Origin: Raillietiella orientalis
Lineage: Eukaryota
DNA: 64,000 nucleotides
Assembly: GCA_036172245.1 (NCBI GenBank)
Contig: JAYWIR010000033.1
Coordinates: 372,001 to 436,000, forward strand
Direction: 5' to 3'
Notes under the pieces: generated by a model
What the model saw: only the letters and a program-made list of their open reading frames with translations
Database searches by the model: none
Told to the model about the DNA's origin: nothing
In this document: piece after piece, positions 1-64,000 of the stretch
Position numbering within the stretch: position 1 is the first letter of the stretch
Layout: the number at the start of each line of letters is the position of its first letter
Program-made: the position numbers and the translations under genes

Positions 1-205
1 GGTGCCAAAGAGCAGGGCACGAATGCTATCGCCCTGCCGTATTCCCCACACCACCGGCACGCCGTACGCTGTGAATCCACTGTAATAAATATTAATTAGA
101 GCGCGGCGCCAACATGAGCGCAGGTAGGAGATAAGGGGGGGTAGGAAGCACATGTGACCCAGGAGCCCCAGCAGGAGATCCTGATTTACGCAGTCGAAAG
201 CCTTG
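1..205 (-). mobile_element. L1/Tx1-like ORF2 RT fragment (outermost host H0)
   Basis: Manual minus-strand translation gives KAFDCVNQDLLL..YLRSCWRRAL..GIRQGDS, the same RT motifs as the other copies, with one frameshift. Confidence 0.85.
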
Positions 206-218
206 TGTGCTCCAGGGT

Positions 219-229
219 GGACGTGTTTT
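219..229 (+). promoter_or_regulatory. Representative conserved 5' terminal motif GGACGTG(T)n (candidate internal promoter or initiator)
   Basis: Present at the 5' boundary of every full-length start (9-10 copies, four families). Function is inferred only. Confidence 0.6.
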
Positions 230-1402
230 CTCGGTGCTCCTCGTGCCAGGAAGTCTCCCCCAGTGCAAGCGTCGTGTGGTTCGCTGGTCGATCAGGCAGC
301 GATGCCTGACGCGACCACCAGGGATAACCAAGGGGCAGCGGACACGCGCCCCCAGAGGCGATGGAGAGCCATGGGGCGGCGGCAACGTCACCCCCGGAGG
401 CGATAAAGGTGGGGGGCATCCGCCCCACAGAATCGGTCCCCGCTACAGCGCGGGCATAAAGCGCCGTTGTGTCGGCGCCAACGCCTGCAGCCGCGGCGGA
501 ATTCTCGGCCTAAAAGGAGGAGGGGTACAACCCCTCATTGTTCTACAAGGTAGGCAATTTTTATTCTTTAGAGAGCGCGCGCGCCTTCTCGAAGGGCATG
601 CGCACTCTCGATGTGAAAGAGGAGGAGCTCAGCGCTATGACCACCCGCAGCGGGATTCAGTACGTTGAGGTCATCTGCAAACATGCAGAGCTAGTCCAAC
701 GACTGCTTAAAACCCCCGTTGTGATGGGGACGCGCAGGCTCCTACCCACTACGGCGGACCGCAGCATAATGGTCCACCAGTTAGGCGTAACCGCGCGAAT
801 GCGCAAAGAACATGTTCGCGCTGCTTTGAAACAGTTCGGAACGGTCCACGCGCAGTGGACGAAAGTTAGTCCCTTCGAGGACTACACAAGGCTGCAACAC
901 GGCCTCACGGCTGCGCGCGTGACCGTTCGGGAGGGCTGCACTCTTCCCCACAAACTGGTGGTCGAAGGCGAAACCGTCGACCTCTGGTATGTGGGGAAGC
1001 CGAAATACTGTGGCTTCTGCAAGACGTCGGGCCACCTCAAAAAGAGGTGTCTTAATGTGCAGTGCCAAGTATGCGGCACAATGGGCCACACGAGGGAGGT
1101 GTGCCCAAAAGCAGCAGTGCGGGTGTTTTCCAAGAGAAACCTTAAAAAACGCTCCCGGCTTCTGCAGAAAAGGCTGGCGGCGAAAGATGCCGCTAAGGCT
1201 GTGCCACCCGCGCCCAAGATTCAGGCCGCATTCAAGACCCCGGCGACCAACGCCGAAAAAGTTGAGGGAGCCGGCCAGGAGACTGGGTGCCAAGTCGCAA
1301 CGGCCAAAAACTCAAAAAAGAGGAGGATGGAAAAGAAAGTCGCCTACCAACAGAAGAAGAAAGAGCAGGGTAGCGCGATAATTAAAGAGTGCGGCGTCAT
1401 TG
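219..1402 (+). mobile_element. Family A element A1, 5' part (5' UTR and N-terminal part of ORF1)
   Basis: Starts with GGACGTGTTTT. ORF 538-1542 has CGFCKTSGHLKKRC and CQVCGTMGHTREVC zinc knuckles and is interrupted at IKECGV by the 3' end of W1. Confidence 0.85.
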
Positions 1403-4126
1403 TTTATTACCCGGTTGCGCCGAAACGTTCATTAAAATATCAACTGAGAACTGTGTTCCCAGGCAAGGGGAACAGAAAATGGGGAGTAGATTTCCCGGAA
1501 CGCAGTCCGGACACACTGAGAGTTCGGAACGGGAGGGGGTAGGACAATAAATAAATAAACTGGGTGGGGGGGTGGGGACAGGGGTATATCGTCTAATTGT
1601 TCCTATTCTCAGAACCGGCGGTGAATGCCGCCGATCTCCATCCTCACTTCTGCTCCAAGATGTGGCCACCCGGCAGCCATTTGCAGGTTGCAGGCTGCGG
1701 TGTCGGGGACCGATGTTAAGACTGCTCGCATATGCAATACGTTGCGGGCCCTGACAATGGCGCGGACGCAGCAGATGATTGCGACGACCGCTCCAAGAGA
1801 AAGTCCGACACGCGTGTAGAAGCGGCTCATCCAATCCAGTGCGGTGTGTCCAGGGTGCAGGAGCGCTGAAGACAGCCGCTGCCACAGCTCCTGGAGGGCA
1901 CCGCACCAAAACAGCAAATGCGGAAGCGATTCCACCGCTCCGCATTTGGCACAGTTCGGGGACGCTACTCCCCCGGAAATCAGGTGCGCCCGCTGGTTGC
2001 AGTACAAACCCCAGTGCACCAGCAGAAAAGCGTCCTGCTTCCACCGAAGGGGGAAGAGAGTCGTGTCCAAACACGCAGAAAGGACCACAAGTTCATCGGT
2101 GGGCACCCCGAGGAGCTCACTTCAACGGAGAAGCCCCTTTGCAAGAATGCGAGGTGTGGTAGCGTCTGCCACTTCGCAAGTCCGCCATCCGCCCAGAAGT
2201 CGGGTTTCGCCTGCAATTTCGCAGGTGATCTCCCACCTCGCCGGCAGGTCACTGTCATCTCGCACCATCAGTGCACACAGTGCTTCGGCGAGTGGCGTAG
2301 CGGCTAGGCGTGTTCATTGGTCCTGGTCTTCCAGCACCTCCCCCACTGGACAGTATGGGGAAAGTTTCACGCAACGGAGTTCCAAACGGGACACATCCTC
2401 TTGCGCTGCCCAGGACGATAATGCTTCCTGCCTCCATGCGTTGAAGTTCGTCGGCCGGCAGGAGATCCACTCATGCTTTCCCAGAAGAGTGGCGAGCTGC
2501 TTCAAAGGGAAGCCGAATCCTCTTTGGGCGCGCTCCGTGCGCACATGCAACGAACGTAGTCCATCGCCACCCGTGCTGCGCCGTAGCAGCAGCCGCGCTG
2601 GAGCACACCAGGGAGTAGTCCAGAGCTGCGCACAAAGTGCCAGCATGCGGAACTGCACTAGCAGTCCGATCCGCTCCAGCGTCGGGATGCCCGATCCTGC
2701 ATCCCGCCGAGGAGCCGCCAAGTCCATCAGGCGTATCCTGGACCTCGCTGGTCCCTACAGGGCGTTACGCAACAGGCGTTGCGCCCGCCGCTTAGCCGAG
2801 TAGGAAGGGGGACAAACAAAAAAGAGGGGACCGAGGAGGGGGGCAACGAAAATGTTCCACACGAAGGCCCGTTCCGACAGGAGAAACCTGCCGCCTTGGA
2901 ACGGGCCCAGAGCAGTCTCGGCCTTGTGAAGGCAGTCCGACCACGCTTCTGCTGGACAGAAGGCGCCCAAGGGAACGCCGAGGTACTTCAAGCACCTTTC
3001 TGTGGGGATCCCCAGGCGGATCCAGTCGGACTGCCCCTCCCACGTAGAGCCAACCGGTACAACGGTTGATTTCGTCCTGTTTACGCTGAGGCCCGCTCCC
3101 CGACGAATAAGCTCGAAGAAGTCCTCGAGCCTGGACGCCAGGGTGGACATAAACAGCAGCAGGAGAAGGTGGTCAGCATAGGCGGCCACGGCCGGTGTTC
3201 CCGGGCAGGAGCTCGGCAGGTTGGCCAGCGTCAGCCTGTACGCCCTCAGCACCAACTGAAAGAAGATGCTGAAGAGCAGGGGGCTTAAGCTGTCTCCCTG
3301 CCTGATACCCCGCCGTATGGGAGCACCGTACACGTGACGCCCGCTGAAAGAGATACAGCATAACGCGTGGCGCCAGCAGGAGCGCAAGTAGGCGATGATG
3401 TGCGTCGGGAGGCCAAGACGTCCCAAAAGCTCCAAAAGGAGGTCCTGGTTTACGCTGTAGAACGCTTTGCAGATATCGACGGCGACCGCTAAGGCTCCCG
3501 GCGTTTTATCGTGCGTTGAACACCGCCGCTTTAATTTGGCAGCGGCGATTGCGGGTGCCTGGCTCTGCTGCGCCACGCGCTGCTGCAACTCGAACCATGT
3601 TCGCGCGAAGAAGAGATTCGCGTCCATGGACCGCCCCGGAACAGCATACGTCTGCTACGGACTTACCAGGGACTCTGCGATTCTGCCCAGACGCGCGACC
3701 CATAGCCTGGAGAACAACTTGACGTCCGAATTCACCAATGTGATCGGACGCCAGTTGCTGAGGTGGAGCAGATCACCGCCTTTCGGCAGGAGCCGCACCT
3801 TTGCTGAGCGGAAAGAAGCGGGAACATCTCCCGTCTCACGCATTAGCTAGGAAAGGCTTAGCACCAGGGGGACGAGCTCCGCCGCGAAGCACTGAAAGAA
3901 CTCCGCAAGCAGGCCATCCTCCTTAGGCGACTTACGCCTCTTCAGGCCCGCTATGGCAGAAGATACTTCTTTCGCCGTGAAGGGCCAATCCAGTTTGGCG
4001 CGTTCCTCCTCGTCGATAGCAGAATTGCCCGTCGGGAGGAGCAGCTCGGAAAGACTGCGTTCCGCGAGCTCCTCTGCGTACAACGAGGAGTAGTAGCGCT
4101 TGACTACGCCGTGTACTTCGGCTGCA
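1403..4126 (-). mobile_element. Family W element W1, 3' part (RT, C-terminal finger, 3' UTR, terminal hairpin)
   Basis: ORF pieces 3847-4167, 3655-3843, 2755-3627 (RQGDSLSP, YADH, KYLG) and 1609-2106 (CAKC..E..PHLLFWC). Hairpin remnant at 1403-1433. Confidence 0.9.
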
Positions 4127-5520
4127 CGCAGGGATGGTGGCTTGGGCCTTCTTACGTTGGAGCGCATCCAACTTCAAACAAGAATTCGAAAGTTAGCCCT
4201 TGCGGCTAGCTTATGGATGACGCCATTGTGCGATCCGGCACGGTACCTCGCCAGAAGAGCGACCGGCTGCGAAGGATTGTCCTCGATCCTCGTGGCCTAC
4301 CAGCGCAGCCTCCCCAACTGTGGTCCCGATTTGCGCCAGATGGTCGCCCTGATGAGGGAGAATACCTGGATCTCCTGCATCCCCGCGAACTGCACTGCCT
4401 GGCTTCAGAAGTCAGCTTCCGCGTGGGCTAAGATCGACGGCACGAGCGAGGCGGAATACAACTGCCTACGACGAGGACCGTACGCTCGACAGCCGCTGCA
4501 GGATATTATCAACACGTCCCGGAAGTTTCTGTGGGCTTCTTTCAGCCCCCTTGCCCCCGTTCTGTCCTCCCTGAAAAACAGTAGGAGCAGCAACGAGCTG
4601 GCATCGTGGGAAGTGTCCTGCCTCATCCGAGGCAGGAAAAAACCTTTAAAGGCGTGGACGACTCGGGAGCTCACTAACGGTGCCACTCCAAGCGTCCCGC
4701 CTCACGGACTTGCGCGCTGGGGAGAGCTGCTCGCAATACCTCCGGAGGAGGTGAAGTGGCCCCCAGCGTGTTGGGATTGCGCCACACTTCCGTTGAAGTG
4801 GCAGGAGACGGCGTTGCTATTTCTGCACTGGGGACTGTTAAGCACAGCACGCCTGTCTCACTGGACACTGGGAAATGTGGATGCCCGCTGTGTCGAGTGC
4901 GGAGAAAGAGAAACATTCCCGCATCTCACCCTCGAGTGTGTCGCCCTGGATATACTCTGGAGTCGAATCGCCCCAATCCTCCATCTTCCAGTAGGCGACC
5001 CTAAGGAAATTTACCGTCGCCTCTTTCTGCGTGACGGCCTGCGCCCCGCCGCGTCTCTAGCAGTCCTCTGCTGCGTGCGCGGCATTGTGCAAAGGTGGCA
5101 CGCCAGAAGAAGAGGCCCAAGATGCAGGGACGCCATCCACTGGACGACGATCTCTTTAGAGACGGCGACAAGGTGGCGTCTACCTTTCAGAGTTAAAACA
5201 GAACTTGACTGTATTCTGAACAGGATGCAAAGGACCGACCCAGGCGCTCAGTGATCCCTTCCCTGCCCCCCCCTTCTCCCCATACAACTGTTTCCCTCCC
5301 CGTTATCTCTCTTTTTGTTTGTTTTTGTTCTAGTTTTCCCTTCCCATGCGCCTCGGGAATGCACCTAACCGGTCTATGCACCGGCAACAGACACGTCAAC
5401 CAAGGTGGGAAAACCAAGTGGTTCCTACAATTAACTTTTGAAAGACTTTATTATCTAATTTTTGTAAAAAATTAGAATAATAAATGCCCCGGCATATCCG
5501 GGTGGCAAACTTCGGCTGCA
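4115..5520. repeat. Target-site duplication pair ACTTCGGCTGCA (4115-4126 and 5509-5520)
   Basis: Exact 12-bp direct repeat. Removing the insert restores the host reading CSAAAEVHGVVKRYYSSLY. Confidence 0.92.
4127..5508 (+). mobile_element. Family X element X1, 5'-truncated, with perfect 12-bp TSD
   Basis: ORF2 C-terminus (RRDGGLGL..CVEC..HLTLEC) ends at 5254, followed by 3' UTR and AATAAA-hairpin. Flanked by ACTTCGGCTGCA at 4115-4126 and 5509-5520. Confidence 0.92.
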
Positions 5521-8500
5521 GCCGAGCATTATTGGCCAGCGTCATCGAGCAGACAAGCCGCTCTAGACTGCCAAACCTGGCGCTCGGCCCTGGCCTTATA
5601 CTCCGCCAGACGCCGTACGTCCGGGCATCGAGGAAAGGTACGCGCCTGCAGATAGGATCTGCTGTTCGCGACACCCTTTCCGAAGCCGCGGGGAAGCAGG
5701 TGCAAGAGGAACCGGCAGCAGAACTCGCGGACCGATCTTTTCAGATCGTCCCAGTCCTCGAGTTCACAGATGGCGAAGCCCCGGGGGTGTTGGCGGAGAT
5801 GCTCCGCCGCCTTCGAATTGCTAAGCCAGTCGGCCGCCAACCTCCAGACATTTATCGGAGGCCCTTTGTCAGGCGGGAGGAGCTCGAACTCCAGTCTAGG
5901 ATGATCCGAAATCGCGGACAGCAGCGGCCTTCTCCGACCTCCTCGTGAGAGCAGGTGTTCAACGAGGAACGCATGGGTAGGCGATCTCTCCATCCCGGGC
6001 TCACTAGCAAGCAAGTTTTGCACGCGCACGGACGCGCATACCTCGCTCACCAGTTGCTTCTCCCTCAAGCGGCATCTCTCCTCTGTTAGCAGGTGGACGT
6101 TGAAGTCTCCTGCAAGGAGGTGCGCCACGTTAGGGCCGGAGTCAGCGAGCCAGCGGCTGCGCAGGCCACCTTGGAATGGAAGTCGCTGGGCGTAATGCCG
6201 GCCGCCGCTCGGCGCGTAGATGTTCGTAACGACCAGGTCGATCGATTCGGACCACTTGAGGACAAGTTGGCCCACACGACCTTCCTCGTCGAAACAAACG
6301 TTCCTCACCGCCTCCGCCACCCTGCCTCGTACGAGGAACGCGACTTGGCACGTGTGCGAGGAGCCTTGCCGCCAGTGTAGCGTCCCGCCCGCGCGCTCTT
6401 CCAGATCCGATGCCTGCCGTACGGAGATCTCATGTATCTCCTGCAGCAGCACCAGATCGAACGCGCGCAAAGCGTTGGCTACCGTCCGCCTTTTGTCAGC
6501 ATCACGTAGCCCGTTGACATTCCAACAGGCCACGCTGACGCGACGAGCGGACGCGAGTCCACGCATCACTGCTGCGGACATGACGGCGTGCTCCTCGCCC
6601 CGTCCGGCGAGAAGTCAGCTGGTAGGAGAGCGGATTGGGAAGCGGAATCGCTCCCGTTCGCCGCCACATCGCGCCCAGCTGAGTCCTGCGAGCCGAGGAT
6701 CATCGCCTCGGTCTCCGTGCAGGAGCCAGAAACGCCTCCGGCAACAGGCTCGTGCTTTCGCACTTTAGCCCGGCGCGCTACCGGCTTACCCCGGGATGCG
6801 CGCTCCATTTGTTTGCACTCGGACTCCACCTCGGAGTCCAAGTGCTTGGCGCGAGACTGGCGTTTTGCCAGTCTCTTTTTGTTTCGGCAGGTGGAGGCTT
6901 GCCCTGCCTGCGCGGGGGTCGTCGCAGTCGCCAACGCAGCTTCCGGAGCTTTGGCTTCCGCAGCCGCCCTCTCGCGCGAAGCGACGGAGACAGAGCACGC
7001 AGCCGTAGTGCGTACTTGGGTACGCACCTTCTTCGGCGTGCTTCTCTTTTGCCTCCCACGCACCTTAAGGATGGGGAATATTGAAGGGTCAACCTTCTTC
7101 TTCCCCTTTGTGGGCGTCCTGGAGACTCGAGTCCAGCCCGCGTCGGGGACGCCCTCCTGGGAGGCCGACGCCTCCCTCAATTGTTTGGCCGGAGATGCCG
7201 GCTCACGTTTCGCGCTCGCGGCGGGAGACGGCTCCGTCCCCGTTACGCACTGCACCTGCTCCTTAGACGATGCGGGCGAAACGCCGGTCATTGCCGTCGT
7301 CCTGCGAGGCGCTATTGCAGCCTTCGCTGCTCGTGCCTTCGGCGTGGAAGACGTGATCTCCACCGCCGTAGGAGGAGATTGCCGTTGAGAGGCAGCTCCG
7401 GGGGTACCCGCGCACGGTTTCCCGTGTGCTCCGCTGGACGCGCAAGCGGACGTGGACGGTTCAGCTTCCTTGATTGAGTGCGTGCCCGCACTCTTAGGCT
7501 GCTTCGAAGGAGGCGATTTGCCCCCAGGGCGACGTGGCATCTTTCCCGTCTGCGCGGTTGTCTGGGATGGTGGCTTCCCTGAAGCATCCGCGTCCGTTTT
7601 CGCGGAAGCTCCACTCGAAGATGCCCCGCCCTTTGCGCTCGATTTCTCCCGTGGCACAACGGGGGATCTTTTCGGCACGGACGATGTCGATTGTTGGCGG
7701 CTTTTCGCCTGCCGCTTCCTCTTCAGCTCGACGCACTCTTTGATGGAGTGGCCGAGCTGTCTACAATAGCGGCAGTTGCTTGAAGGTCACGTCCACGGAC
7801 GGTGGCCCTCGGCACCGCAAACGCCGCAAGCCAGTCGCTGACCGGCAAATTTAAGGTGGACGATCGCATCGCCCACCTGCAAGTGCGGAGGCATTTGCCT
7901 CCTATCCGCAATGGTGACACGCGCCATGGCAAGTCCGCTGTGGAGAGATGCAATCCTTTTGATCGGATTATCTGCTCTCCACAGCGCGTGCACCGTGGCG
8001 AATGCACTTAGTGCAGCGACGAGCACGCGATCGGGCGGGTCCACCTGGACGGCGGATAATCGGACCACGAACGACTGGTCCATGACCGACGGGACGACCT
8101 CCTTCCCGCGGATATTTAGCGGGGTGCATAGAAGGCGCTGGACTAGAGATGCCTCTTTGCGGTGCACCTCCCAGTGTCCGAGCGCGTTAACCGGCATGAC
8201 GGCCTGGAGGTCGTCCTGTCGGACCCCGACGCGCAAAAGCTCGCCCCACAAATTTTCTCCGACCCCGTCGGAGATAGAAGCACTCACCGGATAGCAGAGC
8301 GCAGGCTTGTAGCCATGAGCTGCATATGCCTGCAGCTCTGCTTCGTCGGGCGGTGCTCCGTTAGCTGCCGCTGCCTTGACGACGGAGGCGAAGCTTCTCG
8401 CCGGTGGCGAGACACAGGAATCAGAGGCGGACCGGACATCTGGAGTAGAGTCTCCACTGCCAGTTGCAGCCTCCACATCCATCTTTTGCTGCAGGGGCTC

Positions 8501-8588
8501 CGTGGACATCCCAGTGGGCGCAATCGGGCACACCACACACAAATAGACGGAAAGGAATCACGCTCGAGGAGCAACACAGTACACGTCC
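5509..8588 (-). mobile_element. Family W element W1, 5' part (5' UTR, ORF1, endonuclease)
   Basis: EN ORF 5529-6581 (WNVNG, LQEIH, NIYAP, AGDFN, SDH). ORF1 pieces 7787-8542 and 6566-7678. 5' GGACGTG motif at 8588-8582. Confidence 0.9.
6566..8509 (-). pseudogene. W1 ORF1 (RRM-like region, CCHC knuckles, low-complexity basic tail), frameshifted
   Basis: MSTEPLQQ..GYKPALCY..CGVCGAEGH, then a frameshift near 7790 and a Lys/Ala/Ser-rich tail ending in a TGA that overlaps the ORF2 ATG. Confidence 0.8.
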
Positions 8589-9174
8589 GTGCGGGCGTTG
8601 TGGTCGAGCGTGTTCTCGATGTTGCCGAACGCTGCCGGAAAGAACTCGCCGCTACCGACGACATCCCCTCTGTTGACACAGTCAACAGCGAGGGGAGCGA
8701 GCCGGCGGCGGCGTCCGTCATCGACACCACCATCGATGTCGTAGCCTTCGCGGGAGCAGCGGAGGAGCTGGCAACTTCGTTGCAGCCAGAACCCTCCAAG
8801 GCTGGCAAGAAGGCCGTAAGGCGTCCGGCCTCCCCTCAGGAGTCCCCCACTTCCCAGCCCGAGGTGAAGGCCCGAAGCGCAGCTTCCGTTTCCACGGCAC
8901 CGCGCAAGAAGTCTGGACGTAAGTCCACAAAGCCAAGAAAGCTCGTCTCCCCCGTCGAAGGGGAAGAGATGGCTTCCGCAAGCGAAGGTGCCATGAGCGT
9001 GGGCAACTCTCGGGACCCGTCGCCCGAGAGATTCCCACGCGCGGACACGCAGGGGATGAAGGGGGTGGAGGCCGAACAGGTGCCTCAGGTGCCTGAGAAG
9101 GCCTAAACCCCCATGAACATCCCGCCCGCCTCGCAAGAGGAGGGCTCCCCCACACCTTAATCTTCCCAGCAGTA

Positions 9175-12100
9175 ATGCCGGGAATCTCCTCCCGCCGTCG
9201 TCTGCGCATCGCCGTTTGGAACGTGAACGGCATGACAGACGCCGGCAGGAGACGAGACATGGCCGCCCTTCTGGAGTCCTACGACCTTGCGCTGCTGCAG
9301 GAGATCCACGTGATCTCATCAGAACAAGCGCCAGAGATCGAACGGATCTCCGGAGGGTAGCAATGGTACAGGTGTGGGAGAGCGAAAAGTTGCCGTGTGG
9401 CCTACCTGCTTCGGCCAGCCGTCCAGACCCCGGCTCGGGGCGTGCGGTTCGACGATAACGGTCGTGTCGGCCAGCTGACTCTCAGGTGGTCCGACTCGAT
9501 CGATCTGATCGTCACGAACGTGTACGCACCGAGCGGCAAGGACCTAAAGAACAGGAGGGCGAGAAAAGAGTTTTTCCTTGGCCTCCGGCGAGACTTGCTG
9601 ACCGAAGCAAGCGTGCGGAATGCCCATCTGGTTGCAGGCGATTTGAACGTTCGCCTGAAACCAGATGGGCAGAATCCCGAGCGTGACCTGGTCAACGAGG
9701 TGTGCATGGCGGTGCACACCTGTAATCTGTTGGCCAGTGCACCGGGGATGGAAGACAGCATTGACCACGTGTTTCTTGACGAGCACCTGTGCCTTCGCAT
9801 GGGCAGGCGCAGCAAGTTACCGTGCGAGCTGTTCGATCATCGCCCGCTAGTCCTTGAAATCCATCTGCGCGACAGGGGCCCCCCCTCGTCAGCCTTGCGT
9901 CTCCCAGAGGACTGGCTAAAGCTCCCGGACGCGGCGGAACATCTCCGCACGTTCATACGGAGCTTCAGGCTGCGGACACTCCAGGATTGGGACCGCTTCA
10001 AGCGGTCAGTCCAGGAGTTCTGCCACCAGTTCCCTCTACACCGCCTACCTAAGGGTTTTGGGACTGGGATCCGTAACGAACGAGCCTACCTCCAGGCCCG
10101 TCGTTACGCCAGGACCCCCGACATCCGCAGGCTGGCGGAATACAAAGCGGGATCCGAGAGGCAAGCCTGGCAGTCCGGATCGGCCAGCTTACTGGACGAT
10201 CAGGGCCAGGAGCACTCGGCACCTGCCCAAATCCGCGGCCTGCTGCGAAGTTACTACTCCTCCCTGTATGCCAAGGCACCTCCGGAGAGGAACGTCTCAC
10301 GACTTTTGCTTCAGGAAGGCGCATTAGCGATCAAGAAGGAGCAGAGAAAGACCATCGACGAGCCTTTCACGATGGACAAGATCCTCTCGGCCATCGGAAA
10401 GCTCAAGAGGCGAAAGGCTCCAGGGGAGGACGGCCTGCCCGCGGAGTTTAAACAAACTTACGCGGCTGAGCTTACCCCCCTAGTACAGCAACTTACCTTG
10501 CTGATACGCGAAACATGCGACGTTCCCGCCTCGTTTCGTTCGGCAAAGGTGCGGCTCCTCCCTAAGGGAGGAGATCTGAGGAGCATGAACAACTGGCGTC
10601 CCATCACAATAGTGAACGAGGACGCCAATTTGCTGGCTAAGGTTTGGGCAGAGCGTCTGGGACGGGTTGCCAACATCTTCATCAGCCCGGAACAGACATA
10701 TGCAGTTCCCGGGGGAAGCATGGAGGCGAACCTGTTCCTCGCTTCCACCTGGCTAGAGCTCCATCATGAAAGGAGCTTGGAGCGCAGACGGAATTCCGGT
10801 GCGTGCGCCGGAAAGAAGTTGGTTTTCGGGTGGGGGAGGGAGCCCTTGCGGTCGCAATCGAATTGCGAAAAGCATTCGATTGTGTCGACCAGAATCTCCA
10901 TCTGGAGCTTCTGGAACGCTTGGGCTTCCCGGCCTCATTAGTGGCCCATCTACGCTTTTGCTGGCGCGACGCGCTTACCAATGTTACTTTCAGGGGGCAG
11001 ACCGTGCACAGCGTGCCGGTGCGGCGTGAGATCCGGCAGGGAGACAGCCTGAGCCCCTTGCTCTTCAGTACCTACTTTGAGTTGGTACTGAGAGCGTACA
11101 GGGTAACTCTGGCACACCTGATGCACGACTGTTCCGGTACGCCGGCCGTTTCAGCATACGCGGATGACCTTCTGCTGCTGCTCCCTATGTCCACCCCGGG
11201 AGCGGCGGTCGAGGATTTCTTCGACCTGCTGCATCGGGGAACCGTACTTACGGTGAACATGGCGAAGTCGTCCGTGATGCCAGTTGGTGCGGCGTGGGCA
11301 GGGCAGCAGGACTGGGTCCGTTTAAGGATCCCCACGGTGAGGTACTGTAAGTACCTTGGTGTACAGTTGGGGGCCTTCTCCCCTGCGGAAGCGTGGTCCG
11401 GCTGCCTCCAAAAAGTAGAGACGGCGATCGGCCCGTTACGAGGCGGCAGGTTTTTCCTGCCTGAACGGGCCGCGGTTTGGAACACGTTCGCGGCTGCTTC
11501 CCGTCGCCCCCTGGTTTTTGTTTGCTCCCCCACAGAGAGAATTAAAAAGCGGACAAAGGTCCTCCTCCGTATCGCCCTTTGGGGCAACGGGAGGGCCCGA
11601 GTCTGCTTAAAGGACTTGTGCGCTCCTCGTCGGGATGGTGGTCTGGGCCTCCTGACGCTGGAGCGACTGGAGCTTCAGCTCCAGTTCCGATTGTCGGCAC
11701 TCGTTCCAGAGTTGTGGTGCACCTGTTGGTGCGTCCCTGCACGTCTCCTTCTCCAGCAAGCAACCAGCAAGACGCGACTGACTTCGTTTTTTGCACTTCG
11801 TCGCCGCGTCAACCGATGCGGACTCTAGCTACGGAGGGTCGCTGCGCTGTATCGCAAAAATAGAGGATTGCTCACCTGTCTCCCTTTGAACGGTAGTGCC
11901 TGGTTGCAGGAAACCGTTCGAACGTGGGGACAGTTCGGCATGCAACGCTCCCAACAGGAACGAAGGTTCCTGTTTGGGTTTTACAGAAGTTGCACGCTCT
12001 TCGAGATCCTGGAGGATCCAAAGAAGAGAGCGTGGGCAGGAAGAACCTTCCTCGCTGCTGCGCTTCCTTCCCTGATGGAAGATCTGGACAGCGATGTTGC

Positions 12101-12755
12101 GGTGAGGTGAAAGGTTTCAGTTACAATCTCCGGAAAGGAGAAGAAGATAGGAAAGTGGAAGACGGGCCAGTTAACAGACGCTGCGTCCCCGAGTACGCCT
12201 CCCAATGGACTTCGGCGCTGGGGCGGGCTGCTCGATGTTCCCACTGAACATCTGAAGTGGCCCCCGGTGCTCATGAACACTTTCACCATCCCCTTAAAAT
12301 AGCAGGAGTCGGCTCTCCTGTTGCAGCACTGGGGACTCCTCTGCAACGCCCGCCAACACCATTGGACCTGGTAAGCGGTGGACCCCAATTGCGTCAGGTG
12401 TGGGGAACGGGAGTCCCTCCCCCACCTGCTAGTGGATTGTGTTGCCCTTCGGCCCCTTTGGTTTCGCTTTGCCGCGTCCATCGGAATCCCCTACTGCAAC
12501 CCCAGTTACGCACTGAAAGCCCTCTTCGTTGCCGAAACCATTCGGCCAGCGGCCTCGTTAGGAGCTTTATGCTGCTTACGCGGGATCGTCACCGCCTTGA
12601 GCAAGGCTACGGGAGAACAGCGCGACCAGGGTGCCATCCAGCCAGCCTCCCAGTTGCTGGAGAGGGCGTTTCGATGGCCCCACCTGGATCCAGAAATACA
12701 GAAGGAGCTTGCCGGCATCCTGCAAAGGATGCAACGGCCCCACCAGCAACTGTGA
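9175..12755 (+). pseudogene. A1 ORF2: APE endonuclease, reverse transcriptase and C-terminal Cys/His finger; full length but disrupted
   Basis: WNVNG, LQEIH, GDLN, IDH; KAPGEDG, NWRPIT, KAFD, RQGDSLSP, YADD, KYLG; CVRC..HLLVDC. Several stops and a frameshift near 10820. Confidence 0.92.
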
Positions 12756-12942
12756 TCCCTTCCCTTACCCTCCCAACTTTTCTTTTCTTTTTTGTTTTGT
12801 TTTTTGTTTTTTCCCCTCCCCCCTGCTGCCGTGGTGGATCGTACCGGTCAGCGAATCGGTGACCCGGCAGGCTCTGTGTTTCTATGTGCGTGGCTGGAGC
12901 AATGGTCCAGCCACCGCACTTCTTTGTGAAAGTTTATTTTAC

Positions 12943-12973
12943 AATAAACGCCCCGGCGAAATCCGGGTGAAAA
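12943..12973 (+). terminator. Representative conserved 3' terminus: AATAAA + CCCGG-N5-6-CCGGG hairpin + TG + 0-4 A
   Basis: AATAAACGCCCCGGCGAAATCCGGGTGAAAA. Homologues are present at 12 other element ends in the window. Confidence 0.75.
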
Positions 12974-12998
12974 TCGAACGCCCTGCTTACTCGAAGGC

Positions 12999-14081
12999 GG
13001 ACGTGTTTTCTCGCTGTTCCTTGTGGCAGGAAGTCTTCCCCAGTGCAAGCGTCGTGTGGTTCGGTAGTCGATCAGGCAGCGATGCCTGACGCAACCACCA
13101 AGGATGGCCAGGGGGCAGCTTCAACGTCGCACCCAGAGGCGATAGAGGTGGGGGCAACCGCCTCCACAGAATCGGTCACCGCTGCAGCGCGGGCGTGGAG
13201 CGCCGTTGTGTCGGCGCCATCGCCTGCAGCTGCGGCGGAATTGTCGGTCTATTTGAAGGAGGGGTATAACCCCTGATTGTTCTACAAGGTAGGCAATCTA
13301 TATTCTTTAGAGTGCGCGCGCGCCTTTTCGAAGGGCATGCGCGCTCTTCATGTGAAAGAGGAGCAGCTCAGAGCTGTGACTATCCGCAGCGGGGGTCAGT
13401 ACGTTGAGGTAATCTGCAAACATGCAGAGCTGGCACAACGACTGCTTAAAACCTTCGTTGTGATGGCAAAGCGCACGCTCCTTTCCACTACGGCGGACCG
13501 CAGCATGGTGGTCCACCTGTTAGGCTTAACCGCGCCAATGCGCTAAGAACAGGTTCGCGCCGCTCTGGAACCGTTCGGAGCGGTCCACGTGCAGTGGACA
13601 AGAGATAGTCCTTAAATACACGGGTTGAGCGCGCCTCTGTGTGCAGTAACCGTTGAAGGCTGCTTCCCCTGAATGTTGGTCAGGCGGAATCGTAGACCTC
13701 TGGTATGTGAGGGAAGCCGGAATGCTCGGCTCAATAAGTCGGGTCCTAAAAGAGGTGTCCAACGTAGTGTAAAGTTTGACTTCATATGTGTGAAAGTGTG
13801 CTAAAAGCATGGTCAGTGTTCCAAATAACCTTAATGCGCTCTCTGGCTGCTGCAGGAAAAGGCTGGCTGTGGCTGTACGAAGGTTGTGTCCCTTCGCACA
13901 AGACCAGGCCACCTTGAGAGGGCGACCAGAGGCGAAAAAGTTGAAAGAGCCGGCCAGGAGACTAGGTGGCAGGTGGCTACGGCCGAAAAATGAAAGAAGG
14001 ACGGAAGATTAAAGAAAAAGCTTGCGTACCGCGAGAAAAAACAGCAAGCAAGCGAACAGATGAAATAATGCCGGGTTGTCG
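12999..14081 (+). mobile_element. Family A element A2, 5' part, degenerate ORF1
   Basis: 5' UTR aligns with 219-300. MPDATT..GYNP..FYKVG. More decayed than A1 and interrupted at the same point by W2. Confidence 0.85.
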
Positions 14082-16794
14082 TTTATTACCCGGTTGCATC
14101 GGGACTTTTATTGATAATGACAACTGGGAATTGTGTTTTCAGGCAAGGAGAACAGAGAATGGGAGTAGATTTCCCGGAACGCCGGCCCGGAACACTGAGA
14201 TTTCGGTAGGAGAGAGGGTGGGACAATAAATAAATAAATTGGTTGGAAGGGCGAGGAATACAGTATAGGGGGTATACAGTCTAACCGTTCCTGTTCTCAG
14301 AAACGGCGGTGAATGCCACCGATCACCGTCCTCACTTCTGCTTTCAGGTGTGGCCAACCGGCAGCCATTTTAAGGTTGCAGGCTGCGGTGTTGGGGACCG
14401 ATGTTGGGACTCCTTGCATCTGCAATACGTGGCGGGCTCTGACAATAACGCGGACGCAGCAGATGATTGCGTCGACCACTCCAAGAGGAAGACCGCCACG
14501 CGTGTAGAAGCGGCGCATCCAATCGAGTGCGGTGTGTCCGGGGTGCAGTAGTAATGAAGACAGCCGCCGCCACAGATCCTGGAGGGCACCGCACTCAAAC
14601 AGCAAATGCAGAAGCGATTCCACCGCTTTGCATTGGGCACAGTTCGGGCAAGCAACTCCCACGGAAATCAGGTGCGCCCGCTGGTTGCACTACAAACCCC
14701 AATGCAACAGCAGAAAAGCGTTTTGTTTCCACCGAACGAGGAAGAGAGTCGCGTCCAAACAAGCAGAAGGGATCACAAGTTCATCGGTAAGCACTTCGAG
14801 GAGCTCACTCCACCGTAGAAGCCCCTTTGCAAGAATGCGAGGTGTGGTAGCGTCTGCCACTTCGCAAGTCCGCCATCCGCCCAGAAGTCGGGTTTCGCCT
14901 GCAATTTCGCAGGTGATCTCCCACCTCGCCGGCAGGTCACTGTCATCTCGCACCATCAGTGCACACAGTGCTTCGGCGAGTGGCGTAGCGGCTAGGCGTG
15001 TCCATTGGTCCTGGTCTTCCAGCACCTCCCCCACTGGACAGTATGGGGAAAGTTTCACGCAACGGAGTTCCAAACGGGACACATCCTGTTGCGCTGCCCA
15101 GGACGATAATGCTTCCTGCCTCCATGCGTTGAAGTTCGTCGGCCGGCAGGAGATCCACTCATGCTTTCCCAGAAGAGTGGCGAGCTGCTTCAAAGGGAAG
15201 CCGAATCCTCTTTGGGCGCGCTCCGTGCGCACATGCAACGAACGTAGTCCATCGCCACCCGTGCTGCGCCGCAGCAGCAGCCGCGCTGGAGCACACCAGG
15301 GAGTAGTCCAGAGCTGCGCACAAAGTGCCAGCATGCGGAACTGCACTAGCAGTCCGATCCGCTCCAGCGTCGGGATGCCCGATCCTGCATCCCGCCGAGG
15401 AGCCGCCAAGTCCATCAGGCGTATCCTGGACCTCGCCGGTCCCTACAGGGCGTTACGCAACAGGCGTTGCGCCCGCCGCTTAGCCGAGTAGGAAGGGGGA
15501 CAAACAAAAAAGAGGGGACCGAGGAGGGGGGCAACGAAAATGTTCCACACGAAGGCCCGTTCCGACAGGAGAAACCTGCCGCCTTGGAACGGGCCCAGAG
15601 CAGTTTCGGCCTTCTGAAGGCAGTCCGACCACGCTTATGCAGGACATAAGGCGTCCAAGGGAACGCCGAGGTACTTCAAGCACCTGTTCGTGGGGATCCT
15701 CAGGAGGATCCAGTCGGACTGCCCCTCCCACGTAGAGCCAACCGGTACAACGGTTGATTTCGTCCTGTTTACGCTCAGGCCCGCTCCCCGACGAATGAGC
15801 TCGAAGAAGTCCTCAAGGTGGACATGGGCAGCAGCAGGAGAAGGTCGTCAGCATAGGCGGCCACGGCCGGTGTTCCCGGGCAGGAGCTCGGCAGGTTAAC
15901 CAGCGTCAGCCTGTACGCCCTCAGCATCAACTCAGAGAAGATGCTGAAGAGCAGGGGGCTTAAGCTGTCTCCCTGCCTGATACCCCGCCGTATGGGAACA
16001 CCGTATACGTGACGCCCGCTGAAAGAGATACAGCTTAACGCGTGGCGCCAGCAGGAGCGCAAGTAGGCGATGAGGTGCATCGGGAGGCCTAGGCGTCCCA
16101 GAAGCTCCAGAAGGAGGTCCTGGTTTACGCTGTCGAACGCTTTGCAGAGATCGACGGCGACCGCTAAGGCTCCCGGCGTTCCATCGTGCCTTGAACACCG
16201 CCGCTTTCCTTTGGCAGCGGCGATTTCGGCTGCCTGGCTCTGCTGCGCCACGCGCTGCTGCAACTCGAACCATGTTCGCGCGAAGAAGAGATTCGCGTCC
16301 ATGGACCGCCCCGGAACAGCATACGTCTGCTCCGGACTTACCAAGGAATCTGCGATTCTCCCCAGGCGCGCGACCCATAGCCTGGAGAACAACTTCACGT
16401 CCGAATTCACCAATGTGATCGGACGCCAGTTGCTGAGGTGGCGCAGATCACCGCCTTTCGGCAGGAGCCGCACCTTTGCTGAGCGGAAAGAAGCGGAAAC
16501 ATCTCCCGTCTCACGCATCAGCGAGGAAAGGCTTAGCACCAGGGGGACGAGCTCCGCCTCGAAGCACTGAAAGAACTCCGCGGGCAGGCCATCCTCCCCA
16601 GGCGCCTTACGCCTCTTCAGGCCCGCTATCGCAGAAGATACTTTTTCCGGCGTGAAGGGCCAATCCAGTCTGGCGCGTTCCTCCTCGTCGATAGCAGGGT
16701 TGCCCGTCGGAAGAAGCAGCTCGGAGAGACTGCGTTCCGTGGGCTCCTCCGCGTACAACGAGGAGTAGTAGCGCTTGACAGCGCGGTACACGGC
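14082..16794 (-). mobile_element. Family W element W2, 3' part
   Basis: ORFs 15775-16983 (RT, YADD), 14690-15415 and 14297-14662. Hairpin at 14082-14112. Paralogous to 1403-4126. Confidence 0.9.
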
Positions 16795-16879
16795 GGACGC
16801 AATTGTTGCGCGCTCCTTGAATGGGGAGTTTTTATTTTCTGGTGTTTCGTGTGTGTTTCGCTGCCGTTGACAGGCAGAA

Positions 16880-18493
16880 ATGCCTGTTAACGCCGCAGTT
16901 TCAGGTGAGGGAGGCGGGAAGACCGCGTCTCTCAAGCCAAAGGAGGTGGGATCACGCCCCACCACTTCTTCTGAACCCGCCACTACGGCGAGGGCCTGGA
17001 GCGCGGTGGCAGCGGCGGAAACGCCCGATGTCGCCGCCGGAATCCAATCCTACATCCAGGAGGGCTACAATCCGGCCCTTCTGTACAAGGTAGGCAATTT
17101 ATATTCCCCGTTAATTGCGAGAAAGTTCGGCAATGCCATCAAAAAGATGGGCATTGCTGACCATGAAATTCTTTGCCTCTCTATACGGAGCGGAGGGCAG
17201 TTGGCGGAGCTCATCTGCAAGGATGCAGCTCTTACCCACAAGATGCTCTGCACGCCCGTACAATTTGAGGGCAGGAATTTACTATCACACACGGTGGACC
17301 ACTCCATTGTGGTCCACCTAACAGGGACAACAGTGCGGATGGATGAGAACGCCATCCGCGCTGAACTGGATAAATGTGCAAGCGTTTTCGCGATTTGGAG
17401 AAAGCCCAACACCTTCGGAGTGAACGGTGCATTTAGTGGGCGAGTAGGCGCGCGCGTGACGCTTCGAGAGAGCGTACAGCTTCCCCACAAGCTCCAAATT
17501 GGCGACCAGTTGGTCCACATTTGGTTTGTGGGGAAACCTAAATTCTGTGGAAACTGTAAGTCGTTCGGTCATTTGAAAAAGCGGTGCCCGGACGCGGTTT
17601 GCCCAACGTGCGGCGCGAAGGGCCACACCAAAGTGGTGTGCCCGATGAACGTCGCTCCAACGCCGGAACTTCCGCAAAAGAAGGAAGGGAAGGCAAAAAT
17701 AGTGATAAACCCCACAAAAGGGGATCAGCCGTCGGCTCCGACAAAAGTCGCGCAGCAGGAAAGGGACTCGGTACAGGAGCTCCCGGAAAAGACTGCCGAC
17801 GAGGAAGCCTGGCAGCTGGTCACCCGTAAAGTAAAAATTGTTAAAAAAACCGCGCCCGCACCGGCAAAAGTGGTGAAGGGCAAGGGGAAGGTCGCGCCAC
17901 GCCCAACAATCAAAGCGTGCAGCGTGGCCATCAAACGCGTGCCGGCGATCGATACTCGCTCCGCTGACGGATCGATGCGACGTGACGTCACGCCAGCTGT
18001 TCAAGCCGCCGCCGCGCGAACGCCGACGCCGCGACAAAGTCGCGAGCCCAGCGTGAGCAGCGACGACTGGGACTTCAACAAGGCGGCGAAAGAGTTGGCA
18101 GCCATGCTCCAGCAGCCTCCCAAGGCCCAGAAGAAGGCCTTGAGGCGTCCGGCTGAGGCGAAAGGACCGGAGACTTCCGAGTCCGAAGCCGAAGCCGGCA
18201 AGGCTCCGGCTGTCGCTCTCCCGAAGCGCAAAGCGGGCCGCAAGGTAGGCAACCCGCGGCGCTCCGCACCTCCACCGGCGGAGGAGGAAATGCGGTCGGA
18301 CGACGACGACGGGGAGACGATGTCCGCGAGGTCTCGCGACTCCTCGCCGGAGACGTACCTGGCCAAGCAGGATCCTCCAACCACCACCACAACCACCGAC
18401 GGACCGCCTCCTTGCGAGCAACAGCCCGTCGCAATGGATACACAACTCCCGCCTGCTGAACAGCAGGCGGAGGACGGTAAGCAAGCACAATAA
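16880..18493 (+). CDS. Intact ORF1p (gag-like nucleic-acid-binding protein, 537 aa) of X2
   Basis: Open from ATG to TAA, with CGNCKSFGHLKKRC and CPTCGAKGHTKVVC knuckles after an RRM-like region. The only uninterrupted ORF1 I see. Confidence 0.85.
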   Translation: MPVNAAVSGEGGGKTASLKPKEVGSRPTTSSEPATTARAWSAVAAAETPDVAAGIQSYIQEGYNPALLYKVGNLYSPLIARKFGNAIKKMGIADHEILCLSIRSGGQLAELICKDAALTHKMLCTPVQFEGRNLLSHTVDHSIVVHLTGTTVRMDENAIRAELDKCASVFAIWRKPNTFGVNGAFSGRVGARVTLRESVQLPHKLQIGDQLVHIWFVGKPKFCGNCKSFGHLKKRCPDAVCPTCGAKGHTKVVCPMNVAPTPELPQKKEGKAKIVINPTKGDQPSAPTKVAQQERDSVQELPEKTADEEAWQLVTRKVKIVKKTAPAPAKVVKGKGKVAPRPTIKACSVAIKRVPAIDTRSADGSMRRDVTPAVQAAAARTPTPRQSREPSVSSDDWDFNKAAKELAAMLQQPPKAQKKALRRPAEAKGPETSESEAEAGKAPAVALPKRKAGRKVGNPRRSAPPPAEEEMRSDDDDGETMSARSRDSSPETYLAKQDPPTTTTTTDGPPPCEQQPVAMDTQLPPAEQQAEDGKQAQ

Positions 18494-18501
18494 ACACACC
18501 A

Positions 18502-19384
18502 ACGCGTGGACTCTCCTCCTGCCGGCGACTGCGCGTAATCTGTTGCAACGTCAACGGGTTGCGCGACGACGACAAGAGGAGAGAAGTGGCCGCCAGCCTG
18601 CGGGACTTCGACCTGGCGCTTCTGCAGGAGACGCACGTTCTCCACGCAGGGGAGGCCCAGGAAATCGAACGGATCGCAGGCGGGCGGCTCGTATACCAAA
18701 ACGGGAGAGACCACACCCGCGTTGTGGCTTTCATGCTGAAGCCAGCCGTCGTTAATGCGCTGCGCGACGTGCACTTCGACGGGGAAGGTCAAATCGGGCA
18801 GCTTGTTGCCAAGTGGTCCGACGCGATCGACCTCGTCGTGACCAACGTGTACGCGCCCGGCACGAGCCACAGGCGCGGGGAACGCACTGCGTTCTTCGAA
18901 GGCCTGCGGCGAGATTGGCTGGCCGAAGCACACATGCGAAAGGCGCACCTCATTGCCGGGGACTTTAACGTCCGCCTGCTGGCAGGTGCGCTTGACATTC
19001 GCGCACAGCTGGTCAACGAGATGTGCGCTGCCATGCACGCGCGCAACTTGTTGGCCGGTGACGCCGGGACGGAGACGAGGATCGACCACATGTTCCTCGA
19101 CAACCACCTGTGTTCGCGGGTGGGAAATCGAGGGGCAGTGCCATCCGAACTTTCCGACCATCCCCGGCTGGCGCTAGAAATACACCCGCGCGGTAGAGGT
19201 CCACCCTCCACAGCGTGGCGTTTGCCAGGGGACTGGTTGCGCCTCGCAGGAGCAGCGCAACATCTTCGCTCGTTCCTGCAAGGCTTCCATCTGCAGTCGC
19301 TCGCGAACTGGGACGACTTGAAGAGCTCAGTCCGCGAGTTCTGCGACCAGTTTCCCCTGAACCGTCTCCCTCCAGGTTTCGGCG
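18502..19384 (+). pseudogene. X2 ORF2 endonuclease domain, cut by the Y1 insertion
   Basis: CNVNG, LQETH, NVYAP, AGDFN, RIDH, SDH in one open frame that ends at GFG. Confidence 0.88.
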
Positions 19385-22300
19385 TTATCACCCGGGTACG
19401 CCCGGGGCGTTTATTTATAAAAAACCCTACAATTGCGGTACCTGGCCCCGCTCACCGCCTTTTGCACGGGACCTACCGGGACGCAGGGACGCAGCCCGGC
19501 GTGGCACTCCCCGGCAGCGAAAAGGGATAAGCAAAAACAGAAATAAAAACAAAAAGGCAAACAAACAAGTGAGGTTGGGGGGCAGGGAAGGGATCACTGT
19601 TCGCTGAGAGGGAGGCCCATCCGTTGAAGAAAGCCCTCGAGGTCCATCCGTAGATTCCCCAGTTGGGGCCATCCAACAGCTCTCCGCAGGAAGCGTTGGG
19701 CATATGGGATGACATCCCTCGCGTGTTGACCCACTCCTTCCTTGTTGGTGTCGCTCCATGCCTCCACGATGCCTCTGACGCAGCACAAGGCTGCAAAGGC
19801 AGCGGCTGGCTGCAGGGCGTCCTTCACGAAGAGGAGCCGAAGAACGTCTCTAGGGGAACTGCCCGTTGGGACACCGAGGTTCGTCCCAAACCGTTCCCAA
19901 AGGGGACGAAGGGCAGCACAGTCCACAATAAGATGGGAGAGCGATTCCCGCTCTCCGCACCTGACACACGCAGGATCCACAACTCCTCTTGTCCAGTGAG
20001 AGCGGCGTGCGTTGCAGGGTAAACCCCAATGCAACAACAGCAACGCCGACTCTTTCCACTTAAGGGGCAGGATCCTGGATTCCTGAAGAAGCGGGGGCCA
20101 CTTCAGCACATCCATAGGGATGGCCAGCAGCTCGCCCCATCTTCTTAGTCCTCGCGGCTGGACGCTCGGGGTCGTGGCGTCGGCCAGTTCTGCTGTCCAG
20201 CCGCTGATCAATTTTTCGCGTCCCTCGATGCAGCAGGAGACTTGCCACCTTGGCGTCCAGCTGCTGTGAAGTGCCCTTCTGAGGAAGGGCAGCGCCGTAG
20301 CTAGGAAGGTCGTGTCTGCCCACGTGCATCTTGCTGGACTCTCCAGTAGATTCCGCAGCGTGCAGCGGGCGTAGGGGCTGCATCGGCGACGATTCCACGT
20401 CTCGTGGCTTCTCTGGTTAACCACTGCCCACGTTCCAATATTCTCCTCCAGCCTGGCGGGGGAGTTGGCGAAGCAGAAAACCATCCAGCTGTTCTCCTTG
20501 GCCAATGTTGCCATGCGCCCGAACAGTAGGCCGCATCTTCGCATCTTCCGGCCACGGCTGAGAAGAAAAGACGCGAGTCCATCGCACCGGGACACACGGC
20601 TGGCCAGGAGGCGGGCCGGAGTGCACCAAGGGGTGCTCCACATCTTCGCTGCGATGGCGAGGGTTCGCCACCGCAGCTGCTTCTCCACGCGCTCCAGCGT
20701 CAGGAGGCCAAGACCGCCGTCCCGACGCGGAGCGCACAAGTCCTTCAGTGGGACTCGGGGCCTCCCCTTGCCCCAAAGGGCGATACGGAGGAGATCCTTC
20801 GTCCTCTTCTTCGATTTCACGGTGGGGGGGCAAACAAAAAGCAAAGGACGGAGGATGGGGGCCGCTAAGGCGTTCCAAACCGCGGCCCATTCCGGCAAGT
20901 GAAACTGGCCTCCCAGGAACGGGCCGATCGCCGTCTCGACTTTTTGGAGGCAGCTGGACCACGCTTCCGCAGGGGAGTAGTCCCCCAACGGCACACCAAG
21001 GTACTTGAAGCACCTCGCCGTGGGGATCATTAGACGGACCCAGTCCTGCTGCCCTGCCCACGCCGCACCTATTGGCACAACCGACGACTTCGCCCTGTTA
21101 ACCTCCAGTCCGGTCCCGCGGCTGAGCAGATCGAAGAAGTCTCCGACCGCCTTCGCCGGGGTGGACATTGGCAACAAGAGCAGAAGATCGTCGGCGTACG
21201 CTGCTACGGCGGGCGTGCCAGGGCACCAGCTCGGCAAGGGGGCCAAAGTCACCCTGTACGCTCTCAGCACCAACTCGAAGTAGGTGCTAAAGAGCAGGGG
21301 GCTGAGGCTATCGCCCTACCTTATGCCTCGCCGCACCGGCACGCCATACACCTTCTGTCCACTGGAACAGACGGTAATCATCGCATTCCGCCAGCAAGAG
21401 CGCAGGTAGGAAATCAGGGAGGGTGGGTAGCCCATGCGACCCAGGAGCTCCAAGAGGAGTTCCTGGTCTACACAGTCGAACGCCTTGTGGAGATCGACTG
21501 CGAGCGCTAGGGCACCCTACCCTGCCCGGGGGTTTCTTCCCAGCCCGGCTGGCGGCCCCAATGTGGGGTTCCCGACTTTCCCTATCCCTTTCTTTTCTCT
21601 TCTCTGCAGGTGCAATCATGTGCTTGCGAAGAAGAGGTTGCCATCCGTACTTCGACCGGGAACAGCATAAGTCTGCTCCTGGCTAATTACGGATTCTGCC
21701 ACCTGCCCCAGACGCGAAGCCCATAGCCCTGCTATCAACTTGGCGTCCGTATTTCCGATTGTGATCGGTCGCCAGTTCTTTAAATTCCTGAGGTCTCCTT
21801 CTATCGGAAGGCACCTCACTCTGGCTGACCGAAACGAGACGGGAACATCGCCTTCGTCTCGGATCAGCCTGATCTACTTAAGAAGCAGGGGTGCCAGCTC
21901 TTCCGCGAAGCTCTGAAAGAAGTCCGCGGGCAAGCCGTCTTCCCCTGAAGTTTTACGACTCTTGAGCCTTTTGATACCAACGAGAATTTCGTCGGTTGTA
22001 AAAGGCTCGTCGAGGCTTTCCATCTCCTCCTCCCCTATTGCCGGGGTGCCATCCGGAAGCAAGCGTCGAGAGGCGTTTCGATCCGGGGGCTCCCTGGCGT
22101 GAAGGGAGGAATAAAAACTCCGCACGAGATGCCGTACCGACGAAGGGGACGAACATTCCCGGCCCTGGTCATCCAGCAAGCTGGCCGACCCGGATTGCCA
22201 GGCTTGGCGTTCAGCCCCGGCGCGGTACTCGGCCAGGCGACGGACATTAGGGGTTCTCTGGTATTTACGAGCCTGTAAATAGGCCCGATGGTTGCGAGGA

Positions 22301-22720
22301 CCCTCGCCGAATCCGGAAGGCAGGCGGTCCAGGGGGAACTGCTCGCAGAAATCCCGGACCGATTCCTTAAAAAGGTCTCAGTCCTGGATATTCCGGAGCG
22401 TGACGCCTCTCAGGTATTCGCGAAGGTGTTCCTTCGCACCTGAGAGTGGCGTCCAGTCCCCCAGCAGATGCCAATCCCTGTATGGCGGTCCGCGAGGCCG
22501 CATCTCGAAAATTAGCCGGGAATGGTCCGACAACGTCGACACAACCCTCCCCCGTTTGCCGACGCGTGAACACAGGTCAGCGTCCAGGAAGACGTGGTCG
22601 ATGCTGCGGACCATTCCTTTTTCACCCGATAACAAGTAGCGCACACGGATGACTGCGCACAACTCGCTCATCGCGTTCACTTGTGTTTCCGGCTCACCTG
22701 TTAGCAGGCGGAGATTGAAA
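19385..22720 (-). mobile_element. Family Y element Y1, 3' part
   Basis: ORF 19594-21273 (YADD, KYLG, finger), RT pieces up to 22179 and EN C-terminal half 22378-22720. Hairpin at 19385-19415. Confidence 0.9.
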
Positions 22721-24272
22721 TTTATCACCCGGTCACGCCGGGGCGTTTATAATTAATAATAAACTGGTCAGGGACAATGTCCCCAACCAACAGAACGACA
22801 GAGAACATAGAAAAATTGCCGGCACGCAGGCCTGGTAAACAGACCGCTCGCAGCGTGGGGGGAATGAGGGGAAACAAACAAAAATCAAAAACTGGAGGGA
22901 AGGGAAAAGGGTTTTTGGTTAGGCTCCGTACTCACGGGGATTTAAACGATGAGCACCTCAAATGTTCCGGAGCCTATGGGGACGCGGGTGTAAAAAGAAA
23001 ATACAAAATTAGTTTATGGAGGGTAGGGCAATGATCACCGGGTTGGCCGCTGCTGAGGGTGTGTAAACCGGCGGTGTATTGCGGCGAGATTCCTTTTTGT
23101 CTCCTATGTCAAATGAGGCCATCTAGCGGATGATCCCTTGTAGAAGGATGCTTTGCTGATTAACTCTTGGTGCTGTCCGTTGATTACCAACGCCTGGCGG
23201 ACGGAAACTATCGCGCGTATGCAACCGATGGTTGCAATCCTTGCGCTTAGTGACAGCCCGCTCAGCGTGAAGAATCGTCGCAGCAAGTCTCTTGCGGTGT
23301 CCACGGGATGCATTAGTGCTGTTGCCAACCTACGCCACAGTCCTTGTAGGACACCGCAGTCCAGAAGTAGGTGCGGAATCGACTCCGTCGATCCGCACCG
23401 AACGCAGTTCGCGGACGCAAGTCCCCCGGAGTCACGATGCCAACGCTCGTTGCACTGAAAACCCCAGTGAACGAAAAGCAGCACGGCTTGTTTCCAAGCA
23501 AGGGGGAGCAGCGAACTGTCAATACACTGTGGAGGGACTACAAGTTCTTCGGGGGTGACAGCAAGTTCTTCTGCCCACCGGAGGAGTCCCTTTGCAGTAA
23601 CACGAGGAGTGGCGGCGTCCGCCAACTCACTCGTCTTCCAGGCGCCAAGGATTTTGGTTTTTCCCGCTATCGTGCCGGAGACCTCCCACCTTGCCGGTTG
23701 GTAACTGTCGTTTCTTGCCCTGAGGGCAGACAGCGCTTCGGCAAGAGGCGTGGCAGCCAGGGTAGAAAACTTCACCTCGTCCTGCAGTACTTCTTCCAAG
23801 GATCGTGGAAAAAATTGACGCAGGGGGCGAAGATCTTCAGAGCGTATTCCTTGGAACGCCGCCCAGGATTCAACAGACTCCTGCCGCCAAGCTTCAAAGT
23901 TCATTGGGCGGCAGGAGATCCACGAGTGAGCTTCCAGAAGTGCGGTCAACTGCCGCAATGGAAACCCGAAACCCCGCTTCCTGTATTGAGTGCCCAACAA
24001 AAGCGAGAGAAATCCTCCGTTGCCGGCGCATCTCCGCAGGAGAATGCGGGCTGGCACACACAGGGGGGATGTCCATAGCTGGGCACACAGTGCCAGCAGT
24101 CGGAACTGCACCTGCAGTCCGATTCGCTCCATTGTCAAGATACCCAAACCAGCATCCCGACGCGGAGCTAACAAATCTTTAAGGCGGATCCTGGATCTCG
24201 CCGGACCCCAGAGAGCGTTCCTGAGCAGGCGTTTAGCCCGCTGTTTTGCCGCATAGGGGGGTCCTGATAGCG
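22721..24272 (-). mobile_element. 5'-truncated W-related element V inserted in the Y1 endonuclease, 11-bp TSD
   Basis: ORF2 C-terminus 23104-24260 and hairpin at 22721-22752. GGAGATTGAAA at 22710-22720 and 24273-24283. Confidence 0.88.
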
Positions 24273-26705
24273 GGAGATTGAAAACTCCCGCTATCAGGTG
24301 AGCCTTTCGCACATTGGTATCCGCCAGTCAGACGCGCTTCAGGGTTTCCAGCAGCCTGGTGCGGTCGCGGTAACCCTGTTTGCCGCTGGGGCCATACACG
24401 TTTGTGACGATTAGGTCGATCGAGTCGGACCAGCTGAGAATCAGCTGACCGATCCGACCGTCGTCATCAAACCGCATGGCCTTTACGGCAGCGTCGATGG
24501 CCGGCTCCACGAAGAACGCGACCCCGCAGGTGTTGCGGAGGCCGCATCGCCAATACAGCCGACCCCCCGCGATCGTCTCGATTTCCTGGACGTCTGCCGC
24601 GGTGATCACGTGGATCTCCTGCAGCAGCGCCAGGTCGAGCTCACGCAGGGTGTCGGCTGTATCTCGCCTGTTGCCGTCGTCGCGCAGCCCGTTGACGTTC
24701 CAACAGGCCGCGCGAATCCGACGGCGACTGGCGAGCCCAGGTGTTAGTCCAGGGAAAACGGCGATGCGGCGACTGCCACCTGCTAAGGCGGGACGCTAGG
24801 TGGAGGGGGAGGAAGGACAGGTACTGAAGGCACCTTTGCCTCCTCCTCCATCGGTGCCGGCGCGTCGGCCGGATCACCCGCAGGTGGAGTCGCGTCTACC
24901 TGTTCGCCTTCCTCCATGGGTTCGGGCTGCTCAGGTTTTGCGACTGCAGGGAGGACTTCACGCTCCTGCTCTCCCTCCTCCATGGGGGTGGCCGACTCAA
25001 CGGCTTCCGGGCGTGGGTATTCCCCCTCCGGGATTCCCACGCTGCCGCTTCCTTCCGGTTTCTCCTCCTCGCTGGTGGAGGGGAGGCGCCTCTTGGGTTT
25101 CTGGGACTTGCGTCCCGAATTCCTGGGGGTGCCTCCGAGGAGGAGGATCCGCTTCCGGCCCCCAGGTCGCACTCACCTGCAGGGGCCTTCTTCGTCGGAG
25201 CCGACCTGCGTACGCCCTTGCGCGACGGGGTTTCGCGTTCGGCGAGCGTTGCTGCGAGCTCCTCCGCCGCTTTCTCGAAGGCCGCGTCTTCGCCAGCGGC
25301 GACCGTTGCCGCGGGCTGCTCCGCGACCTTATCGAGCGCGGCGTCATCGTTGACGGCGAACGTTGCCGCGGGCTCCTCCGCGACTTTATCGAACGCGGCG
25401 TCCTGGCTGTCGGTGCGCGAGTCTCGCGTCTCACCCTCTAAACGTAGATTGGGCTCGTCCACGCGAGTATTCATCGCGTCCGCATCAGCTGTTCCGCGAA
25501 CATTGCCGCGGGCGGACTCAGCAGGAACGGCTAAGCGTTCCAGTGCCACCGAGCATTCGCGGAGTTTTTTTTTTGAAAGCGGCGCGGCTTTTTTCTTGTT
25601 GCCGGCAGTTTTCTGCTCCGAATTTTCTTCTATCATCACTTTCTTTTTTTTCTCTTTTCTGGCCTGAACCAGCTGCCAACCCTCCTCCATTCCCGCGTCC
25701 ACGGGAGCTATTTCCTCCGACGTCTGTGCGGGAGGAAGGGAGGCTGGCAGTTGGGAACGGCCATTTTCGCGAGCTGGTCTTTCCACCAGCTTTCCACGTT
25801 TTCCCTGCGCCTTTTTGGCGGCAGGGGGCACCGGGGTGGGGCGCTTAGGGCACACGCGCCGAACGTGACCCTTTTCGCCGCATAGGTGGCACACAATGTT
25901 CCAGCACCTTTTTCGTAGATGCCCTACTGCAATGCAGTAGCCACAAAATTGGCGTTTCCCCACGTACCAGAGGTCCATTGCTTCTTGGCAGACCTACAGC
26001 TTGTGGGGAAGCGCAACACCCTCTTTTACTGTGATACGCGCCGCAGCTTGACCTCCGAAAAGGCTATTGTAGCCTTCGAAAATCGTGGACTTCGGCCACA
26101 ACGCGTGCACTTCTCCGTGCTTTTGTAGCTGTTCTAGAACCGCTGACCTTGTCATGCGACTGGAGATCCCAGTGAGATGGACCACCACCGAGCGGTCCAT
26201 CGTTATCGGCAAGATCTTCCGACCATCAATGATCACCGGGTCGGTGATCTGGTGTAGGGCCAAGGTGATATCCTTGCGTACCACCTCGACCCGCTGTCCG
26301 TCGCTGAGGACGCAGATGCCCTCGAGATCTTTTTCAAAAATATTGGCGTTTTGCAGCGCCTTCGTAAAGGCGCGTGCAGTTCGCCCATCGAAAAGGTTGC
26401 CTACCTTGTAGACTAGCGAGGGTTTATACCCCGCTTTCTTGTAGGCTTCCATCTCGGCCATGGCTTCCACGCTAGGCGCGGCCACCATGGCGCTCCATGA
26501 CCTCGGCGTCGCCGAAGACGATTCCGGGGCGGATGCCCCTGATCCAGTAGGCTGTGGGGACGAACAAGCCTTCATCACGCCTACTTCCATCGCGGTGTCC
26601 TCTGGCAACGCTGCCTTCGGACACCGACGATGTGCACGCACAAATCACTCAAGAAGAAAAAACACTTGCTTTGCCACGCAGGCGGAGCGCAGGAAAAGCA
26701 CGTCC
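24273..26705 (-). mobile_element. Family Y element Y1, 5' part (5' UTR, ORF1, EN N-terminal half)
   Basis: GGACGTGCTTTT starting at 26705. ORF1 pieces 25994-26641, 24896-25978 (two CCHC) and 24783-25172. EN 24273-24744. Confidence 0.9.
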
Positions 26706-29699
26706 GCTCTCCACAGCGGGGATTAAGCGAAGCGCAGAGGAACGACCGGGCATACCAACACGCCCTCTTTACTCTAGGACTCCCGACGTTCGACGCCTGG
26801 CGGAGTATAAAGCTGGGGCTGAGCGACAGACTTGGCAATCCGGGTCGCCCAGCCTGCTGGACGCCCAAAGCCAAGAATGCTCAGCTCCGGCGAGAATAAA
26901 CCGCATCCTGCGGGACTATTACTCCTCCTTGTACGCGCGTAGAACAACAGAGAACGCCGTGGCGCAGAGCTTGCTGCCGCAATGCGCTTTCGCGCTGCAA
27001 GAGGAGCAGGCACATGAACTCGCGGAGCCTTTCTCGATGGCGGAGATCGTGTCCGCCATCGGAAAGCTCCGAAAGAGGTAAGCACCAGGGAAAGACGGAC
27101 TGCCCGCAAAGTTCTACCAAGGCTTCGTGGCGGAGCTGGCCCCCCTGGTGCATCGGCTATGCATGCTGATCCGAGAACAAGGGGACGTCCCCAAATCGTT
27201 CCGGTCAGCTAGAGTACGTCTCCTACCGAAAGGAAAAGACCATCGCAACGTAGGCACCTGGCGTCCCATCACAGTAGTGAATGCGGATGCGAAGTTGCTT
27301 GCCAAGCTTTGGGCTGAGCGACTGGGACAAGTGGCGGAATACGTGGTCAGTCCGGAGCAGACATACGCTGTTCCCGGACGAAGCATGGAGGCCAACCTGT
27401 TCCTCGCCAGTACTTGGTGGCAGTTGCAACAAAGCGTAGACCACGGAGGTCAAGAGAATCCTGGATTCTCCTCTGACCAGGGAGGGGACGCCCTTCATGG
27501 AACAGCCGCGCCCGATGCCTTTGAGGTCGCAGTCGATCTGCGTGAAGCGTTCGATTGCGTCGACCAGGAACTGCTTCTGGAGCTCCTGGAACGTTTGGGA
27601 TTCCCGGCCGTCTTCCGGGCTTACCTGCGCTCCTGCTGGCGCTTCGCTCTAATAAACATCTCTTTTAGCGGCCGGCACGTGTACGGCGTGCCGGTTCGCC
27701 GTATCATAAGGCAGGGTGACAGTCTGAGAACCATGCTCTTCAGCATCTACTTCGAGCTGGTGCTGAGGGCATACAGGGAGACTCTGGCAACCATGCAAAG
27801 CTCGTGTCCCGGCACGCCTGCCGTGTCGGCCTACGCCGACCACCTTCTGCTCCTGCTCCCCGGGTCCAACCCGGCGTCGGCGCTCGAAGATTTCTTTGAG
27901 TTGCTGCGCCGCGGGACGGGCCTCGAGGTGAACAGAGATAAATCTACAATCCTTCCAACATCAAAACAACTATTCAACCATACGGCGTGGGCCGGACAGC
28001 CGGACTGGATCCGCATAAGGATCTTTACGGGCAGGTGCTTGAAGTACCTTGGCGTTCCGTTGGGGGACTTCTGCGTTGCAGAAGCCTGGTACGACCGTCT
28101 CCAAACGGTGGAGTTGGCGATGGGCCCGTTCCGGAACGGCAAGTTTTACTTGCAGGAGCGGGCCGCGGTGTGGAACGCGTTCGCGGCCCCCCTCCTTCGC
28201 CCCTTACTTTTTGTTTGCCCCGCCCCTCCCATCATACAGAGACGGACCAAAGCCCTCTTGAGGACTGCCCTTTGGGGCACAGCGAGGTCGCGAGTCCGAT
28301 TGAAAGACTTGTGCGCTCCACGCAGGGATGGTGGCTTGGGCCTGCTTACGTTGGAGCGCATCCAACTACAGACAACACTTCGGAAGTTAGCCCTTGCGGC
28401 TAGCTTATGGATGACGCCATGGTGCGATCCGGCACGGCTCCTTGCCAGAAGAGCGACCGGCTGCGAAGGATTGTCCTCGATCCTCCTGGCCTACCAGCGC
28501 AACCTCTTCAACTGTGGCCCCGATTTGCGCCAGATGGTCTCCCTGATGAGGAAGAATACATGAATCTCCAGCATCCCCGCGAACTGCACTGCCTGGATTC
28601 AGGAGTCAGCTTCCGCGTGGGCTAAGATCAACGTCACGAGCGAGGCGGAATACAACTGCCTACGACGAGGACCGTACGCTCGACAGCCGCTGCAGGAGAT
28701 TATTAACACGCCCCGGAAGTTCCTGTGAACTTCTTTCAGCCCCCTTGCCCACGTTCTGTCCTCCCTGAAAAACACTAGGAGCAGCAACGAGCTGGCATCG
28801 TGGGAAATGTCCTGCCTCGTCCGAGGCAGGAAAAAACCTTTAAAGGCGTGGACGACTCGAGAGCTCACGGACGCTGCCACCCCGAGCGTCCCGCCTCACG
28901 GACTTGCGCGCTGGGGAGAGCTGCTCGCAATACCTCCGAAGGAAGTGAAGTGGCCCCCAGCGTGTTGGGATTGCGGCACACTTCCGTTGAAGTTGGAGGA
29001 GACGGCGTTGCTATTTCTGCACTGGGGACTGTTAAGCAGAGCACGCCTGTCTCACTGGACACTGGGAGATGTGGATGCCCGCTGTGTCGAGTGCGGAGAA
29101 AGGAAAACCTTCCCGCATCTCACCCTCGAGTGTCTCGCCCTGGATGGACTGTGGAGTAGAATCGCCCCAATCCTCCATCTTCCAGTAGGCGACCCTAAGG
29201 AAATTTACCGTCGCCTCTTTCTGCGTGACGGCCTGCGCCCCGCTGCGTCTCTAGCAGTCCTCTGCTGCGTGCGCGGCATTGTGCAAAGGTGGCACGCCAG
29301 AAGAAGAGGCTTAAGATGCAGAGACGTCATCCACTGGACGACGATCTTTTTAGAGACGGCGACAAGGTGGCGTCTACCTTTCACAATAAAAACTGAACTT
29401 GACTGCATCCTCAACAGGATGCGGAGGACCGATCCAGGCGCCCAGTGATCCCTTCTCTGCCCCCCTTTCCCCATATAACTGTTTTCCTCCTCGTTATCTC
29501 TCTTTTTTTTTATTTTTGTTCTAGTTTTCCCTCCCCATGCGCCTCGGGAATGGACCTAACCGGTCTATGCACCGGCAACAGACACGTCAACCAAGGTGGG
29601 AAAACCAAGTGTTTCCCACAATTAACTTTTGAAAGCCTTTATTATCTAATTTTTGTAAAAAATTAGAATAATAAATGCCCCGGCATATCCGGGTGGCAA
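26706..29699 (+). mobile_element. Family X element, 3' part (linker, RT, 3' end); presumed continuation of X2
   Basis: Resumes at the GFG-equivalent position. ORFs 27127-28563 and 28807-29448. AATAAA-hairpin at 29670-29695. Confidence 0.85.
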
Positions 29700-30200
29700 A
29701 CTTCGGCTGCAGCCGAGCATTGCTGGCCAGCGTCATCGAGGAGACAAGTCGCTCCAGACTGTTAAACCAGGCGCTCGGCCCTGGCTTTGTACTCCGCCAG
29801 ACGCTGGACGTCCGGGCATCGAGGAAAGGTACGCGCCTGCAGATAGGATCTGCTGTTCGCAACACCCTCATAGAATCCGCGGGGAAGCAGGTGCAAGGGG
29901 AGCCGGCAGCAGAACTCGAGGACCGATCTTTTCAGATCGTCCCATTCCTCGAGTTCACGGATGGCGAAGCCCCGGAGGTGTTCACGAAGATGCACCGCCG
30001 CCTTCGAATTGCTAAGCCAGTCGGCCGGCAACCTCCAGACATTCATCGGAGGCCCTTTGCAAGGCGGGAGGAGCTCGAACTCCAGTCTCGGATGATCCGA
30101 AATCGCGGCCAGGAGGAGACCTCTCCGACCTACTCTTGAGAGCAGGTGTTCATCGAGGAACGCATGGTCCGGCGATCTCTCCATCCCGGGCTCACTAGAA
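29700..30200 (-). mobile_element. Family W EN/linker fragment (continuation of W2)
   Basis: ORF 29762-30184 (PDH, SDH, FCCRLPLH). Paralogous to 5509-6010. Confidence 0.85.
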
Positions 30201-30228
30201 AGCAGCTCAAGACAACTTAAGACAGTCC

Positions 30229-33207
30229 GCGGGCAGACACATTAACTCGAGGAGCCGTTTTCGATGGCGGAGATCGTGTCCGCCATCGGCAAGCTCAGAA
30301 AGAGGAAAGCACCAGGGGAAGACGGTCTGCCCGCGGAGTTCTACCAAGGCTTCTTCGCGGAGCTGGCCCCCCTGGTGCATCGGCTTTGCATGCTGATACG
30401 AGAACAAGGGGACGTCCCCAAATCGTTCCGGTCAGCTAGAGTACGTCTCCTGCCGAAAGGAGGAGGCAATCGCAACGTAGGCAACTGGCGTCCCATCACA
30501 GTAGTGAATGCCCATGCGAAGTTGCTTGCCAAGCTTTGGGCTGAACGACTGGGACGGGTTACGGAATCCGTGGTGAGTCCGGAGCAGACATACGCTGTTC
30601 CCGGACGAAGCATGGAGGCCAACCTGTTCCTCGCCAGTACATGGTGGCATTTGCAATAAAGCGAAGACCAGGGAGGTCAAGAGAATCCTGGATTCTTTTC
30701 TGACCAGGGAGGGGACGCCCTTCATGGAAGAGCCGCGCCCGGTGCCCTTGCGGTCGCAGTCGATCTGCGTAAAGCGTTCGATTGCGTCGAACAGGAACTG
30801 CTTCTGGAGCTCCTGAAACGCTTGGGATTCCCTGCCGTCTTTTGGGCTTACCTGCGCACCTGCTGGCGCTTCGCTCTAATAAACATCTCTTTTAGCGGCC
30901 GGCACGTGTACGGCGTGCGGGTTCGGCGTGGCATAAGACAGGGTGACAGTCTGACCCCCTTGCTTTTCAGCATCTACTTCGAGCTGGTGCTTAGGGCATA
31001 CAGGGAGACTCTGGCAACCATGCCAAGCTCGTGTCCCGGCACGCCTGCCGTGTCGGCCTACGCCGACGACCTTCTACTCCTGCTTCCCGGGTCCACCCCG
31101 GCGTCGGCGCTCGAAGATTTGTTTGGGTTGCTGGGCAGCGAGACGGGCCTCGAGGTGAACAGACAGAAACCTTTCATCGTTTTAACATCACCACTACTTT
31201 CAAACAATACGGCGTGCGCCGGACGGCCGGACTGGATCCGCTTGGGGATCCTCACGGGCAGGTGCTTCAAGTACCTTGGCGTTCCGTTGGGGGACTTCTG
31301 CGTTGCAGAAGCCTGGTCCGACCGTCTCCAAAAGGTGTTGTTGGCAATCGGCCCTTTCCGGAACGGCAAGTTTTACTTGCAGGAGCGGGCCGCGGTGTGG
31401 AACGCGTTCGCGGCACCCCTCCTTCGCCCCTTACTTTTTGTTTGCCCTGCCCCTCTTATCATACAGAGACGGACCAAAGCCCTCTTGAGGATTTCCCTTT
31501 GGAACACAGCGAGGTCGCGTGTCCCATGGAAAGACTTGTGCGCTCCACGCAGAAATGGTGGCTTAAGCCTCCTTTCGTTGAAACGCATCGAACTGCAAAC
31601 AACACTTCGGAAGTTAGCCCTTGCGGCTAGCTTATGGATGACGCCATGGTGCGTTCCGGCACGGCTCCTCGCCAGAAGAGCGACCGGCTGTGAAGGATTG
31701 TGCTCAATCCTCGTGGCCTACCAGCTCAGCCTCTCGAACTGTGGCCCCGATTTGCGCCAGATGGTCGCGTTGATGAGGAAGAATACCTGGATTTCCTGCC
31801 TCTTCGCGAACTGCACTGCCTGGCTTCAGGAGTCAGCTTCCTCTTGGGCTAAGATGAACGGCACGGGCGAGGCGGAATACAACTGCCTACGACGAGGACC
31901 GTACGCTCGACAGCCGCTGCAGGAGATTATTAACACGCCCCGGAAGTTTCTGTGGGCTTCTTTCAGCCCCCTTGCCCTCGTTCTGTCCTCCCGAAAAAAC
32001 ACTAGAAGCAGCAACGAGCGGGCATCGTGGGAAGTGTCCTGCCTCATCCGAGGCAGGAAAAAACCTTTAAAGGCGTGGACGACTCGGGAGCTCACGAACG
32101 CTGCCACCCCGAGCGTCCCGCCTTTCGGACTTGCGCGCTGGGGAGAGCTGTTCGTAATACCTCCGGAGGAGGTGAAGTGGCCCCCAGCGTGTTGGGATTG
32201 CGGCACACTTCTGTTGAAGTGGCAGGAGACGGCGTTGCTATTTCTGCACTGGGGACTGTTAAGCAGAGCACGCCTGTCTCACTGGACACTATGAGATGTG
32301 GATGCCCGCTGTGTCGAGTGCGGAGAAAGAGAAACCTTCCCGCATCTCACCCTCGGGTGTGTCGCCCTGGATGGACTCTGGAGTCGAATCGCCCCAATCC
32401 TCCATCTACCAGTAGGAGACCCTAAGGAAATTTACCGTCGCCTCTTTCTCCGTGACGGCCTGCGCCCCGCTGCGTCTCTAGCAGTCCTCTGCTGCGTGCG
32501 CGGCATCGTGCAAAGGTGGCACGCTAGAAGTAGAGGCCCAAGATGCAGGGACTCCATCCACTGGACGACGATCTGTTTAGAGACGGCGACAAGGTGGCGT
32601 CTACCTTTCACAATTTAAACCGAACTTAACTGCATCCTCAACAGGATGCGGAGGACCGACCCAGGCACCCAGTGATCCCTTTCCTGCCCCCCCCTCTCCC
32701 CATATAACTGTTTCCCTCCCCGTTATCTCTCTTTTTGTTTGTTTTTTGTGCTAGTTTTCCCTTCCCATGCGCCTCGGGAATGGACCTCACCGGTCTATGC
32801 ACCGGCAACAGACACGTCAACCAAGGTGGGAAAACCAAGTGTTTCCCACAATTAACTTTTGAAAGACTTCATTATCTATTTTTTGTAAAAAATTAGAATA
32901 ATAAATGCCCCGGCATATCCGGATTGCAAACTTCAGCTGTAGCCAAGCATTCCTGGCCTGCGTAATCGAGCAGGCAAACCACTCCAGACTGCGAAAGCTG
33001 GCGCTTGGCCCTGGCCTTGTACTCCGCAGACGCCGGACGTCCGGGCATCAGGAGGAGGTACGCGCCTGCAGAAAGGATCTGCTGTTCGCAACATTCTATC
33101 CGAAGCTGCGGGGTAGCAGGTGCAAGGGGAGCCGGCAGCAGAACTCGAGGACCGATCTGTTCAGATCGTACCAGACCTCGAGTTCACCGATGGCGAAGCC
33201 CCGGAGG
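30229..33207. repeat. Tandem duplicate of about 27000-29980: X 3' part (+, to 32929) and W fragment (-)
   Basis: ORFs 30264-30659, 30822-32294 and 32298-32618 match the previous unit. Same X/W junction at 32901-32945. Confidence 0.88.
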
Positions 33208-35566
33208 TAGCTCGGTTACGACAAGGTCGATCGAGACGGAGCACTTGAGTACAAGGTGTCCCACTCGGCCTTCCGTGTCGAAGCAAACGCCGCGCATTGC
33301 TCCCGCCAAAGTTTCTCGTACGAGGAAAGCGACGCCGCACGCACGTGCGACGCCGCACCTGTAATGTAGTGTTCTGCCGGCACGGCGTTCGATTACGGCA
33401 GCCTGGTCTTCGGTGATGCTGTGAATCTTCTGCAGGAGCGTCAAGTCGAAGGCGCGCAGATCGTGAGCCACTAGTCGCCTCTTCTCCTTGTGTTGGAGCC
33501 CGTTGACGTTCCAAGACGTCACAGCAAGACGACGAGAAGACGCGATTGCCCTCATCACTGCTGGGAAAGCGAGGCCGTGGTGCTCGCCTCACCTGGCATG
33601 AGGGCAGTAAGCAGCTCGACGGGCTGGAGGGGGCGGTTTCCACCGGCCTCCACCGTGCTGCGCGTAATCAAGTGCTTCGCTCCGGGTGCAGAACCTGTGG
33701 GTTCCGGGGTAAGCAACCGCCGTTCCTCGGCGAGTGTGTCACGCCTCAGGGCTTCAGCTCTGCGGGCGCTCGCTCCCGCGCGAGTAACTCGTCGTTCAGC
33801 GGCGCTATCGGACTTTTTTACGGAGTCTGATGCTCGCGCCATCGACGTGCGTTCGCTTCCATCCGATCGAACCGGAATCGTCTCCTGGGCGCTGACAGAG
33901 GCGGAATTGCAAGCGTTGACGGCGCGGGCTTTTTCCTGGTCAGGAGAACCCTCCGCTTGTGTTAACTTGTTCACGCGTCTGTTCTTTGCCTCCAAAGAGC
34001 TCGCAAATGGAGGTTGCGAAGCCTTCTTGGGAGATTTTTCTTTTCTCCTCTCCACAACCTTCCTTTCTGCGTCACGATTTTCGGACGCTTCCGCGACTTT
34101 CGTCTCGGAAACCTCCGCAGTTTTTGCTGCCGCCTCTAAAGGCGTCGTTTTCGCCACGCCTTTAAATGGAGGCAGCGAAGTCACCTGCTTGGCAGTCGGC
34201 AGATTGCTCCTCTCTTGCCTAGTTAATGAAGGGGCGGCTGCATGCAGCGTGTTTTTGCGCAGCGCGCCGCGGCTTGCTACGAGTTTCGTGGCCGCCGCAG
34301 AGATGCCTACGTTGCATTGAGGATTTGCCGGTTTGGGAAGAAATAGCGGGTTGGACCTGAAAGTCTTCGCCTTATAGCTATCTTCTTGCTCACCTACCTT
34401 TCCTACCAAGGTTCTTCGGATATTTCCCGGTTCCTGGCTTGGAAAGGTGTTTCCCAGTACGGCAGCTAGGGCGAGCACGGCACGCGTGGAACCCTCGCGC
34501 CCGTTTTCAATTGGCTTCCCCGACGCGATTTCTCCCTTGTAGGGCGTTGCGGACGGGGACGCCTGTTGTATTGCCGCGCATTGCTTGGCTCTTTTGCGAA
34601 GTCTCTGCGAACACTGCTTTTTCTTGGGAGCAGCAACCGTTCGTGCGTTGGTCTCTTGAACGCGACGAACTTCCGCTGCTGCCCTTTTCTTTGCAAGCAC
34701 CGGGCACTTTTTTATTTCGTGACCGGTTTCTTTGCAATAGCGGCATTTCGTGATGGGACATTCGTTCATTCAGTGTCCCTCTTTGCCGCAATGCTCGCAA
34801 GCGCGAGTTTGTCCTAGAAACCGCAGGTGAACGACCGTGCCGTTCACAAGCAGTTGCTCGGGCACAACACTCTTGTTCGCGACGGTGAACCGCGCGGAGG
34901 CTTGTCCAATGTGGGCAAAGGGGAAATGCTTTAGAGGATTTGGTCTCCTTTACAGAGCGTGCACGGTGGCGAACTTCGCCTGTACACTTGCAACATCGCT
35001 GTCGGAGATTTACGGCTGGATGTAGCACAGTTGGACGACAAACGAGTCGTCCATCACGGAAGGCTGGACTTCCTTGCCACCGATGGACAACGTAGCACGG
35101 AGAAGACGCTGCACAAGTGCAGCGTTTTTGCACCGTGTTTTTGATTATTCCATCCTCCCGCAGGCATGATGGCAAGAAGCTCCTCCTTCCGAACACCGAT
35201 CCGGACGAGCTCATCGTTGAGCTCACGTTCGTTCCTCCCGTTAAGGGGCTCACTGACCTTATAACGGAGTGCAAGCATGTAGCCGGATGCCACATAAGCC
35301 TGCAACTCTGCATCGCAGGGTTCTGTTCCCTGGGAGGTGACGGCGGTGTAGCGCTTAACCGAAGGCGGGGAAACTGTCACGGAGGATGTGGCCGCTTCCA
35401 TTCCAATTGAATTGGGTTCAACGGCTGTCTCCTTCAATCCATTCGTAGAAGTGTCCATGCTGCACAACGCGGCTCCGTCCACTTCCAAGAAACACAGAAG
35501 TGCTAGCGAAAACGCACGCACAAAGATGCTCGATTGCGGACGCGGAGAGACGCGAAAACACGTCTG
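33208..35566 (-). mobile_element. Family W element W3, 5' part (5' UTR, ORF1, EN N-terminus)
   Basis: AGACGTGTTTT 5' end. ORF1 pieces 35054-35569 and 33555-34769. TGATG junction. EN ORF 33184-33558. Confidence 0.85.
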
Positions 35567-35612
35567 CACTGTGCGAGCGCACTAGATCGAACGAATCTCT
35601 GTATGGCGGCTA
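35567..35612 (+). mobile_element. About 45-bp remnant of a family A endonuclease (..IERIS..RL) between two W elements
   Basis: AGATCGAACGAATCTC matches A1 near 9333-9350 and the reverse complement of 59120-59150. Confidence 0.65.
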
Positions 35613-38600
35613 TTTATCACTTGGATGCGCTGTGGCGTTTGTTAAGAACTATCCGGGAACAGGGTTCCTGACAAAGGGGAAAACAAGATACGGAGGGGGT
35701 GGGATCCCCGACACGCAGGTCGTTATGGCGAAAGTCCGGAACGAGAGGGAGGGGACCACAAATACACTTCTATAAAAAATTAAAAAAAAATATGGTGGGC
35801 AGGGGATAGGGGTCTTTGGCGAGTCCGTTCCTTCCATTCAAAACAGGAGATAGATTGCGACGATCTCTCTCCTTTCGTCCTGTGGCAGATGGGCCCACTC
35901 GGGAGCCGACGACATGCTTGTGCTGGCTAATCAGGTGGTCTGACGAAGGATGCCCAGCTTCTCCAACTCTTGGTGGGCCTTGTGGATGGAGAGAATGCAA
36001 CACACGGTTGCAATGACAGCACCCAAATACAGGCCGCCTGTCGTGAAGAAGCGGCGCATCAAGTCCCTCGCGGTGTCACCCTGGTGCAGGAGAGCGAAGG
36101 CCAGCCTCCGCCATAGTCCTTGGAGGGCACCGCACTCTAAAAGCAGGTGCGGAAGCGTTTCCACTTCCCCGCACCGCTTACAGTGTGGGGAGACCACTTC
36201 TCTGGAAACACGGTTCGTCTGCTGATTGGAGTCAAAACCCCAATACAGCAGCATGATGACGTCCTGCTTCCACGAAAGGGGGAAGACAAAAGTGTTTAAA
36301 CAGAAGGGAAGGACCACAAGTTCTTCGGAAGACACAATCGAGTGTTCGCTCCACCGAAGGAGTCCCTTCCAGATGTGGAGAGGCGTGGCGGCATCTGCCA
36401 GCTCGGAAGTCCTCCAGCCGCTAATAGGTGGTGTTGTTCCTGCAATGGTGCAGGCTACCTCCCACCTCGCCGGCTCGCAGATGTCATCTCTTGCCCTGTG
36501 GGCTAACAGTGCGTCGGCGAGGGGAGAGAGGGCTAGGCCGGTCCACTTCTCGTGGCTGCTGCAGACCTCATCCAACCTGCAATACTCGGAGAGGTGAACG
36601 CAACAAGGTTCCAGGAGGGAAACATCCTATTGCTTTGCCCAGCCATGCAACAGTTCCTGCCGCCAAGCTTGAAAGTTCGTTGGGCGGCAGGAGATCCATT
36701 CCTGTGCTGCCAGGAGCCGGTAGAGTAGTTTCAAAGGAAAACCGAAACCTGTCGTGTGGTGCTCCGTGTGCGGTGGCAGCGAAAGAAGTCCGTCTCTGCC
36801 GGTGCAGCGCCGCAGGTGCAGGCGCTCAGGAGCGCACAAAGGAGTGGACCAAAGGTTGGCGCATAGGGCCAACATTCGAAGCTGCACCTACAGTTCGATT
36901 CTCTCCAGCGTCAGGATGCCTAATCCAGCATCCCAACGCGGAGCCGCCAAGGCTTTCAGGCGGGTCCTGGACCTCGCAAGACCCCACAGAGCGTTGCTCA
37001 ACAGGCTGTGGGCTGGAGCTTCGCCGAGTAGGTGAGCCGGCAACCAAAAACAGGGGGAGCAAGAGGAAGGCAACGAAAGTGTTCCATATCGCGGCCCGCT
37101 CCGACAGGAGGAACCTGCCATGCTGGAGCGAGCTCAGCGCACTTGTAGCCTTCCGAAGGCAGTGCGACCGCACTTCCACTGGCCTGATGTTCCCCAGCGG
37201 AACGCCCAGATTTTGGGTGGACGAAGCAGTCGATATCCACAGGCGGATCCAGTCAGACTGCCCCTCCCACGCAGCACCAATAAGTGCAACCACGCTCTTG
37301 GTCCTGCTTACTCTCATGCCCGCTCCCGGGAGAATCAGCTCGAAGAAATCCTCGAGAATGGACACCGGGGTGGTCATGGGTAAAAGAAGAAGCAGGTCGT
37401 CAGCATGGGCCGATACAGACGGCGTTCCTGGACAAAGGCTCGGCAGGTTGGCCAGCGTCAGCCTGTACGTTCTCAGCACCAACTCAAAGAAGATGCTGAG
37501 GAGAAACGGGCTTAAACTGTCGCCCTGCCTGGTGCCCCTTCTCACGGGAATACCGTACACGTAGCAGCCGCTAAAAGAAATGGAGGTCAGCGCGTTGCGT
37601 CAGCAAGCGTTTAAGTACTTGAGGAGATACGCCGGGAGACCCATGCGTTCCAAGAGCTCTAATAAGAGCCCTTGGTTCACGCAATCGAACGCCTTGTGCA
37701 GGTCGACTGCGACCACCAAGGCACCAGGCGTACCCTCCTGCCGCTTCTGTCGATACCGTGTGCCTTTGGCAGCGGCCTTGGACACGGATCGGCTTTGCTG
37801 CGCTACGCGCTCCTGCAGCTGCATCCAGGTGGGGGCAAACAGGAGGTTTGCGTCTATGGACCGCCCGGACCAGCGTAAGTCTGCTCCGGGCTTACCAAGG
37901 ACTGCGCGATTTTCCCTAGCCGCGAAACCCACAGGTTAGAGAACAACTTGACGTCCAAGTTCACCATGGTGATCGGACGCTAGTTGTTGAGATGACGTGC
38001 GTCTCCACCTTTCGGCAGTAGACGCACCCTTGCTGAGCGGAAGGAATTGGGGATATCCCCCGAAACCTTCATCAACGAGGAGAGACTAAGCACCAGAGGG
38101 ACGAGTTCCGTCGAGAAGCTCTGATGGAACTCCGCGGGTAGCTCGTCCTCACCTGGTGCTTTTCGTCTCTTGAGTCCCGCGATAGCGTAGAAAATTTCCT
38201 CTGCTGTGAAAAACTTGTCGAGACATGCGCGTTTCTCTTCTCTAAGAACGGGAGTATCCTGGGACAGAAGTATCTCCGAAAAAAAATTTTCCGTAGACGC
38301 TTCCGCATATAGCGAGGAGTAATAACACCTTACGATGCGGCGAATACCAGCTGGTGTCGAGCACTCCAGACCTTTTTCGTTGAGCAAGCAAGATGCTACA
38401 GACTGCCAGACCTGGAGCTCGGCTCTCGCCTTGGATTCCGCAAGTCGCCTGACATCAGTGCGTCTGGAAAAGGTGCGCGCCTGCAGGAAATTCCTGCTGT
38501 TGGCGACCCTTTCTCCAGAACTCCGCGGAAGCCGGTGCAAGGGAAACCGTTCGCAGAACTCGCGGACTGATCTTTTTAAATGATCCCAGTCCGCGAGTTC

Positions 38601-40800
38601 GCGAATGACGAAGGTCCGGAGGAACTGACAAAGATGATCCGCCGCCTCCGAATGGCTAAGCCAGTCCGCCGGCATCCTTCAGTTTTTCAACGGAGGTCCC
38701 TTGCGTGGAGGAAGGAGCTCGAACTCCAACCTGTGATGATCAGAAAGTGCGGATGACAATCTTCCTCTTCTTATCACACGAGGGTGCAGGTTTTCATCGA
38801 GGAAGAGGTGATCCGGTGACCTTTTTATCTCAGGTACTCCGACCATCAAATTAAGAGAGCGTACTGACGCGCACATCTCGATGACCGACGTTCGTTTCCT
38901 CGGGCAGCTCCATTCGTCGGAGAGCAGGTGGACTTTGAAGTCCCCTGCGACGAGGTGCGCCACTTGGAAGCCGGAGTTGTTGAGACAGTGGCATTTCACT
39001 TCCTCGAATAGCGCAATTCTATCTTTGAGGTAGTGCGAGCCACTAGGCGCGTAGATGTTCCTCACGACGAGGTCGATGGACTCGGACCACTTGATAACAA
39101 GCTGGCCCACCCGTCCGTCCTCATCGAAGCGAACACCACGCACCGCTTCCGCCATTTTTCCTCTTACGAAGAACGCGACGCCGCACGCTCGCGCATCGCC
39201 GCACCGCCAAAGTAGCTTTCCGCCTTCGCGATCCTTGACTTCCGCTGCCTGCTCGTCGGAGATAACGTGTATCTCCTGCAGGAGCTCGAGGTCAAAGGAG
39301 CGCAGGGCGTTGGCTGCCAATCTCCTCTTCTCGTCATTCTGTAGTCCGTTCACGTTCCAACACGCGACAGACAGGCGACGAGAAGAAGCTATTCCCCGCA
39401 TTAATGCAGGGAACTTGGCGGCTTTTTGCCCGCTTTTACCGGCGAGCGGACGGTTAGCAACACTGCTGGCTTGAGATCACGGTCGCCACCGTCCTCCCTG
39501 GTGCTGCACGAATGGAACTGCTCGTCTCCGGGTAGCGTCGTTTGACGGTCCGGGGTGAGCTTTCGCTCCTTCGCGGCCTGCGCTGCGCGCCTCAGGGCCT
39601 AAGCCCGGCGCGCTTCGCCTTCCGCGCGGGTGATCCGACGTGCGGCGGTGATCTCAGACTCCGTTTCTAAGTCTGATTGAAGCGCGGTCGCTTCTTGACT
39701 CATCTGTCGTGTCGATTCGAAGGTGCTCGCGAATGGAATCGAGGACACTTATTTTTTCGAGATCACCGGAACATCGTTTCTGGCGATCGCAGCTGTCGCT
39801 CTATGCGCGACCACGGCGGTAGGCTTCGCATCGGCATAGGGAACCTTCGCGCGAGTCTTCTTCATCGCGCTACTGTTTCTTACATTGGAGAGGCTCTTGC
39901 AGTCAGGTTGCCGAGAATTTTTGGATATTTTGTTTTTCTCTCTTTCTCCACAACCTTCCACCCACCGACCGTTCCCTCGAAGCGCTCCTCGACTTGCGTG
40001 AGGGACACCTGCGGGCTTTCCTCCCTAACCGCGTGGGTCGCAGCTTTCGTAGCACACTTAATAGGCGACGAAGGCGCATCCTCCGCGGCAGTCGGGAGAT
40101 TGCTCCGTTTCTGGCTCGTTGGGGAGGATGTACCTGGTTGCAGCGCGTTTTCGTGCAACGTACCGCTGCTTTCACCGGCTTTTCTCGCCGGACCTCCAGC
40201 CGCCTTTGTGAGGTCCCCTACGGATGCCCCCGGAATGGACAGGGGGTACAAGGGGACGGTTACTGCGAAATTTTTATTCGCGTGTCCTCCTTTCGAGATG
40301 TAGCACGGTGCGACTGGTTTCACTGACCCAATTACGCAGGCAGAATTTCCGCGTTCATCTGCGAAGTCAGTGACCGTACGCGCGGAGCCCTCTAGTCCTC
40401 TTTTAATAAGCTTTCCTGCCGCGCGATTGCCTGTTGGGGCTTTCAAGCTGAGGCAGCCGACCTTGAGATCGCGTATGCACATTTTTTACTTTCAACCTTC
40501 TGCGAGTCTACCTGTTTTTTTGAGAATGCTGTTTTGTCCTCACCTTACTCTTTAGCACGCCGGAATCTAGCAGCCTCCTTTTTTTTTTTTATTTCTTGGC
40601 ACATCCTAATTCCCTGCCTGGACTCCTTACAATAGCGGCACTTCGAAGGAGGGCATCCTTTACTTCGATGCCCTTCTTTGCCGCATTGCTCGCACGCGCG
40701 AGTTTTGTCAACGTACCACAGGTGAACGACGGTGCCCTTGACCTGTAGCGTAGCAAGCAGCGTGCGGCGGTTAGGAACGGTGAATCGCGACGGCGGGCGT
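35613..40800 (-). mobile_element. Family W element W4 (ORF1 3' two-thirds, whole degenerate ORF2, 3' end)
   Basis: EN 38679-39401, linker/RT 37980-38675, 37600-37932 and 36826-37560 (HADD), finger 35931-36575. CCHC knuckles near 40600-40700. Decayed hairpin at 35613-35643. Confidence 0.88.
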
Positions 40801-40808
40801 GAGAGGAT

Positions 40809-42015
40809 GGACGTGCTTTTGTGGTGCTTCGCGTTTTTCTCGCGAGTGTTCTCGGGGTTTTTAGGTTTGAGCGGTTGTTCCTGGGCAGAGATGCTTGAGG
40901 ACGCCGCAAAGACGGCGAAGGAGGGCAAGCGAGCCTCGTCCCCCCAGCCCATGGATGTGGGGGCCATCTCCCCCACGGAATCGTCCCCCGCCCCGGCGAG
41001 GGCTTGGAGAGCGGTGGTGGCGGCGCCTGCGCCGCCCCACGCAGAGGAACAGCGGGCGTATATGGCCGACGGCTACAACCCGGCCCTACTTTATAAGGTA
41101 GGTGGCCTATACTCCCCCGCGGTCTTGCGGTCCTTCGCCGCGGAGTTTAAAAAGTAAAAAGACCCGGAGGAAGAAGTCCTCGGGCTTTCGGTTAGAAGTG
41201 GCAAGCAGCTTGTTGAGCTGAACTGCAAGTCTGCATTGATGGCTCAGCAGCTGCTCCGACTGCCGGTGACCGTGAACGGTCGAAGAATCTTCCCGTTCAC
41301 GGCGGACAACTCCATTGTTGTCCACCTCACCGGTATTACCATGCGAATGTCAAAGACCGCCGTTCGCGAGAGTCTGGAAAAGTTCAGGACGGTCCACGCG
41401 TTGTGGGCAAAACCCAATGTCCTGGGTTACACCAGGGCATTCAGTGGTTACGCCGCTGCCCGCGTGACCGTCCGCGCCGAGAGTGGGCTACCCCACAGAC
41501 TGCAGGTCGGGGAGGAGGAGGTCGACCTGTGGTATGTGGGGAAACCCATTTACTGCAGCTTTTTCCAGGTGTCGGGGCATTTAAAAAAGAAATGCCCCAA
41601 CATCGTGTGCTTGGGCTGTGGGGAAAAGGGGCACATCAGACGGATGTGCCCCAACAGGAAAAAATCCGGTCCCGTAGGCGCAAGGAAGGAAGAGACGCCG
41701 AGGGAAGAGGACAAGGGCCAGGAAATGGCCGAATTCCGCCCCCACAACCAACCAGATGCTCAGCCATCCTCTAGCGCAGAACCTGATGGAGAAAACGCCG
41801 AGAACGCGGAAGGTTGGCAAAAGGTAGAAAAGAACAAGCCCGAGAAGAAGAAGGCAAAAAAGATAAACAAGGCGGCGCCGAAAAAGCAGAAACCGGTCGT
41901 CCGCGCTTGTACGGTGAAAATCGAACGCATCTCGATCGCCAGAGCCGTAAAGAAAGTAACGGTAAAGCTGATCGATACCGTCGATCCTGAGCCGGTCGTG
42001 CCCGCAGTGACTTCA
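40809..42015 (+). mobile_element. Family X element Z, 5' part (ORF1)
   Basis: GGACGTGCTTTT start, GYNPALLYKVG, knuckles in ORF 41236-42066. Confidence 0.88.
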
Positions 42016-45000
42016 TCTCCTCCGGAGATAGTCCGAATAGCTCGCCCCAGCGTCGAATTCCGTTAGGCGGGACACTCGGCGTCGCAGCGTCCGTAAGCTG
42101 CCGAGATGTCCACGCCTCGATCTTTCGTGTCCTACCATCTATGGTGCAGGACACTGTCCATTTTCCCTGCTCTCTGCTGTTCCTGGCGTTTACTAAAAAA
42201 AGCAGCACTGGAGCAAAAGGGCTTATAAAGGCCCACAGAAACTGATCGTGAAATTGCACGATTTCCTGCAGCGTCCAGCGGGCGTGCCTTTTCAGGCAAG
42301 TGTTCTTTGTTCCTGCCGGTACATGGATCTTTTCCCAAGAGGAGACTGACTCGTGCAGCCATGCCGAGTGGTTCCCAGGAAGGCAGGAGATCCATGCGTT
42401 CTTCCGAGCCACAACGGCCATGCGACGCAGGTAAAAGCCGCAATGCGCTTGTCTGCGGTAGCGAGCCCAGAGAAACGACGAGAGTCCGCCATATCCAGAG
42501 GCACGTTGGGCCACAAGGCGTGCTGGAACGCACCAGGGCGTGTCCCACAGTTCCGCTGCAAGGGCGAGCGTTCTGAACTGTAATTGTACTTCCATGCGCT
42601 CCAGCGTAAGTAGGCCAAATCCACCGTCCTTACGTAAAGAGCATAAGTTTTTGAGTCTCACACGGGACCTCCCTTTGCCCCAAAGGACTGTCCTCAGGAG
42701 GCCCGCTGCTCTTTTTCGGACAAAATAAGGGGCGGGGCACACAAAAAGTAGAGGCGAAGGAGGGGGGCCGCAAACGCGTTCCACACCGCGGCCCCTTCCT
42801 GCAAGTAGAACTTGCTTTCTTGGAACGGACCGATCGCCAACGCTTCCTTTTAGAGACGGTCGGACCAGGCTTCTGCTGCGCAGAAGTCCCCCAACGGAAC
42901 GCCAAGGTACTTAGAGCACCTGCCCGTGGGGATCCCCAAGCGTATCCAGTCCGACCGTCCAGCCCACGGCGAGCCAACACAAGCCATGGACGACTTCGCC
43001 CTGTTCACCTGCAGGCCCGTCCCGCGGCGCAGCGACTCGAAGAATTCCTCGAGCGCACTCGCCGGGGTGGACCCGGGAAACAGCAGCAGAAGATCGTCTG
43101 CATAGGCCGACACGGCAGGCGTGCCGGCACACGAGCTCGGCAGGGTTGCCAGAGTTACCCTGTATGCCTTCAGCACCAACTCGAAGTAGATGCTGAAGAG
43201 CAAGGGGCTCAGGCTGTCACCCTGCCGTATGCCGCGGCGCACTGGCAAGCCGTACACGTGCCGGTCGCTCAAACAAATATTAATAGACGCGTTGCGCCAG
43301 CAGGAGCGCAGGTAGGACTGGAGCACGGCCGGGAAACCCATGCGTTCTAGGAGCTCCAGGAGATCCTGGTCGACGCAGTCGAATGCTTTGTGCAAATCGA
43401 CCGCGACGGCAAAGCCTCCCGCCGAGTCCATCCCACCCTCTATCCGATCTTCTTGGTCAGAGGGGAGCGCGAAGCTTCCTTGACCATCCTGAGCAACGCG
43501 TTGTCGCAACTGCCACCATGAGCTGGCGAGGAGCAGGTTGACCTCCATGGTTCGTCCGGGAACAGCGTAGGTCTGCTCAGGAATCACCACGGAAGCGGCC
43601 ACCCGCCCCAAACGCTCAGCTTACAACTTGGCATACAACTTTGCGTCTGCATTCACTACTGTGATGGGACGCCAGTTGCCAATGTTGCGTAAGTCTCCTG
43701 ACTTCGGTAGGAGGCGTACTTTTGCTGACCGGAACGAGGCGGGAACTTCGCCGTGTTCGCAAATCAGCGCACTTAACCTGAGCACCAGAGGGGCCAACTC
43801 TGGCGCGAAGCGATGGTAAAACCCCGCGGGCAGGCCGTCCTCCCCTGGTGCCTTCCTTTTCTTGAGCCTGTTGATGGCGGAGATGATCTCCGCCATCGTG
43901 AACGGTTCCGCCAATCTGGAACGGTCCTCCTCCTTGAGCGCGGGAGCACCATCCGGCAGCAGGCGCTGCGCGAAATGGCGCTCAGGTGTTAGTGGCGCGT
44001 ATAAGGAAGAATAAAACTCCCGCACTATGCGGCTTACCTGGGCTGGGCAGAAGCGTTCTTGGCCCTGATGGTCCAGCAAGCAGGCCGAGCCTGACTGCCA
44101 GGCCTGCCTCTCCGCCTCAGCCTTGAATTCAGCCAGGCGACGGACGTCGGGACGCCGGGAATAACGGCGCGCCAGGAGGTACGCCCGCTCGTTCCCGACA
44201 CCCTCACCGAAGCCCGGCGGAAGACGTTCCAGGGGAAATTGGTCGCAAAACTCACGGACTGAGCACTTCATTTCGTCCCAGTCCGCGAGCGTCTGAAGCT
44301 GGAATCCTCGCAGGAAACAGCGTAGATGTTCCGCCGCTCCTGCGAGGCGCAACCAATCACCTGGCAGGCGCCATGTTTTCAGGGGAGGGCCCTTATTGCG
44401 CGGATGTAACTCGAGGACGAGCCGTGGATGGTCGGATAGCTCTGCCGGGAGCGTTCCTCGAGTTCCCACCCGCGTGGACAGGTGATTGTCGAGGAACATG
44501 TGATCGATGTTCCGATCTCTCCCGGCATCACCGGCCAACAAGTTGCGCGCATTCATTGCTGCGCACAACTCGTTGACCAGCTGTGCTCGTCGGTTGGGCG
44601 CACCTGCCAGCAGGCGGAGATTGAAATCGCCCGCAATGAGGTGCGCCCTTCGCACGCCTGCTTCGGCCAACCAGTCTCGCCGCAGGGATTCGAAAAACGC
44701 AGTGCGTTCCTCGGCCCTGTGGCTGCCCACCGGAGCGTACAGGTTCGTGACCACGAGGTCGATCGAGTCGGACCACTTGAGAACAAGCTGCCCAACTCGA
44801 CCGTCCCCGTCGAACCGTACACTACGCAGTGAGTTTTCGACGGACGGCTTCAGCAAAAAGGCCACTCCGCAGGAGTGATCTGTTCCGTTCCTCCACAGTA
44901 GCCTGCCCCCTGCGATCCTCTCGAAATCCTGGCCTGCCTCTGCTGTGAGCACGTGGGTCTCTTGCAGTAGAGCCAGGTCGAAGTCTCGCAGTATGGCGGC

Positions 45001-45821
45001 TACGTCACGCCTCTTGCCGTCGCTGCTCAACCCGTTGACGTTCCAACAAGTAATTCGCAAGCGACGGCAGCAGGCGAGCCCTGAGATGAAGTGGCCCCCA
45101 GCGTCCTGGAACAGTGTATCCCTCCCCTTGAAATGGCAGGAGGTGGCGTTGCTGGTTTTACACTGGGGTCTACCCTACAAAGCATGCTCTTCTCACTGCA
45201 CACGGGGGGCTGTGGTTGCCAATTGCGACCGGTGCGGAGAAAAAGAGACATTTCCCCACCTTCTTATTGAGTGCAATGCTCTCCACCCTCTCTGGTATCG
45301 GCTTGCAACGATCCTAAACATTCGCGGAGGTGGCCCTAAAGAAATTTTTGGGCGCCTCTTCTTGCATTACGCCTTGTCCCCACCGGCCTCAGTAGCAGTT
45401 CTTTGCTGCATCAGAGGGGTCGTGGCGGCTTGGAACGCCACAAGAAGAAGGCGCCAGGTTAGCGGCAATGCTACATATTGGACCCGCCTCTTTGTGAGGA
45501 ACATTTGCAGGTGGCGACACCTGGGTGAACGACGGAGGCAGCTTGTGGAGATCCTGAAGAGGATCTAGAGGACCTTTCGGAGCGCAATGTGATTCCCCTC
45601 CCGCCTTCCCCCCTATCCCTCAAACATTAGTGTCCTCCCCAATTTTTACATTTTCTTTTTTGCTTTGTTTTTTATTCCCGTTCCCGCGCGCTTGAAGGAC
45701 CTTGCCGGTTGAGAACCGTGAAGAAGCAGGCTGCCTTGTGGTGAACCATCAGGCTCTCCATACGAAAATAACATGTATTTTTATTTTTTCAAATAAATGC
45801 CCCGGCATATCCGGGTGAAAA
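42016..45821. mobile_element. Family X element X4 with 5' inversion (minus 42016-45081, plus 45083-45821), 13-bp TSD
   Basis: The minus part runs from the EN start to ..SPEEMK. The plus part starts EMKWPP.. and runs to the hairpin. CGCAGTGACTTCA at 42003-42015 and 45822-45834. Confidence 0.92.
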
Positions 45822-47268
45822 CGCAGTGACTTCACCATCAGCTGACGACAATGCCGTTCCGGCATTGCCAGCAAAGGACGTCTGCGCGTTGATCGATGAA
45901 GGCGTCCCTGTCGCGCCTGCGCAAAGCGTAGGTGCGGAAAGCGAGGAGGCGGCGCGTATAGCAAACGCGACCTCCGTGCAGGCCGCGGAAGAGCTGGCAG
46001 CCATGTTACAGCAGCCTGACAAGGCCGAGAAAAAGGCCTTGAGACGACCGGCAAAGGTGAAGGGCCCGGAAAATTCCGAGTCCGAAACCGAAGCCGGTTG
46101 TTCTACTTCCACAGCCGTGCCGAAAAGGAAGGCTGGCAAGAAGACTGGTTGCCCGAGACATGTCGCCCCTCCACAGGTGGAGGAGACCATGTCCTCGGGC
46201 ACGGAGGAGGAGGCAATGTGCGTCGCGCCACGCGACCCCTCTCTGATCCGTGTCTCGGAAGCCAGCCCCATGGAAGTCGCTGTGGACGACGTGCTCCCGT
46301 GTGAGCAGCCGACCGTCGTCACGGCCGCCAGCAAGCCGCCTCCCGCAAAGGAGGAGGCCGCCTCTACCCCACAATAAACGCATCAGTGCGTGGGCTCGCC
46401 TTCTGCCGCCGCTTGCGCATCACCTGTTCGAATGTCAACGGGTTGCGCGACGACGGAAAGTGGCGAGATGTAGCCGCCATACTGCGAGATTTCGACCTGG
46501 TGCTCCTGCAAGAGACGCACGTTCTGCGACCGGGAGATGTCCAGGAAATCGAAAGAATCGCGGGAGGGCGGCTACTGTGGAGGAACGGAACGGACAACTC
46601 CTGCGGAGTGGCCTTTCTGCTAAAGCCAACCGTCGACAACTCACTGCGCAATGCACGGTTCGACGGGGATGGTCGAGTTGGGCAGCTTGTGTGCAAGTGG
46701 TCCGACTCGATCGACCTCGTAGTCACGATCCTGTACGCTCCGGTGAGCAGCCACAGGGCCGAGGAACGCACTGCGTTCTTCGGAACCTTGCGGCGAGACT
46801 GGTTGGCCGAAGCAGGCGTGCGAAGGGCGCACCTCATTGCGGGCGATTTCAATCTCCGCCTGCTGGCAGGTGCGCCCAGCGGACGAGCACAGCTGGTCAA
46901 CGAGTTGTGCGCAGCCATGCATGCGCGCAACTTGTTGGCCGGCGATACCGGGAGAGATCGGAACATCGACCACATGTTCCTCGACAACAACCTGTGCACG
47001 CCGGTGGGAACTCGAGGAACGCTCCCGGCAGAGCTGTCCGACCATCCACGGCTCGTGCTCGAGTTACATTCGCGCAATAAGGACCCTCCCCTGAAAACAT
47101 GGCGCCTGCCAGGAAACTGGTTGCGCCTCGCAGGAGCGGCGGAACATCTGCGTGCCTTCCTGCGAGGATTCCATCTTGAGACGCTCGTGGACTAGGACGA
47201 AATGAAGTGCTCAGTCCGCGAGTTTTACGACCAGTTTCCCCTGTAACGTCTCCTTCCAGGTTTCGGCG
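45822..47268 (+). mobile_element. Family X element Z, continuation (ORF1 tail and endonuclease)
   Basis: ORF 45826-46377, then EN 46386-47195, ending at PGFG. Confidence 0.88.
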
Positions 47269-50191
47269 ATGCCACCCGGATACGCCGGTACGATTATTAA
47301 AAACATTTCTACAGTCAATACAGAACGTGGTACAAGGCCCCACAGGAGGCCACGCTATACCGGTACTGCCGGGACACCGGGAAGCAACCCGGTGTGGCTC
47401 TCTTCTTCAGTGGAGGGGGATGAAGGAGAAAACAAAAACCAAATAAAAATAGAAAAACAAACAACAAAAGGAGTTTGGAGGGCCGGAAAGGGATCACAGA
47501 CAACTACTGGGAGGGCCCATCCTTCGCAGGATGCCTTCGAGTTCCATTTTTATTTTTCCGAGATGGGGCCATCGGGTGGCTCTCTGCAGGAAGCGAACAG
47601 CATACTCGATGACGTCCCTCACGATGCAGTCTTCATCTTCGGCATCACTCCAGGTCTCCACGATATCACAAAAGCAGCAAAGTGCTGCCAGGGCTGCGGC
47701 TGGACTGAGGGCGTCCCGCACGAAGACAAGACTGTAGACACATCCAACATTGCCACCATCCGGTATCCGGAGGGCCGTTTTAAGACGATCCCAAAGTATC
47801 CGGACGGCAGGGCATTCAACTACGAGGTGGGGGAGCAGCTCCCGCTCCCCACACCTAGCACACGCAGGATTAACTCTTTCACGCCTCCAGTGGAAGCGAA
47901 GCGCGTTGCAGGGTAGACCTTAATGCAGCCACAAAAGCGTTGATTCTTGCCACTTTAGGGAAAGAATACTGGATCCAAGGAGAACCAGAGGTGACTTCAG
48001 GTCAACCAATCGAATGCTGAGCTGCTCGCCCCATTTTCTTAATCCACGCGGCTGGACACTAGGGGTCGTCTCATCTGTCAACTCTCCAATGGTCCGGCCG
48101 CTAATCATCTTCTCTCTGCCTGCAATGCTGCAGCAGACTTGCACCTTGGCTTCCGGCTTTCGTAAGGCGCCCTTTCTAGTAAGGGCATCGTCGTAAAAAG
48201 GGGTGCCCCTTCCGCCCACGTGCAACTCGGTGGAAATTCAAGAATTCCACGCAAAGTCCGGCATGCGTAAAAGCCGAGTCGCAGGCAGTTCATTGAGTCT
48301 TCGCACCTATAATTCTGCTTGGCCCAGGTGCCAGCAGTCTCCTCCAGCCAAGCGGAGGAGTTGGCAAGGCCACAAACCATCCAGTCGTTCTCCTTCCCCA
48401 GGGCTGCAATTCGGCCGAGCAGTAGACCGCATCTGCGAATCTTCTGGCCAGGACACAGAAGGAACGATGCGAGTCCTTCGTAGCGGGGCACACGCCTGGC
48501 CAGGAGGGGGGCCGGAATGCACCAAGCGGTGTTCCACATCGTCGCTGCGATGGCAAGGGTTCGCCATCGTTATTGGATTTCCACGCTCTCCAGCATCAGG
48601 ACGCTGAGACCGCTGTCCTCACGCGGAGCGCACAAGTGCCTCAGAGGGACTCAAGGCCTCCCCTTGTCCCGAAGGGCTATGCGGAGGAGGTCCTCTGACC
48701 ACTTCTTTAATTCCACGGGGGCGGGGAAACCAAAAAGCAAGGGGCGGAGGATCAAGGCCGCGAAGGCGTTCCAGACCGCGGCCCGTTCTGGCAAGTTCAA
48801 CTTGCCTTTCAGGAACGGGCCGATCGCCGTCTCGACTGTTTGGAGGCAGCTCGACCACGATTCCGCAGGGTAGAAGTCCTTCAGCGGCACATCAAAGTAC
48901 TTAATGCACCTCAGCGTGTGGATATCCAGACGGAACCAGTCCGGCTGCCCTGTCCACTTTGCTCCAGCTGGCATTAACGACGACTACGCCCTATCAACCT
49001 TTAATCCGGCCCCACGGCCTATAAGGTCGAAGAAATCTCCTACCGACTTTGCCGGGGTGGACATAGGTCAGAGGAGCAGAAGATCGTTGACATACGCAGT
49101 TACGGCGGCCGTGCAGGGGCACGAGCTCGGCAAGGGGTCCAAAGTCACCCTGTGCGCTCTCAGCACCGAATCAGCGTAGGTGATAGAGAGCAGGGGGCTA
49201 AGGCTGTCGCCCTGCCTTATGCCCCGCAGCACCGGCATTCCATACACCTTTTGACCACTGAAAGTAATCGAGATTACCGCGCTTCGCCAGCAAGAGCGCA
49301 TGTAGGTAACCAAGGAGGGGGGGAAGCCCATGCGACCCAGGAGCTTTAAGAGGAGTTCCTGGTCAACACAGTCGAATGCCTTATGGAGGTCGACTGCGAT
49401 CGCTAAGGCCCCCTTTCCCGCATGAGGGTCCCCACCCTGTCCCACTGGCGGCCCCAAAGTAGGGTTGCAAATTTTCCCTTTCCCTTTTTTCTTACTCCGC
49501 TGCGCGTGCATCCATGTGCTCGCGAAGAAGAGGTTGTCCTCCATACTTGGCCCGGGAACAGCGTAATTCTGCTCCGGGCTAATTATGGAATTGAACACCT
49601 CCCCCAATCGCAACGCCCACAGCCCGGCAATCAACTTGGCGTCCGTGTTCACAATCATGATCGGACGCCAGTTGTTCAAATTCCTAAGGTCTCCCCCTTT
49701 CGGAAGGAGCCTCACACTGGCTGACCTATACGAGGCGGGAACATCGCCTTCGTCTCGGATCAGCCTGATCAACTTAAGCAGCAGGGGTGCCAGCTGCTCC
49801 GCAAAGCTCTGAAAGAATTCCGCGGGCAAGCCGTCTTCCCCTGGAGCTTTACGCCTCTTGAGCCTTTTGATACCGGCGAGAATTTCGCCGGTGGTAAAAG
49901 GCTCGTCGAGGCTTTCCATCTCCTCCTCCCCTAATGCCAAGGCGCCATCCGGAAGCAAGCGCCGAGAGGCGTTCCGATCCGGGGGCTCCCTGGCGTAAAG
50001 GGAGGAATAAAAACTCCGCACGAGATGCCGTACCGACGCCGAAGAAGAACATTCCCGGCCCTGGTCGTCCAGCAAGCTGGCTGACCCGGATTGCCAGGCT
50101 TGACGTTCGGTCCCGGCTCGGTACTCTGCCAGGCGACGGACATTGGAGGTCCTCGCTTAACAACGGGCATACAATTACGCTCTTTCGTTAC
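47269..50191 (-). mobile_element. Family Y element Y2, 3' part
   Basis: RT ORF 49068-50075 resembles Y1 (LDDQGRECSS). C-terminus LRRMGPPSSCL. Hairpin at 47269-47300. Confidence 0.88.
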
Positions 50192-50195
50192 AAAA

Positions 50196-52847
50196 GGACG
50201 TGTTTTTTCTTTGCCATCGAGTGAGTCGACAGAAAGCGTTTTTTTTTTCTTTGTGTGTGTTCGTGTGGAACATCGCTGGTGTCCGATGGCAGCGATGCCT
50301 GAGGACACCACGATGAAGGTAGGTGTGAGGGAGGCTTGCCCACCCCCACAGCCTACAGAATGAGGGGCGTCCGCCCCGGAATCGCCCTCGCCGCCCAAGG
50401 CGAGGAGCTGGAGCGCCATGGTGGCCGCGCCGAGCGCGGAAACCATGGCCGAGATGGCGGCCTACCGGGCAGCTGGGTACAAGCCCAGCTTGGTCTACCA
50501 GGTAGGCAATCTCTGTGACGGGCGAACTGCACGCGCTTTTTCGAAGGCACTGCAGAACGCCAACGTGTTAGAGAAGGATCTTGACGGTCTATCCGTGCAC
50601 AGCGAGGTACAGCGCGTCGAGGTTGTCGGCAAGGACATCACCTTGGCGCAAAGCTTGATTACTACCCCGCTGAACGTGGACGGACTCAAGATCCTGCCAG
50701 TAAAGATGGACCGCTCCGTAGTGGTCCATCTGAGAGGCATCCCCATCCGCATGAAGCGGTCTCCGGTTGGTGATCAGCTAAGGAAATATGGCGAAGTTCA
50801 CGCGCTATCGCCTCAGGCTACAAGCTTCGATAATAACGATAGCCTCTTTAAAGTGCAGGTTGCCGCGCGCGTGACGGTGAACAAGGAGAGTAAGCTTTCC
50901 CACAAACTAGAGGTCAGTGACGAAGTAGTAGACCTCTGGTACGTGGGGAAACCCCACTTTTGTGGCTACTGCAATGCAGTAGGACACTTGCGCAAGCGGT
51001 GCCCGAACATTGTGTGCCACTTATGCGGGAAAAAGGGCCACGTGCGCCGCGTATGCCCTAAACGCCTCACTCTGGTGCCGCCTGCTGCAAAGAAGGCGCA
51101 TGCAAACCGAACAAAATTGGTCGAAAGACCAAAAAGTGATACTGGCCGGAAGCAGCCGCAAGCCCTTATTCCACCGACACATGCTTCGGAAGGAAAACCT
51201 TCCGAAGACGCGAGAGTCCATGACGGCTGGCAGCTGGTTAAGACGAGGAAGGAGAAAAACGTGTCCCCCGCGGAACCCGCGAAAGGGGTCAAAAAGACAG
51301 CCGGCAAGGCGAAGAAACCTGGGCCCCGCTGCAGGACCATATGGGAATGTACGGTGGCATTGGAACGCATAGCCGTTTCTTAGACTGCCACCCGGGACGA
51401 CGAGCCTTCCCTCGCCGTTTCGGTCGCGCCGGAGGTTCGCGACGGCGAACCCTTTGTTTACAGATAAGGACGAGCTGCGCGATATAGCGACGGTCGAAGT
51501 CGAGGACGCCGCGTTCGCGCAGGCAGCGAAGGGGCTCGCGGCCACGCTGGCCGAGCGTGAGAACCGCTCGCGCAAGGCCGTGCGAAGGCCGGCTTTCGCG
51601 AAAAAGGCCCCCACGGTTCAGTTGGACCTGGGATCCGAAAGTGCATCCTTCTCCTCGCAGGCATTCCCCAGAAAGTCGGGACGCAAGTCCCAGAAATCCA
51701 GGAGGCGCATCCCCTCCATCAGCGAGGAGTAGAAGCAGGAAGTTAGCGGTAGCGTGGGAATCCCGGAGGTGCAACTCCCACGCGCGGAAGCCGTCGAGCC
51801 GGCCACCCCCATGGAGGAAAGTGAGCAGGGGCGCGAAGCCCTCACTGCAGTCGCCGAGCCTGAACAGCCCGCCCCTATGGAGAAGGGACAAAAGGTAGGA
51901 GCGACCCAACCTGAGGGTGACCCGCTCGACGCGCGGTACCCATGGAGGAGGGGGACCAGGTGCACGTAGCGCCTGACCCTCCTCCTCCACCCAGCGTCCC
52001 GCCCCAACATGTGGCGAACACCGCATCGTTATCTTTCCAGTAGTAACACCTGGGCTCGCCAGTCCCCGTCAGATTCGCGCCGCCTATTGGAACGTCAACG
52101 GGTTGCGCGACGACGGTAACAGGCGAGATATGGCCGACACCATGAGTGAGCTCGACCTGGCCCTGCTGCAGGAGATCCACGTGATCACCGCGCTAGACGC
52201 CCAGGACATTGAGACGATCGCGGAGGGTCGGTTGTATTGGCGATGCGGCCTTCGCAACACCTGCGGGGCCGCGCTCTTCGTGAAGCCGGCGATCGAAGCA
52301 GCCGTAAAGGGCGTGCGTTTGATGACGACGGTCGGGTCGGTGAGCTGATTCTCAGCTGGTCCGACTCGATGGAATTGATCGGCACAAACGTGTACGTCCC
52401 AAGCGGAAAAGGGGGATACAGCGACCATACCATGTTGCTGGAAACCCTGAAGCGCGACTGGCTGGCGGACACGAATGTGCGCAATGCTCACCAGATAGCG
52501 GGGGATTTCAATCTCCGTCTGCTAACAGGTGAGCCAGAAACACAAGAACGCACGGCGAACGAGTAGTGCGCTGCCATGAGTGCGCGCAACTTTTTCGCGG
52601 GTGAGAGGGGAATGGACCGCAGCATCGACCACGTCTTCCTCGACGCTGACCTGTGTTCACGGGTCGGCAAACAGAGGAGGGTTGCGTCGACGTTGTCGGA
52701 ACATTCCCGGCTAATTTTCGAGATGCGGCCCCGCGAAAAAGGACCGCCATCCAGGGATTGGCGTCTGCCGGAGGACTGGACGCGACTCTCAGGTGCGAAG
52801 GAACACCTTCGCGAATACCTGAGAGGCGTCACGCTCTGGAATCTTCA
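50196..52847 (+). mobile_element. Family Y element Y3, 5' part (ORF1 and endonuclease)
   Basis: GGACGTGTTTTTT start, ORF 50418-51383 with two CCHC, EN pieces 52103-52845. Confidence 0.88.
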
Positions 52848-55760
52848 TTGCAACCCGGGTGCGCCGCGTCGTTTATTATAGCGAATAAACCTATACAATC
52901 TGTGACTGGACCAGCAGTCCAGCCACGCCCTGGAAAGATATATCTTGCCGGGCTACCGGTACGCAGACCGGCGCGGTCGACGTCGGAAGCAGAGGGGAGG
53001 GGGAACGAAACAAAAAGAAAACAAAAAATAAACAAAAATCAGGGAGGGAGCGGGAAGGGATCACAGTCTGCTGGGAGGGTCCGTCATCCTCTATAGGATG
53101 CCGGCAAGCTGTTTCTGTGTGTGTGGTTAGAGATGGGGCAATCGCGTCGCCATCCTGAGGAAACGGGCGGCATACACGTTGGCATCCCTGTCGCTGGATC
53201 CTCCCGTCGCTTTGCTCCATGCCACGACGATCCCGCGTAGGCAGCACAGGGCTGCAAGCGAGGCCGCTGAAGGCAGGGCGTCACAAACGAAGAGGGGGCG
53301 CAAAGCCTCTCTAGGGTTGCCTTTGGGGATCCCCAGAGCTGCGGCAAAGCGTTCCCACAAGAAACAGAGGGCAACACAATTCACTAACAGGTGGATGAGG
53401 TATTCCCTCTCCCCGCACATGACACAATTAGGGTTGACATCCCCCCGCGTCCAGTGATGTCGGCGGGAGCTGCAAGGAAGCCCCCAATGGAACACCAGCA
53501 GTGCCGACTGTTGCCACTTCATGGGGAGGGTGCGCGAGTCCATGAGCACCGAAGGCCACTCGAGATGTTCCTCTGGAACATCCAGTAGCTCTCCCCAGCG
53601 CAACAGTCCATTTGGGGTGGTCCTCGGGGTCGCAGCGTTGGTGAGCTGACCCGTTCTCCAATCCCCGATCTTTTTGGCCCTGCTGGCGATCTTGACAATA
53701 ACCTCCCATTGTGCCCGGACGTCGCTGCCCAGATGTTGCCGTAGGGTAAACAGTACCGCAGCAAGGGAGGTACTTTGTGCTCACGCACTCCTTCAGGGAT
53801 TCTCGATGATTTCTCGGAGCGTGCGGTGGACATGCGGCCCGAACAGAGCTATTCGCTCGTGTTGCGGGCTCTGCTCCAGAATCATCGCCCACGTGCGGAC
53901 GGTTTCCTGGAACCAGGCAGGACCGTTCGCGGGGCGTACGAGGATCCGCGCCGAGTTGTTCTTCACGAGCTTAGCCGCCCTCCGAAGTTGAAGTCCGCAG
54001 TGGCAGATGGGGCTTCGGAGTGCAAAGTAGGACGAGAGTCCTGCATTGTTGGTGGCCCGCTCGACGAGGAGACGTGCAGGGAAGCACCAAGGGGTGCACC
54101 AATTTTCTGCCATCAAGGCAACAACTCGGAACTGGAGCTGTAGCTCCAGCCGCTACAACGTCAGGAGGCCCAGACCACCATCACGACGAGGAGCGCACAA
54201 GTCCGAAAGACGGACTCGGGGCCTCCCTCTGCCCCAAAGGGCGATAATCAGGAGGTCCTTTGTCCTCTTTTTTGACTCCGCTGAGGGGGAACAAACAAAA
54301 AGCAAGGGAAGAAGGAGGGAAGCCGAAAACGCGTTTTACGCCGCGGCCCGTTCCTGGAGGTAGAACCTGCGGTCCTGGAACGGGCCGATTGCCGCCCGAG
54401 TTTTCTGAAGGACGCCGGACCACGCTTCCGCAGGGGAGTAGTCCCCCAACGGCACACCAAGGTACTCGAAGTACCTCACCGTGGGGATCACCAAACGGAT
54501 CCAGTCCTGCTGCCCTGCCCACGCCTCTCCGACTGGCATTACGGACGACTTCGCCCTGTTCACCGTCAGTCCTGTTCCCCGACTCAGCAGGTCGAAGAAC
54601 TCCTCGACCGCCGCAGCCGGGGTGGACATAAGCAGCAGCAGAAGGTCGTCCGAGTACGTCGAAACCGCAGGCGTACCGGGACAATCGCACGGCAGGTGCG
54701 CCAGAGTCTCCCTGTACGCTCTCAGCACCAATTCGAAATAGGCGCTGAAGAGCAAGGGGCTGAGGCTGTCTCCCTGCCGTATGCCGCGTCGCACCGGTAC
54801 GCCGTACACGGTGGATCAACAAAAAAAACATTAATAAGCGCGTCGCGCCAGCTGGAGCGCAGGTAGGCTAGCAAAGAGGCCGGGAAGCCCAAGCGTTCCA
54901 GAAGCTCCAAAAGGAGATTCTGGTCGACGCAATCGAATGCTTTAAGCAAATCGACTGCGACCGTGAGGGCTCCTCTCCCCTCCCGACCATCCCGTCCCCC
55001 ACCGACGGACGCACCGGAATTCCGGTTGCTTATTATGCTCCTTCCTTGTTGGAGCTCTAACCATGTGGAAGCGTGGAATAGGTTCGCCTCCATACTTCGC
55101 CCGGGAACAGCATATGTCTGTTCCGAGCTGATGAAGATGTTGGCGACTCGTAACAGGCCCTCTGCCCACAGCTTGTCTAGCAACTTGGCGTCCGCATTCA
55201 CTATTGTGATGGGACGCCAGCTGTTCATGCTCCTAAGGTCTCCTTTCTTAGGGAGGAGCCGCACCTTTGCTGAACGAAACGTGGTGAGAACGTCATCTGT
55301 TTCGCGGATCAGCAAGGTGAGATGATGTACCAGGGGAGTAAGCTCTGCCGCGAAAGTTTGATAAAACTTCGCAGGCAGGCCGTCCTCCCCTGGAGCCTTT
55401 CGCCTCTTGAGCTTTCCGATGGCCGAGATGATCTCGCAAATCGTGAACGGCTCGTCAAGGTTCCTTTTCTCCTCCTTCCCGATTGCTGGAGCACCTTCCG
55501 GAAGCAGGAGTCGTTAGACAGCCTGCTCCGAAGGCGCCTTGGCGTACAGGGAGGAGTAAAATTTCACTATCCCGCGTTTCTGAGCGGGAACCGAGTGCTC
55601 CCGGTCCTGGTCGTCCAGCAAGCTTGCCGACCCGGATTGCCAGGCTTGCCTCTCGGCTCCCGCTTGATACTCTGCTAACCTGCGCATGTCGGGGGTTCTC
55701 GCGTAACGTCGGGCCTTAAGATAGCACCTCTCGTTACGCGACCCATTCCCGAATCCCTCT
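52848..55760 (-). mobile_element. Family A element A3, 3' part
   Basis: RT pieces 54722-55315 and 54336-54809 resemble A1. Finger ORF 53127-53603. Hairpin at 52848-52877. Confidence 0.86.
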
Positions 55761-55770
55761 CCTCGAAAGC

Positions 55771-58405
55771 GGACGTGTTTTTCCGGCGCTCCGCGAACGA
55801 GCAGCGGAAAGCGTTTTTTTTTGGTTCAGTGTGTGCTTTTTCACATCGTTGGTGTCCGATGGCATCGCTGCCAGAGGTCACCACGATGGAGGTAGGCGTG
55901 AGGGAGGCTAGCCTCCGCCCACGACCTACAGTATCAGGGGCATTCGCCCCGGAATCGCCCTGTTCGCCCAAGACGAGGAGCTGGAGCGCCATGGTCGCCG
56001 CGCCGAGCGCGGAAACCTTGGCTGAGCAGGCGGCTCACTGTGCCTCCGGATATAAACCATCCCTGGTGTATAAGGTAGGAAACCTGTTCGACGGTCGCAC
56101 CGCGCGTGCCTTTGGCAAGGCACTACAGGAATTCTCCGTGCGTGAGGAGGATCTTAACGGCCTCGCCGTACTCAGCAAGGGGCAACGCGTGGAGGTCGTC
56201 TGCAAAGACGTAGCCCTAGCGCAGCGCCTCATCAACACCCCGCTGAATGTGGCTGGCCGAAGGATCCTACCCGTTAGCATGGACCGCACCGTAGTGGTCC
56301 ATCTAACGTGGATCTCGAACCGCATGACGCGCTATGCGGTGAACGCGAAATTGAAGAAATACGGAGATGTGCACGCGCTGTGGCCAAAGCCAACCCTTTT
56401 TGACGGCTATAACAGCCTCTTTGGTGGCCAGGCAGCAGCGCGTGTCACTATGAACAAGGGTGCTGGGTTACCCCACAAACTGGAGGTCGGGAAGGAGCCC
56501 GTCGACCTTTGGTACGTAGGGAAACCCCGCTATTGTAGCTACTGCGATGCAGTAGGGCATGTGCGCAGGCGGTGCCCGAATATCGAGTACCACTTGTGCG
56601 GGGAAAAGGGACACGTCCGTCGTGTGTGCCCAAAACGCCCCACCCCGGTGCCACCTGCTGCCAAAAAGGCACAGCCTAAAAAACGAAAAAAGATCGAAAG
56701 AGCTTATCGCGAAACTAGCCGGCCTTAGCCGCCATCTCCTGTTCCTTCCACCCAGGCGTCGGAGGAAAAACCCGCTGAAGACGCGGGAGAGGAAGAAGGA
56801 TGGAAGCTGGTAAAGGCCAGAAAAGAGAAAAAAGTTCCCCCCGTGGAACCCACGAGAGCGAAGAAAGAAAAGAGCGCAAGAACGAATTAACCCGGTCCGC
56901 GCTCGAAAACTCTTTGCGAGTGCACGGTGTCACTCGAACGGATTGCCGTCCCCGAGGCTGCCACCCGGGGCGACGAGCCTCCCCTCGCCGTTTCCGCCGC
57001 GCCCGAAGTTCGCGACGACGAACCCTCTGTTTGCACAGAGGGTGAGCAGCGCGAAGCGCGCGCCTAAAGCGAGGACGCCGCGTTCGCGCAGGCGACGGAG
57101 GAGCTCCCGGCCACGCTGGCCGAGCGTGAGAAACCCTCACGCAAGGCCGTGCGAAGGCCGGCTCCGCCGAAGAAGGCCCCCGCAGGTGAGTGCGATCTCG
57201 GGGCCGCAAGTGCATCCTCCTCGTCGGAGGCACCCCCCGGTAGACGGAACGCAAGTCCCGATAGCCGAGGAGGCGCCTCCGCTCCACGAGCGAAGAGGAG
57301 AAGCAGGAAGCCGACGGCAGCGTGGGAATCCCGGAGGGGGAAATCCCACGCGCGGAAGTCGTCGAGCAGGCCACCCCCATGGAGGAGGGAGAGCAGGGAG
57401 GCGAAGTCCTTCTTGCCAGCGCGGACCCTGTACAGCCCACACTTATGGAGGAGGGCCAACAGGTAGGCGCGACCCCTCCTGAGTGTGAACCGCCCGACGC
57501 GCCGTCACCGATGGAAGAGGGTAACCAGGTGCTAGAGGCACCTGTCCCTCCTCCTCCACCTAGCGTCCCGCCCCAACAGGTGGCGGACGCCGCACAGCCG
57601 ATTTCCCAGGAATAACACCTGGGCTCGCCTGGCGCCGTCGAATCCGCGTGGCCAGTTGGAACTTCAACGGGCTGCGCGACGACGGCAACAGACGAGATAT
57701 GGCCGACACGCTGCGTGACTTCGACCTGGCCCTGCTGCAGGAGATCCACGTGATCATCTCGGCAGACGTCCAGGAGATCAAGGCGATCGCGGGGGGTCGA
57801 CTGTATTGGCGATGCGGCGCCTGCGACACCTGCGGGATCGCGTTCTTCGTCCAGCCGGCCATCGACGCTGCCGCGAAGGGCGTACGCTTTGATGACGATG
57901 GTCGGGTCGGTCAGCTGATTCTCAGCTGGTCCGATAAGCTGATTCTCAGCTGGCACACCTGATAGCTGGAGACTTCAATCTCCGTCTGCTGTCAGGTGAG
58001 CCCGAAGCACAAGAACGCACTGCGAACGAGTTGTGCGCTGCCATGCGCACGCGCAACTTGTTGGCAGACGCGGAGGGAATGGACCGCAGCATCGACCACT
58101 TCTTCCTAAATGTCGACCTGTGCTCGCGGGTCGGCAAACGGGGAAAAGTTGCGTCGACGCTGTCGGACCATACGAGGATCATCGCCGAGGTTTGTCCGCG
58201 CGACAAAGGACCCCCGTCCAGGGCGTGGCGGCTGCCTGGGGCCTGGACGCGGCTCTCAGGTGCGAAAGAACACCTTCGCAAATTCCTGAGAGGCGTCACC
58301 CTTCGCAGTCTCCAAGACTGGGACCTCTTCAAGGCCTCGGTCCGCGAGTTCTGCGAGGAGTTTCCCCTGCACTGCCTGTACGCCCCGGGCGTACCCGGGT
58401 GACAA
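55771..58405 (+). mobile_element. Family Y element Y4, both termini present but RT and 3' UTR deleted
   Basis: GGACGTGTTTTT start, ORF1 pieces, EN to FPLHCL at 58378, then directly CGCCCCGGGCGTACCCGGGTGA, identical to the Y1 terminus. Confidence 0.85.
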
Positions 58406-59150
58406 CCCCAAATCCTGCAGGTAGGCGATGCAGGGGGAACTGGTCGCAGAACTCCTGGACCGACCGCTTGAAGCGGTCCCAGTCCTGAAGTGTCTGCATC
58501 CTGAAGCTCCGAATAAACGCGCGGAGGTGCTCCGCCGCGTCGGGAAACTTCAGCCAGTCCCCTGGCAGACGACACGCTGACGAGGGGGGGCCCTTGTCGC
58601 GCGGACGCACTTCGAACATGATCCGACCATGGTCCGACAGCTCGGATGGTACCTTGCCGCGCCTGCCCACCCGAGAACATAGGTGCTGATCAAGGTACAC
58701 GTGATCGATGCTGCTTTCCATGGCCGTGTCCCCGGCCAACAAGTTGCGCGTGTTCATTTCTGCACACAACTTGTTGACGCGGTCGTTCAGTGTATCAAGC
58801 GCACCTGAAAGCAAGCGCAGGTTGAAATCACCTGCGATCAGGTGCGCTTTGCGAACTCCTGCATCGGTCAGCCAATCGCGTCTCACGGCAAGGTAGAATT
58901 CCCTTCTTGCCTTCGCCGTCAACGCGTTATTTCCGCTAGGAGCGTATAGGTTGGTGACGACCAGGTCGATAGAGTCGGACCAGCTGAGAGTCAGCTGAAC
59001 GACGCGACCTGCGTCATCGAACCGAATGTCCTTTATTGCGGTCTCGATGGCGGGCCGAAGCGAGAAGGCGACACCGCTTGCTTTCGCGGTGCCGGAACGC
59101 CACAACAGCCGCCCACCCGAGATCCGTTCGATCTCCCGGGCTCGTACAGT
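58406..59150 (-). mobile_element. Family A endonuclease (continuation of A3)
   Basis: ORF 58329-59306: EIERISGG..NLYAP..AGDFN..IDH..SDH..RLPAGFG. Confidence 0.88.
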
Positions 59151-59151
59151 G

Positions 59152-60503
59152 CAGACGTGTTTCCGCGTCTTTCCGCGCCAACGATCGGGCAACTTTGTGC
59201 CTGCGTTTTTGCTCGCACTTGTGTGTTCCTGTGCAATCTGCCAAGTAGCATAGTGCAACATGGCCAGTACACAGGATAGTGTGGAGTAGCAAGCCACTGG
59301 ATGCACTTCAGCTGCACTTGAAGTGGCCGCATCCTCCGTAATGGTTTCCTCGCCCCCGGTGAGGAGTTACGCCGTCGTTACCTCCCAAAGACCAGGACCC
59401 TGCGATGCGGAGTTCCAGGCATATGTGTCATCAGGATGCATGCCTGCACTCCGTTATAAGGTCAGTGGGCCACTTAACGGGAGAATCGGTCGTGAGCTCA
59501 ATGATGAGCTCGTCCGGATAGGCGTTCGCGAGGAGGAACTCCTTGCCATAATGCCTGCTGGCAGCATGGAATATACGAAGATTCGGTGCAAGAACGCAGC
59601 ACTTGTGCAGCGCCTTCTCCGTACGCCGTTGACCATCAATGGCAAGGAAGTCCTACCTACCGCGATGGACGACTCTTTTGTCGTTCAATTGTGCGACATC
59701 GAACCGAAAATCTCCGACCGCGATGTTGTCAGCGTGCTGGCGAAGTTCGGCAAAGTGCACGCCCTGTGGAGAAATCAGAACGCTTTGTAGGATTTCTCCT
59801 CTGTCCACATCGGACAAGCTACCGCGCGGATCACCGTCGCAAACAGGCGTGTTGTGCCTGAGCAGCTGCAGGTGAACGGCACGGTCGTTCACCTGTGGTT
59901 CATAGGCTAGACTCGCGCGTGCGAGCAGTGCGGCAAGGATGGGCACCGAATCAAAGGGTGCCCCTCTCCAAGATGCAGCTATTGCAAAGATTCCGGGCAC
60001 GAAATCAAAAAGTGCCCGGTGATTGCAAGAAAAAGATCCGCAGCGGAAATTCGTCGGGTTCAAGAGACCACTGCACGAAAAGCCGCAGCGGCAAATAAAA
60101 AAAGTCCTCCGCGAAAACTCGGAAAAAACAACGAGCGTTCCGCGGATGAAAAGAAAGCATCCCCTCCCAAAAAGACCCGAAAGTGGAAAGTCACGGCGGG
60201 AAACCAATTAAGAAGATGCGCAAGGGTTTGACGCGTGCCGTGCCCTTCCTCGCTGCCGAACTCGCAGGCACCTCTTCGAGTCAGGTACCAGGAAATCTCC
60301 GTAAGAGCCTGAAGAGGAATGTAGCAAAACAGGAAGATCGCAACAGTGCGAAGACTTCTTGCTCCGTTCCGTTGTCCTTTCCGAGTTCCGGACAGCCCCA
60401 CTGCAGCGCACGCCTCTCTGCAAAGGCTACCAATGCCGTAAAAAGCATCGTCGAGACGAGCAAAAGCACGCTGCATGCACTCGCCTCACCGCCGACTCGG
60501 CAG
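59152..60503 (+). mobile_element. Family W element W5, 5' part (ORF1); same subfamily as W3
   Basis: AGACGTGTTT start. ORF 59323-59790 matches 35054-35569. CEQC..GH..C and CSYC..GH..C knuckles near 59920-60015. Confidence 0.86.
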
Positions 60504-63500
60504 TTTTCCCCAAGTCCCAAAAGGGGAGGGGTAAATTTATTTTTCGAAAATTTAACTAGAAATGCATTCACACTACAGTCTCATTCATACCATTTGCACT
60601 GTCTTTACCACACGAAAGTCGATGAGTTCACAAGTTCTGCACTCATGGTGGGTTACCTGCTGTTCGGTCCCGGGCGTCGTCTTCTATCCTCTTCAGGATG
60701 AATCGAGACGTCCAGGCTTGGATTTTCTCACAGTTTCTAATGCCGATTTCCCTCTTCAGGAGCCCTTGTAGGATCTCCATCGGTGGTGCGGCTCTTCTGG
60801 CTTTCACTTATTTTCTTCCATTGCACAAGTATCGCGGTGATGAAGAGGGTGATGGTCATTCTCACCATGGGATTGTAACAGGGCAAATTACCATCCCCAT
60901 GAAACATCCCGGCAAGGATCTCCATTACGGACCTGGTGTTGAGTCCGATGATTCTTTTCAGAATCAGCCTGTAATGCAACAATGTGGCACACGTCAAGAC
61001 GTGAAGTCTGGTGTCGTTGTCTCCACATGCCGTGCAGTCTCGATCTTCATGTCTTCCCGTATAGTACTGCAATCGGGACCCACTCTGGATTCCTCCATGA
61101 TAAAACATCAGGAGGTCATCCTGGGTGCCCGGCGGAAGGTCATTTCTCCAGAGCATCGTGCCGATCGCTAGCAGGTTGATGCGGTCTCTTCCGAAGCAAA
61201 CGGCGGCTTCCTGGAGGGCACTCATTTCACATTCGTCTTCCCGAATTAATCTTCGGAGGTTTGTTTTGTATACCCTGGTCCACGCGAAGTCGTTGTGGTT
61301 GATCCACACATCGCGGGTCATGTAGATAAACCTTCCTAACATGATATCTATATACCTAAGTATACGAGTGTGATGTATGTACCCTCCTTGTTTCCACTAC
61401 TGGATTCATTGTACGGTAACTCTGGACCGTTGGTGGATCCAGCTCCTCGTGTCCGGCGGCACAGGAAGCATCCAAACGATCACCAAAATGGACTCGTACT
61501 GCCACAGTTCATTACTTCTCGGCACCAACTCGATTTTGTGCTTTCGCACCAGATGTTGCCTCCTCGTCCAGGTTGGGTCGAGTTTTTTCCATTCGCCTGC
61601 TTGGCCTAGCAGCGCAGTCATCAGGCCTTTCGTGTTGTTCAACAACAACGCGTAGGCCTTGTGCGCCGCATATCGCCAGTCATACCAGTGCGTGGCAATG
61701 TCCAGGATGTGTCGCGTATCCATGATTTCTATGGAGTTTGCAAGCGACTTCATCCCGGAACCGCCTTCTTCCCTGGGACGACACAGGGGTTTTAGTCGAA
61801 CTCTTGGGCGATAGTGGCCTCACAGTATTTTTCTCTGCAGCTTGTCGAACTCCCTCGTGGTGTCCTTGTTCATCCTCTCGAAGGCCGCCCCGAAGAGCAC
61901 TTTTGAAAGGGGTACTCCGTTCCACATGTTGGCCTTTCGCTTCATTCAAAGGTCCTTTCGGGTGTACTTGGTTGCTTTCTTGGCCGTTTTCCCTTGGATC
62001 TCGGTCAACAGTAGCTTCGACGCAGAGAGGACGCCAATGTAACACCCAGGTACTTGGCCTTGTTTACCGTTCGGAATCCTCTCCCCGCTAGAGCAAAGAG
62101 ATCGAGGATTCCAACGAGCAAGAGCTGACTTTTCTAGGCGTTGATATTTAGACCCAGGCCTTGATCCATCAGGTCCACCACATCCAGAAACGCTCGTTGG
62201 TTTCTCTCTCCCTTGATAAGGAAGAGTGGATCATCAGCGTTTGCCAGATAAGTAGGACGCTGGCCATCGATTATCATGCCTTGCAATCGTCCGCACTTCT
62301 ATATAAAGGACGACAACGTCTCCATATAGATAACGAACAGCATCGGACTTAGCGAATCGCCCTGTCGGACTCCTCGTTCCATCCTGATTGCTGCCGTCTT
62401 CTGGCCGTTGATCTTGATCCGGCAGTACTGGTTCTGGAGTACCGCCCTCACGAATTTGCTGAAGTGTTCCGGAAGCCCTAGCTTCTCCAGAACCTTCAGC
62501 AGCATCCCGTGGTCGATGGAGTCGAAGGCCTTCTCCATGTCAGTGAACACCAGCACCAGGTTCTCGCCGACGTATCCACTGAGTCCAACAGTGGCCTGGG
62601 CACACTTGACATTGTCCGACATGTGTCGTCCTGGGACTGCAAATGTCTGGAACGGAGAGATCAGCCTCGACATGACCTTGCCTAAGCGGTTGGACCAGAT
62701 CTTCCCCAACCACTTGGCATCGGAGTTTAGAATCGAGATTGGCCTCCATTGGGCGATCTCGGTAGAGTCGCCTCCTTTCGGCAGCAATCTCATCCGACTC
62801 TCGTAGAAGGACTGAGGTAGTCTGCCTTCTTCCCGGATGCAGAGGGTCAACTGGTGGAACAAGCGCAGGTAGGCGTGCAGGTACCGCTGATAGTGCGTGA
62901 TGGGTACACTGTCAGGGCCTGCTGCCACGTCCTTGCGAAGTTGCCCAAACGCAGTCTTCACCTCTTCTTCGGAGAACTCCTCCTCCAGTCTGTTCCGCTG
63001 GAGGTCGTCGGTCCTCTTCTCGAGATAGCTCAAGAAGGCCTGTTGACTAGAGCGACACAGCTGTTGTCGCCTGAAGTGTTTCGTGTAATGCCTGTGAAAG
63101 GCATCCACGATGTCCTCAGACGACTGTCGCTTTCGGCCGTCGTACTGGATGCAGAAGATATCTGTTGCCAGATTTCTCTTCTCCAGCACGCCGACTTCCC
63201 CTTTTATGTTATTGAGGACGTACCCACTCTCGTACTGATCGAAGTACTTTGAGAGGGAGCGATCTCGGATGTTCAGCTCCCGGTACGCCTCTTGCCTCGA
63301 GCGCCTATCCCCGAACTGCATGTTCGCAAACAGGTGTATCCTTTGTTTCAGGCTGTCTCAGTCGGCGACTCTTCGGATTGTTGTTGCCTTCAGAATCGTC
63401 TCCAGGACAGCCTGATTTCCGGGATGGGTTTCGAACCAGGCAGGCATGCTGATGAGCGCCGCCCTGGTGCCTTGCCTTCGCCGAGGATTGTCCGTTCTTA

Positions 63501-64000
63501 GGGAAAACCGCACCAGGGGGTGATCGGACACCGTGGTCATAATGTCTCGAAAACCCTGGATTCGATTCCTAAGTTCGGTGCTGTGCAGGACGTGATCGAT
63601 CGGCTTGTGACTTGCAGTTCGACACACCAGTCCGAACTCGTCGGATAACCGCCGATACGCCGTCCTTCCTCTGGCGTCTTCGGAGTGAGTGATCTCATCC
63701 AATATGTTGAGATCGCCAGCAACAATCACGACGTCCTTGGAAGCAACCTTTTCACGGAGTGCTGCATGCAGCGCCTCCGTACAACGATGTTTTAGCCTGT
63801 GCGGTCCGTACACGTTCACCAGGATGAGGTGAACAGTAGCGGACCAGGCGAGTCGCACGCCGATGATTCGTCCGGGTTGGGGTCAGAACACTTTCAGAAT
63901 AGTGGGGGCCAAGTTGTTCTTTATTAGGACCGCCACTCTCTGCGTGTTCCGTTCTCCCTCGCTGACGAAAATCTGCCCGTTGAATCGCCGTTCCATTTGC
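60504..64000 (-). mobile_element. Distant L1/Tx1-like family D, degenerate ORF2 and 3' end; runs off the window
   Basis: EN 63358-63858 (NVYGP, AGDLN, IDH, SDH), RT 62299-63321 (WRPIS, DMEKAFD, RQGDSLSP), finger CTAC..HVLTC in 60737-61342, AATAAA near 60537-60542. Confidence 0.88.

Follow-up and report, generated by a model that had tools for sequence, protein, structure and literature searches.

How was a domain that consists of LINEs inserted in one another built, and do the families in it use each other's coding sequences as landing sites? The stretch of DNA analysed here (the window, 64 kb) raises both questions, and the analysis covers this one window.

Content of the window and anatomy of the elements

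The window is a LINE-only domain of L1-type elements, with five families inserted in one another. Pfam matches were obtained for 27 of the 169 stop-to-stop ORFs (at least 130 aa), and every match was a LINE domain (RVT_1, Exo_endo_phos(_2), zf-RVT and zf-CCHC types); no non-LINE Pfam family was found among the 169 window ORFs. Searches by tblastn with ORF1/ORF2 pieces of the window covered 74.5% of the bases, nucleotide self-similarity covered 83.2%, and the union of the two amounted to 93.1%. The bases without a match form eight stretches (4,360 nt), each flanked on both sides by parts of a single element, and represent family-specific UTRs or ORF1 tails. The original prediction of a LINE-only stretch was thus borne out.

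About 20 elements were resolved. On the basis of identity matrices and an RT tree they were placed in four sister groups, whose labels (A, Y/h, b and D) are our own and differ from those used earlier, and one distant fifth LINE (60501-64000). Group A comprises A1, A2/A3, g, n6 and E19; group Y/h comprises E6, Y_A1, h and Q/E13; group b comprises P1/b, P2 and E16/E18; and group D comprises D, E14, E15, E17 and Z0. The RT tree unites the four groups in a single long-stemmed clade (support 100/99), so the view that several sister families are present is correct for these groups but not for the fifth LINE.

The 5′ UTR of the elements carries a GACGTGTTT motif. ORF1 contains CCHC knuckles, with zf-CCHC matches and homologues among the ORF1 copies, and ORF2 contains an APE endonuclease (EN), then the RT, then a C-terminal CCHC motif. 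Several features are those of the L1 clade: Exo_endo_phos and RVT_1 occur together in one ORF chain, i.e. an N-terminal APE-type EN precedes the RT; ORF1 is separate, and ORF2 has a Cys/His motif at its C-terminus; and the hallmarks of TPRT, namely TSDs, 5′ truncation and a twin-priming inversion, were all found. The zf-RVT matches (E 4e-5 and 2e-4) are weaker than the Pfam cut-off, and a C-x2-C-x7-H-x3/4-C motif is visible in the ORF2 translations. Among the solved relatives, the best match is human LINE-1 ORF2p (E 1e-25 to 1e-28), with R2 reaching only 1e-5 to 1e-11. Judged by sequence, the elements belong to the L1 clade, the comparators in the RT tree being database matches and not named reference clades. 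The closest database protein is a metagenome ORF (65% identity) and the next one is 39% identical; the named relatives among the matches come from turtle, fish, pseudoscorpion and Closterium, none of them more than 40% identical.

The 3′ ends (n = 14) combine AATAAA with a short hairpin and a purine-rich tail of ~5 nt, and no poly(A) or A-run was found at any of the 14 in the window. The hairpin is predicted at the equivalent place in 12 of 13 3′ ends, with modest z-scores (−2 or lower in 6/13). It had been claimed that every terminus abuts coding sequence; this is true of 12 of the 14 3′ ends, which adjoin coding sequence of another element, but not of b and g, which lie head-to-tail beside another element's 5′ end (for g, the neighbour is the 5′ end of A3 or a 46-nt EN-like stretch).

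Order of the insertions along the window

At the left end, tblastn identified Z0 (1..207, minus strand), a D-group RT fragment (ORF2 aa ~594-659 of the reference) with 75% identity by blastn to D at 21283-21480 and a 14-nt KAFD-site copy at 194-207. Z0 leaves the window at this end, and its break lies at the 'HKAFD' motif of the RT. Its guest is P1/b, with a 14-nt TSD that is identical at 10/14 positions. The left half of P1/b (P1_up, 208..1403, plus; b-family 5′ UTR and ORF1 to 'ECGVIV', ORF1 by tblastn) and the right half (b, 8590..12973, plus; ORF1 tail, full ORF2 and 3′ hairpin) are in turn separated by A1, and an imperfect TSD of 14-15 nt with 2-3 mismatches (1390-1403 vs 8590-8604) flanks this guest. 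A1, antisense in P1 ORF1, consists of a 3′ half (1404..4125, minus; 3′ hairpin to ORF2 aa ~378) and a 5′ half (5509..8589, minus; EN, ORF1 and a 5′ UTR missing ~55 nt). Between them lies the Y-family Y_A1 (4126..5508, plus), 5′-truncated at ORF2 aa ~839 and antisense at 'AAEV' of A1, with a perfect 11-nt TSD, one copy of which is at 4115-4125.

The b and P2 elements form a head-to-tail pair with a 14-nt KAFD-site copy between them: the next segment (12974..14082, plus) starts with this KAFD-like TSD copy (12974-12987) and continues as P2_up, a b-family 5′ UTR and ORF1 to 'CRVVV'. The 3′ half of A2 (14083..16779, minus; 3′ hairpin to aa ~378) is antisense in P2 ORF1, at the site matching that of A1 in P1. 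The Y-family E6 begins with its 5′ UTR, ORF1 (540 aa open) and EN to 'PPGFG' (E6_up, 16780..19384, plus) and resumes just past GFG (E6_dn, 26718..29699, plus), ending with its 3′ hairpin at 'AAEV' of A2. D, antisense at the GFG of E6, lies between these parts, and the TSD at this junction is poor (~3/10 positions mismatched). Its 3′ part (19385..22720, minus; 3′ hairpin to EN aa ~175) and 5′ part (24273..26717, minus; EN aa <175, ORF1 and a 5′ UTR with a GACGTG motif) enclose n6 (22721..24272, minus), an A-group subfamily element that is sense in the EN of D, 5′-truncated at aa ~815 and flanked by a perfect 11-nt TSD (22710-22720 and 24273-24283). The upstream fragment of A2 (29700..30232, minus; aa ~380 to ~205) is cut by the breakpoint of a tandem duplication, in which a 3.2-kb guest-plus-host unit was copied (27006-29979 vs 30233-33208, 91.6%). 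The duplicate of E6_dn, from aa ~421 to the 3′ end (Y2dup, 30233..32929, plus; self-match 91.6%), is followed by A3_up (32930..35564, minus), with an A-family EN carrying an internal deletion, ORF1 and 5′ UTR. The 46-nt stretch at 35565..35610 (plus) resembles b-family EN ('CTVRA..IERIS') and is the remnant of a host or else a 5′ leader of A elements. Next to it lies g (35611..40793, minus), of an A-group subfamily, with a full ORF2 and 5′-truncated within ORF1.

In the right part, Q (40794..42015, plus; 5′ UTR and ORF1) is continued by E13 (45822..47268, plus; ORF1 tail and EN to 'LPGFG'), and this Q/E13 element of the h subfamily is interrupted by h with a perfect 13-nt TSD (42003-42015 and 45822-45834). 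The insertion has an inverted 5′ segment (42016..45110, minus; ORF2 aa ~25-1054), joined at ORF2 aa ~1054 to a sense 3′ segment (45111..45821, plus) that runs to the 3′ hairpin and in which 45122-45448 aligns with the corresponding ORF2 part of the Y copies. An antisense pair of elements was ruled out here, the perfect TSD marking h as one sense-oriented element with a twin-priming inversion. E14 (47269..50191, minus; D-family, 3′ hairpin to aa ~328) is antisense at the GFG of E13, and E15 (50192..52848, plus; D-family 5′ UTR, ORF1 and EN to aa ~304) is either a guest in E14 or an inverted 5′ segment of it. The b-family E16 (52849..55750, minus; 3′ hairpin to just past GFG) is antisense in the EN of E15, and its upstream half is E18 (58406..59153, minus; EN aa ~70-323); the halves abut and meet at GFG with a GGG overlap. 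Antisense at this site sits E17 (55751..58405, plus; D-family 5′ UTR, ORF1 and EN), whose EN at aa ~321 is fused directly to a 27-nt 3′ hairpin (58379-58405). The A-like 5′ UTR and ORF1 of E19 (59154..60500, plus) have their 5′ end in the EN of E18, in the 'EIERIS' region, and the fifth LINE (60501..64000, minus; EN, RT, C-terminal CCHC and its own AATAAA, hairpin and GAAAA end) lies in antisense within the ORF1 tail of E19 and leaves the window at the right end.

Six insertions therefore have TSDs or exactly abutting host halves (Y_A1, n6, h, A1, P1/b and E17), several guests are 5′-truncated, host halves up to 10 kb apart rejoin, and the nest depth supported by TSDs is at least four. Together with the twin-priming structure, these findings confirm that the families are nested in each other. 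By our count, 14 of the 16 readable guest-host contacts are antisense, and the alternating-strand, onion-like pattern arises because nearly all insertions have this orientation; the two sense contacts depart from the antisense rule, and the supposed h pair is a single element.

Recurrent insertion sites and their possible origins

The 3′ ends of three D-family elements (19385, 47269 and 58405) fall in one alignment column, at 'GFG' in the EN-RT linker, all antisense. The hosts E6 and E13 belong to Y/h and E18 to b, and E13 is 89% identical to h and 78% to E6. The dN/dS values were 0.29 (E6/E13) and 0.30 (b/E18) for the hosts, and 0.36-0.49 (D/E14) and 0.22 (E15/E17) for the guests, whose terminal tails and hairpin loops differ. 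Since both host and guest pairs diverged under purifying selection (0.22-0.49), the three insertions are independent; the copying of one insertion by segmental duplication was excluded, the known tandem duplicate (E6_dn/Y2dup) having a dN/dS of 0.58-0.85. The D family has thus inserted independently three times at one nucleotide of a defined target, as target-specific LINEs do. Three of the nine GFG sites in the window are occupied, and no obvious motif separates them from the unoccupied ones (n = 9); D's own GFG site looks target-like yet is empty.

The other two recurrent sites are 'AAEV' of A, with Y 3′ ends at 5508 and 29699 and a duplicated copy at 32929, and 'CGV' in b-family ORF1, with A 3′ ends at 1404 and 14083. 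Each has two junctions in the window, with near-neutral pair divergence (dN/dS 0.56-0.86 for A1/A2, Y_A1/E6 and P1/P2). The two P>A>Y composites are adjacent and in direct orientation, and this arrangement together with the divergence makes duplication and gene conversion possible for both sites. Identity along them ranges from 65 to 99.5%, and an 800-bp tract at 99.5% indicates gene conversion. For two of the three classes of recurrent site, the junctions could thus stem from one event each that was copied by duplication. Guest/host pairs do recur at fixed positions, as predicted (GFG three times, AAEV twice plus the duplicate, CGV twice), with the 'EIERIS' site of the original prediction lying in the EN of a b-family element. 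Segmental duplication as the source of all the recurrence, which had been named among the findings that would overturn the prediction, is excluded by dN/dS for GFG, but may apply to AAEV and CGV, where the pair divergence looks neutral. Other sites were used as well: b-family guests lie at two unlike sites (RT KAFD and EN aa ~304), the A-group guests n6 and g at further, different ones, and some insertions at non-recurrent positions. The idea that families use each other as landing sites consequently stands for D at GFG, in two host groups, and is less secure elsewhere.

We consider it probable that the domain was built by repeated TPRT of the four sister L1-clade families and the distant fifth, with non-random sites. 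A nick in the host strand would free a 3′-OH, from which cDNA would be primed at the 3′ hairpin of the guest; another nick, at a distance of 11-15 bp, would produce the TSDs, and 5′ truncation and twin priming would occur as in L1. At least the D family would prefer the short GFG linker sequence of its sister families, Y probably prefers AAEV of A, and A probably prefers the CGV motif of b-family ORF1. A regenerated target could be cut again, giving head-to-tail pairs, and tandem duplication, gene conversion and deletions would later overlie the pattern. We infer that endonuclease sequence specificity causes the recurrence, and the same may hold genome-wide. No usable copies from outside the window were obtained: a metagenome pattern scan returned six loci, 0/6 related. 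Among the matches listed, run X1 contained 607 related contigs.

It is also possible, although unlikely, that targeting is regional only (centromere or heterochromatin, as proposed for Zepp/ZeppL) and that junctions were repeated by duplication, unequal crossing-over or gene conversion of a few composites. The clear tandem duplication of a guest-plus-host unit, the adjacent direct composites with their near-neutral divergence, the 99.5% identical conversion tract and the several insertions at unique sites all agree with such a history. However, it does not fit the GFG hosts and guests, which are under purifying selection, belong to different subfamilies or groups and, in the guests, differ in tails and hairpin loops. 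Nor does it account for the uneven identity of the P>A composites, or for the distinct 5′ ends of the two Y guests in A, of which Y_A1 is truncated with a perfect TSD and E6 is full length.

Less likely still is that guest-host homology, and not endonuclease specificity, drives the recurrence, with cDNA or nicked ends annealing at (micro)homologous stretches, including twin priming at the copy of the target that the guest itself carries; junctions would then fall at the same spots because guests and hosts are related. In favour of this, the 5′ ends of A3 and E19 join b-family EN at one place, where guest 5′ motif and host share a 6-nt match, the breaks in E14/E15 (aa 328 and aa ~304) lie around the GFG site of these elements, and in E17 the whole part between its GFG site and the hairpin is missing. 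The recurrent junctions are 3′ junctions, however, at which the guest hairpin and tail have no complementarity to the host site; since the guests are antisense, the primer strand is like the guest RNA and not complementary to it, and TSDs 11-15 nt long are what ordinary staggered nicks would leave. An assembly artefact from wrongly chained repeat reads is very improbable, despite the fact that the region consists wholly of 70-99% similar repeats and that 11/607 run X1 contigs among the matches listed are at least 99% alike, because chimeras would not create the matched host halves with TSDs (six cases, up to 10 kb apart) or the internally consistent twin-priming structure.

Returning to repeated TPRT at preferred sites, we tentatively suggest a closed LINE community, in which endonucleases have diversified to recognise short motifs in each other's conserved coding sequence and so build a gene-free domain. 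In the pairings seen, D elements enter the EN-RT linker of Y/h and b, Y elements enter A, A elements enter ORF1 and EN of b, and b elements enter D. If this is true, each family would parasitise another's genes, usually in antisense, inactivating the host copy, while purifying selection on the victim protein would hold the landing site constant. Acting jointly, the families would construct a LINE domain free of genes, perhaps a centromere, and keep renewing it, in a hyperparasitic form of the Zepp mechanism that involves several families.

Comparison with known systems

The transposon Tx1D serves as the target of Tx1L, whose relatives insert into snRNA genes, rRNA genes and microsatellites. 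The Tx1 group of the L1 clade is described as APE-type with target-specific insertion (PMC3747384). The window is likened to it by description; its targets, in contrast, are coding sequences of sister LINE families.

The telomeric HeT-A/TART/TAHRE elements of Drosophila are likewise several LINE families that share one dedicated niche in a LINE-only array. They are added head-to-tail at chromosome ends, whereas the insertions in the window lie at internal sites of one another. Cnl1 of Cryptococcus, a non-LTR retrotransposon, is reported to prefer inserting within itself and to form nested arrays (PMC9942834). The self-inserting nests are alike, but Cnl1 is one family, tandem/sense and subtelomeric, and the window is cross-family, mostly antisense and in coding regions.

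By description, the closest likeness is to Zepp of Coccomyxa subellipsoidea C-169 and ZeppL-1_cRei of Chlamydomonas, described as L1-clade elements that insert into existing copies and form GC-rich nested clusters, LINE-dominated domains found once per chromosome and thought to be centromeric (PMC3446292, PMC8226300, PMC9940879). ZeppL-1_cRei is given as the sole ZeppL family of its species (PMC9940879), and the arrays formed by Zepp are reported to be tandem and to consist mostly of 3′ ends (PMC8226300). As in green algae, the elements of the window cluster inside other LINE copies. Unlike these one-family clusters, the window combines four sister families with a fifth; many of its copies are nearly full length, most of the nesting is antisense, and the sites in coding sequence are precise to the nucleotide. 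The 3′ ends also differ: Table 3 of PMC3747384 gives (A)n tails for Zepp and L1-1_CR, whereas the window elements end in a hairpin and ~5 nt. Nested self-targeting LINE clusters are already in print (Zepp/ZeppL, Cnl1), and the claim of novelty does not extend to nesting; for multi-family cross-targeting of coding sites, no earlier case was found in the open-access text. The difference from Zepp-type clusters is that several families are involved.

Composition of the window and relationships of its elements

The G+C content was 51–63% across the window in 2-kb bins, and both strands were rich in long ORFs. When all stop-to-stop ORFs of at least 130 aa (n = 169) were scanned against Pfam, 27 gave matches, and these were without exception to LINE domains: RVT_1, Exo_endo_phos/Exo_endo_phos_2, zf-RVT, and CCHC-type knuckles. 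There was no match to a non-LINE Pfam family among the 169 ORFs. The closest solved structure to the RT and EN-RT ORFs was human LINE-1 ORF2p (E 1e-25 and 1e-28), with R2 proteins far behind. A tblastn search with ORF1 and ORF2 pieces from the window itself covered 74.5% of the bases, nucleotide self-similarity covered 83.2%, and the union of the two reached 93.1%. The 4,360 nt left over lay in eight stretches, which comprised family-specific 3′ UTRs, ORF1 tails, and C-terminal sequence of the LINE at the right end of the window; each stretch was bounded by recognized parts of a single element. These results bear out the claim of the original prediction that the window consists of LINEs only. 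Long open frames were also seen antisense to real ORFs in GC-rich stretches, as in the region 8147–9481 (8147–9103 on the plus and 8561–9481 on the minus strand). Apart from weak antisense matches, no homologues of these and other antisense frames were found, and they probably arise as a side effect of G+C-rich codon usage.

Identity matrices of the EN, RT, and C-terminal regions divided the elements into four groups. In the A group, A1 was 87–99% identical to A2 and A3, with g at approximately 70% and n6 at approximately 65%. The Y/h group comprised two subfamilies 78% identical to each other, one of E6 and its copies (approximately 91%) and one of h and Q/E13 (89%). The members b, E16, and E18 of the b group were 69–83% identical, and the D group (D, E14, E15, E17, and the fragment Z0) fell at 73–87%. 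An RT tree was built from ten window copies and 31 of the best 40 database matches, nine having been dropped with fewer than 180 residues aligned. The four groups formed one clade (support 100/99) with a long stem and short internal branches, in support of the claim that they are sister families, and the fifth LINE was a distant sister of this clade (99/94). The closest outside protein was a metagenome ORF with 65% identity; the remaining database matches were at most 40% identical, and the few named ones came from animals and Closterium. Among 8,000 word-sharing candidates, no protein homologue of the EN-RT ORF was found at E ≤ 0.001, and the ESM Atlas matches were generic RT clusters only.

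Element termini and nesting structure

The elements had two CCHC knuckles in ORF1, and ORF2 encoded an APE endonuclease, an RT, and a C-terminal Cys/His motif. A scan allowing at most one mismatch gave 14 matches to a GACGTGTTT-like motif. Six were internal and eight lay approximately 15–25 nt from an element 5′ end, these ends being at 220, 13000, 40810, 50197, 55772, and 59154 on the plus strand and at 26704 and 35564 on the minus strand. The motif occurred in all four groups; it may belong to an internal promoter or serve as a 5′ recognition signal.

At the 3′ termini (n = 14), an AATAAA-like signal was followed by a short stem-loop of the CCCGG/CCGGG type and then by about five purine-rich bases; poly(A) was absent from all 14. 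Twelve of these ends were among the 17 candidates of a pattern scan, the other five candidates being internal sequences, and two more ends were read separately. The predicted hairpin occupied the same position in 12 of 13 folded ends, and its z was −2 or lower in just six of the 13, so that positional conservation carries more weight than folding energy. The fifth LINE (60501–64000) showed a matching end architecture (AATAAA, a CCCC/GGGG hairpin, and GAAAA) despite protein identity of only 24–31% to the others.

Most of the window could be resolved by pairing host halves across their guests, i.e. the elements inserted into them. On the left, Z0 (D group, minus strand) is interrupted at the RT peptide ‘HKAFD’ by P1/b (b family, plus), which is split within ORF1 by A1 (minus); A1 is in turn split at the peptide ‘AAEV’ by the 5′-truncated Y_A1 (plus). 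In the next part, P2 (b family) contains A2, which contains a full-length Y element (E6), which contains a full-length D at ‘GFG’ in the EN-RT linker, with n6 innermost. On the right, Q/E13 contains h in its ORF1 tail and E14 at GFG, followed by E15, E16/E18, E17, E19, and the fifth LINE, which is also antisense and lies within an ORF1 tail.

Six insertions were verified by duplicated target sequence or abutting host halves. The target-site duplications (TSDs) were perfect for Y_A1 in A1 (11 nt), n6 in D (11 nt), and h in Q/E13 (13 nt); that of A1 in P1/b was 14–15 nt with two to three mismatches, and that of P1/b in Z0 was 14 nt with 10 of 14 positions identical. For E17 in E16/E18, the host halves join at GFG with a 3–4-nt overlap. 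By our own count, 14 of the 16 readable guest–host contacts were antisense, or 10 of 12 when four possibly non-independent contacts were left out.

The insertion h contains an inverted ORF2 segment (aa ~25–1054, at 42016–45110) that resembles a 3′-truncated antisense copy. The sense piece at 45111–45821 starts at the end point of the inverted piece and finishes in the hairpin, and the perfect 13-nt TSD encloses both pieces (42016–45821). Thus, h is a single sense-oriented insertion whose 5′ part was inverted by twin priming, and we rejected the reading of the segment as an antisense guest of Q. E15 may be a D-family guest in a D-family host near GFG; alternatively, E14 and E15 may be two pieces of one twin-primed element, broken around its own GFG site.

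Two further structures were observed. E17 (55751–58405), a D-family element, has the 5′ UTR, ORF1, and EN but stops three codons before its own GFG site, where it runs straight into the hairpin that forms the final 27 nt of a D-type 3′ end; approximately 3 kb of ORF2 and 3′ UTR are missing, and the sequence around the joint is near-palindromic. A 3.2-kb unit, in which the 3′ portion of a Y element is joined to part of the endonuclease of its A host, is tandemly duplicated (27006–29979 and 30233–33208) with 91.6% identity and near-neutral divergence.

Recurrent landing sites: independent insertions or copied events

Three D-family 3′ ends (D in E6, E14 in E13, and E17 in E18), all antisense, shared one alignment column just past the GFG codons. 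By our arithmetic, if insertion into a host of 6.5 kb were random in position and strand, roughly one trial in 10^7 would give two more insertions in the same orientation within approximately 2 nt. The AAEV sites of A1 and of A2 were each abutted by a Y-family 3′ end, and a third such junction was a duplicated copy. We rejected ‘PKFA’, homologous to GFG, as the Y-into-A site, since the alignment places the site at AAEV, approximately 50 codons downstream. The peptide ‘CGV’ in ORF1 of P1 and of P2 was in each case abutted by an A-family 3′ end. P1/b and P2 stand head to tail, separated by a 14-nt copy of the KAFD site, which fits a mechanism in which the TSD would regenerate the target and this target would be cut again.

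A junction in EN at the peptide ‘EIERIS’ had also been predicted, and it proved to be real: b-family EN meets the 5′ ends of both A3 and E19 in this region, and the 3′ end of g lies a few codons past that junction. Nearly the same 46-nt b-family EN sequence (‘CTVRA..IERIS’) was present at the two 5′ ends (35565–35610 and 59100–59153), running on into the rest of EN in E18. Beside A3, the 46 nt could alternatively have been brought in by A elements as a leader. A ‘C(T/G)V..IERIS’-like motif is also present in ORF1 at the A-family landing site; the 46 nt at 35565–35610 matched b-family EN better, and their reading as an ORF1 remnant was rejected.

Recurrent junctions may reflect separate insertions or copies of one event. 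Pair divergence was determined by Nei–Gojobori counts on in-frame tblastn segments, with the known tandem duplicate (27006–29979 versus 30233–33208) as a control (dN/dS 0.58–0.85). The dN/dS values were 0.29 for the GFG hosts E6/E13 and 0.36–0.49 for the GFG guests D/E14, with 0.22 for E15/E17, 0.25 for E15/D, 0.29–0.45 for b/E16, and 0.30 for b/E18. The dS of the GFG-junction pairs was 0.5–1.1, and E13 was much closer to h (89% identity) than to E6 (78%). The dN/dS, the dS, and the affinity of E13 to h show that the GFG copies diverged as active lineages and inserted separately. The GFG site has received three insertions or more, and its hosts belong to two groups.

The values for A1/A2 (0.56–0.70), Y_A1/E6 (0.66), and P1/P2 (0.86) resembled the control, and the two composites, each with Y inside A inside P, are adjacent and in direct orientation. 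Simple duplication of the composite is nevertheless argued against by the uneven identity between the two, which ranged from 65% (P ORF1) to 99.5%, and by the differing 5′ junctions of the Y guests: one guest is full length, the other is 5′-truncated (aa ~839) and has a perfect TSD. Thus, Y-into-A probably represents two events; A into b-family ORF1 may represent either two events or one copied event. An 800-bp tract was 99.5% identical between A1 (2136–2935) and A2 (14824–15623), the composites being otherwise 65–96% alike, and is probably the product of recent gene conversion.

Several observations speak against a strict targeting rule. Only three of the nine GFG sites in the window were occupied, that of D itself being target-like yet empty, and no motif distinguishing occupied from empty sites was seen among the nine. 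The b-family guests occupied two dissimilar sites (the RT KAFD of Z0 and EN aa ~304 of E15), and n6 and h were sense insertions, each at a unique site. The observation behind the original prediction is confirmed and far from chance. Its interpretation is partly supported: sister L1-type families do form a recursive nest, and one cross-family landing site has demonstrably been reused by independent insertions, while the full ‘mutually targeting community’ of families is a plausible proposal.

Related sequences and comparison with known LINE nests

The 3′-end pattern was found at six metagenome loci, none of which had a tblastn match to LINE ORFs, and all six were chance matches. Related LINEs are abundant in another data set, the public DNA run X1, which contained 8% of the words sampled from the window. 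At a likeness threshold of 80%, X1 yielded 607 contigs, 80–99% like the window stretch 35600–55599; only 11 reached 99% likeness and 396 fell below 90%, indicating that X1 is a relative and not the source. Among the X1 joints listed, we noted anecdotally one with 16 nt separating a Y/h-type 3′ end from a Q-type 5′ end, a head-to-tail pair like b/P2, and one in which a Y/h-type 3′ end adjoins an antisense ORF2.

If the cross-family site preference holds genome-wide, these elements would provide a natural series of related L1-type endonucleases with differing short DNA targets, which would help to work out how APE-type LINE nucleases read sequence. They would also be a clear case of transposons landing safely in the conserved coding sequence of other transposons, and would offer a concrete route by which several families, not one, build and renew LINE-only domains, including those presumed to be centromeres in some green algae. 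Otherwise, the window remains a well-resolved Zepp-like nest with the textbook L1 hallmarks of TSDs, 5′ truncation, and twin priming.

In the open-access papers and preprints searched (main texts), we found no description of multiple LINE families with fixed sites in each other's coding sequence. The published systems compared were the following. Zepp of Coccomyxa forms clusters of nested elements, one per chromosome, which are made up largely of 3′ ends and arise by insertion into existing copies (PMC3446292, PMC8226300), an insertion mode taken here from the summaries of later papers. ZeppL-1_cRei is described as the sole ZeppL family at Chlamydomonas centromeres (PMC9940879), the centromeres of Chlorella are described with mixed transposable element contents and without nesting rules (PMC11005252), and the Cryptococcus element Cnl1 targets its own copies, in tandem orientation (PMC9942834). 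Poly(A) ends are tabulated for Zepp and L1-1_CR (PMC3747384, Table 3), unlike the window elements, which have none. The window is best classed as a variant of the Zepp-type LINE nest in which several families take part, most insertions are antisense, and particular sites are preferred.

Follow-up and report, generated by a model that had tools for sequence, protein, structure and literature searches.

The first 60,500 nucleotides of the window, by which we mean the whole stretch of 64,000 nucleotides that was analysed, are a single array of L1-like non-LTR retroelements nested one in another, and in the rebuilt nest 15 of the 17 host/guest relations are antisense and 2 are sense. This antisense orientation is concentrated in space. 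Four host positions are used recurrently and account for 11 of the 17 relations, all antisense, and elsewhere the ratio is 4:2. The recurrence of the same positions points to targeting of the insertions and not to a strand effect in general, and we give about even odds (a probability near 0.5) to the reading in which the elements, on inserting, target particular positions of the host sense strand and built the nest in this way. To our knowledge, it is not settled how self-nesting LINE clusters, which mark the putative centromeres of several green algae, find their own copies. If sibling subfamilies home to defined, one-strand positions of each other, ordinary target specificity would account for the growth of such a cluster. 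The result also shows how an orientation bias, however striking, can come down to a small number of recurrent sites. The whole analysis covers this one window, a single locus.

Anatomy of the nested array

Judged by their sequence, the elements are L1-like APE-type non-LTR retrotransposons. A Pfam scan of 30 ORFs found RVT_1 in 8, Exo_endo_phos in 3 and zf-CCHC in 3, leaving 14 without a match. ORF2 carries an N-terminal APE domain (PF03372, E=6.5e-15) followed by the RT (PF00078, down to E=6.5e-22), and at 9172-12749 and 45045-42892 the two adjoin on the same strand. The zinc region of ORF2 reaches a top score of 24.6 bits with PF13966 (zf-RVT) versus a curated cut-off of 27.5, and the CCHC knuckle of ORF1 scores 23.3 and 21.8 bits with PF00098 in 2 ORFs (cut-off 20.8), a third ORF staying below the cut-off at 18.0. 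ORF1 lies upstream of the APE on the same strand in Q1, S, G2 and G4, and ORF1 and ORF2 share one strand wherever the stretch is uninterrupted. The best solved relative is human L1 ORF2p (E=1e-28 and E=2e-25; L1 EN, E=4e-06). Protein searches returned only distant LINEs at 22-27% identity and one closer match, P0010 (68% identity over 54% of the query), which is the nearest database protein, and the matches in the protein atlas were generic zf-RVT/RVT clusters only. The metagenome collection, prokaryote genomes and viral contigs gave no confirmed related locus, and Rfam and tRNA scans of the window gave no RNA genes.

Most copies extend to the canonical 5' start. At the other end, a 3' module (AATAAAYG-CCCCGG-loop-CCGGGT plus a short A-rich tail of 1-5 nt) is kept in 10 of the 10 aligned 3' ends, and a scan of the window for this module revealed no hidden additional 3' ends. 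No poly(A) tail was seen, the longest A/T run in the window being at most 12, with none at element ends. The marks of L1-type integration are present: perfect TSDs for W1 (11/11), V (11/11) and TW (13/13), 5' truncation of W1 and V, and 5' inversion of TW. The TSDs are degraded in P1, Gs and G4. The GC content of the array is 54-63%, versus 51-54% in the flank.

Fragments were placed by nhmmer against two reference copies drawn from the window itself, and all the junctions were read. The rebuilt nest holds 18-19 elements of four subfamilies, which are listed below in window coordinates. The recurrent host positions are named alpha (in ORF1), delta (in the APE domain), beta (in the APE-RT linker) and gamma (about 175 bp beyond beta).

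1..206, (-), H0: RT fragment, outermost host, E2 1817-2022 (nhmmer); continues past the left window end
207..1401, (+), P1 5' part: 5' start to ORF1, R5 about 1450
1402..4126, (-), Q1 3' part: hairpin at 1409, E2 3924 to 1175; antisense guest in P1, alpha
4127..5509, (+), W1: 5'-truncated, E2 2572 to 3' end; antisense guest in Q1, gamma
4116-4126 and 5510-5520, W1 TSD: perfect, 11 bp, CTTCGGCTGCA
5510..8602, (-), Q1 5' part: E2 1212 through APE and ORF1 to 5' start; groups with T in APE trees
8603..12975, (+), P1 3' part: R5 1473 to 3' hairpin at 12952
12974-12986: the H0/P1 flank TCGAAAGCCTTGT recurs as TCGAACGCCCTGC
12987..14082, (+), P2 5' part: head-to-tail after P1, preceded by a copy of P1's TSD
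14083..16792, (-), Q2 3' part: E2 3924 to 1159; antisense guest in P2, alpha
16793..19384, (+), S 5' half: 5' start to E2 1015; full-length antisense guest in Q2, gamma
19385..22720, (-), Gs 3' part: hairpin at 19390, E2 3924 to 592; full-length antisense guest in S, beta
22721..24267, (-), V: 5'-truncated copy, sense in Gs
22710-22720 and 24273-24283, V TSD: 11 bp, GGAGATTGAAA
24268..26725, (-), Gs 5' part: E2 602 to 5' start; 57-bp x 2.9 tandem repeat inside
26726..29698, (+), S 3' half: E2 1024 to 3' hairpin at 29679
29699..30207, (-), Q2 continuation: E2 1191 to 676
30208..30232, no strand: 25-bp filler at the rearrangement joint between Q2 (E2 676) and W6 (E2 1291)
30233..32924, (+), W6: E2 1291 to 3' end; tandem duplicate of S or third independent gamma insertion
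32925..35570, (-), Q2b: E2 1189 to 5' start, with internal deletion of E2 466-910
35571..35614, (+), Y: 44-bp APE fragment of a (+) host, E2 about 290-330; 32/44 identical to G3 APE; flank the same as that beside K (delta)
35615..40807, (-), T: 3' end to about R5 900; antisense guest in Y
40808..42015, (+), Z0 first part: 5' start to ORF1; antisense guest in T
42016..45821, (+), TW: twin-priming product, sense in Z0 by its 3' end
about 42016-45134, (-), TW inverted 5' segment: E2 3212 to 81
45085-45821, (+), TW 3' segment: E2 3202-3924; about 10 bp overlap with the 5' segment
42003-42015 and 45822-45834, TW TSD: perfect, 13 bp, CGCAGTGACTTCA
45822..47273, (+), Z0 second part: ORF1 to E2 1021
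47274..50193, (-), G1 3' half: E2 3920 to 1022; antisense guest in Z0, beta
50194..52847, (+), G2 5' half; antisense guest in G1, beta
52848..55759, (-), G3 3' half: E2 3921 to 1002; antisense guest in G2, beta
55760..58400, (+), G4: 5' half joined to just the 21-bp 3' hairpin; antisense guest in G3, beta; TSD degraded, about 16 bp
58401..59147, (-), G3 continuation: E2 1023 to 266; sister of P1 APE in trees
59148..60500, (+), K: 5' start to about R5 1610; antisense guest in G3, delta
60501..64000, (-), F: different LINE family, 3' end at 60501; antisense guest in K; continues past the right window end

The split halves fit one another. The coordinates of the host flanks meet across the guests (Q1 1175/1212, S 1015/1024, Gs 592/602, G3 1002/1023 and, for P1, R5 1450/1473), and in trees built separately, the two halves of any split element belong to one subfamily. 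Six relations are supported by a single junction, because the second flank is outside the window or was not identified. The right-hand parts are missing from the members of exactly one chain, H0>P2/Y>T>Z0>G1>G2>G3>K>F, and this is what is expected for a nest that is cut by the window end. This open chain is nine levels deep, its strands alternate strictly and it continues beyond the window; among 100,000 random length-proportional simulations, 0.75% reached nine levels or more (P=0.0075). The guests are mostly of another subfamily than their host. The reconstruction concretely predicts the sequence to the right of the window, which should be of use to annotators of such arrays. The 44-bp fragment at 35571-35614 had also been considered as ORF1 sequence of P2; this was ruled out, as it matches the APE.

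Orientation and recurrent host positions

The original prediction, made from the letters of the window, was of a strong antisense bias in about 15 of 17 junctions. The rebuilt nest returns this very count; the list of pairs behind it has to be replaced. In several cases it gives the left and right edges of a single insertion as separate junctions, and it lacks real insertions (Q1 in P1). What had been called elements A1 (194-4112) and A2 (12974-16787) are each a (+) 5' fragment plus the 3' part of a (-) element, and X1 (5510-8602), which was thought to be inserted into W1, continues the (-) element at 1402-4126 towards its 5' end. As W1 lies inside Q1 between perfect TSDs and X1 is Q1, some of the initial junctions therefore count one insertion twice. 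Both sense cases were also said to have aberrant 5' junctions; this is true for TW, with its 5' inversion, and not for V, whose 5' truncation is ordinary.

In our count of 17, the W6 block is left out as a possible duplicate and element F, absent from the original list, is included; taking W6/Q2b as a separate composite gives 17/19 antisense. The two-sided binomial test gives p=0.0023 for 15/17, p=0.0074 for 13/15, p=0.022 for 11/13 and p=0.065 for 9/11; with possible duplicates collapsed, p is thus 0.02-0.07, 9/11 being the ratio reached after hard collapsing, and counting each distinct host position once leaves 8 antisense and 2 sense (8/10, p=0.11). The significance of the antisense excess thus hinges on the number of independent same-site events, and nothing shows a sense-strand preference beyond the recurrent sites. 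It is possible that the unit at 47274-52847 (G1 and G2) is one twin-primed element; in that case there would be one antisense event fewer. The same reading was rejected for 52848-58400: G3 is P-like and G4 of the G clade, and both flanks of G4 are G3 with a TSD.

The geometry proposed for the antisense cases holds at each of their 3' junctions: the sense strand of the host continues directly into the reverse complement of the guest 3' end, as at 19385, where host CCAGGTTTCGGCG meets guest TTATCACCCGGG. The host sense strand, being joined directly to the guest 3' end, was therefore the primer. By eye, no pairing of the primer with the guest 3' tail is seen at the junctions.

Site beta received 5 events, gamma 2-3, alpha 2 and delta 2. 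That at least 5 of 17 insertions should fall in one 20-bp bin of a 5.55-kb element has a chance of at most 1e-6. The beta events associate different guests and hosts (G in W, G in G, P-like in G and G in P-like) and are unlike in tail, nick offset and 5' junction; the beta sequence is about 70% conserved among the hit copies, and seven beta sites within the window are unhit. At gamma, a 17-mer has 3 copies in the window, each of which matches the other strand too, and the 3' end of a W element lies on every copy. Its core is nearly palindromic, so that sequence alone would not set the orientation at gamma. The motif TCGAACGGAT, present at alpha and delta, gave 8 matches versus 4 expected, which is not significant. 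A strand-asymmetric motif, one of the causes offered in the original prediction, is the best supported of them as far as the recurrence of positions is concerned, and we see no nick motif shared by the sites. The mechanism that was proposed is, in this sense, partly supported.

Proposed targeted insertion and competing explanations

What can be read in the window is the anatomy of the nest, the orientations and the recurrence of positions. We infer that the same-site events were independent and that, as in site-specific APE-type LINEs, they would be caused by the endonuclease or RNP of the element itself recognising the site when it inserts. The nest would grow by target-primed reverse transcription into resident copies, with insertion concentrated at alpha, delta, beta and gamma, and nicking and priming on the host sense strand at each site would make the guest antisense. 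The choice of site would vary by subfamily, W going to gamma of Q, Q to alpha and delta, and G and P-like elements to beta. Finally, the newest resident copy would be the usual target, which would give the nine-level chain with its strictly alternating strands.

An unlikely alternative is that insertion is neutral in orientation and that the difference lies in survival, the direct repeats formed by a sense guest and its host being collapsed by homologous recombination while antisense inverted repeats persist. Recombination among the copies is indeed active, as the identity of A1 to A2 forms a mosaic of 70.6-99.6% across 250-bp windows, and the internal deletions (E2 466-910 in Q2b; beta directly to the 3' hairpin in G4) could be footprints of collapse. 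Both sense insertions also have perfect TSDs, antisense cases making just 1 of the 3 perfect-TSD insertions and 5 of the 5 two-flank insertions with degraded or absent TSDs, although Fisher's test is not significant (p=0.107, 8 events). These three perfect-TSD insertions lean towards the even orientation that was named beforehand as speaking against the bias, but three are too few. Survivorship leaves the recurrence at the same positions unexplained, and the trees show no chimeric element with discordant 5' and 3' subfamilies. Rather less probable to us is a bias coupled to transcription, in which, the host copy being transcribed, nicking would fall preferentially on the sense strand displaced in an R-loop or bubble, or transcription-coupled repair would remove sense-oriented intermediates from the template strand. 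Priming from the sense strand of the host, as at each antisense 3' junction, agrees with it, as does the antisense entry of F, which is from another family; a nest deeper than random is expected if the youngest, still transcribed copy is favoured, and a repair-based orientation bias is reported for human L1 in genes (PMC5717806, in the part available). This bias predicts neither recurrence at the nucleotide level nor subfamily-specific sites, the GC skew of the sense strand is weak (-0.006 to 0.049), and single-strand folding is not unusual at the hot positions: in 12 tests, each of one site in an unhit copy, a fraction of 0.25-0.97 of the element folded as well or better, and hairpin-prone hot sites were rejected as an idea in their own right. 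Like the prevalence of guests from another subfamily than their host, the skew and the folding lend the R-loop idea no indirect support. Equally doubtful is a single cause for self-targeting and antisense orientation, the youngest copy still being transcribed and the RNP of an active sibling nicking its displaced sense strand at a few exposed positions. If true, every new copy would enter the youngest resident in reverse, the array would be a growing, alternating onion, and there would be a mechanism for the seeding and extension of centromere-associated Zepp-type LINE clusters.

We find it improbable that segmental or tandem duplication made many copies of a few real antisense events, that gene conversion then blurred these copies and that the rest of the excess is chance. 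Homologies do span junctions (194-4112 with 12974-16787; 4121-6013 with 28315-30204 and 31542-33208; 18081-22258 with 45980-50154; 48580-52364 with 54145-57934), the blocks P1/Q1/W1 and P2/Q2/S could have a common origin, and the collapsed and per-site ratios given above agree with such copying. As gene conversion is active, the subfamily to which a flank belongs does not fully prove that events were independent. Against copying, the trees put G1 with Gs (support 100) but G3 close to P1, so neither of the two tandem-looking units was copied from the other, and unequal crossing-over was rejected as their origin. The boundaries of the copies, moreover, match canonical 5' starts and 3' hairpins, and the W copies at gamma have three distinct 5' extents. 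In favour of independence, too, the flank in Q2b is 77-93% identical to Q1 and Q2, mostly 83-85%, whereas W6 is about 92-93% identical to W1 and S. That fold-back or chimeric long reads made the alternating strands is hardly credible: the region is highly repetitive, but the closest inverted pair is 88.95% identical, versus near-identical arms in fold-back artefacts, and TSDs and canonical element ends are found at the junctions. In the public read run X1, 0.22 of the sampled words were present; its contigs (short; 228 at 90-99% likeness) gave just same-strand skips of about 5.5-6 kb between paralogous copies, and among their listed joints none changes strand, so that the nest is neither checked nor extended by them.

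Relation to known systems

Targeted insertion, our preferred reading, has a close parallel in the site-specific APE-type LINEs (R1, SART/TRAS and the Tx1 group), which likewise reuse one position of a repeated target in one orientation and, as P1-P2 here, make head-to-tail double insertions at the reused site. Sequence specificity of the endonuclease is described for R1Bm (PMC1919474) and targeting for SART1Bm (PMC7265360), both as far as the accessible parts of these papers go. Here, in contrast, the targets are sibling copies, there are several sites, the site varies with the subfamily and conservation of the target is clear for gamma only.

The Zepp/ZeppL elements of Chlorella, Coccomyxa and Chlamydomonas are, in the excerpts at hand, also L1-type LINEs that insert into their own copies and form one dense, GC-richer cluster, Zepp having 61% GC versus 53% for the genome (PMC3446292). 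Their nesting is said there to lead to tandem arrays, chiefly of 5'-truncated 3' ends (PMC8226300). Such one-orientation arrays are absent here, and, taking Zepp by this partial description, the present copies differ in being mostly full length, antisense to their host, at fixed positions and without poly(A). Human L1 in genes shares an antisense excess relative to the transcription unit, which the portion consulted of PMC5717806 ascribes in part to transcription-coupled repair at insertion; here, the host is itself a retroelement and the bias is concentrated at a few positions. Our literature searches gave no description of antisense, position-specific LINE-in-LINE nesting, a point on which the figures of the original Zepp papers may bear. 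At the level of a single insertion, TW matches the twin priming (5' inversion) of L1, which we take to be its model, with no difference seen, and is an ordinary example of it. TW, with its inversion and its perfect TSD, shows that these elements use L1-like integration.

Anatomy of the elements and the rebuilt nest

Two copies from the window served as rulers, R5 (55500-58400) and E2 (9050-12975); nhmmer against them located every fragment within a full-length element of about 5.55 kb, and strands were verified by tblastn with the window's own ORFs and a distant full-length ORF2. The complete element starts with ..GGACGTGTTTT and carries ORF1 (CCHC) and then ORF2 (APE, RT, zinc region) on one strand. 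Its 3' terminus is AATAAAYG-CCCCGG-loop-CCGGGT followed by 1-5 A-rich bases, and poly(A) is absent. The sequence of the 3' stem is conserved, with compensatory changes at 0 of its 5 predicted pairs, and the 3' end of T is degenerate. A pattern scan of the window for this 3' module returned 12 ends, every one known from the mapping, and gave no sign of short insertions that had been missed.

The halves of each host match up on either side of its guests and, in trees of four separate regions, both halves of every split element belong to the same subfamily.

Split elements and their guests (L1-like unless stated; TSD, target-site duplication)
207-1401 and 8603-12975, plus: P1, split by Q1
1402-4126 and 5510-8602, minus: Q1, split by W1
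4127-5509, plus: W1, perfect 11-bp TSD
Q2: split by S
16793-19384 and 26726-29698: S, split by Gs
Gs: split by V, which has an 11-bp TSD
Z0: split by TW, which has a perfect 13-bp TSD
52848-55759 and 58401-59147: G3, split by G4 (TSD degraded, about 16 bp)
60501-64000, minus: F, a LINE of a different family, antisense in K, ending against K at 60501 and exiting the window

Subfamilies
Q: Q1, Q2, Q2b, T, V, K
W: S, W1, W6, TW, Z0
G: Gs, G1, G2, G4
P-like: P1, P2, G3

The protein of F is about 23-27% identical to the ORF2 of the array, and its 3' end is AAATAAATTTACCCCTCCCCTTTTGGGACTTGGGGAAAA. The elements without a right-hand part are exactly those of the chain H0 (outermost host) > P2/Y > T > Z0 > G1 > G2 > G3 > K > F, Y being a 44-bp APE fragment at 35571-35614. 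This is the expected look of a nest truncated at the edge of the window, so the array extends rightward past the window. Beyond that edge the model predicts, in turn, the remainder of F (-), K from about R5 1610 up to its 3' hairpin (+), G3 from E2 ~266 back to its 5' start (-), G2 from E2 ~1015 to its 3' end (+), G1 from E2 ~1010 to its 5' start (-), Z0 from E2 1022 to its 3' end (+), the missing 5' portion of T (-), the remainder of Y/P2 (+) and the part of H0 upstream of E2 1817 (-). Nine levels make up the open chain, and their strands alternate strictly; a depth of at least nine arose in 0.75% of 100,000 simulations (17 insertions each, with longer exposed stretches proportionally likelier to be hit), a figure that takes no account of how the window was chosen. 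Recent copies seem to be preferred as targets by new copies.

TW (42016-45821) is a clean twin-priming product (5' inversion) with its perfect TSD; the inverted APE and that of the host Z0, 1.2 kb away, share 89% identity. In G4 (55760-58400), a full 5' half ends about 10 bp short of the recurrent position beta and is fused straight to the 21-bp 3' hairpin, so that the deletion begins at this hot position. P2 begins 12 bp past the 3' end of P1, behind a copy of P1's TSD (12976-12986), which reflects either two insertions that used one site in succession, head to tail, or a tandem duplication. ORF1 of Gs contains a 57-bp unit repeated 2.9 times (25240-25402).

The stretch from 29.7 to 35.6 kb can be read in two ways. 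A tandem duplication of 27006-30232 may have made W6 and Q2b, in which case Q2 would have removed about 720 bp of target on entering P2; this fits less well. Judging from the identities, W6/Q2b/Y would rather be a composite of its own that a deletion at 30207-30232, with 25 bases of filler, brought next to Q2, since W6 shares about 92-93% identity with W1 and S, and the Q2b flank is only 77-93%, mostly 83-85%, identical to Q1 and Q2. The 44 bp adjoining the 5' start of Q2b are the APE fragment, the same flank as that beside the 5' start of K in G3 (32 of 44 bases equal).

Orientation of the insertions

When Q2b is counted with Q2 and W6 is dropped, the window holds 17 host-guest relations, 15 of them antisense.

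Relations by orientation
Antisense: P1 and P2 in H0; Q1 in P1; Q2 in P2; W1 in Q1; S in Q2; Gs in S; T in Y; Z0 in T; G1 in Z0; G2 in G1; G3 in G2; G4 and K in G3; F in K
Sense: V in Gs; TW in Z0

The separate-composite reading gives 17/19. Six relations (Z0 in T, G1 in Z0, G2 in G1, G3 in G2, K in G3, F in K) have a single junction, and assigning these guests to the next-outer host would require a truncation coinciding exactly with the junction. The original prediction had counted about 15 of 17 antisense junctions, and the rebuilt nest yields the same total. Its list of pairs was not recovered: its A1 (194-4112) and A2 (12974-16787) are composites, and it had the roles of X1 and W1 reversed, X1 being the host and W1 the guest. 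Wherever an antisense guest has its 3' junction, the sense strand of the host runs into the complement of the guest 3' end, so priming was from the sense strand, as had been proposed.

Antisense share under successive collapsing (two-sided p)
All relations: 15/17, p=0.0023
P2 and Q2 treated as duplicates of P1 and Q1: 13/15, p=0.0074
Pairs of one subfamily at one site merged as well: 11/13, p=0.022
Beta cut to two events: 9/11, p=0.065
Each distinct host position once: 8/10, p=0.11

Recurrent host positions and the origin of the bias

Eleven of the 17 relations fall at four host positions, and all eleven are antisense.

Recurrent insertion positions
alpha: ORF1, R5 ~1450; guests Q1, Q2
beta: E2 ~1015; guests Gs, G1, G2, G3, G4
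gamma: E2 ~1190; guests W1, S, possibly W6
delta: E2 ~266-290; K, and the 5' flank of Q2b

Elsewhere, the count is 4 antisense against 2 sense, so the strong bias belongs mostly to a few sites. Five or more of 17 insertions would fall by chance into a single 20-bp bin with a probability of at most 1e-6. The insertions at beta vary in the subfamily of both host and guest, in the tail, in the nick offset and in the 5' junction. The gamma 17-mer has three copies in the window (each matching the other strand too), each with a W 3' end, and the three W copies at gamma have three distinct 5' extents. Unequal crossing-over was considered for two tandem-looking units and ruled out; G1 groups with Gs, and G3 lies near P1. 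The 10-mer TCGAACGGAT (at most one mismatch) is shared by alpha and delta, the positions that guests of the Q subfamily use; it is found at 9338, 18665, 35587, 41921, 56934 and 59122, and its 8 matches against 4 expected are not a significant enrichment.

By analogy with site-specific APE LINEs, we favour, at a probability of about 0.5, the reading that particular positions are recognised at insertion. Such recognition would produce recurrence, a constant orientation at each site and the use of different sites by different subfamilies. Against it, the sites have no nick motif in common, beta is conserved only to about 70% and is free of insertions in seven copies, the core of gamma is close to a palindrome, and gene conversion is evident (A1 and A2 are 70.6-99.6% identical in windows). 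A selective survival of antisense copies is rather doubtful as the source of the bias, even though both sense insertions have perfect TSDs and antisense cases make up only 1/3 of the perfect-TSD insertions (Fisher p=0.107). The original prediction had invoked R-loops, and the strand geometry does agree with this; an R-loop or repair origin nevertheless strikes us as improbable, as the GC skew of the sense strand (-0.006 to 0.049), insertion sites without special folding and guests mostly of another subfamily than their host add no support. An assembly artefact is unlikely, the closest inverted pair being just 88.95% identical. All these relations, sites and statistics come from one window at one locus.

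Known systems and relatives of the array

Self-nesting L1-type clusters are known as Zepp/ZeppL, and excerpts of PMC3446292 and PMC8226300 describe them as tandem arrays of truncated 3' ends, whereas the nesting seen here is antisense and position-specific. An antisense excess of L1 in genes is reported in PMC5717806 to arise partly at insertion. Antisense, position-specific mutual nesting of LINE subfamilies was not reported in the literature searched, whose scope lay outside the original Zepp papers.

The G+C content is 54-63% up to about 60 kb of the window and 51-54% further right. Self-comparison gives 92 pairs of similar stretches on both strands, at 64-93% identity. A tract shared by Q1 and Q2 (2150-2899 and about 14825-15575) is 99.2-99.6% identical, the rest of the copies being at 82-95%, and from its sequence looks like a recent gene conversion. 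Among 30 long ORFs, Pfam finds RVT_1 in 8, Exo_endo_phos in 3, zf-CCHC in 3, a weak zf-RVT in 3 and no match in 14. Human L1 ORF2p is the best solved relative of the APE-linker (E=1e-28) and RT (E=2e-25) pieces, and the nearest database protein is a metagenome protein with 68% identity across 54% of the query. No related locus was found in the metagenome collection, prokaryote genomes or viral contigs. The contigs of one public run, which carry no information on nest structure, match 41001-61000 in short pieces at 90-99% identity, and related copies are thus present in another public data set.

Follow-up and report, generated by a model that had tools for sequence, protein, structure and literature searches.

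Probable homing of an L1-like retrotransposon family to a conserved coding motif of sibling LINEs

Family Y, found in the 64-kb window (the whole stretch of DNA analysed here), is probably a site-specific L1-like non-LTR retrotransposon that inserts through target-primed reverse transcription (TPRT) into the coding sequence of sibling LINEs. The three family Y 3' ends that are recognisable in the window (19385, 47269 and 58405) all lie antisense, directly after the sequence GGNTTYGGNG, which in the hosts X2, Z and A3 encodes the Gly-Phe-Gly (GFG) of the linker between endonuclease (EN) and reverse transcriptase (RT). Nucleotide and orientation are the same in 3/3 cases.

Family Y at the EN/RT linker of its hosts

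The window has a GC content of approximately 58% and is densely packed with L1-like non-LTR retrotransposons, copies of which occur both nested and head-to-tail. Self-comparison shows the region to consist almost wholly of repeats that are 70-94% identical among themselves, and insertion into existing copies, by which such clusters are built, is seen within it. The elements follow a common plan of ORF1 with a CCHC knuckle, an APE endonuclease, RT, zf-RVT and a 3' hairpin. Matches to PF03372 and PF00078 occur in the expected order (EN before RT) on many copies, in concordance with a collinear tblastn map, and the zf-RVT was found in elements of the window. The same hairpin and domain plan are common to the host elements and family Y; the "hosts" and family Y are members of one superfamily. 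Among solved structures human L1 ORF2p gives the best score (E 2e-21, vs 1e-3 for R2), a ranking by score rather than a LINE-clade tree. The top database matches are unnamed proteins (26% identity for the EN-linker query, 64% for the X2 RT query), and a protein atlas returned generic EN/RT clusters only, without useful taxonomy.

The first of the insertions, Y1 (19385..26705, minus strand), is full-length, with its 5' end GGACGTGC at 26705 and its 3' end ...CCCGGGTGATAA at 19385, and lies antisense in X2; a further insertion is nested in Y1 at 22722-24272. The left part of X2 (16795..19384, plus strand) comprises the 5' end GGACGCAATTG, ORF1 and EN up to the GFG. The target site at 19372..19384 (plus strand), CCAGGTTTCGGCG, encodes Pro-Gly-Phe-Gly plus 1 nt, is followed by TTATCACCCGGGTACGCCCGGGGCG, and would have been nicked after 19384. 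Y2 (47269..50195, minus strand) retains RT, the C-terminus and the 3'UTR, and is antisense in Z (45822..47268, plus strand), of which the ORF1 C-terminus and EN are present; here CCAGGTTTCGGCG at 47256-47268 adjoins ATGCCACCCGGATACGCCGG. Y3 (55771..58405, plus strand) is antisense in A3, with the EN part of the host at 58406..59159 and its RT part and 3' end at 52848..55770 (both on the minus strand); the sense end GCAGGATTTGGGG at 58418-58406 is followed by TTGTCACCCGGGTACGCCCGGGGCGT. Y3 carries an internal deletion: after the family Y 5' end and ORF1, its EN runs as far as FPLHCL (58379), 5 codons short of its own GFG, and is fused there to the element's last 26 nt (58380-58405). The earlier note had described these three junctions with their GFG codons; all three sequences were re-read and confirmed, and the element map bears out its further claim that the insertion splits EN from RT in the host copies.

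A search with the 20-nt Y terminus gave three matches at up to 3 mismatches in the window (0.00 expected), one of which (22722) belongs to another family; the diverged terminus of Y2 was identified by reading and not by this search. BLAST with the Y1 and Y2 3'UTRs revealed no additional Y 3' ends in the window. On both strands of the window together, the motif GGNTTYGGNG has 8 occurrences, which is the chance level (8.3), and the chance of three antisense ends falling on such sites is approximately (8/128000)^3; the junction evidence consists of these three 3' junctions, all within one 64-kb window. Three of the 8 occurrences are occupied, and five are at GFG codons, of which two (in W and Y1) are empty; those outside GFG codons are all unoccupied. 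Occupancy is thus not predicted by GGNTTYGGNG alone.

Family Y 5' ends were located by GGACGTG[CT]TTT. Both ends are preserved in two of the insertions (Y1 in X2 and Y3 in A3), where the host continues on both flanks and the target-site duplication (TSD) is approximately 10-11 nt long and degenerate, with matches at 7/10 positions in X2 and approximately 9/11 in A3. At the 5' end at 26705 (minus strand) the GFG codons are repeated in degenerate form (GGATTAAGCG) at 26720-26729 after 14 extra nt; the remainder of X2 (26706..29699, plus strand) runs from these extra nt and the degenerate TSD through the linker, RT and zf-RVT to the 3' hairpin end at 29699. At 55771 (plus strand) the corresponding repeat, GGGATTCGGGA (reverse complement), is located at 55747-55757 after 13 extra nt, in the RT part of A3. 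In both cases 13-14 unexplained nt lie between the TSD and the canonical Y 5' end. Such short TSDs, with the GFG codons inside them, are the signature of TPRT. A fourth copy, Y4 (50196..52847, plus strand), has a family Y 5' end, ORF1 and EN to approximately residue 296, where it is cut by the A3 3' end. Its 5' end at 50196 cuts the 5' side of Y2, itself a Y element, approximately 5 nt downstream of the position equivalent to the nick, and not about 20 nt from the GFG as had been stated before. Twin priming is ruled out, as the junctions are of the tail-to-host-body and not of the 5'-to-5' type.

Specificity of insertion and the Y terminus

In the mechanism that we propose, the Y ORF2 protein, with its APE-type endonuclease, would nick the host sense strand immediately 3' of GGNTTYGGNG, one nucleotide past the Gly-Phe-Gly codons of the EN/RT linker; that the sense strand is cut first is expected from TPRT logic. 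The freed 3'-OH would prime reverse transcription of the Y RNA, starting exactly at its 3' end, which lacks poly(A), with the CCCGG/CCGGG hairpin and 6-nt tail presumably serving as the RNA handle for RT. A second-strand cut approximately 10-11 nt upstream would then leave the GFG codons repeated in a short duplication beside the Y 5' end. The guest would consequently lie antisense to its host, with the host EN separated from RT, and the duplicated copy, retaining the site and its original downstream flank, would be open to a new insertion, giving rise to nested, head-to-tail arrays. The Y endonuclease is the presumed determinant of specificity.

At the Y 3' end an invariant hairpin is accompanied by a 6-nt tail. 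Nine out of the nine full termini listed show a hairpin and a ...TG(A/G)NAA-type tail without an A-run, whereas Y3 retains the last 26 nt only; neither a poly(A) nor a simple-repeat 3' tail, features of the L1 superfamily (poly(A) also of Zepp/ZeppL), was found on them. At least 6 of 7 aligned termini retain the 5-bp hairpin, and three of the pairs are present in 7/7. Compensatory change was seen in 0/5 pairs among these 7 termini, so that covariation neither supports nor refutes the structure. A metagenome scan for ATAAAYGCCCCGG followed by N3-7 and CCGGGTG identified 18 loci, of which 0/18 resembled the window in blastn or tblastx; these were rejected as relatives and regarded as chance matches. 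The Y terminus and the W linker have 10 identical nt in common (CGGGCGTACC), which had raised the idea that the terminus copies or mimics the host linker. This too is attributed to chance: local alignments of 6 termini with 7 linkers (300 shuffles each) gave 2/42 pairs at p of approximately 0.03-0.05.

Homing could be real and nevertheless be set by read-through RNA that anneals to a nicked or breathing site, or by recombination-like repair at a conserved, fragile motif; we consider this unlikely. For R1, read-through transcripts carrying the complement of the target have been proposed to anneal at the target site. Every Y donor in the window is followed by the reverse complement of the GFG site, and a read-through RNA would carry 3' homology to targets. 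By reading, there is no microhomology between the primer strand and the tail of the Y RNA, so something else must position this RNA, and the vacancy of the motif outside GFG codons also fits such annealing or repair. Against it, the junction falls at the same nucleotide even though the upstream EN of the hosts differs by approximately 35%, and the 3' ends are exact, without carried-over target sequence. Moreover, family X is equally precise at an unrelated sequence, which fits a protein-encoded specificity that differs between families.

Independence of the insertions

The hosts are diverged in EN, with identities of 78% (X2-Z), 66% (X2-A3) and 65% (Z-A3), and the guests are 81% identical in EN (Y1-Y3) and 80-83% in ORF2/RT (Y1-Y2). 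Empty paralogous GFG sites are present in W, A1, Y1, D1 and H1. In W, which is uninterrupted and spans approximately 42000 to 45174 on the minus strand, the site is CCGGGCTTCGGTG at 44205..44217 (minus strand); in the uninterrupted family A element A1 (8592-12973) it is AAGGGTTTTGGGA at 10046..10058 (plus strand), and the own site of Y1 is TCCGGATTCGGCG at 22305..22317 (minus strand). W is 87-89% identical to Z, against approximately 78% for Z and X2, and in the tree ((Z,W),X2) it is the sister of Z with support 1.0, with X2 outside.

A single ancestral composite of host and Y, segmentally duplicated and then diverged, would give a shared junction from one event, and for the X2/Z pair this has some appeal. 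The stretches 18486-22258 and 46370-50154 are collinear through the junction (77.8%), host divergence resembles guest divergence (78.4% vs 80.3% in ORF2), and a genuine DNA-level duplication is found nearby (27006-29979 vs 30233-33208, 91.6%). However, W is uninterrupted and yet the sister of Z, so X2 with Y1 and Z with Y2 do not derive from one duplicated composite; precise excision of a retroelement insertion is not known, and this together with the uninterrupted W contradicts a common composite. In addition, A3 belongs to another family, and its guest is far closer to Y1 (81%) than the host A3 to X2 (66%); neither the extent of the guests nor the flanks are the same. We therefore regard descent from one composite as very unlikely. 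Judged from these sequence comparisons, the insertions in X2, Z and A3 are independent events.

The comparison of guest and host phylogenies by which the earlier note had proposed to challenge its own interpretation, run here within the window, left that interpretation standing, and its argument that one duplicated event cannot explain all three junctions is upheld by the ((Z,W),X2) tree and by the placement of A3 in another family. Its description of the hosts as coming from different families is correct for A3, a second family, whereas X2 and Z belong to one family as separate subfamilies. Targeting of a GGnTTYGGnG site, as it had suggested, gains support from the independent events, the empty sites and the GFG-containing TSDs.

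It is extremely unlikely that the junctions are assembly artefacts, for although chimeric joins between copies might be expected in a region of such similar repeats, and the independent run has short contigs with none among the contigs listed shown to bridge 19384, chimeras arise inside shared sequence, whereas the joins here are at complete termini (hairpin and tail, or GGACGTG), show target duplications with the host continuing on the far side, and are diverged in sequence between the three junctions. That sequencing run (X1) contained 13% of sampled words and gave 565 short contigs on 9001-29000, 27 of them at least 99% alike. Among the X1 contigs listed, one connects the 5' end of a Y to the 3' end of a Y (26722 to 19394) through a 16-letter GFG-like spacer at depth 2, which is weak independent support for GFG homing. 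Another X1 joint, from 22721 to 24285, corresponds to the empty site for the nested BM-like insertion. A BM-like element is present in sense orientation in the middle of the EN of Y1.

Other families and known LINEs

Other families of the window also appear to have sites of their own, most clearly family X, whose 3' ends at 5508 and 29699 are found at one nucleotide (directly after ...GCAGCCGAAGT) of D/B-family hosts in two independent events. The TSDs differ (a perfect 12 nt vs approximately 7-8 nt), one insertion is 5'-truncated and the other full length, and the guests are 93.9% identical while the hosts are 88.4% identical. Tentatively, the sibling LINE families may form a closed web in which each homes to its own nucleotide in the coding sequence of another, so that the array builds itself. 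In such a web, family Y would target the GFG linker of X, A and Y; family X the nucleotide described above, approximately 57 codons downstream, in D/B; family A the KAFD motif of RT (directly after CAAGGCKTTCGA) in a Y-like copy; and families D/N a position just after the QETH motif of EN in A-like copies. If this is correct, each insertion would regenerate its own site via the TSD and the nested tandem array would be self-maintained. It could then explain how Zepp-like LINE clusters, possibly centromeric, are constructed, and the specificities of endonucleases would be diversifying against coding motifs conserved in competitors.

Zepp (Chlorella/Coccomyxa) and ZeppL-1 (Chlamydomonas) are L1-clade LINEs in clusters of nested copies, and nested LINE clusters of this kind are candidate algal centromeres. 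For Zepp-type LINEs, the portion of Blanc et al. (2012; PMC3446292) drawn on here describes one GC-rich nested cluster per chromosome, and the elements of the window are similar in being L1-type LINEs in a GC-rich nested cluster. Zepp and L1-1_CR end in poly(A) according to Table 3 of PMC3747384, in contrast to the hairpin and 6-nt tail seen here. The excerpted accounts of Zepp/ZeppL clusters describe no nucleotide-precise site, antisense rule or family-specific sites, and state no rule by which a new copy would locate an existing one. The window offers such a rule at nucleotide resolution, namely a conserved coding motif of siblings, antisense insertion and a site regenerated by target duplication, and cluster self-assembly is now directly testable.

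Known targets of site-specific LINEs are rRNA, snRNA and 5S genes, telomeric repeats and microsatellites, and for Tx1L a DNA transposon. Like R1, TRAS/SART and the Tx1 group, Y shows repeated insertion at one nucleotide of a multicopy target, with an exact 3' junction, a short target duplication and an APE-type EN. Unlike in these systems, the motif targeted by Y encodes protein in sibling LINEs, its own family included, and several related families of the window seem to insert into one another at different sites. An APE-fold endonuclease is considered to set the specificity of such LINEs (for the R1Bm EN, PMC1919474), and PMC3747384 places 'target-specific insertion' of the Tx group inside the L1 clade. 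In the stringent L2-type LINEs of eel and zebrafish, a 3' stem-loop is recognised by RT (PMC4176376); these share with the window elements a conserved terminal hairpin and a short tail without poly(A), but they are of a different clade and are not known to be site-specific, and recognition of the hairpin in Y is presumed. Site-specific LINEs and Zepp-like nested clusters are already known; a search of a limited literature collection found no description of LINEs homing to a coding motif of other LINEs. By landing only in other retrotransposons, these elements would provide an example from nature of retrotransposons "safe" to the host genome, and they point to a group of APE endonucleases that are closely related but differ in specificity.

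Related elements with a terminus of this kind are also observed at other places, which counts against the proposed targeting of the GFG site: the 3' end of A3 is 27 codons before the GFG in Y4, and the BM-like element is within the EN of Y1. The 25 nt at 12974-12998 were rejected as a decayed GFG site; their homology is to 194-218 and, in a Y-like RT, to the KAFD region. B1 and M have approximately 18 nt in common in their flanks (GTTCGGAACGGGAGGGGG, 2 matches), which may be the 3' end of the element itself rather than a target.

Element architecture and families

Almost all of the 64-kb window (GC ~58%) consists of mutually similar repeats that are 70-94% identical and lie in both orientations. 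Domains found on the six-frame ORFs are Exo_endo_phos (APE endonuclease, EN), RVT_1, zf-RVT and the CCHC zinc-knuckle. The least damaged ORF2, that of the uninterrupted element W (minus strand, 45174 to ~42000), served as tblastn query and as coordinate system for the map; it located ~20 ORF2 segments, and ORF1 queries located 13 ORF1 segments. The elements share a layout of a 5' GGACGTG[CT]TTT..., ORF1, EN, linker, RT, zf-RVT and a ~0.7 kb 3'UTR, which ends in AATAAA[CT]GCCCCGG-loop-CCGGGTG-NNAA without poly(A). The 5-bp stem CCCGG/CCGGG is intact in at least six of seven aligned termini, with three of its pairs present in all seven, and no covariation was found in it among these termini. Human L1 ORF2p is the closest solved structure (E 2e-21); the closest database proteins to an EN-linker query are 26% identical, and an RT query from X2 reached 64% identity to one unnamed JGI protein.

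Four families emerge from trees built on the EN, the RT and the C-terminal region: Y (Y1, Y2, Y3, Y4), A (A1, A3), X (X2, its duplicate X2d, C1, W, Z) and D/B (D1, H1, B1, B2, M and a nested copy at 22722-24272). A more distant EN and RT element at the window end (62035-63996, minus strand), with 23-31% protein identity to W, is a different LINE lineage.

Family Y junctions at the GFG codons

The Gly-Phe-Gly (GFG) codons at the EN/RT linker are residues 321-323 in W coordinates. In three host elements, X2 (19384), Z (47268) and A3 (58406, minus strand), the sequence breaks off one nucleotide into codon 324 and there abuts a complete Y terminus in reverse complement; the tails of these termini read TGATAA, TGGCAT and TGACAA. 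The earlier note had read these three junctions exactly as they stand. The guests are Y1 (19385-26705), Y2 (47269-50195) and Y3 (55771-58405), respectively. As BLAST with the Y1 and Y2 3'UTRs found no further Y 3' end in the window, three out of three lie at the GFG site. The 10-mer GGNTTYGGNG occurs in the window at chance level (8 times, 8.3 expected), and the chance of three antisense landings on this site is of the order of 1e-13. Empty GFG sites are found in W, A1, Y1, D1, H1 and H2 (a duplicate of H1). Occupied sites (n=3) read CAGG(T/A)TT(C/T)GG(C/G)G; empty sites depart from this either where CAGG has its A or immediately ahead of the nick, which at this sample size is only a hint. The distant relatives P0001-P0005 do not conserve the GFG motif of the linker, and thus the target is specific to this group of elements.

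Both ends are still visible in two insertions. The RT part of X2 restarts at 26706, where 14 extra nt precede GGATTAAGCG, which matches GGTTTCGGCG at 7/10 positions as a degenerate target-site duplication (TSD); the linker that follows this copy aligns to W. Read in sense, A3 restarts with 13 extra nt ahead of GGGATTCGGGA, whose counterpart across the insertion is AGGATTTGGGG, and its uninterrupted relative A1 has a single copy of the sequence duplicated around Y3. This TSD is estimated at ~11 nt, in agreement with a BLAST overlap at 10052-10062. Furthermore, the intact 5' end of Y4 (50196-52847) abuts Y2 at 50196, ~5 nt downstream of the nick-equivalent position of Y2 itself, so that Y inserts into Y as well; the 3' side of this event is lost.

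On the evidence of three Y 3' junctions in one 64-kb window, with TSDs that are degenerate, sequence-specific target-primed reverse transcription (TPRT) is the best-supported reading of the Y insertions and probably the right one. In a TPRT scheme, the nick would fall after ...GGNG in the sense strand of the host, and the other strand would be cut ~10-11 nt upstream of it. That the site was set by read-through RNA or repair, and not by the endonuclease, is improbable. Segmental duplication of a single host and Y composite would also give a shared junction, and 18486-22258 and 46370-50154 do align collinearly at 77.8%, but W is continuous through its own GFG site (44205-44217). EN identity is 87-89% between W and Z and 76-78% between X2 and either of them; given the tree ((Z,W)1.0,X2), the uninterrupted W could not descend from an ancestor that X2 and Z shared and that already carried the insertion. 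A3 moreover belongs to another family, with an EN 65-66% identical to those of X2 and Z and 72-82% to that of A1, and Y3, the guest in A3, shares 81% identity with Y1. A single duplicated composite is thus very unlikely. Host and guest trees that are congruent and equally diverged, which the earlier note named as refuting its reading, were not found, and the independence of the Y events proposed in that note is upheld. Misassembly is also very unlikely, as the joins coincide with whole element ends rather than with shared sequence, and the three junctions differ in sequence.

Site-specific APE-type LINEs (R1, Tx1 group; PMC1919474, PMC3747384) work in a similar way to family Y, whereas their targets are not coding sequences of sibling LINEs, as those of family Y are. 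Both Zepp and L1-1_CR end in poly(A) (PMC3747384, Table 3), in contrast to the hairpin end without poly(A) of the window elements. The accessible text of PMC3446292, PMC9940879, bioRxiv 10.1101/2025.03.28.645958 and PMC10088271 gives no nucleotide-level insertion site.

Y3 is internally deleted: its EN breaks off after FPLHCL, 5 codons short of the GFG of Y3 itself, and the terminal 26 nt of the element follow at once. With the adjoining inverted A3 EN, this makes a near-palindrome around the hairpin. In several copies, ~10-14 purine-rich nt (e.g. ...CGAARGC) separate the TSD from the canonical GGACGTG 5' end (26706-26719, 55758-55770, 12986-12998 and 208-218); either they were added at the 5' end without a template, or the true 5' end is variable.

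Apparent sites of the other families, and exceptions

Like Y, family X has a precise site of its own. In two D/B-family hosts, the 3' ends of C1 (5508) and X2 (29699) lie antisense at one nucleotide, after ...GCAGCCGAAGT; this position is ~57 codons downstream of GFG. Of the two guests, C1 (4123-5508, plus strand, in B1/D1) is 5'-truncated with a perfect 12-nt TSD, TGCAGCCGAAGT; X2 (16795-29699, plus strand, in B2/H1) is full length with a TSD of ~7-8 nt. The guests are 93.9% and their hosts 88.4% identical, and C1 and X2 are two independent insertion events. A third X 3'-end copy, at 32929, is part of a tandem DNA-level duplication (27006-29979 and 30233-33208, 91.6%) whose unit comprises X2 from RT to 3' end and an inverted EN fragment; retrotransposition is therefore not the origin of every repeat in the window.

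The family-A array occupies 194-218, 219-1539, 8592-12973, 12974-12998 and 12999-14219. E219 (219-1539) and A1 (8592-12973) are two halves of one A-family element, split by the composite B1-C1-D1. The ORF1 phase of the split element is restored given a TSD of 11 or 14 nt. This element lies head to tail with the next A element, which starts at 12999, and the spacer (12974-12998) holds 12 nt of host, CAGGGCGTTCGA, and 13 extra nt; the host part comes from a Y-like RT on the minus strand and is its KAFD motif (up to CAAGGCKTTCGA). This arrangement is the one expected from, and suggests, re-use of a TSD-regenerated site.

Two D/N-type elements with 77% mutual identity have their 5' ends at ~35575 (minus strand) and ~59160 (plus strand). 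Each end abuts the EN of an A-like host, in both cases directly behind the QETH motif, which may be a further family-specific site. The 3' ends of B1, B2 and M (1540-2074, 14220-14777, 35781-36309) do not carry the hairpin terminus (...TTATTGTCC), and ~18 nt (GTTCGGAACGGGAGGGGG-like) are common to these ends and their flanks. Identity is 93.8% between B1 and B2 and 77.2% between their hosts, E219 and E12999; independent insertions or gene conversion could each account for this.

The 3' end of A3 at 52848 is an exception to precise homing, as it lies in the Y4 EN, 27 codons upstream of the GFG of Y4; its far side does not follow a simple nested layout. A second exception is the BM-like element at 22722-24272 (minus strand), 5'-truncated and with a hairpin terminus, which sits in sense orientation in mid-EN of Y1. 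At this site the comparison with Y4, an uninterrupted relative, gives an overlap of 12 nt, and one contig of run X1, an independent sequencing run, carries the empty form (joint 22721 to 24285).
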